Source: Guillardia theta CCMP2712
Lineage: Eukaryota > Protista > Cryptophyta
NCBI RefSeq assembly: GCF_000315625.1
Contig: NW_005434467.1
Coordinates: 37,169 to 79,109, forward strand
Direction: 5' to 3'
Length of the DNA: 41,941 nt
In this document: one piece after another, positions 1-41,941 of the stretch
Layout: every line of letters begins with the position of its first letter
Numbering within the stretch: position 1 is the first letter of the stretch
Translations under genes and position numbers: made by a program
Notes under the pieces: generated by a model
The model's database searches: none
Told to the model about the DNA's origin: nothing
The model's input: the letters and a program-made list of their open reading frames with translations, nothing else

Positions 1-1658
1 TCTTCCCCACAAAGTCCTCGATCGTCAAGCTCATCGTGTTCGCGTTGATCTTCAGCTCCAGCACCTTCACCCGCCTCCCCTCTACCTCCCTGTACCGCGG
101 CGTCTTCACCACCTCCAGGTACGACAGCGGCGGATACAGCATCTCCCCCTCCCCCGGATACTGAGACACAAACGTCAAGCTCGCCCCCCGGTCGATCGCC
201 CCGCAGCTGATCTCGAACACGATCGACTCTCCCTCCTCCCCGGCGTACTGCATCGCCGTCCTGACGTCTGTCGTCGTGCTCAGCAGCCCGTACTCGACTC
301 CTCCGGACACCCCGAGCTTGTCCTCGTTGAGGAAGCTCTCCGGCAGCCTCATCCCCTTCAGCCCCCTCCACACCCGCAGCCCCTCCGGCAGAGGCGTGTG
401 ACGAGACAGCTTCACGACCCCGCTGACGATGCAGTGGATGGTCGTCGTGTACTTGTTGGGGACCTTGTTGGAGTCTCGGAGGAGCTCGTTGGGAGCTCGA
501 AGAACAGAGTTGTACTTGAAGTACATCGGCCCTGTCATAGCAAGCCTCTTGTCAGCCTTCTCACGCTCTCTTGCTCCTCTCTTCTCCCCCATGCTCCATC
601 TCCCTCTCTCGCTATCTCTCTCCCTTACCTGTGTAGAGCTGCAGCGCGATCAGCTCCGCCTCCTGTAGCCCCGCCTTGATCGCCGTGTCCAGCCCCTTCA
701 GCTCCTCCATCCCTCGGATCACCCGCGTCCCGTCCGACAGCCTCTGCCTCCTCTCCGGGTCTGTGACGTTGAGCCACTCCTCCTTGGCAGTCGTCGTGAT
801 GTTGTAGTTGCTCGTCGTGAACGCTTCCTCCGCGTCCTTGCCCTTGCAGTGCTCCTCCTCTATCGCCTTCATCAGCTCCGTCTGAGGTAGCCCGATCCGC
901 TCCATCAGCCCCCCGTAGTACTCCTCGATCTTCCCGTACACGGCCTCGCGTACCTCCGCAAACTTGCTGTTGTGCGACGTCGGACCGTCTCCTCCCGCCC
1001 GCCCTCCTGCCTCCGCCGGCCTCCTCAGCGCCTCCTCGAGCCTCCTTGCTATCGCCGTCTGCCATAAAGCCGATAGAGCGCTCTCCGTCATCCCCTGTAG
1101 CCCCGCAAGAGGACTCGCCGCGCTCCCGCCGGGGATGCACTCCGCCATGACTCGGAGGATGTTGAGGTCGCCGAGGCTGCTGGCCTTGCGCTCGAGCTCC
1201 CACTCTCTTGCGACTCTGACCTCGTAGTCGTCGTACGAGAGCTTGTCAGGGCTGAGGGCTGACGCGTCGACGCCGAGAGCCATGCGGAGGTTGTTGAGAA
1301 TCGTTTTGTAATCCTCGGAGTCTCGAGGGGTCTGAAAGAGCTTCTTGAGGTCAGAGCTGATGTCGTCGGGGATAGTCCAGCTGGTCGTTTGCTGGGCACT
1401 AGCTGGTGGATCAGCCGTGGGATGGCTGATTTGAGATTTGATCTCGATGTCTGTCTTGTTTGACGGCTGAGTCGTAGGGCTGGAGATGCTTGACGGGACT
1501 CCTTGAGGAGCTGGGGGATCTTTGACAGTCTGCTTTCTCAGCTCGGCCTCGAGCTCTGAGATCCTTCTTGTCGCTTCTTCCAACCTCTGCTTGAGTAGCG
1601 AGTCATCATGACCCTCCTCGGGTTTCACTTTGGACGAGAAGCAGGGGAAGCAACTCAT
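1..1658 (-). CDS. Mono-ADP-ribosyltransferase (ARTC / R-S-E class) domain protein; two exons (1658-629 and 531-<1), 3'-partial
   Basis: The ORF 612..1658 ends ...LQLYTG at a donor (ACAG|gtaag, intron begins at 628). Splicing to a cag acceptor at 532 continues in frame as GPMYFKYNSVLR...KYTTTIHCIVSGVVKL...LRVWRGLKG...VEYGLLSTTTD...AMQYA...FEISCGAIDRGA...SQYPGEGEMLYPPLSYLEV, open to base 1. The R (VWRG), STT and ExE motifs are the ARTC catalytic triad. Confidence 0.85.
532..628 (-). other. Spliceosomal GT-AG intron (97 nt) in the ART gene
   Basis: gtaagg donor, gctgac branch-point-like motif and cag acceptor. Removal restores the YTGPMY motif in frame. Confidence 0.85.
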
Positions 1659-3079
1659 GTCCCTTTCTCAGCCCAGGGAGAAACCTGGTACAGGAGCTTG
1701 CATCAGCCGGCTTCAGATATCCTCTGTCCTCCACCACTCTCTCCCTCCCTCGTTTCACGTCTCTCTGTCTTGGATCTTCCTCTGTTTGTGGTTCGGTTTA
1801 CACCACAACGATCGGATTACAGAGCAGCTCAGCTTGTGTTGTACACCTGAGGCTTTCTGTCTATACACTCTGATCCTACTGCCTGCAACTGCAACACCAA
1901 GAGCGTATCAGTCGCCTGCTCTTTCAGAGCTTATCAAGTATTCACCTCAACAAGTGCCGTCTATTCTTGATCATAAGACCTATCACTCATTCTGACTTCC
2001 CCTCTCTTGCTCACTTATCCATGCAGGTCTTATTCTCTTTCGAAGTTCTGCCCTGCTTCCGACTCTGCCTCCTTCTCCCCCGCCGTCTCCTTTCTCCCTT
2101 TCAATGACTGTTCGTAGAGAGAGAGGAAAAACGACAGCGAGGGAAGAAAAGACAAGGAGAAAGAAAGAAATAAGACGATCAAGAGAGAAAGCTTCACTAT
2201 CCTTTCTTGACAAAGAAAGAGAGGGACCAAGACCGCCGAAAAAAATTATCAAGCACAGTGAAGGTTTCCTCTCTCCTCNNNNNNNNNNNNNNNNNNNNNN
2301 NNNNNNNNNNNNNNNNNNNNNNNNNNNNNNNNNNNNNNNNNNNNNNNNNNNNNNNNNNNNNNNNNNNNNNNNNNNNNNNNNNNNNNNNNNNNNNNNNNNN
2401 NNNNNNNNNNNNNNNNNNNNNNNNNNNNNNNNNNNNNNNNNNNNNNNNNNNNNNNNNNNNNNNCCTCCCGCTCTCCCCCTTCATCCTCCTGCCATATTTC
2501 CCGCCCAACCACCCCTCTACATGGAGCCCTACCCTAGTCGTATACCACCCTGTATAATCCCATGGTTTCAGCCTATCAGGTACGGGTGAGCAACACCAGC
2601 CTACCCTACCTGTTGATGTATTTTGCACTGCCCTACCCCACCCCCAGAAGCCCCAGGTTTCCGCTAGTCATCGTAAGGGGTGGACGCGCTAATTGGAGCA
2701 ACGGATCCGAGGCGGACTGCTGCTAGGCTGATCGGACCGTACGGTAAAAGACAACGTGACTCAGTGACGGTCACCGGGCCCGGGGTACAGTGACTGCGGC
2801 TGACTGTGCGGGCCCTGACTCAGCGGCCCTGGATCCCGACGAATGAAATGGAAGCCCAGGATGATCCGAGCGATGGCTCACGGGTGCCGAGTCGAAGCCT
2901 TCTCGCTGGGGGCCCGGAGCCTGAGCCTTGAAGCCCAGGATGATCGCTCTTAACGGGCTTGCGACTCGGATGAGCCGCACGGGCCGCGCCGGGCCCTCGA
3001 TCAAGAGGCTTCTGCTGACCTGACGCCCGGCCTGCGGAAGGCATCAAGGTCAAGACACGCGGCAGCTCTCAGTCTGAGC

Positions 3080-3624
3080 GAGGCTGCGAGAGCAGAGCTC
3101 CAGCTGGAGCACAGCAGCATCAAGCGAGCATCAGTGAGCGCAGAGGCATCAGAGCCTTGACTTGGACTCCAGCTCCCCTCAAGCCGCTCAAGCACCACGA
3201 GCACTGTAGAGGAGCTTGGAGGCTAGCTTCCTTCTCCTCTCATGCCCCTCCGTCCTCCCGCTCCCTCCCTCCCCTCCCTCCCTCCCTCTCCTCACCGCAC
3301 ACACTCCCCTCCCCTCCTCCTGCTGTTCCTCCTCCTCTCTCCTCCATCGCTCCTGCCGCTGTTGCCTCTGCCCCTCCTCCCCGTCGACCTTGTCCGTCAG
3401 AGCTCTGAGAGCGTCAGCTACTCTTCATCCGCGACCTCCGTCACCGCCGATTTCCATGTCAGCTCTCTCCCTCTCCTCGCATCTTTCTCTCCCTCATCAG
3501 ACCTCCCAGCAGCACCCCAGCACAAGTCCTGGCTACCTCTCCAGCTGCTGGGCACATGCCTCTGTCTCGCTCCTCTTTCTCACACCCTACCTCATGCTTG
3601 GATGGGTTGGAACCCCTCGCATGC
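3080..3624. repeat. Dispersed repeat family A (non-coding, CT-rich)
   Basis: 3148-3624 aligns with ~35998-36395, and 3080-3185 aligns with ~29444-29560. All share cagagccttgacttggactc. Confidence 0.8.
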
Positions 3625-3683
3625 CCACTATCATATCTTTTGAATGACAGAGAAAGAAAAGGCAAACTGGAGCAAACATGCAA

Positions 3684-4350
3684 GAGGAGGATAAACCCTA
3701 CAAATCCGCCTCAACAAGACACCAGGAAACGGAGGAGGCAGCAATAACCGCTAATCCAACCACGCAAGCGACGGCATGCACGGCAAGCAGGGGAACAAGG
3801 ATCAGGACAAAGAGCAGTAGCGCAAGGCTCCTGTTTAGTTTTGAACTGTCAACCACTTGTTCCATCGATGCATTCATGCGGTTGCAATGCTATGCTGATT
3901 GGATGCGGATGCGAAGGTTGCGTTGCACTCATATGAGGTTCCAGCATCCGGCATATTGCATTAGAGAGACTGCTGCAATATGCCTGATGCTGTGAATGCA
4001 GAACATCAACAACATGAAACGTACAGTATGAAATCTTCCTCACCGACGGCTGCTCATTTCGTGAGCATCGTGTCCTGGGTTTCGCGCCGTGCGTGCAAAA
4101 TGCAACATGTCCTCGTTGAACACACAACAGGAAAGCTTTCAGGAACACAATCTTGTTGCCCAAGTGATTGTTCAACAATCGGAGGGTGAGCTCATGTGTG
4201 CAGGCTGGCATGAATCTATGCTGGCAGGATGATAGTTCATGTTATGTTGTCAACAAGGAAGAGGAGGATAAACCCTACAAACCCGCCTCAATAAAAACAC
4301 CAGGAAACGGAGGAGGCAGCAAAACCGCTACTCCAACCACGCAAGCGACG
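3684..4350 (+). repeat. Pair of ~90-bp direct repeats (3684-3773 and 4261-4350)
   Basis: gaggaggataaaccctacaaa...caccaggaaacggaggaggcagc...ccaaccacgcaagcgacg occurs twice with few differences. Confidence 0.85.
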
Positions 4351-4874
4351 TATATAGTAGTAGTATCGGAGGACGTGCCCCTGCCATGGAAGTTTGTGGT
4401 TTGAAATATTGTGCAACAATAAAATTGACAAAAAACCAATGGAAAAATATAGAACCTAATTCGAATCCTACTTATTAANNNNNNNNNNNNNNNNNNNNNN
4501 NNNNNNNNNNNNNNNNNNNNNNNNNNNNNNNNNNNNNNNNNNNNNNNNNNNNNNNNNNNNNNNNNNNNNNNNNNNNNNCCATAGCACTGCTCACGTCGGC
4601 TTTTACCGGAGCAGTTTAAGTAAAACTTTAGTACCTACAACGTGCTGAGACCTGTACACCGGAAGCCTGGGGGTGACCCGTCCTGCTGACCGTTACNNNN
4701 NNNNNNNNNNNNNNNNNNNNNNNNNNNNNNNNNNNNNNNNNNNNNNNNNNNNNNNNNNNNNNNNNNNNNNNNNNNNNNNNNNNNNNNNNNNNNNNNNNNN
4801 NNNNNNNNNNNNNNNNNNNNNNNNNNNNNNNNNNNNNNNNNNNNNNNNNNNGGGTGCCAGAGAGGCTGTACGCC

Positions 4875-4927
4875 ATGGCTGTTGGGCAGCAGGTTGTTGA
4901 CGTTGCTTGCAAGGTTATGATGATGGA

Positions 4928-4964
<37 letters not shown>

Positions 4965-7900
4965 ATGATGATGGAGATGATGATGATGATGGAGATGATG
5001 ATGATGGAGATGATGATGATGAAGGTAACTCCCCAGTAAAGGCGTGTGTAACTGTTCGACAGGTGGTGGTGTTGATTCTCCTACTCATGAGCACGGCTTC
5101 TCTCGCCGCTGTGTCCACTCTACATGGGATGAAGTACACAGTCGCTGAGACGGCTCAGCTGCACATGGAAGGAGGCATCACCGATCTGAAAGCGACCGAC
5201 ATGAAGATCTATTGGGGTTCTCTGGGAGCTTGGAGTGAAGGGAATGACATCCTGACATCCGACTCTGTCATCGAAGTCTACCTCCCGCGGTTTTCAGGTG
5301 GATCGAACCTGTTCGGTGCATACCGGTCTGGCGGTGCCGAAACGAATGTCCAGTGGATGAAGCAGAGTCAAGTCGTTACCATATCTGAAAGCCTATCCAA
5401 GACGTGGGCAACCGTTCCATCTCCTGTTTCCAACCAAGCCGCATCCGGAAACGGTCCTGGGGCCGGGGGATGCTTCGGAATAACACAAGACCTCTCGTCC
5501 AACGCGTTCGATCTCAAGCAGATACGTGCAGATTCCTTCTCCATGTGCCACTGGGACTCACAGAAAGAGACGCTCCGTCTGCTGGTGTCTTCGTCGCGTC
5601 GCATCACCGGTGTATACATCAGCAAGGTGTCGCTCTTTCAGAACTATGACGCTCATGGCAAGCAGAACGGTCTCGGTCCCTTGCCACCGATAGGAGGGAT
5701 TGACGAGCAGTGGTATCAGTTGGCGCATGTTGCCATCTATCAAGCCTCTGGCTCTCTGAGAGGCTGCGCCGTCAGCTCTATCAGCGACTTCCCGTCGACG
5801 TCATGCGCGAGCGATCTCCTGGTGTATCAAGTTCCCTTCGATCAGTATCGATCTGTCAGGTTTGGGACGGACCTTCCTCCAATCCCCACACGAAAGGGAG
5901 CTGGAGGCGTCGGCACAGTAGCGCCTCCATCCTTCGTCTATGCCGCAGCGTCTGGAAACAACGATGGGCCGAATCAAGCCGTGTGTATCACCGTCACGTT
6001 AGTCAGCTCCTCCACCATCTACTCCGTCGCTGCCAACCCGACCATGATCTCCCTGACTGGCCTGACGGGAAGCTTGTCGCCAAGTCAGTACATTCCGCTT
6101 TTCCAGAGCAAGTGTCAGTGCGAGGGGTCGAGCACAGCACAGGAGCTCATGCCTCCGAGGTTTCGAACCTCCACAAGCACGCAGGCTGTTGGTCAGGCAG
6201 AGTTCCATGCCGAGGGGACCTTGACGCTGCAGCTTATTCCGGGTCAGTACATTCAAGCGGGAGAGGTCGTGACTTTCTCCTTCAGTTTGAATACTGGTGG
6301 GAACCCCCAGACCTCCCGGGACTTGAGAGTTTCATTGTCGGGTCAAAGCTGTTCGACGAACGACTTCTGCACGTCATCCAGCTCTGTATCGGTTACGATC
6401 CCTCCTAGGAAGTTTGACTCCTCTTCCAAGATCTTGGAGGTAGTTGGCAACAAGTTGAGAGTGTCCATGTTTCAGAGCTCCAGCGATCCTGGCTCTATGA
6501 CCAATGTCTTTGTAACCTTGCAACCCAACTTCAACGTTGAGGTTGGGTCGGTGATAAGCTTTCAAGGAGTCTGCGGCACACAAACGAACACTGCTTACGT
6601 AGCTCTGATGAGCAACAGGCTAAATGGTGGAACCCCGTTGACTGACAAGTGCACTGGAAACCCCAAGGAAGTCGACCTGGCAGACTACTGGCCCAGTACA
6701 AGGCTAGATTGGAGCATAGGAGGGCCTCTAAAATTGACTCTAGAGCACAGCCTCGGCCTCAATGCTCGAGGGACCTATGCCCTGTCCTGGTCATGGCAAA
6801 ATGTCAACACGGCAAATTCGGCCTGCTCCCTAACGGTGACTGTGCACAAGGGAGGAAACGTCGTGAACGCTGAAGTAGTGGAGAACATCGGGAGTACGGT
6901 TGGCAACGTGGCTCCTCCTGGCTTCATCAAGTACAAGATAGGACAGACTACCACTCGCCCGGATACGACCAACTATATCTGTGTCACGCTCAGAAGCAAC
7001 TTTCGAATCTCAACGCAGCCCATCTCACAAGGTCAGAACACTCTGGCTCAGATTACAATGTCAGGTCTGCATGGCTCCCAGACAGGCAAATCGCCAATCA
7101 TCAGCGCATGTCCGACCTTCGACTGGAACTTGTTCCAGCTGCGTCCTGTGGCTGATCCTCCAACTGCGCATTTCGTGGACAAGGTCGTAGGAGGGACGCT
7201 GCATCGGACCACAAGCTGGGCTTCGGGATCAGCTGTGTTGACTGTCAATCAGGATGATAAGGCTGGCAATGCTTACTTCTCCATCCCCCAGCAGCAGGAT
7301 GTTGTGTTTGCGCTAGTCCTGAAGAACCCAAAGGGTCCCAACCCCTGCCAGTCAGTGTCCCTGAGCCTCTCAGCTCATGGACCAGGAAACACTCCGGTTA
7401 CGCAGACCGTTACAATGGTTCAAAACCCTCTTGATAGAGCCTTGGAGGATGGAGAGGTCGATGGGGATGTCTGTGTTCTCAAGACTTACGACTACAACTT
7501 CCCGACGAGAGTCATCGCGCAGTCGTCGCCTGTCGTACAGGAGAGCAACGTCATCACCATCACTCTGCGGTCTAACATGAACATGTTGAGTAGCTTCTAC
7601 GGCTCTCAGATCACCATCTCTGGTCTGCAGGGTACAGACACTACGGGCACAAGCTTGTTGGCGACTGCGGTTTCAGACCAATACTTCCCGAACATTCAGA
7701 AGACAAGTTGGGATGCCAGTCAAGGCAAGCTAGTAGTCTATCTCGCCCAAGGGACCTGTCAGCTACCTGTCAAAGGCCAGCCCTCTTACTGTATCTATGC
7801 GGGCTGGACCTATGTATGGCGTTACACCTTCAAGAATGGAGCCGCAGAGCAAGCAAGCCCGGCTGTGTCCATCTCATCTCAGTTTGCTCAAGGGAGGATT

Positions 7901-10900
7901 ACCAACCCACAAGTCATGACTTCGCCGATGAGCTCCGACTTTCATGTCCTCTACATGACCAGAAACCTTCTCAACAAGTACAACATCGGACAGTTGAATC
8001 CTGCTCCTGGAGCTGTCAATCCTGTTTGCATCACCTTGAGAGCAAGCAAGACGATCACTGCCCCTACCACCTTCACCCTCACAGGGTTAAACATGTTCTC
8101 CTCCAGCACCAACGTTGCCTTGTACGACGAGTACGCGACTGCCCCGCTTGCCGGGGGGTTGTTCCAGACGGTCGGAGCAAACCCGCAGAGCAACTACGCG
8201 ACGTACGATCAATCAACGATCCGGTTCCAGCTGGGTCCATCGCAGTCTCTTCAAGAGAGTGTAAAGTACAAGTTTTGCTTCAGGCTCACTAACGCCGTCA
8301 CGGGTCATGCCACCTGTCCTCAGGTCTCGTTGATCGTCGATTCGCATTCTGCACCAGCGGCGTTCAAGGGGTCGCAGGCGTATCTGTGCAACAACGAGGC
8401 GAGCAGGAGGGTCACAGGCTACCCCTCCGAGCCCTCAGGGTGCGCTGGTTACGTCTCAGATCGCAAGTTCGTATCGTCAACCCTCCGGTCAGGGTCAAAC
8501 GTGACTGCAAGTACTGCGTGGCTGACGATGGAGCTACAGCCCAACTATCCTCTCACCCCTGGCCACACAATCACCGTTGGCTCGTTCCTGAGCATGAAGA
8601 ACGCGGGGTCGTCGGACGTGCCATGTACGATAGTTCGCAATGGCCAGGTGGTCAACTCTGTCACCAATCAGCACAGTAACAAGGGAATCTTTGCTGCTGC
8701 TACGTTCGAGAGTGTTTGCAAGTTCATCGACAACCAGATCAAGATTTCTTACACGGGGGGCCAAGGCTCGTCCTCCAGTCTGGTCTACGACCCATATTAC
8801 GACGTGACTGCTCGCCGATCGAGGGGTCTGTACAAGGTGGAGGTGATGGCCGGGGGCTCTCAGTATGGAGCTGCCAGCGTCATCATCTGTGACATCACGC
8901 CTGGCGAAGAGTTCTGGACCAAGACGACCTGCACAGATGCTGGAGTAGTGTTTGCTGCTGGCAGCTCAGCCAGGGCACAAGCGACCGTCTTGTCTGGCAC
9001 TGTTGTCTCCATCAATCTCACGGCGTCGGGATCAGGCTACGCTGTCGCTCCCCGCGTGTTCATAGTCGACCCTACAGGGTCAGGCAGGGGTGCTCTAGCA
9101 AGAGCCTTTGTATACGACTTGTCCATCTACACGGTGCAGCTTCAGCTTGTCAATCAGAACACTCCTGCCCCTGCTGGAAGCTTCACGGTCTCGTCTCAGT
9201 CGTTTGTACCTGCCGCTTTAGACAGCGGGGATGGAGCTCTATCCAAGTCAAGCTTGAAGCTTCATGATCACAATAGCTCTCAGGTTGTCTTCACTGTCAC
9301 TCCCCAACACAACCTCTACGAGGGTGACATGCTCCTCGTCAACCTGCCGGCATATGACGTCATCACTGGGCCGATCTTTGGAGTTACCTCCTCCCCCAAC
9401 CCAGCCTTTACGACCTTCTCGACCCAGCTGGAGTGGGAGCTGAACTACCACGAGAAAGATCGGGCTCGAGCTTACGTCAGCAACGGCTGGGTAGCGGATG
9501 GCAACAGGCATCGCTCGGGAGACGGAGACGTTGACGGCTTGTTCGTGCTGTCGCCAGAGGATGATGGCTACAACAAGAACAAGGACCTGTGCTGGAGCCG
9601 AGTCTCCTGCCCTTGGGGCTTCCCGGACAGCGACATCACCTTCTCGAACCCATCCAGCACTTTGTCACTAGTCAAGGTACAGAGTACTTCTTCGTTTCTG
9701 GGCCACTCGCACGACATCTGTTACAAGAACAGCAGCTTCAACCTGCCCCATCCGTCAGACTACGTCGGTATGCAGCTCAAGTGCCGCAACAACCAGCACC
9801 AGGCGACCGACGGAGGTCAAGTCACCAGCGTGCGAGTGCGACATGGCGGGCTGACGGCCGTCAGCGGGAGGTACACAGAGACTTCAAGCATCTCCGCTGC
9901 AGCACCGACGTTTGTGGCAGCAGCAGCTGGTGCAACCAGTCAAGCTACCGGGTCGCTGATGTACCAGGTGGTTGGAGTTCAGTACATGTCAGGCAGCTCC
10001 TTGACAGATGGTGACGTCATTGTGTTTGACTCGACCTACCAAGTGTCGCCTGCCGCTGCCTCTGTCTCGTCCCTCTACAGCACCAGCCCAGCTGTGCATG
10101 TCGCGTCTCCCGGCTTGTACTCAGGCTTCCCGTACGCGACAGTCACTGGCAAGGACACGCAACTTCAAGTGCTGCTGAGCGTATCGAGCGCCAGCCTGTC
10201 CTCTCAAGGCAGCGGATACACTTCCATCCCAACCGTTACAACCTCCCTCAAGCCAAGTGTTGCTCTGCCTTCCGAAGTCCAGCAGCTGGAGCTTCCCGTG
10301 TTTGACGTGACGGTGACAAATGCTACCGGCACTGTCATCACCCAGTCTATCCTCGACTACAACCCAGCTAGACAATGCTTCGTGGTGGCGGAAGAGTTTC
10401 CGACTTCCTTCTTGAGCGACTGTCAGGTCGTGCCCAAGGAGCAGGTCGGTCGGTACACCGGCATGACAGCGATGATCGGGTCCAACGAGTACGTCATCAA
10501 GCAGGGAGCAGGTGGCGTCTACTGGGTGGCAGACCTCAAGGGCAACAAGCCCCGGAGCGTCGACCTGGCCAACAAGCCCTACACCATCTACACGCAGCTG
10601 CAGCTGCAGGTGGCGAAGGGCAAGTGGATCCGACAGGGCGAGAGCGTCAGCATCAGCATCCCCGGCTACCGGTTCAAGTCGGTCCCTAGCAACCCCAACG
10701 CGTTCGTCACTCCCTCTACGGATGACGCCTCCAAGACCATCCGAGAGAGGACGAGGTTTCAGTTCGCGACGCCCATCAGCGTTGGCAACGTTGGTATGGC
10801 AGGAGCGACGACGGCAAGGATGCTGATGTTTGGTGGGGCCATCTCAAGCAGCGACACCTGTACCATCCCGGGGAGCGACATAGAGGCCCCTCAGACCTCC

Positions 10901-13900
10901 GACGGGCTGACCGTCAACCAGGCACAGACCATGACTAGTGTAGGAGCGAGCAAGCCAGTCTTCCTTCCTCCCTCGACGTGGGGCTCCGGATATCTCAAGC
11001 CCGCATGGTTCAAAGGTACCTGCGCCTCAAGCAGAGCCTTGCACGGTATCTTCATGCTTGATGGTCAAAGGACAGGCGTCGAATGGATCGAGGTGTTGTC
11101 CCCCTCCACTAGTTGCAGCTCCAACGTCAACGTTATCATCTCCAGCCCTTCCAAGGATGCAGTAACCGACGCCTTGACAAACGATCCTGTCTGTCCCGAC
11201 GACTCCAGCCTGTGCACTCAGGCAACGGCTGTTGCGACGGTTAGCGGAGGCTCGATCACGGGCATTGCCCTGACAAACGGAGGGAGTGGATATTTCTTGG
11301 CGCCTACGGTGAGGCTGGTCAACTCAGACTCCAACACTCCTTGCGACGCCTTTGCGTCGCTCATCTGTCTCATAACTTTACAGCTCGACTGCAAGTGTCG
11401 CCGACTCAAACCTGATGATGTATCGGAGCGAAAGAGACCAGTACGACTCGCTCACTGGCTTGCACTCTGCTGTATTCTCCCCGGTATCTCTCCACAAGAA
11501 GCATGACGCAAGGAAGATAACCGCTGAGGTCGGCACAGGATACGTCGCTGCCATTGTCGTCACGTCGGTTCCCCCTGCCTCCTGTGCCGGCCCGATAGAA
11601 ATCGAGGCTCCGCCTTCAGGCAGGACCGCAAGGGCTCAGGCAGCAGCAGCTGCAGGCTTGTCGTTCATTCAGGTGATCGATGGAGGCTACGGCTACGAGT
11701 ATCCTCCCGCCGTCAGCTTTGCTTGCGGGCAAGGCGCTGCTCGCGCTATCCTAGGCTTCACTACCGCAGATGTTCACATGGCTGGAACCAGGGTCAACTC
11801 TTCTTACACGGGGCTACAACCTGCCCTGCTCTCAGCTGTCACGTCAGCACCAGCCTTTCAGACTACCGTGGACTCGCCGGTGGTGGTTGGCTTCAACAGC
11901 GTCTGCAGCAACGGGGCTACACTGACCTACTCCCGGGCCGGCAGCGGATGGAACAACTCGCGGGTGACTGGGATCAGCCTACCTGTCGGCATCAACCTCA
12001 ACGGGTTTGCCTTCGGCTTCACGTCCGTTACCATCAGCCCTTCTCCTGTCAACGCCCACGGGCTGGTCGACCCTGCAGCAGACGCTCTCGCAGTTCCCAC
12101 CTGGTCCTTTCCTGCCTCAGGATCAGTGCTTGTCAACGGAGTGGAGGGGGTGGTGCAGTCGCTGCCTGGCACCGGGTCAGGCAAGGGCGTGAATTCAATC
12201 ATTCTGTACGATGGGCCGAGCTCCAAGGTTGAGCTGACAACCTGCGACAAGGCCGTTCTTGTCTTCAACCCTCCACAACGTCCAGGAGGGAAGACCTTGA
12301 AAGTTCAACTGCTTCAACCCGCTGGCTCCAGCCTTCCCATCTACGTGATCGTGCAGCAGGGGCAGGGGTACGCCAACATCCCGATAGTCGTTGACATTGA
12401 CTTCGACGTCGGAGGCTCCGCCAAGAGCTACTCCAAGGACTTTGCTGACCTCTCAAGCAGCCAGCAGGCTACCTGCAGGCCCTCCTACTTTGCCTTCAAC
12501 ACAGCATACCAGGGCTACAACGTCTACTCGGCATTCGTCAGGTCCTCCAGCACTTCAGCACAGCCAACAGGCCTGACGCTAGATGGAGTGCTGATGACGC
12601 GGGAAGGGTACGGGTACGAGACTGCTCCTCCAGCCACCTTGAGCTGCAGCGGATGCTCCACCAGCCAGTGTGCTGATCAGTACGCGTCCTCCATCGCCAA
12701 TGACGTCTGCACGGCCTCTGCTCTCACCGTTGACGCTACGGTGAGCGGGGGATGCACGGGAGGCTGTCAACGGCAGGTGAATGTCAACGCTTTCTTCTCA
12801 CCCAACAACGGCAACGGAATGCAGATCTGCTCGCCTGCTGCTGGTGCCGGTGACTACCGTACACGCAAGACGCTCCAAATGCGCGTGTCCAACGGGCTAT
12901 CTGCCTTCTCAACCAACAACGTGTACACTGTTAGACGCAGCCAGGGCTTCCAAGGCGCGAAGGGCTCACTGATCTTCAAGATCACCGGCAACGGCGCCTT
13001 CTCCCTCTCGTCTCTCTGCGAGGTGCCACGAGTCATCGTGGAGCCTCCACCTAGCGGGGGGGTGCAGGCTCAGGTCAACCTTGACTACCTCGACACCTCT
13101 TACGACCCTTACACCAACAGACCGTCCGCAAGCTTGACAGCAGCCAGCAAGGGGTTTGCAGCTGAGAATGCAACGTACAGGTACCTGCTCAAGGTCGTCA
13201 ATGCAGGATCAGGGTACCTCAAACCTCCGAGCATCAGCATAGTCTCACCGTCGGGTCTGTTGCCTACCTGCCCTCCTCCCATAGTTGGCGCCTTCCCGAG
13301 GAACGGGCTGGTTGCGTCCAGGGTGGAGCTCATTCGAAACATTTCTCTCCCCGAAGCCAACCAGGGAAGTACTAAGGTCCAGCCGACGTGCAGCAGCGGA
13401 TCGTTCGTCGTCAAGTCACTTTGCCCAGGCTCCAAGCAGTGTACGAGCTCTTACTCGCGAGCAGAGCTGAACCCGCTCCCTTCCTGCTCGACGTCATCGC
13501 AGTGCGCCGGTTGCAGTACCTTCCCTTGTTCGTCCCATGCATGCGGGCCTGACAATTGTCCTTCTTACCTCTCGACGGTACTCGACGCTTCTCTTTCTGA
13601 CGTGGTGCCAGACGAAGCGCTCGCTGTGATCGGATGGGATGCTCGGGCCCAGCAGCCAGTCCTGCTCAACCAGGGCTTCGGGTTTTCTCCCAGCTCGCCT
13701 AACCCGCTCCGACTTGAGTTTCCCTCCGACTCAGGGCAGGCGTATCCCTGCGCGGAGATTCTTCTCTACCTCTCAGCTGGCTACAGCTCTGAGGCCCTTC
13801 AGCCAGGCCCTCTGCACTGGCCGGGCGACCNNNNNNNNNNNNNNNNNNNNNNNNNNNNNNNNNNNNNNNNNNNNNNNNNNNNNNNNNNNNNNNNNNNNNN

Positions 13901-16900
13901 NNNNNNNNNNNNNNNNNNNNNNNNNNNNNNTATGCTGGGGAGGTGACGGAGGTCGAATACTTGTTTCGACCTGGCTTCATCAATGCAATCTACGGCTCGT
14001 TCAGCAACTTCCCTGTGACTACGCTCATCTCTCTTAGAGATCAGTCAGCCCGCAGACTTTTGCAGGCCTCCAGCTCAGCTCTGCTGGGGGTTGTGTCAGC
14101 AGGAGGGTTCAAGGTCGGAGATTACATCCGACTGGCCGACGAGGTCATGCTAGTCAACGCGGTCAGCCAGCAGCAGAACACGCTGTCGGTCACCCGAGGA
14201 GCATTGAACACCAGCGTTGCTTCCTCCTTCGCTCTAGGAATCGTAGTCCGCACTTTCAACCCCGGCTCGGTGCTGCTGCAAGACGTCGCAAGCGACGCGA
14301 CGACCATTCAAGTATCGGAATCATCAGGGTTCAACTCGGACAGATACATCCAGGTAGAGCATGAGATCATGTACATCACCAGCGTCGACGCCTCGTCCAT
14401 GACCGTCCTGCGGGCTCAGGAAGGGACGCGTGCGAGCAGCCATGCCGCCTTCAAGCCAGTGGGCTACATCCGTCCTTCCCAGCAGTATCCTATCGTGCTG
14501 CTGGAGGCCGTCAGCGCCAGTCAGACGACTTTGTCCGTGTCTGACGGGAGTTTCTTCTATCCGGGCGCCTCCATCCAGGTGCTGAGCGAGACCATGGCGG
14601 TCACAGCTGTCTCAGGCGACACCCTGACTGTCCAGCGAGGTCAAGAGTCGACCTCACCTGCCGCGTATCCCAAGCAGGTGCTGGTGACGCTTGTGCAAGG
14701 CTCGGCAAGCGTTGTATCGGTTACCAGCAGCACGATACCTTCTATCAAAAGATCCTCCATGAATCTCCTGAGTTTAACTCAATCCACTGACGCCATTCTT
14801 AATGTGATGGACCCGGTGAAGAACACGTCATCGTCCGGCTTTCAACCTGGCGATTATGTGGGAATTTATAATGACTTCTATATCTTGAAGGAAGTGATGT
14901 TAGTGTTGAGTACTGAGACAGCTAGAGTATCAGATTATCTTTATCAGAATCTGACTGTTGCAAGAGCACAGTTTCAGACGACGGCCAGCTTGTTTTCCCC
15001 AGGACTCCCACTAACTCTCGTCTCAAGTCCGCGCATTGTGGAACAGATGCTAAGCAAGACGGATACAAACCCTGTCTTCTCCACATCCACAGATCTGCAA
15101 GCTGGAGACCTCCTGCGAGTCAGCTCAGCTTCAAATGAATGGCAGATTGAAGTGATGGAGTATCAGTCTGATGGGAGTGTACTTCGAGGATTGATCCCTG
15201 ATTACTTTGGCAGGTCGCAGGCATCATCCATATCAGCAGGAGCTCTTGTCCAGACCATTGCACAGCCTGCTTACTTGAGTCCTCCTTACTGCACTTCTAA
15301 GAGTGGTTCAGATTTGAACATGACGAGTGTCTCTAGCTTCGCTGTCGGCGACATAGTGTCGGATGGCATTGCGGTTTACAACGTGACAGCTATCAATGTT
15401 GGGTCAAGTCAGATGACCGTTGAAAGCCTTTATGTCTCAGGTGCTACTCCATTATGCTCGACCAAATTTGGTGATCCTCCTTCATACGTAGTCAAGACAG
15501 AGGGCCTGAGGGTCTTGAGTTCTGCTGTGAAAGTCGATCAAGGAAACTTTTTACAAGAATATCCGTTCTTGTTTTCAATCAACTTGCAGACCGTGGTCTC
15601 TGATTTCTATGCACCTGGAGACTTTGTTTGGATTGCTGACAAGAGCACGTCTCGTTCTGGCATTTTTGTAGTTGAGGATGTTGGAAACTACTCCCTGAAT
15701 GTCTCAGTTTTCTCATTGGATAAACAAGATGAACCTCAAATTAATTTTGGGATAGGCACAGCAGTTCTCTACAAGTACGAACGCTTCGATGTGATCAACG
15801 GTACTGCTCTCTCCCCAGGAGACATCGTGCTCTTCTCGTGGTTATTTCAGGGCGGAACAGGTCAAATCATTTCTGCCACTGAAAATGAAATTCGATTGAA
15901 AATCACTGGCGCAAGATATTATTTTCTCAAAACTCCTTCTAGATCATCTTTGTACTGGCGTATCAATGATTTGTGTAAGACCTTCCAGCTCCTCCCGGTG
16001 TCAAAGACGAGCTACGCCAGGTCAAAGCTTGCTCTCGCTATCAACTCCGAGGTCAACACTATGACTCTCTTTGACGCGTCCGGGTTTAGAGTGGGGGACA
16101 GCTTCACCGTCGACCAAGAGGTCATGACCATAGACAACCTCAACGGCAACCTCATCCAGGTCAAGCGCGCTCAGCGAGGCACCTCCGCTGCTTCTCATGC
16201 GCTGGACGCGCTTGTAGAATGGACGGCGCCGCTATCCGCTGCCGCTCCTCAAGTCTCGTCCGTGACCCCTTTGCTCCGACGTGACCAGCACTTGAGATAC
16301 ATCTCTCAGGTCGGCCCCATCACCCTTCCCAGCTCAATCCAGCAGCTCTCGAGCTATCAGAATGTATGGGCAGAGCTCGACGAGGAGATCATCTTGATCC
16401 GACAGCCCGCCTCAGGCATCGTCAAGGCGTCTGATCGGGGGCTGAGAGGAACAGCAGCGGCGGCGCACGTGAGCAACACGACCTACAACGTCCCCAACGC
16501 GTTCTTCTCCTGGCTCTTCTCCTTCAAGTCAAGCCTGCCAGGTGCATCAGGCTTCTCAGCTCTGCCCGTATACGACATGAACGCTGCTGGAGTCATCGCC
16601 TTGTCAGGGGTTCACGTGCTGTCGGGAGGTAGCAGGGTGACGAGCGAGCCGACTCTAGAACTCACCCTCAACCGCTTCATTGAGAACGAGGCCCGAGGAC
16701 AGTCGGTCGCAGGCCCTTCGTACTCATACCGCACCTTGATCCAGCAGACCTTCCTGCAGGTTGACCTGTCCGACAAGTTCACTGGGAGGCTCATAAGGCC
16801 GAGCCTCAACTACCCAGCTGCCTACCAACCTTGGAGGTTCCCAGCTGATCCTCTTTACTTCCAGGATAGGATGGACGGCTTTGATCCTGCCTCCGACAGC

Positions 16901-17539
16901 TCCATCCTGTCTCCTTCCCACAACAGCTCCAACGCCATCAACGGGAGCTCAGCTGACCCCTTCGAGCCAGGCTCACCTGTATTCGTGCTGGACTCCTTCG
17001 GTCACATGCTGGGTGATCAGGCGGTCCATCAGCAGAGCATCGTGGTATCGGATGGCATCACTTACTCCTACTCCATCAGCAGCAGGCCGTCCGTCCTCGA
17101 CTCGGTCTGGAGCAGCCCACTCTTGCTGATAGTCTCAACCTCCTCGCCTACATCCGTAGACCTGTTCCTCAATGACACGGTCGCTGGCGGGTACTCCAAT
17201 GGACAGCACACTGCTCTGCTGTCCTCCAGCACGAGAATGTTTGTCTGGAAGACGGATCCTCGCAAGCTCGCGGTGCTTGCAGGACCAGCAAGCTCAGCAG
17301 CCTCTTCGGCGAGCTTCACATCCTCAACACCAGCACCTGTGGTCAACGTCGGCGCCATCGTCGGCGGCGTGATCGGCGGCATCGTCGGAGCTGCTGGGCT
17401 CGGCATGCTGGCTTACAAGCTTTTCGCGCACAAGAAAGTCGCAAAGTCAGCGGATGTAGAGATGGCGCCGGTGTACGAATCTCAGGCGATCGCCTATCTC
17501 GTGCAGTACACTACACCACCTATAGAGAGCAGAACTTGA
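4875..17539 (+). CDS. Giant secreted / type I transmembrane surface glycoprotein (~4,100+ aa) with beta-rich repeats; spans ORFs 4907-11506, 11415-13830 and 13931-17539
   Basis: Probable ATG at 4875 spliced to an acceptor at 5062, giving the signal peptide VVVLILLLMSTASLAA. Three consecutive long same-strand ORFs share repeat motifs (I.QS...P...N.I.VTL; GSGY..AP.V; E.M.V....L.V.RG..GT.A..H). C-terminal TM helix VGAIVGGVIGGIVGAAGLGMLAY is followed by KLFAHKK. The joins (frame switch ~11350-11500, N gap 13831-13930) are inferred. Confidence 0.75.
4917..5021 (+). repeat. (GAT)n microsatellite with GGA interruptions
   Basis: Directly visible ~105-bp trinucleotide tract. Confidence 0.95.
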
Positions 17540-18319
17540 CTAGCGGGAGTCAAGAAGAGGTGATATGTTCTCATGATCCGGCAAGCTGTAGCTCCTGTAG
17601 TTTGCCTCTTTGACCTCGCCATGAGCGAGGAAGCTTTGAGTTGTTGAAATGAATTTATGATGTGTGAACACACGATGAGAAGCAAGAAGGAGAGAAAAGG
17701 GAGGAAAAGGGAGGAGAGCAGGTGTTGTACACCGGACCAAAGACTCATACCGCACACCGTGCCCGGCACGTTTAGGAAAATAGGTTTATGTCGTAGACGA
17801 CAGATGTAGTCTGTCGTGCCCGTTGTGTTCTAGTAACCGCAGCAGTGATTGCTGTGGTGCTCTCTCTCCTTCCCAAGGTTGTGTGTTCATCATGAGGAGA
17901 AGGACACGGCAGGGCAGGCAGCACAGGGGGAGGGAAGAGACGGAGGGGAGGAAGAGGATGCAAAGGTCAGAGGCAAATACAGCAGCGCAGGGTCAGGAAA
18001 AGAGACAAGCAAAAAAGGATGTAACACAGGTGTGTGAGAAAGGATAGGAGAAAACAGTTCCAGGCAATGCAGTGGATATACTATCTTCCTCATCAGTTGG
18101 AACGTCAAATGTTGACCCTTCAGCTCATCTATTACGATGCTTGGCTGTGAGATGTCTCGCAGGTTCGTTCAGTGCCGGGCCCCCAGCCTGACTGAGAAAG
18201 CTTCAGCCCCCTGCTCGACGCTCGTCTCACCGCCAGCTCTTGCCCCTAGCAGCACGAACAAGCTCTGTCCCTTCCCCGCCATCCCCGCCTCCCCTCCAGC
18301 TGCACCACGACCCTCCCCA

Positions 18320-21175
18320 TCACTCGGCATCGCGTCGCTCGAGCACGGACCTGAGCCGTCGGCCCGCCTCAGAAGCACGGGTGTCGGGGATGTTGGGAGG
18401 CAGGGCGGCGCCTCGGAGCCGTCGGATGCGTCGGATGTTGTACGAGTTGTCGCTAGCAAGGCTGCTCAGAGCCTCCATCGCGCTATCCTCCAACCAGCCG
18501 CTGCCCTCATGCCTTTGCATCGCCCTCACTACCGCCTCGATCGCTCCCGCCTCCCGCGCCCGCGCCTGGCTGTCTGCCATGCCTTCTGTCATGCTGCGCA
18601 AGGCCTTGCATGCATCACACTGTAGCCATCGGTCGCCTGCGTGTGTGACCATGGCGCTGACGACGGCCTCGATCGCTCCCGCCTCCCGCGCCCGCGCCTG
18701 GCTGTCCGCCATGCCCTCCGTCATGCTGCGCAAGGCCTTGCATGCATCACGCGGTATCCACCAGTCGTCCGCGTGCGTGGACATGGCGCTGACGACGGCC
18801 TCGATCGCTCCCGCCTCCCGCGCCCGCGCCTGGCTGTCAGCCATGCCCTTCGTCATGCTTTGAAGTGCTTTGCATGCTGACCATTGCAAGTAGGCCGAGC
18901 ACGCAGCCTGCTGTACCCCAGCGTCGTCCGCGTGCGTGGACATGGCGCTGACGACGGCCTCGATCGCTCCCGCCTCTCGTGCCCGCGCCTTGCTCTCTTT
19001 GATGCGGCTGACGGTATGTCTCAGGGCCCTGCACGCAGCCTGCTGTACGCTACCGTCGTCCGCGTGCCTGGACATCGCCCTCACTAACGCCTCGATCGCT
19101 CCCGCCTCGCGCGCCCGCGCCTGACTGTCTGCCATGCACTCCGTCATGCTCTCAAGTGCTTCACAGGAAGATCCTTGTACCCCAGCGTCTTCCGCGTGTC
19201 TGGTCATGGCGCTGACGACGGCCTCGATCGCTCCCGCCTGCATGGCCGGGAGCTTGTTCTGCTCGTGGCTCTCGGCTATCGCTGTCATCACCTCGCATAG
19301 ACCTTGCTGTATCTTTGCGTTGCTCTGGTGCCTGGACATGGCGCTGACGACGGCCTCGATCGCTCCCGCCTCTCGTGCCCGCGCCTGGCTCTCTTTGATG
19401 ACACTGATGGTATGTCTCAGGGCCCAGCACGCAGCCTGCTGTACCCCCGCGTCGACTGCGTGCCTGGACATGGCGCTGACGACGGCCTCGATCGCTCCCG
19501 CCTCTCGCGCCTGCGCCTGGCTCTCGTCCATGAAGCTGACAGTGAAGCGCAAGGCACAGCACGCAGCCTGCTGTACCCCTGCGTCGAATGCGTGCGTGGT
19601 CATGGCGCTGACGACGGCCTCGATCGCTCCCGCCTCTAGCGCCTTGACCTTGTCAGCCTCCCCGTGCTGAGCCATGCTGACCAAGGCTTCGCACGCAGCC
19701 TGCTGTACCTCCGCGAGAGCCTCGTACGTCCTCATCTCATGCATCACTGCCTCTATGCTGTCGTCAGCTCCCGTCCTCAGCAGCCTCCATGCCTCCCTTG
19801 CCGGCTGCTCCATCCCGACCGGCAGCGCCTGAGCTCCCGTCCTCAGCGAGCTGAGAGCGTCGCTGCCCGTGGACTCCAAGGCGATGCAAGCTGACTCTTG
19901 CAGCTCCACGAGCTCTGCGTACTTGCGCTTCCTGACTCTCCTCGCCACCGCCTCGATCCCTCCCCCCGCTGCCTCTCCGATCCTTCTCCATGCAGCTTCT
20001 GCCATGCTGCGTATGCCTCGGCATAGCGACTGGTTGCCGGCCCCTGCCCGCTGCTGTCCAGGCGTCCTGTCTGACCATGTCCATGCAGAAGCCCCCTCAT
20101 CCCCCTCGGCTCCGGCTCTTCCTACAGCTACCGCAAGCTCGGCGAACCTCGGGCGGTCCTCCTCCCTCGTCGCCCAGCAGCTCTCCAGCAGGGCCCACAA
20201 CCCGTCCGGGCATCCTCCGAGGAGGTGCTCTCGAGGCAGCCTCCCACCCCCGCACACGTACCCGATCACAGTCGGGTCCGTCATGGGGTAGTAGGGGGTC
20301 ATGCCCGAGGTCAGGATCTCCCAGCACGTGACCCCGTAGGCCCACACGTCGCTCTTCTCCGAGCACCGGCCTCTCTGCATCGACTCTGGGGGCATGTAGC
20401 GCACCGGCAGCGCTCGCCCCGCTACCCTCCCGTCACTCCCGTCCACCAGCTCCCCTGCCCGCCCGTACCCCGCCACCTTCACCGACGTCCTCCCCACGTC
20501 CTCCTTGTCGAAGCCCATGACCAGCACGTGCCGAGCCGCGAGGTCCCGGTGCACGACCCGCTGCTCAGCCAGGTGCTCCATGCCCTGCGCGATCTGCTCC
20601 ATCATCGCCGCCTGGTGCCCTCGCGTCACCTGCCCCGCCAGCCTCCCCAGCAGAGCCTCCTTCAGCGACCCCAGCTCGGCGAGCTCGGTCAGCAGCAGGG
20701 GACAGCCGTCGGCGTCGTGGCTCTGCCCCATGTAGCGTACAAGCCGAGGATGCGGCCCGAGCCTGAGCATGACCGCGGCTTGTCTGCCGCCGTCGTCTTG
20801 CGTGAGCTTGAGCACGGCTACCTTGATCTTGCCGGGCCCTGCTCTCCTCCCTTGCACGCGGAGGTGACCTATGTAGAGGGTCTGGGAGGAGCCTGCTGAG
20901 ATAGGCTGCCGCTCCATCTCCACGTCGTGGCTGGGGACGAGCAGCGCGTGTCGCTCCTGCCACTCCTGGATGGCGCTGCGGAGAGCGAGGTTGGGTACAA
21001 GGTGGTCGGAGGGGAGGAGGGCGCCGGTGAGGGGGCTGGAGAGACGATGGCGGAGCCAGGTCTCGATGGAGGATCTCTGGTAGGTGTGGCCATCGCAGCA
21101 GGTGACAGGGTCGGTCATGAGCGCCATGCTGATGGGGCAGATGAAGGACGGGAGCGCTCCCTTGTCCGCTGCCAT
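18320..21175 (-). CDS. U-box E3 ligase + tyrosine-kinase-like (pseudo)kinase + armadillo-repeat protein, copy 1 (951 aa)
   Basis: U-box: FICPISMALMTDPVTCCDGHTYQRSSIETWL...SPLTG...LVPNLALRSAIQEW. Kinase motifs: HRDLAAR, LPVRYMPPES, KSDVWAYGVTCWEI...TPY, CW...RPRF. Nine ~44-aa repeats of the form AREAGAIEAVVSAM..H..D..VQQAAC.AL. Confidence 0.9.
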   Translation of the reverse strand: MAADKGALPSFICPISMALMTDPVTCCDGHTYQRSSIETWLRHRLSSPLTGALLPSDHLVPNLALRSAIQEWQERHALLVPSHDVEMERQPISAGSSQTLYIGHLRVQGRRAGPGKIKVAVLKLTQDDGGRQAAVMLRLGPHPRLVRYMGQSHDADGCPLLLTELAELGSLKEALLGRLAGQVTRGHQAAMMEQIAQGMEHLAEQRVVHRDLAARHVLVMGFDKEDVGRTSVKVAGYGRAGELVDGSDGRVAGRALPVRYMPPESMQRGRCSEKSDVWAYGVTCWEILTSGMTPYYPMTDPTVIGYVCGGGRLPREHLLGGCPDGLWALLESCWATREEDRPRFAELAVAVGRAGAEGDEGASAWTWSDRTPGQQRAGAGNQSLCRGIRSMAEAAWRRIGEAAGGGIEAVARRVRKRKYAELVELQESACIALESTGSDALSSLRTGAQALPVGMEQPAREAWRLLRTGADDSIEAVMHEMRTYEALAEVQQAACEALVSMAQHGEADKVKALEAGAIEAVVSAMTTHAFDAGVQQAACCALRFTVSFMDESQAQAREAGAIEAVVSAMSRHAVDAGVQQAACWALRHTISVIKESQARAREAGAIEAVVSAMSRHQSNAKIQQGLCEVMTAIAESHEQNKLPAMQAGAIEAVVSAMTRHAEDAGVQGSSCEALESMTECMADSQARAREAGAIEALVRAMSRHADDGSVQQAACRALRHTVSRIKESKARAREAGAIEAVVSAMSTHADDAGVQQAACSAYLQWSACKALQSMTKGMADSQARAREAGAIEAVVSAMSTHADDWWIPRDACKALRSMTEGMADSQARAREAGAIEAVVSAMVTHAGDRWLQCDACKALRSMTEGMADSQARAREAGAIEAVVRAMQRHEGSGWLEDSAMEALSSLASDNSYNIRRIRRLRGAALPPNIPDTRASEAGRRLRSVLERRDAE

Positions 21176-21574
21176 GGCGGGGCCGAGGAGCGAGGGGAGG
21201 GGAGGGGAGGGGATAAAGGGGGTACGTGCAGCGAGGGTGCGAGGGGGTGCGAGGCCGGTCTAGGGAGGGGTAGGGGGTGGTACGAGGAGGGGAGAGGAGG
21301 GAGGAGGGGTGGTCCAAAAAAGAAAAGCTAATCCTACCAGCGGCTACGGGGGAAGTGTAAAACTAAAAAANNNNNNNNNNNNNNNNNNNNNNNNNNNNNN
21401 NNNNNNNNNNNNNNNNNNNNNNNNNNNNNNNNNNNNNNNNNNNNNNNNNNNNNNNNNNNNNNNNNNNNNNCCTTTTGTGTGCGATGGTACCTTCCGGGTA
21501 TGTGTTGTTGCTGCCTTCTGTGCATTTGGTACTGATGGTCTGAGGCGGGTGGCTTTCTACTGGCGAAGCGTTAT

Positions 21575-21838
21575 CTAGAGGGTGGGGGTGTGTCATCTAG
21601 GCGGTGGGGGGGCGAACTGTGTCAACGAGGGGGTGGGGGTGGAATCCTTTCGTAGGGGGTGGGGTGAAATCCTATTGAGAACTGTGTCATCTAGGGGGTG
21701 GGGGTGGAATGATTCGCTAGGGGGAGGGGGTGAAATCCTACCGAGAACTGTGTCATCTAGGGGGTGGGGGTGGAATCCTTCTCTAAGGGGTGGGGGTGGA
21801 ATCCTTCCGTAGGGGGTGGGGGTGGAATCCTACCGAGA
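21575..21838 (+). repeat. G-rich minisatellite (~39-40 bp unit, tctagggggtgggggtggaatcctaccgagaactgtgtca)
   Basis: Several imperfect tandem units with G5 runs; homologous array at 40688-40947. Confidence 0.8.
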
Positions 21839-21846
21839 AGACGGGC

Positions 21847-22891
21847 ATGTCGCTTGTTTCTTTTGTCGGAACCTTGCTCTACCTGCCGCTTGTACCCTCC
21901 CTGAGGCAGCTGCCGATCGCTCGCGGCCACAAGCTGAGGAGCTCTTCTGACCTGCTGCGCTTGTCGAGGTAGGCGATTGTGAAACATGGATGGGTGATCG
22001 GAGGTGAAGCCGGCGGGTAGAGGAGTGTGACGTAGGAGGAGTGAGATGCCAGAGATAGTGAGTTTGTGAGCGGAGGATCGGGAAGATTTCGCGGAGAGAG
22101 ATTGAATTGTTTGTTGCATCCTGACGGTTGCTTCTTTATGGTTTGCCAGTGCAATGAAGCATGAGCCACGAGACGAGGGAGACTCTTTGACTCCCAAGAA
22201 AGACCTTGATCAAGCAAGCAAGGCTTTCGAGGGACGTACGGAGCGGAGCGCAAACGGCACGACAGGTAGAGGTCCGCAGTTGCTTGATCGTGAGAAACAA
22301 GACAATCAGAGTCGGTTTGCATGGAGTCATGACCGGTCACACACGGAGACAAGGCAGGCAGATGTCGCAGGAGACGAGATCGAGATCACGAGGGCATCCA
22401 AGTTAGACGACCAGACAGCCAAAAGCTTGTCGTTGCGCAAGAGAGAGGCTGAGCTGAAGAAGGCTGAGGACACAGGAGACGAGATCAAGATCGCAGACGC
22501 CCTCCTGAGAGTCAGGGAGGCAGAGCTGAAGGAGGCTGAGGACACAGGAGACGAGATCGAGGTCGCGAGGGCACGCAAGTCAGTCGACCAGGCAAGGCTA
22601 AGCTACTTTGTGCACACGAGAGAGGCTGAGCTGGAGGAGGCTGAGGACACAGGAGACAAGATCGAGATCCTCAAGGCACGAATCAGGGTCAGGGAGGCAG
22701 AGCTGAAGAAGGCTGAGGACACAGGAGACGAGATCGAGATCGCAGACGCCCTTCTTGCCCTCAGGATGGCAGAGCTGGAGGAGGTTTGGCTGAGAGGAGA
22801 CCAGATAAAGCCCGCACTGACCGTTACGTCGGTAACGGACATGGCAGCATCATCAAGAGGCTACGCTCGCTGGCGAGGTGTACAATGCTAG
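21847..22891 (+). CDS. Hypothetical coiled-coil tandem-repeat protein (EAELxxAEDTGDEIEI repeats), copy 1; predicted exon 1 at 21847-21968, exon 2 from 22150
   Basis: ORF 22154..22891 has 24-aa acidic helical repeats. The upstream ATG at 21847 splices in phase (AG|gtaggc...tgccag|T). Differences from copy 2 are in-frame indels. The 3' end is uncertain (possible further intron at 22784). Confidence 0.6.
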
Positions 22892-23485
22892 AATCGAAGA
22901 TGTGTACGGGACGTAGACGTACGGTACTGCACATTAGTACGATGAAAGCATGAGGCTGTTATAAACCGGTACACATGTTTACTCATCGCCGCGCTGTACT
23001 ACGAGTTCAAGCCTGACCTTGACATATAAGCAACCCAACTTGGACGCTCCGGGCCACGTCGTCAAAGCGGGATTGCATGAACATTGACGTGTGTTCTCTT
23101 ACTGCTGTACATAAACAAATCTAGCTTCATTCCCCATCTGTTCTACTCCGAAGTGCACTGGTATCATTCTACATCTCTTTTATGAGTTTTGAAATATGTC
23201 TATGTCTACGTTAAATCCCCAGTGCACGGTGACATCTCTCATGCTCTTGGTGAAAACACATGTCGCGTTCATTCTTGCAATGAGCGTCCTCGTCCGCTTC
23301 TGAGGCTCTCTGCTCGACGATCTCCTCCTTTTCACTCGGCGATGCAAACCGAACGTGAAGGAACTAGCTGTGTGATCCTCACCTGCTGCAAGCACTTAGA
23401 TGATGATAGGGAGGAGAAGACAAACGCATGGAGACTTGGCTGACGGTGAAAGCAATCGGGAGCTGCCACGGCTGCTTGCATTAGA

Positions 23486-23640
23486 AAGAAGAGAAGCAGG
23501 AAGGAAGAGGAGGAAGAAGGAGGAGGGAGAGGAGGGAGGAGAAAGAGGAGGGGGGAGAAAGAAGAGAAGCAGCAAGGAAGAGGAGGAAGAAGGAGAAGGA
23601 GGAAGAGGAGGGAGGAGGAAGAGGAAGGGGAGGAAGGAAA
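23486..23640 (+). repeat. Purine-rich (GAG/GAA) low-complexity tract
   Basis: Almost exclusively G/A. Confidence 0.8.
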
Positions 23641-23962
23641 GCTATCGAAGTAGCAGAGAGGAGCATCCCAAAGGGAGATGCCAGGAAGAGAGGGAGGATG
23701 TACAGTCGCAAGGGCAGAAACAAATACGCACAGCTTCCGAGGAGCTCCGATGACAATCGAGATCCTTTCCAGGGATTACGAACAGCAGAGAAAGCAATGC
23801 TCGCTGTTTCTTTGGCATCGTCGTCAAGATTGCTGCAGACAGAAAACACCTCATAGGGAGTTCACATGAAAATCTTTCGTCACTTGTATCCGCTGATCTC
23901 GCTGGCTCGTCCAACAGCATGAGACGGGACTTCAACATGATCTAAGTGATACCAAAGACTGT

Positions 23963-25132
23963 ATGAAAATGGCATACGGGGAGGAGCTGCTGAGAGAGAA
24001 GACCGAGGACGGCACGACATGCGCGCAGTTGGCGAGTGTGGGAGGGCATGTGGAGATGCTGCAGTACCTTGCAGAGACATTCGGAAAGGAGCTGCTGAGG
24101 GAGAAGGACAATGACGGCTGGACATGCGCGCACTTTGCGAGTCAGGAAGGGCAGCTGGAGATGCTGCAGTACCTTGCAGAGACATACGGAAAGGAGCTGC
24201 TGAGGGAGAAGGACAATGACGGCTGGACATGCGCGCAGTTGGCGAGTCAGGAAGGGCATCTGGAGATGCTGCGGTATGTTGCAGAGACATGCGGGGAGGA
24301 GCTGCTGAGAGTCAAGACCGAGGACGGCACGACATGCGCGCACTTAGCGAGTAAGAAAGGGCAGCTGGAGATGCTGCGGTATGTTGCAGAGACATGCGGG
24401 GAGGAGCTGCTGAGAGAGAAGACCAATGGCGGCACGACATGCGCGCACTTTGCGAGTCAGGAAGGGCATCTGGAGATACTGCAGTACCTTGCAGAGACAA
24501 GCGGGGAGGAGCTGCTGGGAGAGAAGACCGAAGACGGCTGGACATGCGCGCACTTTGCGAGTCAAGGAGGGCATGTGGAGATGCTGCAGTACCTTGCAGA
24601 GACATGCGGAGAGGAGGTGCTGAGAGAGAAGACCAATGATGGCAAGAGATGCGCGCACTTCGCAAGTGTGGGAGGGCAGCTGGAGGTGCTGCGGTACCTT
24701 GCAGCGACATGCGGAGAGGAGGTGCTGAGAGAGAAGACCAATGATGGCTGGACATGCGCGCATGCAGCGAGTCAGGAAGGGCAGCTGGAGATGCTGCGGT
24801 ACCTTGCAGAGACATGCGGGGAGGAGGTGCTGAGAGAGAAGACCAATGATTGCTGGACATGCGCGCACTTTGCAAGCAATGTTGGGCAGCTGGAGGTGCT
24901 GCGGTACCTTGCATCAACATGCGGAGAGGAGCTGCTGAGGGAGAAGACCAAAGCCGGCTGGACATGCGCGCATGCAGCGAATGAAAACGGGCATCTGGAA
25001 GTGCTGCGGTACCTTGCAGAGACATGCGGGGAGGAGGTGCTGAGGGAGAAGGACCAAGACGGCAAAACATGCTTGACTCTGGCTCGTAACTCAGATGTCA
25101 AGGAATATCTTACAAGTTTAGGTGTTGACTAA
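23963..25132 (+). CDS. Ankyrin-repeat protein (10 near-identical 35-aa repeats plus a C-cap; lacks an obvious N-terminus)
   Basis: GEELLREKTxDGWTCAHFASQEGHLEMLRYLAETC repeats with 105-bp periodicity. The TCAH..A...GHLE motif matches ankyrin TPLH.AA..GH.E. Confidence 0.88.
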   Translation: MKMAYGEELLREKTEDGTTCAQLASVGGHVEMLQYLAETFGKELLREKDNDGWTCAHFASQEGQLEMLQYLAETYGKELLREKDNDGWTCAQLASQEGHLEMLRYVAETCGEELLRVKTEDGTTCAHLASKKGQLEMLRYVAETCGEELLREKTNGGTTCAHFASQEGHLEILQYLAETSGEELLGEKTEDGWTCAHFASQGGHVEMLQYLAETCGEEVLREKTNDGKRCAHFASVGGQLEVLRYLAATCGEEVLREKTNDGWTCAHAASQEGQLEMLRYLAETCGEEVLREKTNDCWTCAHFASNVGQLEVLRYLASTCGEELLREKTKAGWTCAHAANENGHLEVLRYLAETCGEEVLREKDQDGKTCLTLARNSDVKEYLTSLGVD

Positions 25133-26769
25133 GACTGAGCAAACAAGCATAACCATCACCCGCGGCCTTCGGCCGCTTTTCTAACTTATTAGGGAGAAGT
25201 ACCCCTTCTTTTGACCTGTACTAGTACTACCCCTGGCACACCGCAATGCAGTCACATCCGCCTACTTATGACAAAGACCATCCAATATATCCATTACATA
25301 ACACTGAATGAAGATGACTAGGGGTGGAGGACAGGTAGGGCCGGGTAGGGGTAGATATGACCAGGGGTGATATAGCCCATCAGTGATACCCACTGGTGGG
25401 TCCTTGCGTACCCCTACCCCAGTATGACTCATCACCCCACCCTTCCTCCCTCACAGTCCTGCAATGGCAGCAAACCGGGGGGCGCTACCCGTCCTGCTCC
25501 TGCGCTCTGAGCATGGTGATGAGGAGCCAGCAGGTCACGTGCTTCCTCGAGACATGCCTGCAGGGTTGCTCATACCAGGGGCATCATGGTTTCTTGATTG
25601 TATTGGAATTTCCCTTACTTCTGATCGCGTATCGCTTCATGGATTGATCTTCCTGCCTCCTTTGCTACATGTACACGTGCATTGCCTCCGTCTGTGTTCA
25701 TCTGCTTTTCTCGCTACCATGATCATCTGATTTCCCTTGTTTCCAATTGTCTACTTCCCTTTCTATATGCGCGCCTCTTCCTTGATTTTCTTTCTTTTCC
25801 TCTTGATCATTTCCGCTTGTGACAACTGACTTCCTTTGTAGTCACACTGGATTCTGACATCCTTTGACCCACACTGACTTTTGACTTCCTTTGACGTCAC
25901 ATTTCCAAACACTTGCCTGATCTTGCCTGTCTCCTTCGAATCTCTGCTCGAATCTTGAATTGCTTGTCTTCCCTTCACATCTTCGTCTCGCCCGCCGTTG
26001 AATTACCTGCAACACCATCAACAGACTCGAGATCCTCTCCCATGACTCTTGCAATCTCACTCACCTCCCTGTCTACTGGTTAAGCTCTTCCTGTTTGTAG
26101 TGGGCGACTTCCTTTTCGTTCGTTTTGGTTGTTTCTATCGCTTTTTGGTTGTTTCAATCGTTCCTCTTCTTCGTTTCTATCTTGTCTTGTTTCATCCTCC
26201 CCTTCCATGCTGCCTACTTTCATCGTTCCCTTGATCAGATGAGAGACGGCAGAATGCATGCAGATAGGAGAAGAATGAAAGCAAGAGCACAAGCCTCACG
26301 GCGGACAAGGAGTACTAGTGAAAAGAGTAGAGAAGGTAGGATAGGAAGACACTAATCTTGGCTCAAAGGGATTACGGAAGGATACGGTAACCAAGTCTTT
26401 GAGGATTTAGAAAGAAAAAGTCGGGGTGACGTGCTGGAGGAGAAGAGAAAGATAGCACAACAATGGATGGGATGACAGGATGACGACTGACTCACGAGGG
26501 ATCACGAGTCCTGAGGGAGACCAGATGCACCTAAATGATTCTTGGACGAGCATCTGGGTAAGCGGCGTACTGACACATATTACAGGGTTGGCGAGCTGCC
26601 CGAAGTTTATCCCGGACGAAGAGAAGAGATGAGCGAGGAACACACATTTCCTCGTCGGTTGTTGTCAGTTTTCAAGCCAACTGGAAGGCAACTGAATCAT
26701 ATTCACAACTAGCTGTCATACCCGGCCTTGCCGATTCATCACGTTATTGGCCCTCAGAAGGGTAACACA

Positions 26770-27168
26770 ATGAGCTGCCTCCGGTTGTTCTCGTCCAAGG
26801 TAGAGCCGGATGATACTGGATGCGACATGGACGAGCGGATGGAGGACGGGAGGACAGGGTTGCATGTAGCGTGGATGCTGGGGAGGGCGGGGAGCGTGAG
26901 GGAGCTGATCGAGGCAGGAGCAGAGGTAAGAGCGAAGGACGAGAAACGGAGAACCTTTATGTACTGGGCGACGGCGGCGAGTGCTGGAGGGTACCTGGAG
27001 GTGCTGCGATATATTGCAGAGACATGCGGAGAGGAGCTGCTGAGGGAGAAGGACGAGTTTGACAGGACATGCGCGCTCTGGGCGAGTGCTGGAGGGCAGC
27101 TGGAGGTGCTGCGGTACTTGGCGGAGACATGCGGGGAGGAGCTGCTGAGGCCCTCCGTCACGTTTTGA
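26770..27168 (+). pseudogene. N-terminal portion of an ankyrin-repeat gene, truncated at its 3' end
   Basis: MSCLRLFSSKVEP...DGRTGLHVAWMLGRAGSVRELIEAGAEVRAKDE followed by two repeats of the same family as 23963-25132. Homology stops abruptly at 27150. Confidence 0.65.
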
Positions 27169-27195
27169 GCCTCCACTCCCACCCCTGTCCTCATA

Positions 27196-27800
27196 TGACC
27201 CCCATGCCTCCTTGACCAAACCCACCCCTGTCTTCCCCTTGCGTCTGATTAACTTCCAGGCCTACGTCACCCCCTGCTCTCAGGCTCTCACATGACCCCC
27301 ACCCTCCCCGACCGACATCTGACCTCAGGTTAACTTCCGGCCCTACATCACCCCCGTACGGACATGGCCCGCATCCCCACCCCCTTCTATCCTACAGTCA
27401 TCTCCCCGCCCGGCCCGTCCCTCGCTTTGATCAGGCGCGTGGAGATGGCAGGAGAGGGCTGCGGGGACACTTGCAAGACCTGACGAGGGAGGAGCGAACG
27501 AGGGAGGGTACGAGCCATCATTGCTCAAGCTTCTCTCACATGATACAAGTCTACTCCTCGCCTCCTGCACATCCCCTCGCCACCTCCTCCCGCCCTTGAT
27601 CCCTTGCGCATCCTCCTCCTAACGCCATGACGAGCCCCAAGCGCATCCGCCTCGGCGCTGGGCAGTGATCTCCCGCCTCGCTTCAGTCCTGGTTATCTTC
27701 CTCCCCTACATCACCCCCTGGTCTGACTCTCTCTCGTGACCCCCACCCTCCCCGGCTCACCTCCAGCCACAACCACCCACTCCTCTCTTCCCCTCGCGTC
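27196..27800. repeat. Dispersed C-rich repeat family B
   Basis: 27196-27315 and 27520-27610 align with 36395-36520 and 36634-36720 (e.g. ttgctcaagcttctctcacatgatacaagtct). A further diverged unit lies at ~27690-27800. Confidence 0.7.
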
Positions 27801-28367
27801 TGGTCCTACTCCGCTCCTCCCCCTCTCCTCCTATGCCCCTGAGCCTGCCGACAGCGAGCGGTGAGGTCGCCATGGCCGGCAGCTCGCCTGCTCGGTCCTG
27901 CAGCTGCTCGGTCACCTGCTGGGGAGGCATGTGCGACAGCGGGTGCTGAGGCTGGCAAGTCATGAGGACGCAGGCTTCGCTTCTCCTCTCTTGGCTCTTG
28001 TGGAGCACAACCCGTTGAAAGCAGCCTCCTCTTGTGCGAGGACGGGGTTCTCTTCCCGATGAGACCGCAAGGCCTCCTATGGGAAACCTGTCAGGCTGTG
28101 CAACATCTAAGGAGAGAAACCTGTCAACTTCCAAGGAGATGACTACCCCTGTTAGCAGCAGCTCTACCCCCCCCCTTCTACCACTTGAAGACTGGACCCC
28201 TGCTTCCCTCTGTTCAGGTAGAAGAGGATCATCGTCGTCAGAGCTAGGTGGTCCTGTTACCCCTTGTGTTTGTGCCACGCCTATAGTTGCGTTGGCTTTG
28301 TTTGTCTTGTATGTGTGAGAGAGAATAAAGAGAGTTAGCTCTCCTTCTGTTTCACCGCTTTCCCTCT

Positions 28368-28589
28368 TAGTAGAGAAATCCAACGTAAGTGCATGTTGAG
28401 CTACTAGTAGAGAAGTCCAACGTAAGTGCATGTTGAGCTACTAGTAGAGAAGTCAAACGTAAGTGCATGTTGAGCTACTAGTAGAGAAGTCCAACGTAAG
28501 TACTTGTTGAGCTACTAGTAGAGAAGTCCAACGTAAGTACTTGTTGAGCTACTAGTAGAGAAGTCCAACGTAAGTACTTGTTGAACTAC
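28368..28589. repeat. Tandem array of six 37-bp units (TAGTAGAGAAGTCCAACGTAAGT[GCAT/ACTT]GTTGAGCTAC)
   Basis: Six contiguous, nearly identical units with no spacers. Confidence 0.95.
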
Positions 28590-30142
28590 GCTTGAAGGTC
28601 CTTGTACCACCAACAATATATAAAATACCATTGTGTGTAATGATAAAAACAGTTTTAACAGCAATTTTATCATTTTTTACAACCAACACCGTCCCCACCA
28701 CACGCAGCGCTCAGCATGAGCAGCAGCCCATCGCCGACTGCAGGGCACGTAGAGGCACCGACCTTCGCCAGCTCCCTTCTGAGCACAACGAATGCAAACT
28801 ACAGAGTATGCGAGGAAATCCGCGACCCACCCACAACAAACCAAGATCCGACATCGGACGAATCGAACCCTGATGCCCGTTACTCTCAACGTTATAAATG
28901 AGCCGCACGGCCCGAGTCGAGAGCACAGCAGAGAGCTTCTCGCTGGAGGAGGCAGCTGGCGGGTGAGGAGCAGCAGCTGTGGCCGTAGGTCGAGGACCCT
29001 GTGGCCAGCAAGGCATAGAGAGGGAGAGCGACAGCACACAGCAGCAGGGAGATGAGATGAGGGATAGAGTGAGATCGATGTCATGAGAGCGAGCGAGGAG
29101 AGTGACGGGTTGTTCAAGAGAGAGAGAGAGAGGTAGAGCCAAGACTGACTCTCCTCCTCTTCTCCACATCGCCATACCTCCCCCGAGCTCGACCCACCCT
29201 TGAGTCCAGGGGTCAGCTGGCGTAGACCAGCTGTTGTCAGCTGGAGGCTTCACCGAGGCTGCTCTTGTCACGCGCATGCGTCAGGGAGCGCTCGGGTGAT
29301 GGCCTTGCATCAAGCTTCATCTCCATCCGTAATGACCCAGACGTCACTGCAGCCCGGCGAGCTTCATGACGACATGCTCTCAGCTCCTCAGACTCATCGC
29401 ACTCCCGTGAGCAAAACCTCTGGGTTCCTCTCAGCTCCTCCACGAGGCTGCGAGAGCAGAGCACCAGCTGGAGCACGCATGTGTCAAGCAGCGTCAAGCG
29501 AGCATCTGTGAGCGCTAGAGGCATCAGAGCCTTGACTTGGACTCCAGCTGCCATCAAGCGAGTCTTGACTTGTTCTTCTCTAAGTGTGGCCTTATTGTGG
29601 CCCACTGGACCGAAATAAGATAGTTATCACTTTCAAACAATAGTAGTCGTTGCCGCACATTGGCTCGGACTAGTTCTTTCACACTCTCAACTTAAATTCT
29701 TATGGAGGGAAAGTGCACAAGAGTTTAAGCTTAACAATGAGATGAAGCTTATGTGTATTGGCAAAAACTGATAAGTCGCTGAGACTGGTCCCCTCGATAT
29801 TGCAGAGTGAACACATCTCTCCTTAAAGCCTTTCCATGCCGGAATCATCATTTGTTTTTGTTTGTTTTTGTTTGAATAAAATGAATTGCTTGAGGGTCGC
29901 TTTGACGTTCATACATGGTCCCAACTCGTCATGATGTGGCATTTTAAAGAGCATTTCAAAGATTTCAAAATCACCTACCGAAAATAGTTCTTGTCAAATC
30001 ATTTCAAGACAATGTCTACCAAACTCTTGAATATTTGCGTTGTGCTGATATGTTTCCATAGCAATGCGAACACAAGTTCTTACATGAGGAACTACCATAT
30101 GACTCTGAAAATAAAATCATTTGAAGGAGACAGATTTCAAAA

Positions 30143-32116
30143 TTACACAACCATGGTTTTAAAGGTGGATGCCAAATTCAATAGCGCCCTGCACGCCTGC
30201 TCATGTAAAGCTTCACTCGACTGATACGCCTTCATCGCACCCATGATAGCCTCCATGCCCCCGAGGTCAGCCAGCATCGCTGCGTTGTCCGCATTGACAG
30301 CCAGGTTTGCGAGCGCCCAGCACGCGTACTGCTGTACAACCTCGCTAGTCGGATGGACCTTCATCGCTCGCATAATAGCCTCCATGCCTCCTAGCACAGC
30401 AATCTTGACTGCAATATCGGCACTCTCAGCCAGGTTCGCCAGCGCCCCCAACGCCTGCTCCTGTACGCCTTGACTGTATCGATGTGCCTTCATCGCCCCC
30501 AAGATAGTCTCCAGGCCCCCTAGCCCAGCCAGCTTTGCTGCGTTGTCCGCGTTGACAGCCAGGTTTGCAAGCGCCACACATGCTTGCTCCTGAACAACAC
30601 CGCTTGCAGGATGCGCCTTCATCGCCCTCATGACAGTCTCCATGCCTCCTAGCACAGCCAGCTTTGCTGCATTGTCTTCGTTCATTGAAAGGTTCGCCAG
30701 CGCCCCCAACGCCTGCTCCTGTACGCCTTCGCTGGTTTGATGCGCCTTCATGGCGCCTATGACAGTCTCCATGCCACCTAGCCTAGCCAGCTTGACTTTG
30801 TTGTCGTCGTCTTCAGCAAGGTTCTCCAGCGCCACACATGCCTGCTGCTGTAAAGCCTCGCTCGCAAGATGTACCTTCATCGCAAGTATGATAGCTTCGA
30901 TGCCACCTTTTGCTGCTATAATAGTTCGATTTTTCTTGTTGCTTTCTGCGTAGATTCCAAGCCTAATACATGTCTGGTGCTGTACCTCCATGCAATTGAT
31001 ATTCTTCTCCATCGTCCTCATGATCAAGGTTATTTCTTGTTCCGTAGTTTGGCTCTTACTTGCAAATTGGTTCATTGCCTTCAAACTATTTACCATCTCC
31101 TGTGTAGTCTGTGCTTGTTCAAGTTGACTCATTAACAATGAGTGGTCTGATTTAGATTGGTGCTTTTTCGGGGGGGATTTTGCCGTTGGTGCAAGATTGC
31201 CTGTAGCATCGAATGCAATCTTCATCTTCTTGACCGTTGGTCTATCATTTCCTGGTAGATGGTTGTTGATACTCTCCCGTCCCTTCCATGTGATCAGGTG
31301 ACTTGACACACGAGCCAGCAGATGGCTCTCCGGAACACGTGCATTGCGTGACATTGCCCGAACATTCTCATGTAGAGTGTAGTTGCGCCCCATCCAGTAG
31401 TAGAGGTGCCTCGAAAAGTCGATCGTGTCCTCATAAGCTACTGCTGTTTCGTGTCCGATCACAAAGTCCACATGCTTGATCAGTTCCTTTGCTACGGTGC
31501 TCGAGTAAGAGAGGTTCAGCACCACCAGCCGAAGCTTCGTACAATTCTTGACCATCAGACTCAGAGAAATGCTGAGCTGCTCAGCCGTGATGCTCACGCC
31601 TCCTATGGTGATGTTGCCTTCCTTAGAGCCATGGCAGGTGAGATGCAAAATGACCGGATCAGTCAAATTGACCATGCGGGTGATGGCGGACATGTTTCTG
31701 AAGCAGCTGTACTCGAAGCTCACGCTCTTAGCAAACTTGATCAAGGCAGCATCTCCCGTCTCGTGAGATCCTTTTATGAAACGATGTCTCATCAAGTCCC
31801 TATCCTTCTCGAGTCTCAAGTCGCTTTGCTCGTCCGCATCTACGAGCAACAACACCTTATAGGGAGCTGAGTCGCACGGAAAGAGAGCCTTCTGTCCTTC
31901 CTCTTGCCCTGCTTCTTCTCCTGCTTTTTCCTTTATGCGATTGCAGCATACGCATATCTGTCTCAACTTATCACCTTTAAGTTCGATATCTACAACTTCG
32001 ATATTGCTTACTGCCTCCTCGTGGAGTCCCGTTGAGCAACGCACGTAGGGCTCGAAGGCTACAAAACCGCTTCCGCCTGTTTCGTGCCTTCTCGTGTCCC
32101 AGACTGACTGAACGAT
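30143..32116 (-). CDS. Inactive CHAT-like domain + ARM repeats; probably the 3' exon of the CHAT-helicase gene
   Basis: PVILHLTCHG...LRLVVLNLSYS...VDFVIGHETAV...IDFSRHLY is a CHAT fold with the catalytic Cys replaced by Ser. About 6-7 43-aa ARM repeats of the form GGMETV..AMKAH....VQEQAC.AL.NLA. The frame is open up to an acceptor at 32117. Confidence 0.8.
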   Translation of the reverse strand: MVQSVWDTRRHETGGSGFVAFEPYVRCSTGLHEEAVSNIEVVDIELKGDKLRQICVCCNRIKEKAGEEAGQEEGQKALFPCDSAPYKVLLLVDADEQSDLRLEKDRDLMRHRFIKGSHETGDAALIKFAKSVSFEYSCFRNMSAITRMVNLTDPVILHLTCHGSKEGNITIGGVSITAEQLSISLSLMVKNCTKLRLVVLNLSYSSTVAKELIKHVDFVIGHETAVAYEDTIDFSRHLYYWMGRNYTLHENVRAMSRNARVPESHLLARVSSHLITWKGRESINNHLPGNDRPTVKKMKIAFDATGNLAPTAKSPPKKHQSKSDHSLLMSQLEQAQTTQEMVNSLKAMNQFASKSQTTEQEITLIMRTMEKNINCMEVQHQTCIRLGIYAESNKKNRTIIAAKGGIEAIILAMKVHLASEALQQQACVALENLAEDDDNKVKLARLGGMETVIGAMKAHQTSEGVQEQALGALANLSMNEDNAAKLAVLGGMETVMRAMKAHPASGVVQEQACVALANLAVNADNAAKLAGLGGLETILGAMKAHRYSQGVQEQALGALANLAESADIAVKIAVLGGMEAIMRAMKVHPTSEVVQQYACWALANLAVNADNAAMLADLGGMEAIMGAMKAYQSSEALHEQACRALLNLASTFKTMVV

Positions 32117-32148
32117 CTGTAGCAGAGCTTAGTGATCTCAAGATTCTT

Positions 32149-35100
32149 TCAACTGTCTGCACGATAGAGAACGATAGAAGAGTTGTACGTCACCTGTTGT
32201 ACAGGTCTAGTCTTTTCCGCTGCTTGCGCACCTGGAGAGATGTGAAAAGCAACAGAACCTGAAAAATCAAGGAGAAGAGTAAGAATGCAGAGCTCATGAA
32301 ACAATGAGACTGTGCTACCTGGATCATCTTGATTGCTGGAAGTCGGGAACGATGATGATAAACTTTGAGTGCGATGGGGTACTTGTGTCTTCATCATATG
32401 ATTCGCCCTCAGCCTCCTTTTTTTCCTCCCTCCCTCGTCGTTCTGTTTTGGTAAACTCTTTTCTCGCTCCATTTGTTCAATATGATCACAAAGAGTCTTG
32501 TTGATTTTCTTCTTCTCCTCTTCCACATCAAACTTGTCTTCAAACTCTATCCCATCCAGGAAAGACAATATCCCCTCTTTGACCCGATGATTCACTATCA
32601 TCACCATTCCTTCCTTCAGCGTCCGGGTGATCGCCCGGTACAACAGCGAACGATGCATGTTGAGGTCCCTGTCCTGCTCTTCCATATCAAGACCCACTGC
32701 AATCACTATCTTGCTCTCCATCCCGTCAAAGTTTGCGACAGTGTCAAACACGATCTTCTCCTTGCATTGTTCATGCTTGCTGGTTTGAGTAGCCTTCCAT
32801 GCATCAACAGCCGCAACGAGTGAGAACCTTGACTGGAAGTCTTCATCTTGGTTCAGATGGTTTTGCAGTACTTGTCTCAAGCCCTGATTGATAAGCTTCT
32901 CATGTGCAAGAATCGCGATATTCCAGTCTAGGTCTCCAGAAAACTCTGCTATCACATCTTTCATCGCTTGCAGTATGTGAGGAATGTACTCGCTTGCTAG
33001 TTCAACTTCCGAAGTAAACGCAAAGATATAAGGCTTGACTGGACGACCATCAACCTTGTGAGGGCACGAGACTTCATCTTTTGAGATACCTCTATGAAAC
33101 AACAACGAAGCAGTCATCGTCCTGTTGCTGTTTCTGACAACTTCTGTAAGGTATACGTCTTGAAGATCCTGAGGGTAAGCGATGTTTGTGACATCAGCTT
33201 GCGAGGTGTCAGACATCAGCAGCATTGTGGACATGTCGTACTGCTTCTTCCTGATAAAGTCCGTTGCTTCCTCATCGCAGAACACATGATGCGCTTCGTC
33301 AATCACTACATACTTGTACTCCAACTCGTCCTTACTCTGCATCTCAACCTTCTCCTGTTTCTTCCGTAGACAACCATCATCCTTCTCCGTTATCAAGAAA
33401 GGACCATCCCATCCTGTCTCCCCGCGGAAGGAAAAGAAGATCCGATCAAACAGCCCTGCATCCACCAGCTTCCACTTCATCATCGAGGAGACCCAGTGCG
33501 CGATGAAGAACACAAACGCTTCAGAGCGCAGCATGAACAAAATCGAGCAGATCCTGTCCTTTTCCAGCTCTCTTAGCATCATATGCAGCGCCATGAAAGT
33601 CTTGCCTGTCCCTGCTGGGCCTTGCAGGTGAATTCCCCTCCTACCCTCCATCGCTTCCTCGCACTCCCTCGCTTTCTCCTGCTGATGAGCGGTCAATATG
33701 CTCCTTCCTTCCTCCTCCAGTAGCTTCTCAACTCGCCTCGCCGGCCTCATATAAAGAAGAAAGCGACTAGGCAGACGAGCGAGAATGCGGAGATTTGATC
33801 GAATCTGACGAAGTTTCTGACCACCGATCTTCTGCAAAGCAAAGGCCTTCGATGTGCTTGAGATGAACAAGCAGAACCCATGAAAGAGGCAGGTCATGCT
33901 TGAAGCAGATTTGTTCTGCTTCTTCGCCTCTGCCGTCTTCTGTCTCTTGTAGATGTCGAGGTACTCGAACAGGATAAGAGAAGTGATCTTATCCATTATC
34001 ATGTAACAAACGTTGCTTGGAGTCTCAATCAAGCTAGTGACGATTTGGATGGACTCAACCCTTGACCATAGAAACCTGTTCATTCTCTCCAAGATCTGGC
34101 CAGCACGCTCATTGTTCTTCTCCCAATCTTTCATTACATGCCCAATCCATGCTCGTTTGCAAGATTCGGTGTCCGGAAGACAAGCGCTCACAATCCTGTC
34201 CGTTAAGAAGATAATGGACGCGTACTTCTTCTTCCAGCCCCAAGCATCAAACTCCGCTCTATCCCAATACTTGCATGTCACATCTCGATGCCTAAATATG
34301 TCTTCTAGCACTTCCAAAAGCTCATTTTGTGATGCAGACTCAGAGATGCATTTGTCCAACTTTTCCCTGCTTTCCTCATGCAATCTGGCATCCCTCATCA
34401 CCTTCAACCACAACAACATGCACATCGTCCATGGTTGAGCTTCTTTTCCATCATTCTCAGTGTGCATATGCTTGCTGTCGTTGACAGAGATCGTATGATT
34501 CTCAGAAAAATTTCGGAAGTCTCGCAGAAGCTGAGTAATGTGCGTCTCCAAGTCACCTTTTTCTCTCTCATTTCTCGCAACGACTAGCTCAATCTGACCA
34601 TGTTCGTCTGCAGGGTCGCTTGCAACATTCGTGTTTGATTGAATCAATGCATCAGTTTCTGCCAATCCACTCTCATCGGCTGTGGGAGAACAGAGTCGAG
34701 CTGTGCGTTCCGACATCTCCCTCACCTTTACGCCGACGACACACCAGAACTCCTTCTTGCGATGTGAACTCAGCTGCTCTGTCAGCTCTTCCACAGACTT
34801 GTCAGTCTTGTCTTGAAAATCTTCTAATGCCCAGTCTTGAACCCTCAAACTCTGACAATGACTCACTGGACATCCTAGCCGGAAAGCTGAGGCATCGCAT
34901 CGACCATACAGCCTGTATCCTCGAGAGCAGCCTCTCGCTCCCATCATTGCTTCAAGCAAGGACTTTCCATGGAATAGCATACTGTAGAAAATATCTGAAA
35001 ACTCAATAGCATCATCGTCGTTCAGCCCGTCTTTGTGCCCAATCGCGAAGTCAACGACCTCCGTCAGCTTCTTCGCATGCTCATCAGACGAGCATGCGTT

Positions 35101-35502
35101 GAGCACCACTAGCTGCACCTGCGCTGCTCCTGATCTCTTCGAAATCTCGTTGTGAGCCTTGAGAGCATCGGCCATTGTTTCAACATCGACATTGCGTCTG
35201 AAAAGCTTGATCGCCTCTGTTTCGGCATGGCAGCTGAAGTGAAGAATCAGAGGCTTTCGGGTCCGGACCTCCTTGACAACCTCTCCCCATGCACAGGAAT
35301 ACGGACGGGAGAGATTATTAGCATCTATGGTGCAGATGATGGATTGGATCCGGTTGTACTCTTGTTTGAGGTTCAAACAAGGATCGTTTGGGCTGGTAGT
35401 GATGTCTACAGGGACGAAATGAAGCCGATGTGGAACTTGTGGCGTGTCAGGCTTGACTAAGCTGGGCCAGTCGATATCATCGTCTCGAGACTTCGTCGTC
35501 AT
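32149..35502 (-). CDS. CHAT (caspase-like CD-clan) protease + SF1 (UvrD/Schlafen-type) helicase protein; probably spliced onto 30143-32116
   Basis: CHAT His/Cys motifs: LNLKQEYNRI, ILHFSCHA, VVLNACSS, AIEFSDIFY. Helicase motifs: LTAHQQ, GPAGTGKT (Walker A), VVIDEAHH (Walker B), SDTSQ, LTEVVRNS, FDGMESKIV, LYRAITR. Confidence 0.88.
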   Translation of the reverse strand: MTTKSRDDDIDWPSLVKPDTPQVPHRLHFVPVDITTSPNDPCLNLKQEYNRIQSIICTIDANNLSRPYSCAWGEVVKEVRTRKPLILHFSCHAETEAIKLFRRNVDVETMADALKAHNEISKRSGAAQVQLVVLNACSSDEHAKKLTEVVDFAIGHKDGLNDDDAIEFSDIFYSMLFHGKSLLEAMMGARGCSRGYRLYGRCDASAFRLGCPVSHCQSLRVQDWALEDFQDKTDKSVEELTEQLSSHRKKEFWCVVGVKVREMSERTARLCSPTADESGLAETDALIQSNTNVASDPADEHGQIELVVARNEREKGDLETHITQLLRDFRNFSENHTISVNDSKHMHTENDGKEAQPWTMCMLLWLKVMRDARLHEESREKLDKCISESASQNELLEVLEDIFRHRDVTCKYWDRAEFDAWGWKKKYASIIFLTDRIVSACLPDTESCKRAWIGHVMKDWEKNNERAGQILERMNRFLWSRVESIQIVTSLIETPSNVCYMIMDKITSLILFEYLDIYKRQKTAEAKKQNKSASSMTCLFHGFCLFISSTSKAFALQKIGGQKLRQIRSNLRILARLPSRFLLYMRPARRVEKLLEEEGRSILTAHQQEKARECEEAMEGRRGIHLQGPAGTGKTFMALHMMLRELEKDRICSILFMLRSEAFVFFIAHWVSSMMKWKLVDAGLFDRIFFSFRGETGWDGPFLITEKDDGCLRKKQEKVEMQSKDELEYKYVVIDEAHHVFCDEEATDFIRKKQYDMSTMLLMSDTSQADVTNIAYPQDLQDVYLTEVVRNSNRTMTASLLFHRGISKDEVSCPHKVDGRPVKPYIFAFTSEVELASEYIPHILQAMKDVIAEFSGDLDWNIAILAHEKLINQGLRQVLQNHLNQDEDFQSRFSLVAAVDAWKATQTSKHEQCKEKIVFDTVANFDGMESKIVIAVGLDMEEQDRDLNMHRSLLYRAITRTLKEGMVMIVNHRVKEGILSFLDGIEFEDKFDVEEEKKKINKTLCDHIEQMEREKSLPKQNDEGGRKKRRLRANHMMKTQVPHRTQSLSSSFPTSSNQDDPGSTVSLFHELCILTLLLDFSGSVAFHISPGAQAAEKTRPVQQVTYNSSIVLYRADS

Positions 35503-35997
35503 GACAGAGATAGGAAAACAAAATCCGTTCCTATCAAATTATGAATATCTTCACCTCTTTGCTAGCTGAAAGTATCTTGGAAACGAATCAGAGGGACTGA
35601 GAGAAATTCTCGTCTCCACTCCCATCTGCCTCAGCATCTGCCCTCCTGCTCTCAGCAACCATTCCAGCCTCAGCGACGCCCAAATTTTGTGCAACTAGCA
35701 CTTCGATTTCAAAATATCCCATATATTTTCAAAACGACTCTGGTAATTTCAATGAAGGCAAACTTTGAAATCCTCCGATCTGATTTCAAGGTGTCAACCA
35801 AACCTACTTTCAGGTGATCTGAAGATTTGAAGTTTTCCGACCAATCTTTTAGCCCTTTCCAAATGCGGCATGAAACAAAGCTCACCCGGTGTTAAGTACG
35901 GTACTGAGGGACCCACTGGGGCCAGCCGGCCCGGGCTCGGCGAAAGTTGGGCCCGGGCACAATGAGGCCAGCAGCCGGACGCATGCTAGTCGGAGCC

Positions 35998-36725
35998 ATC
36001 AGAGCCTTGACTTGGACTCAGTCCAGCTGCCATCAACTTCACCCACTCAGCTCCTTCTCCTCTCATGCCCCTCCGTCCTCCCGCTCCCTCCCTCCCCGGC
36101 TCCCTCCCTCCCTCTCCTCACAGCACACACTCCCCTCCCCTCCTCCTTCTGTTCCTCCTCCTCTCTCCTCCATCGCTCCTGCCGCTGTTGCCTCTGCCCC
36201 TCCTCCCCGTCGACCTTGTGTGATCGCCATGTCAGCTCTCTCCCTCTCCTTGTACCTCCCTCTCTCATACCAGACCTCCCAGCAGCACCCCAGCACAAGT
36301 CCTGGCTACCTCTCCAGCTGCTGGGCACATGCCTCCATCTCGCTCCTCTTTCTCACTCCCTACCTCATGCTTGGATGGGTTGGAACCCCTCGCATGACCC
36401 CCCACCCCTCCTTGTCCGTACCCACCCCTCTCTTCCCCTCGCGCGTGGTTAACTTCCCTAGTGGCATTACCCCCTACTCTGACGCGCTTTGGTGACCGCC
36501 CACCCTCCCCGGCCCACCCCTGACCCCATCCCCTCACCCACCCTTCTTTTCCCCTCGCGTGTGGTCAACCTCCTTCCCCGGCCATCTCCTCGCGTCTGAT
36601 GAGCTGGAGGGAGAGAGGAGGGGAGGGAGGAACCTTGCTCAAGCTTCTCTCACATGATACAAGTCTCCTCCTCCCCTCCCTCCCCTCCGCTTCCCTCCTC
36701 CTTCCGTCCTTGATCCCCTCCGCTG
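35998..36725. repeat. Composite copy of dispersed repeats A and B
   Basis: 35998-36395 matches 3148-3624; 36395-36725 matches 27196-27610. Confidence 0.75.
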
Positions 36726-37124
36726 CCTCCTCGCCTGTAGCAGCGACGTCGTCATGTCTTCTCTCCCCGGGCTCGCATCGGATGTCGCATGGCGTCTTGC
36801 CATGCTCAGCTGGGCTGTCGGCTTGCGCCGTAGAGCAGAAGCGAGCACTAGCCCGCATAGACAGACATGGGGGTGGAGGAGCGAGAAGAGCTGAGAGGTA
36901 GAGAGCATGACGCGCTTCTATCAGGTACAATCAAGGTTGACCGCAANNNNNNNNNNNNNNNNNNNNNNNNNNNNNNNNNNNNNNNNNNNNNNNNNNNNNN
37001 NNNNNNNNNNNNNNNNNNNNNNNNNNNNNNNNNNNNNNNNNNNNNNGCCCCTAGCAGCACGAACACGCTCTGTCCCTTCCCCGCCATCCCCGCCTCCCCT
37101 CCAGCTGCACCACGACCCTCCCCA

Positions 37125-40100
37125 TCACTCGGCATCGCGTCGCTCGAGCACGGACCTGAGCCGTCGGCCCGCCTCAGAAGCACGGGTGTCGGGGATGTTG
37201 GGAGGCAGGGCGGCGCCTCGGAGCCGTCGGATGCGTCGGATGTTGTACGAGTTGTCGCTAGCAAGGCTGCTCAGAGCCTCCATNNNNNNNNNNNNNNNNN
37301 NNNNNNNNNNNNNNNNNNNNNNNNNNNNNNNNNNNNNNNNNNNNNNNNNNNNNNNNNNNNNNNNNNNNNNNNNNNNNNNNNNNNNNCCCTCCGTCATGCT
37401 GCGCAAGGCCTTGCATCCGTCACGCTGTATCCATCGGTCGCCTGCGTGCGTGGACATGGCGCTGACGACGGCCTCGATCGCTCCTGCCTCCCGCGCTCGC
37501 GCCTGGCTGTCTGCCATGCCCGCCGTCATGCTGCGCAAGGCCTTTGCATCCGTCACGCTGTATCCATCGGTCGCCTGCGTGCGTGGACATGGCGCTGACG
37601 ACGGCCTCGATCGCTCCCGCCTCCCGCGCCCGCGCCTGGCTGTCAGCCATGCCCTCCGTCATGCTGCGCAAGGCCTTGCATCCGTCACGCTGTATCCATC
37701 GGTCGCCTGCGTGCGTGGACATGGCGCTGACGACGGCCTCGATCGCTCCCGCCTCCCGCGCCCGCGCCTGGCTGTCTGCCATGCCCTCCGTCATGCTTTG
37801 AAGTGCTTTGCATGCTGACCATTGCATGTAACTCTCGTCCGGGTGTCTGGACATGGCGCTGACGACGGCCTCGATCGCTCCCGCCTCTCGTGCTCGCGCC
37901 TGGCTCTCTTTGATGTGACTCACTGTGTTTGTCACGGCCCTGCACGCAGTCTTCTGTACCCACCTGTCGTCCGTGTGCCTGGACATCGCCCTCACTACCG
38001 CCTCGATCGCTCCCGCCTCCCGCGCCCGCGCCTGGCTGTCTGCCATGCCCTCCGTCATGCTTACAAGTGCTTCGCAGGAAGATCCTTGTACCCCAGCGTC
38101 TTCCGCGTGCGTGGACATGGCGCTGACGACGGCCTCGATCGCTCCCGCCTGCATGGCCGGGAGCTTGTTCTGCTCGTGGCTCTCGGCTATCGCTGTCAGC
38201 ACCTCGCATAGACCTTGCTGTATCTTCGCGTTGCTCTGGTGCCTGGTCATGGCGCTGACGACGGCCTCGATCGCTTTCGCATCTCTCGCTGTGCCCTGGT
38301 ATCGGAAGTACTGCATTGTGTACTTCAGGGCCTCACACGCAGCCTGCTGTACTTGCCAGTCGTTCGCGTAACTTGACATGGCGCTGACGACGGCCTCGAT
38401 CGCTCCCGCCTCTCGTGCTCGCACCTGGCTCTCATCGCTGAAGCTGACAGTGTAGTCCAGGGCCCAGCACGCAGCCTGCTGTACCCCCGCGTCGTTCGCG
38501 TGCGTGGTCATGGCGCTGACGACGGCCTCGATCGCTCCCGCCTCCCGCGCCCGCGCCTGGCTCTCGTCCCTGAAGCTGACAGTGTTCTTCAGAGCCTCGC
38601 ACGCAGCCTGCTGTACCCCCACGTCGTCTGCGTGCGTGGTCATGGCGCTGACGACGGCCTCGATCGCTCCCGCCTCTCGAGCCCGCGACTGGCTCTCTTG
38701 GATGCGACTGACAGTATGTGTCAGGGCCCAGCACGCAGCCTGCTGTACCCCCGCGTCGTCTGCATGCGTGGTCATGGCGCTGACGACGGCCTCGATCGCT
38801 CCCGCCTCTCGCGCCTTGAGCTTGTCAGCCTCCCCGTTCTGAGCCATGCTGACCAAGGCTTCGCACGCAGCCTGCTGTACCTCCGCGAGAGCCTCGTACG
38901 TCCTCATCTCCTGCATCACCACCTCTATGCTGTCGTCAGCTCCCGTCCTCAGCAGCCTCCATGCCTCCCTTGCCGGCTGCTCCGTCCCGCTTCCGTCTTG
39001 TGCCCCTACCGCTGCCGACGCCCCGACTGGCAGTGCCTGAGCTCCCGTCCTCAGCGAGCTGAGAGCGTCGCTGCCCGTGGACTCCAAGGCGGTGCAAGCT
39101 GACTCTTGCAGCTCCACGAGCTCTGCGTACTTGCGCTTCCTGACTCTCCTCGCCACCGCCTCGATCCCTCCCCCCGCTGCCTCTCCGATCCTTCTCCATG
39201 CAGCTTCTGCCATGCTGCGTATGCCTCGGCATAGCGACTGGTTGCCGGCCTCTGCCCGCTGCTGTCCAGGCGTCCTGTCTGACCATGTCCATGCAGTAGC
39301 CCCCTCACCCCCCTCCGCTCCGGCTCTTCCTACAGCTACCGCAAGCTCGGCGAACCTCGGGCGGTCCTCCTCCCTCGTCGCCCAGCAGCTCTCCAGCAGG
39401 GCCCACAACCCGTCCGGGCATCTTCCGAGGAGGTGCTCTCGAGGAAGCCTCCCACCCCCGCACACGTACCCGATCACAGTCGGGTCCGTCATGGGGTAGT
39501 AGGGGGTCATGCCCGAGGTCAAGATCTCCCAGCACGTGACCCCGTAGGCCCACACGTCGCTCTTCTCCGAGCACCGGGCCTCTCTGCATCGACTCTGGGG
39601 GGCATGTACCGCACCGGCAGCGCTCGCCCCGCTACCCTCCCGTCACTCCCGTCCACCAGCTCCCCTGCCCGGCCCGTACCCCGGCCACCTTCACCGNNNN
39701 NNNNNNNNNNNNNNNNNNNNNNNNNNNNNNNNNNNNNNNNNNNNNNNNNNNNNNNNNNNNNNNNNNNNNNNNNNNNNNNNNNNNNNNNNNNNNNNNNNNN
39801 NNNNNNNNNNNNNNNNNNNNNNNNNNNNNNNNNNNNNNNNNNNNNNNNNNNNNNNNNNNNNNNNNNNNNNNNNNNNNNNNNNNCAGCTGGGGGAGCTCGG
39901 TCAGCAGCAGGGGACAGCAGTCGTCGTCGTGGCTCTGCCCCATGTAGCGTACAAGAAGAGGGATGCGGCCCGAGCATGAGCATGACCGCGGCTTGTCTGC
40001 CGCCGTCGTCTAGCGTGAGCTTGAGCACGGCTACCTTGATCTTGCCGGGCCCTGCTCTCCTTCCTTGCACGCGGAGGTGACCTATGTAGAGGGTCTGGGA

Positions 40101-40388
40101 GGAGCCTGCTGTGATAGGCTGCCCCTCCATCTCCACGTCGTGCCTGGGGACGAGCAGCGCGTGTCGCTCCTGCCACTCCTGGATGGCGCTGCGGAGAGCG
40201 AGGTTGGGTACAAGGTGGTTAGAGGGGAGGAGGACGCCGGTGAGGGGGCTGGAGAGACGATGGCGGAGCCAGGTCTCGATGGAGGATCTCTGGTAGGTGT
40301 GGCCATCGCAGCAGGTGACAGGGTCGGTCATGAGCGCCATGCTGATGGGGCAGAAGAAGGACCGTAGCGCTCCCTGGTCCGCTGCCAT
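37125..40388 (-). CDS. U-box + tyrosine-kinase-like + armadillo-repeat protein, copy 2 (gapped; apparent frameshifts near contig ends)
   Basis: ATG at 40388 (MAADQGALRSFFCPISM...). Kinase C-lobe nearly identical to copy 1; at least 12 ARM repeats. Small indels near 39957, 39670, 39575-39600 and 37543 lie close to N gaps, so it could be intact (assembly errors) or a pseudogene. Confidence 0.8.
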
Positions 40389-40687
40389 GGCGGGGCAGAG
40401 GAGCGAGGGGAGGTGAAGGGAGGGGATAGGGGGGTACGTGCAGCGAGGGAGCGAGGGGGTGCGAGGCCGGTCTAGGGAGGGGTAGGGGGTGGTAGGAGGA
40501 GTGGAGAGGAGGGAGGAGGGGTGGTCCAAAAAAGAAATGGGAGTGTAAAACTAAAAAAAAGAAGGATATGTCTTGTTGCTGCCTTTTGTGTGCGATGGTA
40601 TCTTGCGGGTATGTGTTGTTGCTGCCTTTTGAGCATTTGGTACTGATGGTCTGAGGCGGATGGCTCCGTTATCAAGAGGAGGAGATC

Positions 40688-40947
40688 ATCTAGGGGGTGC
40701 CGAGAACTGAGTCATCTAGGGNNNNNNNNNNNNNNNNNNNNNNNNNNNNNNNNNNNNNNNNNNNNNNNNNNNNNNNNNNNNNNNNNNNNNNNNNNNNNNN
40801 NNNNNNNNNNNNNNNNNNNNNACCGAGAACTGTGTCATCTAGGGGGTGGGGGGTGGAATCCTACCGAGACTGTGTCATCTAGGGGGTGGGGGTGGAATCC
40901 TACCGAGACTGTGTCATCTAGGGGGTGGGGGTGGAATCCTACCGAGA
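40688..40947 (+). repeat. G-rich minisatellite, copy 2 (contains an assembly gap)
   Basis: Units of accgag(a)actgtgtcatctagggggtgggggtggaatcct. Confidence 0.8.
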
Positions 40948-40955
40948 AGACGGGC

Positions 40956-41941
40956 ATGTCGCTTGTTTCTTTTGTCGGCGGCCTCAAGCTGAGGAGCTCT
41001 TCTGGCCTGCTGCGCTTGTCGAGGTAGGCGATTGTGAAACATGGATGGGTGATCGGAGGTGAAGCCGGCGAGTAGAGGAGTGTGACGCAGCAGGAGTGAG
41101 GTGCCATAGATAGTGAGTCTGTGAGCGGAGGATCGGGAGGATTTCGCGGAGAGAGATTGAAGTGTCTGTTGCATGCTGACGGTTGCTTCTTTATGGTTTG
41201 CCAGTGCAATGAAGCATGAAGCAAGCAAGGCTTTCGAGGGACGTGCGGAGCGGAGAGCAAACGGCACGACAGGTAGAGGTCCGCAGTTGCCTGATCGTGA
41301 GAAACAAGACAATCAGAGTCGGTTTGCATGGAGTCATGACCGGTCACACACGAAGAAAAGGCAGGGAGATGTCGCAGGAAACGAGATCGAGATCGCGAGG
41401 GCATCCAAGTTAGTCGACCAGACAGCCAAAAGCTTGTCGTTGCGCAAGAGAGAGGCTGAGCTGAAGGAGGCTGAGGTCACAGGAGACGAGATCGAGATCG
41501 CAGACGCCCTCCTGAGAGTCAGGGAGGCAGAGCTGGAGGAGGCTGAGGTCACAGGAGACGAGATCGAGATCGCGAAGGCACGCAAGTTAGTCAACAAGGC
41601 ATGGCTAAGCTTGTCGTTGCGCAAGAGAGAGGCTGAGCTGGAGGAGGCTGAGGTCACAGGAGACGAGATCGAGATCCTCAAGGCACGAATCAGGGTCAGG
41701 GAGGCTGAGCTGGAGGAGGCTGAGGTCACAGGAGACGAGATCGAGATCCTCAAGGCACGAATCAGGGTCAGGGAGGCTGAGCTGGAGGAGGCTGAGGTCA
41801 CAGGAGACGAGATCGAGATCCTCAAGGCACGAATCAGGGTCAGGGAGGCAGAGCTGGAGGTGGCTGAGGTCACAGGAGACGAGATCGAGATCGCAGAGGC
41901 CCTTCTTGCCCTCAGGATGGCAGAGCTGGAGGAGGTTTGGC
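40956..41941 (+). CDS. Hypothetical coiled-coil tandem-repeat protein, copy 2 (3'-partial; exon 1 at 40956-41023, exon 2 from 41205)
   Basis: Open frame from ATG 41209 to the window end, with EAELEEAEVTGDEIEILKARIRVR present three times. Same splice sites as copy 1. Confidence 0.6.

Follow-up and report, generated by a model that had tools for sequence, protein, structure and literature searches.

Enzyme-repeat proteins in an amplified multigene region of Guillardia theta, with a possible role in biotic conflict

The 41,941-nucleotide stretch of DNA analysed here (the window) is tentatively read as part of a Guillardia theta-specific, concertedly evolving multigene region of target-selecting enzyme-repeat proteins, whose likeliest role would be biotic conflict. 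As a preliminary description of the sequence had held, the host is an alga and enzymatic domains are paired with repeat arrays: an ADP-ribosyltransferase (ART) with ankyrin repeats (ANK), a U-box with ARM repeats, and a CHAT-helicase with ARM repeats (Table 1). The immune role that it proposed for the cluster is plausible by analogy.

The Guillardia theta region that holds these many near-identical enzyme-repeat genes is poorly assembled. A 5.7-kb scaffold gap immediately precedes the window start and truncates ART exon 2, the window end is the contig end, and the window contains nine N-gaps, where six had been listed. Because the assembly of the region is 3-16% N, copy counts and intactness are uncertain.

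Table 1. Features of the window (aa, amino acids).
Feature	Position	Strand	Remarks
ART gene, exon 2	1-531	-	catalytic core: R (VWRG), S (LSTT), ExE (EGE)
ART gene, intron	532-628	-	97 nt, GT-AG; sequence read directly; junction restores family consensus YTGPM
ART gene, exon 1	629-1658	-	Cys-rich N-terminus (MSCFPCF), coiled-coil, helical region
N-gap	2279-2463		paralogs carry real sequence here, of equal length
Giant surface-protein gene, ~4,200 aa	4907-17539	+	interrupted by two deletions and gap 13831-13930
N-gap	13831-13930		within giant gene; both flanks collinear with gap-free 4,179-aa giant paralog, which has ~14 codons at this point
U-box/pseudokinase/ARM gene, copy 1	18320-21175	-	951 aa, ORF intact
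Copy 1, eleven ARM units	~18452-19756		44 aa each
Copy 1, TK-like pseudokinase	~20132-20894		
Copy 1, U-box	~20948-21148		
Coiled-coil repeat gene, copy 1	22154-22891	+	24-aa and 59-aa repeats
Ankyrin ORF, 389 aa	23963-25132	+	ten 35-aa (105-bp) units and C-cap
Ankyrin N-cap fragment and two units	26728-27168	+	
CHAT-helicase-pseudo-CHAT-ARM gene	29994-35502	-	single gene, 1,756 aa
CHAT-helicase gene, four introns	30105-30151, 31958-32011, 32117-32193, 32257-32316	-	
CHAT-helicase gene, ARM repeats	~30158-30913	-	
Second CHAT-like domain	~31361-31786	-	Cys to Ser
SF1 helicase	~32503-33705	-	GPAGTGKT and DEAH motifs
CHAT protease domain	~34888-35430	-	followed by helical region
N-gap	37284-37386		not previously listed
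U-box/pseudokinase/ARM gene, copy 2	37420-40529	-	kinase domain broken by gap 39697-39883
N-gap	39697-39883		not previously listed; inside kinase domain of U-box copy 2
N-gap	40722-40821		not previously listed
Coiled-coil repeat gene, copy 2	41216-41941	+	extends past contig end

Domain architecture and known relatives

In paralogs of the window ART, the ORF runs on into a ~230-aa linker and then a 35-aa ankyrin array, and in the C361 paralog the ART-linker-ankyrin fusion is one ORF. The same architecture is found in GUITHDRAFT_119904 and, unchanged, in Hanusia and Hemiselmis homologs that are 46-65% identical. The window fragment alone scores under the Pfam cut-offs (19.9 vs 23.4 bits; 17.4 vs 22.3 bits). 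Its exon 2 structure is predicted confidently (pLDDT 83.9), every one of the top PDB matches is an R-S-E ART (HopU1, ExoS, C3, Tre1, CDTa, VIP2), and across 48 homologs R58, S87, E130 and E132 show little or no variation. The model thus upholds the R-S-E assignment made earlier, with a predicted R-S-ExE fold. The family shares this fold with the R-S-E ARTs at large (PF01129 ART and PF03496 ADPrib_exo_Tox: C3, HopU1, ExoS, Tre1, vertebrate ecto-ARTs), together with the R, S-T-T and Q-x-P-x-E-x-E motifs. It differs in being intracellular (no signal peptide is predicted for the protein region encoded by exon 1), in its C-terminal ankyrin array and in its presence at ~20 loci. Words of the ART sequence occur in transcriptome-like runs from seven studies, and in relatives ART modules are joined to ANK, LRR, HEAT or WD40.

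The ankyrin array reported earlier is present, with its ten 105-bp units. No ART or linker lies upstream of it, so this ORF is either a stand-alone gene or the relic of a rearranged ART-ANK gene. The ankyrin N-cap fragment lies downstream of the array that it normally precedes.

Both U-box-kinase-ARM genes named in the preliminary description exist, but the domain called a kinase carries HRDLAARH, GYG in place of DFG and a degenerate Gly loop, and from these motifs is a derived pseudokinase, predicted to be inactive. The true relatives are protist U-box-TK-like kinases, mostly with active HRDLAxRN/DFG motifs; both U-box-kinase and ART-repeat architectures are common among protists, in families whose C-termini come in many variants. 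Copy 2 also has eleven ARM units, in an order unlike that of copy 1. Since its apparent frameshift adjoins a gap amid homopolymer indels, copy 2 is not callable as a pseudogene.

Plant U-box E3 ligases comprise a U-box-ARM class (PUB12/13, ARC1) and a kinase-U-box class, with members acting in immune-receptor turnover and self-incompatibility. The algal genes resemble them in having an N-terminal U-box and C-terminal ARM repeats as a substrate-binding module, but place a TK-like pseudokinase between the two, and the likeness is confined to the U-box: in a database search, matches to PUB13 and PUB33 covered that domain only, ~7% of the query. TRIM-type restriction-factor clusters, tandemly amplified, join an E3 ligase to a variable recognition domain. 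They may offer an analogy in the multi-copy pairing of an E3 domain with a fast-varying binding module subject to birth and death, although the domains are unrelated (U-box/ARM vs RING/B-box/SPRY).

The separate ORFs of the CHAT-helicase-ARM gene announced earlier prove to be one spliced gene. Its CHAT model best matches SAVED-CHAT 8tl0 (E 4e-14, TM 0.71), and the His/Cys dyad is conserved in the first CHAT domain. Spliced transcript contigs come from three studies, and the gene is expressed in ordinary cultures. It belongs to a family of four dispersed members outside the amplified cassette, so that it may lie here by coincidence, and its earlier inclusion in a gene cluster is not supported. 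In relatives the helicase is combined with kinase/LRR or ANK; in Hanusia P0115 the CHAT-helicase is joined to ART-ANK, in a sequence from which the helicase's second half is missing and which could be a chimera of transcript assembly. The CHAT fold and dyad recall bacterial SAVED-CHAT (8tl0) and the CHAT/Csx29 Craspase, from which the algal gene differs in being eukaryotic and nuclear with four spliceosomal introns, in having neither a SAVED nor a CRISPR partner, and in its second CHAT-like domain. The gene also shares the grammar of NTPase-centred "ternary" conflict systems, effector plus NTPase plus superstructure-forming repeats (Kaur et al., 2020, PMC7159879), but its NTPase is an SF1 (ResIII/UvrD_C, Schlafen-group-3-like) helicase and not STAND or MoxR; SF1 helicases go unmentioned in that work. 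PADLOC returned domain-level matches only, generic ones, which count against an immune reading.

The predictions for the giant protein are a signal sequence, an ectodomain rich in S/T, a single C-terminal transmembrane helix and a short tail. Its upstream paralog is a single unbroken ORF, relative to which the window copy has lost one nucleotide near 11354 and another near 11399, so that its reading frame is split. Coiled-coil copy 1 and the U-box gene are divergently transcribed, with a G-rich repeat spacer between them.

Amplification and concerted evolution

The ART and U-box families each occupy ~18-20 loci, 94-99% identical, on ~20 mostly small contigs (ART, ~20 loci at 94-99% nucleotide identity; U-box, at least 17 copies at 94-98% amino acid identity). 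The genome-wide count of paralogs proposed with the immune reading finds both families multi-copy and clustered. They occur together on at least eight contigs in a constant order, and the recurring cassette reads ANK/ART - (giant surface protein) - U-box/pseudokinase/ARM - coiled-coil gene. The U-box ORF is kept long in many copies (951-1,196 aa). Truncation or stop codons affect some copies, a pattern of birth and death. Genes for PARP and for WD40-kinase-RING proteins, built on the same enzyme-plus-repeat logic, lie on paralogous neighbouring contigs.

Two full cassettes lie on the contig of the window (C207), each with a ~4,200-aa single-pass surface protein between ART and U-box; cassettes on other contigs are mostly without the giant gene, with only one more partial copy, on C151. 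The giant genes of the C207 pair are 74% identical with dS ~1-2, whereas ART is 94-95% and U-box/kinase ~97% identical between the same cassettes, with dS 0.02-0.06. This disparity points to concerted evolution, beyond one recent duplication. The recent segmental duplication noted earlier can be seen between 18242-22790 and 37047-41941 (94-100% identity excluding the ARM arrays), but as an account of the region it is too simple, the giant gene between ART and U-box being anciently diverged.

Variation within the repeat arrays

Very high internal nucleotide identity had been claimed for the arrays; it applies to the ANK units (mean 85% nucleotide, 73% amino acid) but not to the ARM units of copy 1 (70% and 57%). 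Repeat number varies between paralogs, with 9-14 ARM units. The concentration of variation at a few positions is borne out for ANK, where sites 2, 7, 10, 28, 33, 34 and 35 show non-synonymous change 2-3.4 times the neutral expectation, six of the seven at positions where ankyrin repeats usually bind ligands. These sites differ from the rest in dN/dS (1.26 vs 0.48; odds ratio 3.3, p = 8e-8) in a rough count that uses a minimum spanning tree of the repeat units and is open to distortion by recombination. The ARM arrays have no dN/dS above 1 and no site with non-synonymous excess (overall 0.46), and the enzyme domains, at ~0.45-0.5, are under moderate constraint only; both results count against an immune reading.

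Fungal NLR repeats (HET-E/D, NWD family) provide a close pattern for comparison, with tandem ANK-type units closely alike among themselves, repeat numbers that vary among members with exchange between paralogs, and a predicted binding surface whose residues are variable or positively selected (Dyrka et al., 2014, PMC4986451). However, the algal genes have no NACHT or NB-ARC NTPase, their repeats being attached directly to ART or U-box-pseudokinase; the ANK amino acid identity falls under the 85% criterion of that survey, and ARM is not among its repeat types (WD, ANK, TPR).

Possible roles of the region

Can the same observations be explained without conflict? An ordinary lineage-specific expansion of signalling or regulatory proteins (E3 ligases, ARTs, scaffolds) with endogenous substrates is possible but rather doubtful; repeat variation would then be due to unequal crossing-over, in a region prone to recombination, and to relaxed constraint, pathogens exerting no selection on it. 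The dN/dS values below 1 almost everywhere, the constitutive expression of the CHAT-helicase gene and the commonness in protists of U-box-kinase and ART-repeat architectures with varied C-termini all suit it, as does a domain scan of the window that found no defence-specific domains such as TIR, NACHT or Death. It fits poorly with the excess at seven ANK positions, six on the canonical binding face, with ~20 near-identical copies undergoing birth and death, and with homogenised enzyme parts beside an anciently diverged gene, which is unusual for housekeeping regulators.

The region could instead be a complex for allorecognition, mating or kin recognition. The giant type I proteins would then be its polymorphic recognisers, with the cytosolic enzyme-repeat proteins linked to them as signalling or execution partners. 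We consider this unlikely: the presence of the giant gene in both C207 cassettes and the strong divergence of its two copies (59-75% amino acid identity) speak for it, as does the part in allorecognition played by the fungal high-internal-conservation repeats cited in the preliminary description (PMC4986451), but purifying selection acts on the giant paralogs (omega 0.1-0.25) and most cassettes elsewhere do without them. To our knowledge, no sexual or fusion biology is on record for G. theta. A further reading takes the amplification as selfish or for the most part non-functional, in a region that is prone to recombination, duplicates in segments and is possibly mobile-element cargo or an assembly artefact, with many pseudogenes and drifting repeats. 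In its favour are the position of copies at contig ends and on small contigs rich in gaps, the truncations or stops in several of them, scrambled ankyrin relics and frameshifting deletions in the giant gene. This reading is very unlikely given the long intact ORFs of many U-box copies and the giant paralog, the retained catalytic residues, a dN/dS of ~0.5 and not 1, the shared architecture of the Hanusia and Hemiselmis homologs and the ART words in transcriptome-like runs. Moreover, the ORFs scanned contain no transposase or reverse-transcriptase domain, and an IMG/VR search gave no match.

For a conflict system, also favoured by module shuffling among relatives, each protein, without a signal peptide, would combine a domain of enzymatic or executioner function with a variable solenoid array, the latter probably choosing the target. 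Three kinds of protein would take part: an ADP-ribosyltransferase of Arg type that is fused to ankyrin repeats, an E3 ligase whose U-box is linked to ARM repeats by way of a pseudokinase scaffold, and the protein in which CHAT protease, SF1 helicase, pseudo-CHAT and ARM repeats follow one another. The arrays may bind diverse protein ligands, whereupon the attached enzyme would ADP-ribosylate, ubiquitinate or cleave either the target so bound or a substrate further downstream, while unit shuffling and gene conversion would keep the family diverse. By analogy, this evolutionary regime matches that of non-self and pathogen recognition families (fungal NLR repeats, TRIM-like E3 arrays), and because of this match biotic conflict, antiviral or antiparasitic, would be the most likely role of the region in Guillardia theta.

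The ADP-ribosyltransferase and the ankyrin arrays

The R-S-E ADP-ribosyltransferase (ART) named in the preliminary description is borne out by fold, motifs and structural neighbours. Its exon 1 ORF (612-1658, minus strand) ends in ...LQLYTG with GTAAGG directly after it, and a second reading frame picks up behind ...ACAG at GGCCGATGTAC; the spliced junction, YTGPMYFKYN, agrees with the family consensus. Exon 2 bears VWRG, LSTT and EGE, the catalytic Arg, Ser-x-Ser/Thr and ExE motifs. Across 48 aligned homologs S87, E130 and E132 never vary and R58 hardly does, and the catalytic motifs are kept in the paralogs. The AlphaFold (AF2) model of exon 2 (pLDDT 83.9) has the split beta-sandwich and NAD-binding cleft of the ART fold, and its best 50 matches in the PDB (Foldseek, E about 2e-6, TM 0.5-0.63) are all R-S-E ARTs, including HopU1, ExoS, C3, Tre1, CDTa, VIP2 and iota. 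Pfam gives the window exon 2, a fragment taken alone, 19.9 and 17.4 bits for PF01129 and PF03496 (cut-offs 23.4 and 22.3); a Hanusia homolog 48% identical to it reaches 31.3 bits for PF01129, above the cut-off, and in a language-model atlas the window ART scores 0.97 to eukaryotic ART clusters. By modelled fold and motifs, the protein is predicted to be an R-S-E ADP-ribosyltransferase of the PF01129/PF03496 clade.

What is this enzyme attached to? The window ORF passes directly into the 5.7-kb scaffold gap that adjoins the window start (C207:31455-37168; C207 is the contig that holds the window, at 37169-79109, and its end is the window end). A gap-free paralog on contig C361 is a single ORF of 692 aa, running from the ART exon through a linker of ~230 aa into an array of 35-aa ankyrin (ANK) units; since exon and array are continuous there, the ART gene is an ART-ANK fusion. 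GUITHDRAFT_119904 (65% identity) and Hanusia phi show this domain layout too, as does Hemiselmis with EF-hands added. Emiliania huxleyi has kindred ART domains joined to LRR, and metagenomic proteins have them joined to HEAT, WD40 or LRR. The N-terminus is Cys-rich and followed by a coiled coil, and no signal peptide is predicted for the ART protein. Sampled words of the ART region are 59-72% present in transcriptome-like runs from seven studies, which suggests that some ART copy is expressed.

A further ankyrin ORF in the window (see table) has neither ART nor linker in its upstream sequence, and an ankyrin N-cap fragment lies downstream of it at 26728-27168. They represent either a gene standing on its own or the remains of an ART-ANK gene that was rearranged. 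Among 59 distinct units from six contigs (unit frame G-x-T-C-A-H...), positions 2, 7, 10, 11, 20, 33, 34 and 35 are hypervariable; positions 2, 10, 11 and 33-35 correspond to canonical 5, 13, 14, 33, 2 and 3, which we take, from DARPin design, to be the target-binding face. Variation is thus concentrated at a few positions, as the earlier claim had it. In spanning-tree counts between paralogs rather than alleles, a rough test, here and for the ARM units, that recombination can mislead, dN/dS is 1.26 at the hypervariable sites and 0.48 elsewhere (odds ratio 3.3, p = 8e-8). After Bonferroni correction, non-synonymous changes at sites 2, 7, 10, 28, 33, 34 and 35 run at 2-3.4x the expectation from the array-wide synonymous rate.

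Coordinates of features in the window and, in the last row, on contig C239
Feature	Position	Strand	Remarks
ART intron	532-628	-	97 nt, GT-AG, read from sequence
Giant gene	4907-17539	+	
U-box/pseudokinase/ARM copy 1	18320-21175	-	951 aa; U-box, PK_Tyr_Ser-Thr and ARM repeats by Pfam
Ankyrin ORF	23963-25132	+	ten 35-aa units, mean identity 85% nt, 73% aa
CHAT-helicase-ARM gene	29994-35502	-	
CHAT-helicase-ARM introns	30105-30151, 31958-32011, 32117-32193, 32257-32316	-	from transcript contigs
U-box/pseudokinase/ARM copy 2	37420-40529	-	
C239 spacer genes (PARP, kinase, WD40, RING)	L025:8986-9999, L026:3-3481, L029:1466-4100	all -	L025, L026 and L029 are pieces of contig C239

U-box/pseudokinase/ARM genes and the recurring cassette

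The two U-box-kinase-ARM genes proposed earlier are both present, each with a U-box, a kinase-like domain and ARM units. The U-box (PF04564) scores 63 bits in copy 1 and 62 bits in copy 2 (threshold 21.4), which by Pfam domain assigns both to the predicted U-box E3 ligase class. The kinase domain of copy 1 matches PK_Tyr_Ser-Thr at E 3e-48, but the "kinase" does not stand as an active enzyme: the catalytic loop reads HRDLAARH (Asn to His), GYG or GFG stands in place of DFG and the Gly-loop has degenerated, a departure from the active-kinase pattern of Gly-loop, VAIK Lys, HRD...N and DFG Asp. Paralogs at 76% identity have the same degenerate motifs. Dozens of 50%-identity clusters turn up in an exhaustive search with U-box and kinase matched in a single stretch; at the C-terminus they carry ARM, ubiquitin-like or other domains, and one has an N-terminal WW domain. 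Where the HRD motif of a relative can be scored, which is so for 30, HRDLAxRN and DFG are retained in 23, which argues for a derived pseudokinase, as predicted from these motifs, in the window subfamily. In copy 2 a gap (39697-39883) takes out ~62 codons of the kinase domain, and because the apparent frameshift there lies beside this gap among homopolymer indels it is not readable as the mark of a pseudogene.

Each ARM array is built of 44-aa units, 9-14 in number depending on the paralog, in which positions 4-17 (AREAGAIEAVVSAM) are invariant, synonymous sites included, and variation is in the helix-3 half. Very high internal identity, also attributed to these arrays, does not hold, since the units of copy 1 average only 70% nt and 57% aa identity. 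An all-against-all per-site pN/pS, which mixes old repeat types, was for that reason replaced by minimum-spanning-tree counts. Over 64 distinct units these give a dN/dS of 0.46 overall, 0.15 at positions 4-17 and 0.55 at the ten most variable positions, and no ARM site exceeds the neutral expectation for non-synonymous change in the per-site count. For the per-codon test suggested for the repeats, these rough counts give a divided outcome, with an excess at seven ANK sites and at no ARM site.

How far does this arrangement extend beyond the window? In the genome (87.1 Mb, 669 contigs) there are at least 17 copies of the U-box/pseudokinase part with 94-98% aa identity, some truncated or with stop codons, and about 20 loci of the ART region with 94-99% nt identity, counts that are approximate because two of the U-box/kinase copies (G000:C67:2484-3683 and G000:C337:13695-14894) are identical across 400 codons and may be one locus assembled twice. 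Further U-box subfamilies lie at about 76% and about 50% identity. Both families sit mainly on small, gap-rich contigs or contig ends. A tblastn map of six contigs shows the repeated order ANK(-) ART(-) ... U-box/ARM(-) coiled-coil(+), a cassette found twice on each of C207, C239, C300 and C294 and once on C361 and C363. An ART locus lies within 25 kb of about 11 of 18 U-box loci, co-occurrences that are not independent because the cassette duplicates as a unit. Paralog counting and genome-wide clustering, the check set out in the preliminary description, therefore come out in its favour. More genes of a like design lie in the spacers between the cassettes of C239: one with a PARP catalytic domain, a kinase, WD40 arrays and a WD40-TK-like-kinase-RING gene. 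A subtelomeric location is not supported: the telomere repeat TTTAGGG is found at the ends of large scaffolds and on none of the six cluster contigs examined, small contigs that may be incomplete.

The segments of the two C207 cassettes differ sharply in their divergence. The ART parts share 94-95% nt identity and the U-box/kinase parts about 97% aa identity (dS 0.02-0.06, dN/dS 0.2-0.8); the coiled-coil genes are at 87% nt identity and the giant genes at 74% (dS about 1-2, omega 0.1-0.25). Recent segmental duplication, as first proposed, fits the near-identical ART and U-box parts and not the giant gene between them, and is therefore insufficient on its own. Two histories would fit: gene conversion among cassettes that keeps the ART and U-box genes alike, or a recent replacement of these genes next to an old duplicate.

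The giant gene is best read from its upstream paralog (C207:10547-23083), a single ORF of 4,179 aa with a predicted signal-like sequence, an S/T-rich ectodomain, one C-terminal transmembrane helix and a tail of ~50 aa. The protein has no Pfam family match, and in the language-model atlas it falls only into unnamed eukaryotic clusters. The window copy carries 1-nt deletions near 11354 and near 11399 in addition to a gap, probably sequencing errors or a very recent lesion, since long ORFs remain open downstream. A (GAT)n-type microsatellite (4917-5024), directly after gaps at 4479-4578 and 4697-4851, translates as a poly-Asp "N-terminus"; the true start and signal peptide probably differ from the raw ORF (compare the paralog start, MLTCLQAILLLALSISCPAHA).

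Instead of the six gaps first listed, the window has nine N-runs, the additional three being 37284-37386, 39697-39883 and 40722-40821. For the gap at 2279-2463, paralogs on C294 and C239 have real sequence of equal length; the two sides of 13831-13930 are collinear with a gap-free paralog, where they stand only about 14 codons apart; and the gaps at 21371-21470, 36947-37046, 37284-37386 and 40722-40821 fall at non-coding positions. The reference assembly under-represents the cluster region.

G-rich tandem repeats of 26/39/66 bp (TCTAGGGGGTGGGGGTGGAATCC...) at 21614-21831 and 40822-40947 occupy the spacer between the divergent U-box and coiled-coil genes in both copies; they may serve the two genes as one bidirectional promoter element, or be G-quadruplex-prone sequence. 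A direct repeat of 178 nt (3449-3626 and 36222-36399, 92% identity, 32.8 kb apart) is intergenic at both sites, and at 28368-28589 a 37-bp unit containing GTAAGT is repeated six times with 96% identity.

The CHAT-helicase-ARM gene

The CHAT-helicase-ARM gene, as had been supposed, is a single gene, and ordinary cultures contain its spliced transcript. Three studies supply transcriptome contigs, which map to 30000-35680 on the minus strand with four GT-AG introns, and one contig of 4,778 nt connects the helicase ORF with the ARM ORF; the spliced CDS is in frame throughout and encodes 1,756 aa. Residues 1-230 model as a CHAT/caspase-like domain (pLDDT 76.8) with a predicted caspase-hemoglobinase fold, the best match being SAVED-CHAT 8tl0 (E 4e-14, TM 0.71), ahead of legumain, caspases and Csx29. 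Across 12 homologs the dyad residues H88 and C137 are invariant and H92 nearly so. PF12770 scores 13.6 bits (E 0.046) against a cut-off of 24; the domain is short and divergent, and its predicted membership of clan CD rests on modelled fold and His/Cys dyad. A second CHAT-like domain lies between helicase and ARM repeats (hhalign 99.1%, E 1.6e-18), with its catalytic Cys changed to Ser.

The helicase has GPAGTGKT (Walker A) and VIDEAHH (Walker B, DEAH); ResIII reaches 34.2 bits (threshold 22.5), UvrD_C_2 and SLFN-g3 (Schlafen-group-3) are weak and sub-threshold, and relatives match PF09848. With Walker A and B and a C-terminal RecA2, it is classed from sequence as a putative SF1 helicase, UvrD/Schlafen-group-3-like. 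The named paralogs are GUITHDRAFT_112475 and GUITHDRAFT_142158. Genome-wide the family has only four full members (on C207, C61, C59 and C100) plus fragments, and the gene is outside the amplified cassette. Remoter helicase homologs bear kinase and LRR, ANK, LRR or FYVE/PH domains.

A predicted protein of Hanusia phi (P0115 in EukProt, 1,565 aa) combines CHAT, the first half of the helicase and the ART-ANK region, at 48% identity both to window residues 8-793 and to the C361 ART-ANK paralog. Because the second half of the helicase is missing, it may be a real (Rosetta-stone) fusion or else a chimeric transcript contig. The CHAT and ART families adjoin at just one further site, on the cluster contig C122: a lone CHAT fragment there (G000:C122:67415-67708), which shares 64% identity with window residues 84-185, has an ART copy 1.5 kb away.

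Of the words sampled from the helicase gene, 65% also occur in run X13, a freshwater metagenome. G. theta is a marine alga, and the words may stem from contamination, from a feed organism or from a freshwater alga closely related to it. Runs labelled as a second organism match the window without differences.

Likeness to recognition systems and rival readings

As the preliminary description held, enzyme domains are paired with repeat arrays, in ART-ANK, U-box-pseudokinase-ARM and CHAT-helicase-ARM. The likeness it drew to fungal NLR repeats is partial. The regime of amplified, variable solenoid arrays resembles theirs (PMC4986451), and the effector-NTPase-repeat grammar resembles that of conflict systems (Kaur et al., 2020, PMC7159879). 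However, repeats of high internal conservation (HiC) match one another at >85% aa identity along 100 aa or more (Dyrka et al., PMC4986451), whereas the window ANK units, with the high internal identity claimed for them in nucleotides (85%), reach 73% in amino acids and the ARM units 57%; certain paralogous ANK arrays come closer by eye. In the window family, unit number varies among paralogs, with excess sites in ANK and none in ARM by the rough paralog-based test. Unlike NLR/STAND receptors, no window ORF has a STAND domain (NACHT/NB-ARC) above threshold, the one nSTAND3 match (E 0.021) covering the P-loop only, and neither TIR nor Death domains are present in the window. The system is not an NLR, although it may work in an NLR-like way. 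PADLOC defence models return generic helicase, kinase and weak SAVED_CHAT matches, which are no evidence of defence-system homology, and our literature search found immunity linked neither to Guillardia or E. huxleyi ART-repeat proteins nor to CHAT-helicases or these expansions.

What is solid is that cytosolic enzymes are joined to variable solenoid arrays, and that these genes are amplified, with the enzyme part homogenised and the predicted binding part diversified. That they form a conflict system is the likeliest reading, at somewhat below an even chance, and an immune or non-self role would be an inference from analogy. An expansion of ordinary signalling proteins is a doubtful but real contender; its value would lie mainly in annotation, namely corrected gene models, the pseudokinase call and the ART-ANK fusion. 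A complex for allorecognition or mating with the giant surface proteins at its core is improbable, and a non-functional or selfish amplification, set beside truncated U-box copies and conserved ART motifs, slightly more so. A viral or mobile origin as the main explanation was rejected because IMG/VR gives no match to ART-ANK, the scanned ORFs include neither a transposase nor an RT domain, and the ART and helicase genes have spliceosomal introns.

The most specific form of the conflict-system reading, rather unlikely as a whole, is a cryptophyte NLR-free immune or non-self arsenal of ART-ANK and U-box-pseudokinase-ARM arrays plus a CHAT-helicase analogue of NLRs. The arrays would be restriction factors of the type enzyme plus hypervariable solenoid, their diversity kept by concerted evolution. 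CHAT, SF1 helicase, pseudo-CHAT and ARM would make up a helicase-centred NLR analogue, in which sensing of a ligand or nucleic acid would release the caspase-like protease. The Hanusia CHAT-helicase and ART-ANK fusion, if real, would mark both as parts of one pathway.

To our knowledge, almost nothing is known of virus, parasite or non-self recognition in unicellular algae outside the green lineage. The cluster supplies testable candidates: about 20 ADP-ribosyltransferase loci predicted to be aimed by ankyrin arrays, a parallel E3 ligase family predicted to be aimed by ARM arrays, and a protease-helicase with the domain grammar of an immune receptor and a different NTPase. The near-identical enzyme modules beside an anciently diverged neighbour are, moreover, a case of concerted evolution in a protist.

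What the first reader, a model, noticed from the sequence alone, without database searches (positions are those of the whole stretch)
30143..35502. Probable single ~1,740-aa CHAT protease - SF1 helicase - pseudo-CHAT - ARM protein
A phase-0 intron 32193-32117 (CAG|gtgacg...ctacag|ATC) joins the two ORFs as ...TRPVQQ|IVQSVWDT...; an in-frame 60-nt intron 32318-32259 is also likely. The layout is effector - NTPase - repeat sensor, as in NLRs, but the STAND ATPase is replaced by a Schlafen/UvrD-like SF1 helicase. CHAT proteases are known effectors in bacterial and fungal gasdermin systems and in Craspase. Inference: a nucleic-acid- or ligand-activated caspase-like immune receptor, an architecture I do not recognise as described.
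Basis: partly seen in the sequence, partly recalled or inferred. Interest (0 to 1): 0.88.

Follow-up and report, generated by a model that had tools for sequence, protein, structure and literature searches.

The report
CHAT protease fused to Schlafen-like helicase
The two reading frames are one expressed five-exon gene of a cryptophyte alga; its 1,756-residue protein joins a caspase-like (CHAT) protease, a Schlafen-like helicase, a second CHAT domain that lacks its catalytic cysteine, and armadillo repeats, a layout that resembles innate-immune receptors and that I did not find described.

Summary
Spliced transcript contigs from three studies show four GT..AG introns on the minus strand. Two were missed (32011-31958, and 30151-30105, which removes the apparent stop). 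The CDS runs 35502 to 29994 and encodes 1,756 aa.

- **CHAT1:** a compact CHAT protease closest to bacterial SAVED-CHAT (profile E 4e-28; Z 25.1, rmsd 1.9 A). The catalytic dyad is intact (H92, C137).
- **Helicase (601-1005):** an SF1 fold with all motifs intact. Its best structural matches are human SLFN11 and SLFN14.
- **CHAT2:** keeps the His but has Ser at the Cys position.
- **ARM:** about seven repeats follow.

The C-terminal half (exons 4-5) is collinear with, and 52% identical to, free-standing CHAT-ARM genes on another contig. Its head also sits on a CHAT-NACHT-WD40 gene there. The gene is therefore a fusion of two receptor-like units.

The helicase module recurs in marine protists joined to kinase, TIR, NACHT, caspase, ART and repeat domains.

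The function, an NTP- or nucleic-acid-switched protease in defence or cell-death signalling, is inferred and not shown. I rate it a new variant of a known kind.

The parts
29994..35502 (-). Whole CDS: 5 exons (35502-32319, 32258-32194, 32116-32012, 31957-30152, 30104-29994), 1,756 aa. The transcript reaches at least 35681 (5') and 29950 (3').
   Evidence: Spliced contigs of runs X1, X2 and X4; splice and translation check; coordinates.
32259..32318 (-).
   Evidence: Joint 32256/32317 with cut +2 in three runs; GT..AG.
32117..32193 (-). Intron 2, 77 nt, GT..AG, phase 0.
   Evidence: Joint in three runs. The paralog P0001 reads straight from the helicase into the same IVQSVWDTRRHE motif.
31958..32011 (-). 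Intron 3, 54 nt, GT..AG, in frame (not predicted). It lies at the junction of the two fused units and is retained in one contig.
   Evidence: Joint in three runs; X2 record 12 is contiguous across it. Homology to the C118 CHAT heads starts at the first residue of exon 4.
30105..30151 (-). Intron 4, 47 nt, GT..AG (not predicted). It removes the apparent stop at 30145-30143 and adds 36 residues that complete the last ARM repeat.
   Evidence: Joint in three runs; translation.
34864..35445 (-). CHAT1 (residues ~20-213): compact caspase-fold protease with catalytic His92 (35227-35229) and Cys137 (35092-35094).
   Evidence: phmmer against PDB 8tl0 gives E 2e-8. The family profile gives E 4.4e-28. 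Foldseek gives E 2e-12. VIA gives Z 25.1, rmsd 1.9 A. The dyad aligns with H375/C422 of SAVED-CHAT.
33703..34857 (-). Middle domain (residues 216-600): a confidently modelled helical/alpha-beta region conserved together with CHAT1 in relatives. No fold was assigned.
   Evidence: AF2 model md9d4c4bab2ae, pLDDT mostly above 85. No Pfam hit. The Atlas feature search was uninformative. It co-occurs with CHAT in P0021, P0043, P0084 and P0006.
32488..33702 (-). SF1 helicase/NTPase (residues 601-1005). Motifs: Walker A GTGKT (K634), Walker B DEAHH (D735/E736), SDTSQ, and motif VI YRAITRT.
   Evidence: Alignment A1 with its invariant motif residues; model pLDDT 85.8. Foldseek best hits are SLFN11 at 1.5e-13 and SLFN14, then UvrD, IGHMBP2, Dda and Upf1. 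Pfam gives ResIII at 3e-8 and a weak UvrD_C_2.
32194..32487 (-). Linker (residues 1006-1083), low complexity, interrupted by intron 1. It holds a basic cluster RKKRRLR (1026-1032), a possible nuclear localisation signal (inference only).
   Evidence: Translation.
32012..32116 (-). Exon 3 (residues 1084-1118): the conserved post-helicase tail motif QSVWDT...F.P.
   Evidence: It matches P0001 residues 1355-1388. The consensus Q..WDT...F.P follows the helicase in 30 distant relatives.
31262..31879 (-). CHAT2 (residues ~1145-1350): a second CHAT head. His1227 is kept, but the catalytic Cys position holds Ser1268 (31508-31510).
   Evidence: Own-genome search E 3.9e-8 against CHAT1; alignment A4; motif scan. 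It is 52% identical to the head of the C118 CHAT-ARM gene, which keeps the Cys.
29997..31024 (-). ARM repeat array (residues ~1430-1756): six clear 43-residue repeats plus degenerate flanking ones, interrupted by intron 4.
   Evidence: Pfam Arm E 2.6e-24. DNA tandem repeat of period 129/258 nt. Repeat register.

Best explanation
This is one expressed gene for a 1,756-aa chimeric, receptor-like protease built from two units.

Unit A (residues 1-1118) has an active compact CHAT protease, a conserved middle domain, a Schlafen-like SF1 helicase/NTPase with every catalytic motif intact, and a conserved QSVWDT tail.

Unit B (residues 1119-1756) is a second CHAT head whose nucleophile Cys is replaced by Ser, followed by ARM repeats. 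It is a paralog of free-standing CHAT-ARM and CHAT-NACHT-WD40 genes of the same genome.

[quoted passage not shown] Binding of a ligand drives a conformational change or oligomerisation that brings CHAT1 domains together. This activates them, as oligomerisation activates SAVED-CHAT, and they cleave downstream targets in a defence, stress or cell-death pathway. The inactive CHAT2 plus ARM half would supply protein recognition or regulation of CHAT1.

Shown here: the gene model, its expression, the folds, the motifs and the fusion origin. Inferred: every step of activation, and the biological role.
For: - **Single spliced transcript:**
- **CHAT1:** fold and dyad match SAVED-CHAT. Its H375/C422 dyad and its activation by oligomerisation are described in bioRxiv 10.1101/2023.06.23.546230.
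- **Helicase:** its best structural matches are SLFN11 and SLFN14, and its motifs are intact. ssDNA binding to the SLFN11 helicase domain activates that protein's effector domain (PMC13056530).
- **Helicase relatives:** the module recurs with kinase (7 of 30), TIR (4), RCC1, ANK, WD40 and LRR domains. It also occurs with 2xTIR+NACHT, Peptidase_C14, ART+ANK and dsrm.
- **CHAT heads in this genome:** the same head type is found on CHAT-NACHT-WD40, CHAT-ARM (at least 6) and CHAT-ANK genes.
- **Bacterial counterparts:** structure-nearest Atlas clusters are bacterial CHAT domains fused to NACHT, nSTAND1-WD40, iSTAND and AAA_35/TIR.
- **Cascade parallel:** three relatives carry Peptidase_C14 upstream of this CHAT type, echoing the SAVED-CHAT to PCaspase cascade.
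- **Conservation of the layout:** a Hanusia phi transcript (P0009) also has a second CHAT after the helicase.
Against: - There are no functional data of any kind, and no substrate was identified.
- The Gasdermin Pfam search of the genome was blank, but its controls were silent too.
- Only four helicase paralogs exist in the genome, so there is no large expansion.
- The other three paralogs lack unit B, so the full architecture may be young.
- The complex test of CHAT1 against CHAT2 gave no verdict.
- The middle domain has no assigned fold.
- The window protein falls below Pfam's gathering score for CHAT (13.6 bits against 24) and for SLFN-g3_helicase (14.5 against 24).
Confidence: 0.5

Rival explanations
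1. It is a housekeeping or regulatory nucleic-acid enzyme. The SF1 helicase would work in RNA surveillance, replication stress or transposon control. The CHAT domain would carry out a dedicated regulatory cleavage, as separase does, with no role in immunity or cell death.
For: The next-best structural relatives of the helicase are Upf1, IGHMBP2, Sen1, UvrD and Dna2. A basic NLS-like cluster lies in the linker. The family is small in this genome. Separase, a caspase-fold protease with helical repeats and a pseudo-protease domain, is a non-immune precedent (Z 12-13).
Against: The family's partner domains (TIR, NACHT, caspase, ART, kinase and repeat arrays) are typical of conflict and signalling proteins, not of conserved housekeeping helicases. 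No orthologs turned up outside protists and environmental eukaryotic contigs. Domain architecture varies greatly between close relatives.
Confidence: 0.2
2. It is a young chimeric gene with no selected function of its own. A read-through or exon-shuffling fusion joined a CHAT-helicase gene to a decaying CHAT-ARM paralog, and the Cys-to-Ser change marks the start of degeneration.
For: Unit B is absent from the other three paralogs. The fusion point coincides with an exon boundary. The nucleophile is lost, whereas 11 of 13 other heads in the genome keep it.
Against: The 1,756-codon frame is uninterrupted across five exons. All helicase and CHAT1 motifs are intact. Six ARM repeats are regular. 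Transcript depth is similar over both halves in three studies. A second CHAT after the helicase also occurs in Hanusia phi.
Confidence: 0.15
3. There are two separate genes whose ORFs merely lie head to tail.
For: The ORFs lie in different frames and are separated by a stop.
Against: A single 4,778-nt contig spans both ORFs through three GT..AG introns, and the same joints appear in three runs from three studies. The paralog and 30 distant relatives continue from the helicase into the same tail motif.
Confidence: 0.03

Closest known systems
SAVED-CHAT (type III-B CRISPR / CBASS-like effector of Haliangium ochraceum, PDB 8TL0)
   Same: It is the closest solved structure and sequence relative of CHAT1: 25% identity, Z 25.1, rmsd 1.9 A, with the same His/Cys dyad positions. 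It is a protease controlled by an attached sensor domain and activated by oligomerisation.
   Different: Its sensor is a cyclic-oligoadenylate-binding SAVED domain, and it has no helicase, no second CHAT and no ARM repeats. It is bacterial. Its substrate, PCaspase, is a separate protein, whereas some protist relatives of this gene fuse a C14 caspase to the CHAT.
Group III Schlafen proteins (human SLFN11, SLFN14, SLFN5)
   Same: The helicase domains are the best structural matches. The layout of N-terminal effector enzyme, linker and C-terminal SF1 helicase is shared. In SLFN11, ssDNA binding to the helicase domain activates the effector.
   Different: The defining Schlafen (AlbA_2-type) ribonuclease core is absent here, and the effector is a CHAT protease instead. 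The sequence match to Pfam SLFN-g3_helicase is below threshold for this protein and covers only the first third of the profile in relatives.
NLR / STAND receptors with CHAT or caspase effectors (bacterial NACHT-CHAT and nSTAND1-CHAT-WD40; the Guillardia CHAT-NACHT-WD40 gene on contig C118)
   Same: Both follow the logic of effector head, NTPase hub and repeat array. The second CHAT head of this protein is 48% identical to the head of a CHAT-NACHT-WD40 gene in the same genome.
   Different: The hub NTPase here is a two-RecA-domain SF1 helicase, not a STAND AAA+-like NTPase. The repeat array arrived together with its own, now inactive, CHAT head.
RIG-I-like receptors
   Same: A helicase acts as the sensing hub and carries N-terminal signalling or effector domains.
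   Different: RLRs are SF2 DExD/H helicases with CARD adaptors and a C-terminal RNA-end-binding domain. They carry no protease.
Craspase (gRAMP with TPR-CHAT/Csx29) and separase
   Same: Both are caspase-fold proteases combined with helical repeats. Separase also has a pseudo-protease domain next to its active one.
   Different: Their structural similarity is much weaker (Z 8-13 against 25 for SAVED-CHAT). The domain order differs, they have no helicase, and Craspase is controlled by an RNA-guided complex in trans.

Membership tests
CHAT / clan CD caspase-like cysteine proteases | Caspase-haemoglobinase fold | tested here: met
   The AF2 model of residues 1-600 matches 8tl0 with Foldseek E 2e-12 and VIA Z 25.1 (rmsd 1.9 A, 187 residues). 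Legumain, metacaspase, caspases, separase and gingipain follow at Z 12-16.
CHAT / clan CD caspase-like cysteine proteases | His-Cys catalytic dyad after strands 3 and 4 | tested here: met
   H92 and C137 align with H375 and C422 of SAVED-CHAT. His is invariant and Cys nearly invariant in alignment A4. In domain 2 the His is present but the Cys position holds Ser1268, so the feature is not met there.
CHAT / clan CD caspase-like cysteine proteases | Pfam PF12770 gathering score | tested here: not met
   13.6 bits against a cut-off of 24, E 0.046. The Pfam model is built on longer CHAT domains. The family profile nevertheless matches a solved CHAT protein at E 4.4e-28.
Superfamily 1 helicases | Two RecA-like domains with Walker A, Walker B, motif III (D..Q) and motif VI (Y.A.TR) | tested here: met
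   GTGKT at 631, DEAHH at 735, SDTSQ at 764 and YRAITRT at 955. These residues are invariant across 43 relatives. The top 50 Foldseek matches are all SF1 helicase or helicase-domain chains (Schlafen 11/14, UvrD/PcrA/Rep, Upf1-like, RecD/Dda-like).
Superfamily 1 helicases | NTP hydrolysis and translocation or unwinding | not testable with these tools
   Needs biochemistry.
Schlafen family (group III) | N-terminal Schlafen/AlbA_2 ribonuclease core | tested here: not met
   No such Pfam hit in the 1,117-aa ORF at E <= 0.1; the N-terminal domain is a CHAT fold. Only the helicase domain is Schlafen-like, so this is not a Schlafen protein.
Schlafen family (group III) | SLFN-g3 helicase domain (PF09848) | tested here: inconclusive
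   The window protein scores 14.5 bits against a cut-off of 24. Relatives P0007, P0013, P0018 and P0023 score 27-31 bits, but only over roughly the first third of the profile, 222 of 354 positions at most. SLFN11 and SLFN14 are the best structural matches.
NLR / STAND receptors | STAND NTPase (NACHT or NB-ARC) as the central module | tested here: not met
   There are only marginal P-loop-level hits (nSTAND3 at E 0.021), and the fold is an SF1 helicase. It works like an NLR in layout but is not one.
Armadillo repeat proteins | Tandem ~42-residue ARM repeats | tested here: met
   Pfam Arm E 2.6e-24 with three stretches. Six 43-residue repeats are in register. The DNA shows a 129-nt period.

The most novel reading that the evidence does not exclude
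Schlafen-like SF1 helicases are a third class of hub NTPase, beside STAND ATPases and ROCO GTPases, for modular innate-immune or cell-death receptors in protists. This gene would be a nucleic-acid-activated caspase-like receptor of that class. Its Cys-to-Ser CHAT-ARM half would be an integrated decoy, or regulator, copied from the free-standing CHAT-ARM family, in the manner of plant NLR integrated domains.
Probability: 0.25. Interest if true: 0.85.

Novelty: new variant of a known kind. Interest (0 to 1): 0.62.

Why it matters
If the inferred mechanism holds, it would be a eukaryotic case in which a caspase-like protease is wired directly to a helicase-type nucleic-acid sensor in a single polypeptide. 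That would link three systems usually studied apart: bacterial CHAT effectors (SAVED-CHAT, Craspase), animal Schlafen helicases, and NLR-like receptors.

The wider family seen here places the same helicase module beside TIR, NACHT, kinase, caspase, ADP-ribosyltransferase and repeat arrays in marine protists. This suggests an unexplored repertoire of receptor-like proteins in ecologically important algae and their relatives.

The fusion with an inactivated CHAT-ARM paralog also gives a concrete, testable example of how such receptors are assembled by exon-level domain shuffling.

Tried and rejected
- **CHAT1 with CHAT2 (complex prediction):** score 0.29 against a mark of 0.34, so no verdict. 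It counts neither for nor against binding.
- **Gasdermin (PF04598) in the own genome:** no match, but the control genomes were silent as well, so the result is uninformative.
- **Middle domain (residues 216-600):** the Atlas feature search gave only a weak, non-significant hit (0.75). The three fold searches with the 600-residue model were filled by the CHAT domain.
- **Bacterial and archaeal genomes:** The search for related loci on genome contigs with alignment A1 failed because no conserved stretch was usable, so relatives there were not surveyed.
- **Viral contigs:** only three distant partial matches.
- **PADLOC:** matches only at the P-loop (Nhi, AbiO, DinG), plus a weak SAVED_CHAT hit at E 5e-4.
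- **ARM repeats from flanking genes:** rejected as a recent origin. The ARM genes at 18320-21175 and 37420-39555 are only about 28% identical, against about 50% for the C118 CHAT-ARM genes.
- **Literature:** eight searches found no description of a CHAT-SF1 helicase architecture. This covers only the searchable library.
- **The window's own protein in databases:** no annotated protein identical to it was returned.
Full report
**Observation**

Two long minus-strand ORFs, 32149-35502 (1117 aa) and 30143-32044, lie head to tail in different frames. I laid transcript-like contigs of three public runs from three studies on 29950-35900. They show four joints, all GT..AG on the minus strand:
- 32318-32259 (60 nt)
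- 32193-32117 (77 nt)
- 32011-31958 (54 nt)
- 30151-30105 (47 nt)

The last two were missed. One contig (X4 record 17, 4,778 nt) runs from 35668 to 30700 through three introns, so both ORFs lie on one mRNA. The 47-nt intron removes the apparent stop at 30145-30143.

The spliced CDS runs from the ATG at 35502 to the stop at 29996-29994 and encodes 1,756 aa. An in-frame stop 13 codons upstream of the ATG, inside contiguous transcript sequence, fixes the start. The 179-nt leader holds three short upstream ATGs. One contig retains the 54-nt intron, which is in frame, so an isoform 18 aa longer is possible.

**Organism**

The assembly has 87.1 Mb in 669 contigs. The closest database proteins are Guillardia theta CCMP2712 models and Hanusia phi transcripts. 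The window is therefore from the cryptophyte Guillardia theta or something indistinguishable from it. No database protein identical to this gene's product was returned.

**CHAT1**

Pfam alone is weak for this domain (E 0.046). Stronger evidence comes from the solved structure of SAVED-CHAT, PDB 8TL0:
- The exon-1 protein matches 8TL0 at E 2e-8 (the entry's identity comes).
- A profile of 34 relatives matches it at E 4.4e-28.
- An AlphaFold2 model (pLDDT 85.7) superposes on it with Foldseek E 2e-12.
- VIA-align gives Z 25.1, rmsd 1.9 A over 187 residues at 25% identity. This is well above legumain, metacaspases, caspases, separase and gingipains (Z 12-16).

The published catalytic dyad H375/C422 (bioRxiv 10.1101/2023.06.23.546230) aligns with H92 and C137 here. 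CHAT1 is therefore a compact CHAT protease with an intact active site.

**Helicase**

Residues 601-1005 carry GTGKT, DEAHH, SDTSQ and YRAITRT, and these residues are invariant across 43 relatives. The model (pLDDT 85.8) is best matched by the helicase domains of human SLFN11 (E 1.5e-13) and SLFN14. UvrD/PcrA/Rep, IGHMBP2, Dda, Upf1 and RecD2 follow. It is an SF1 helicase of the Schlafen/DUF2075 type. The Schlafen nuclease core is absent, so the protein is not a Schlafen.

**Middle domain and tail**

Residues 216-600 are confidently modelled and conserved together with CHAT1 in relatives, but I could not assign a fold. After a low-complexity linker holding a basic RKKRRLR cluster, exon 3 encodes a QSVWDT...F.P motif. 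That motif follows the helicase in the paralog P0001 and in 30 distant relatives. This is independent support for the splice join.

**Second half**

Residues ~1145-1350 form a second CHAT domain (own-genome search E 3.9e-8 against CHAT1). It keeps the His (H1227) but has Ser1268 where the Cys should be. Six regular 43-residue ARM repeats and some degenerate ones follow.

The decisive new point concerns the origin of this half. Starting exactly at the first residue of exon 4, it is collinear with, and 52% identical to, a free-standing CHAT-ARM gene on contig C118. Its head is 48-49% identical to the heads of neighbouring genes there, one of which continues into NACHT and WD40 domains.

The genome holds at least 13 further CHAT heads of this compact kind, mostly of that second type. 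They sit on ARM arrays (at least six genes), on ankyrin repeats and on NACHT-WD40. Eleven of the 13 keep the His and Cys motifs. The other three CHAT-helicase paralogs (contigs C100, C61, C59) lack a second CHAT and ARM repeats.

The gene is therefore a fusion of a CHAT-helicase unit with a CHAT-ARM unit at an exon boundary, with loss of the second nucleophile. A Hanusia phi transcript (P0009) also shows a second CHAT after the helicase. Other Hanusia proteins carry the second head type on their own middle-helicase body.

**The wider family**

An exhaustive search found 2,592 proteins at E <= 1e-3 (408 at <= 1e-10). Most match the helicase module, which sits at variable positions in proteins of up to 2,669 aa. 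Among the few records that carry a name, the sources are cryptophytes, a choanoflagellate and marine or environmental eukaryotic contigs.

Partner domains include:
- protein kinase (7 of 30 sampled), TIR (4), RCC1, ankyrin, WD40 and LRR
- 2xTIR plus NACHT, FYVE/PH, PH-kinase and TPR-kinase
- ADP-ribosyltransferase plus ankyrin, dsRNA-binding motif and Peptidase_C14

Three relatives place a C14 caspase upstream of this CHAT type, which recalls the SAVED-CHAT to PCaspase cascade. By shape, the nearest Atlas clusters to CHAT1 are bacterial CHAT domains fused to NACHT, nSTAND1-WD40, iSTAND or AAA_35/TIR. Both modules therefore belong to the combinatorial repertoire typical of conflict and signalling receptors.

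**Mechanism**

What is shown: an expressed single gene, an intact protease site, intact NTPase motifs, a second protease-like domain without its cysteine, ARM repeats, and the fusion origin.

What is inferred: the helicase acts as an NTP- or nucleic-acid-dependent switch. The precedent is SLFN11, where ssDNA binding to the helicase domain activates the N-terminal nuclease (PMC13056530). Oligomerisation would then activate CHAT1, as it does SAVED-CHAT, and CHAT2-ARM would recognise or regulate partners.

I give this reading about 0.5. A non-immune nucleic-acid-metabolism role gets about 0.2, and a young chimera without a selected function about 0.15. The two-gene reading is effectively refuted. 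The test for CHAT1-CHAT2 binding gave no verdict, and the gasdermin search was uninformative.

**Novelty**

Eight literature searches found no description of a CHAT-SF1 helicase protein or of this helicase family as a receptor hub. The two Aravind-group surveys of NTP-dependent conflict systems do not mention it. The paralogs are annotated only as hypothetical, uncharacterized or 'CHAT domain-containing'. The logic of effector, NTPase and repeats is well known, and all the parts belong to known families. I therefore rate it a new variant of a known kind, of moderate to high interest.

Noticed in passing
G000 contig C118, about 112000-170000 (loci L008-L012): A tandem array of at least six genes with the same compact CHAT head. 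Four continue into long ARM arrays and one into NACHT + pentapeptide + WD40, a classical NLR-like layout. For one (657 aa) no partner domain was found.
   Followed up: partly
L014:4659-7367 (G000 contig C10): Another CHAT-ARM gene has also lost the catalytic Cys: its motif reads LNLRFS, with Arg at the Cys position. This is a second, independent pseudo-head.
   Followed up: no
window 18320-21175 (-) and 37420-39555 (-): The flanking genes also end in ARM repeats. One is U-box + protein kinase + ARM and the other is kinase (partial in this ORF) + ARM. Their repeats are only about 28% identical to those of the finding.
   Followed up: partly
window 4907-17539 (+): Three consecutive very long ORFs (2199, 843 and 1198 aa) have no Pfam match at E 1e-3. 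They may be one giant gene of unknown function. A low-GC stretch (0.35) lies just upstream at 4001-5000.
   Followed up: no
window 23963-25132 (+): A 389-aa ORF made almost entirely of ankyrin repeats.
   Followed up: no
proteins P0006, P0084, P0091 (environmental eukaryotic contigs): A Peptidase_C14 caspase domain is fused upstream of this CHAT type and the middle domain. This puts an initiator-like and an executioner-like protease in one chain.
   Followed up: partly
protein P0018 (2120 aa) and P0116 (2669 aa; locus L007): Helicase-family members with two TIR domains plus a NACHT (P0018), and with TPR + kinase (P0116).
   Followed up: partly
protein P0043 (2527 aa): The CHAT + middle-domain unit is followed by a bromodomain and a U-box instead of a helicase.
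   Followed up: no
window 32088-32117: Contigs in three runs share only these 30 bases and then diverge on both sides, with a CCT repeat on one side. They most likely come from the transcript of the C59 paralog, whose tail motif is followed by a poly-Gly run.
   Followed up: partly
window 35503-35681: The 179-nt 5' leader carries three upstream ATGs that open short ORFs of 24-28 codons. One contig has 29 further unaligned bases at its 5' end.
   Followed up: no
P0001 residues ~470-540 versus window residues ~210-280: The paralog has about 20 extra residues in a helical segment that looks like a SAM domain. This copy lacks them, and no Pfam SAM hit supports the idea.
   Followed up: no
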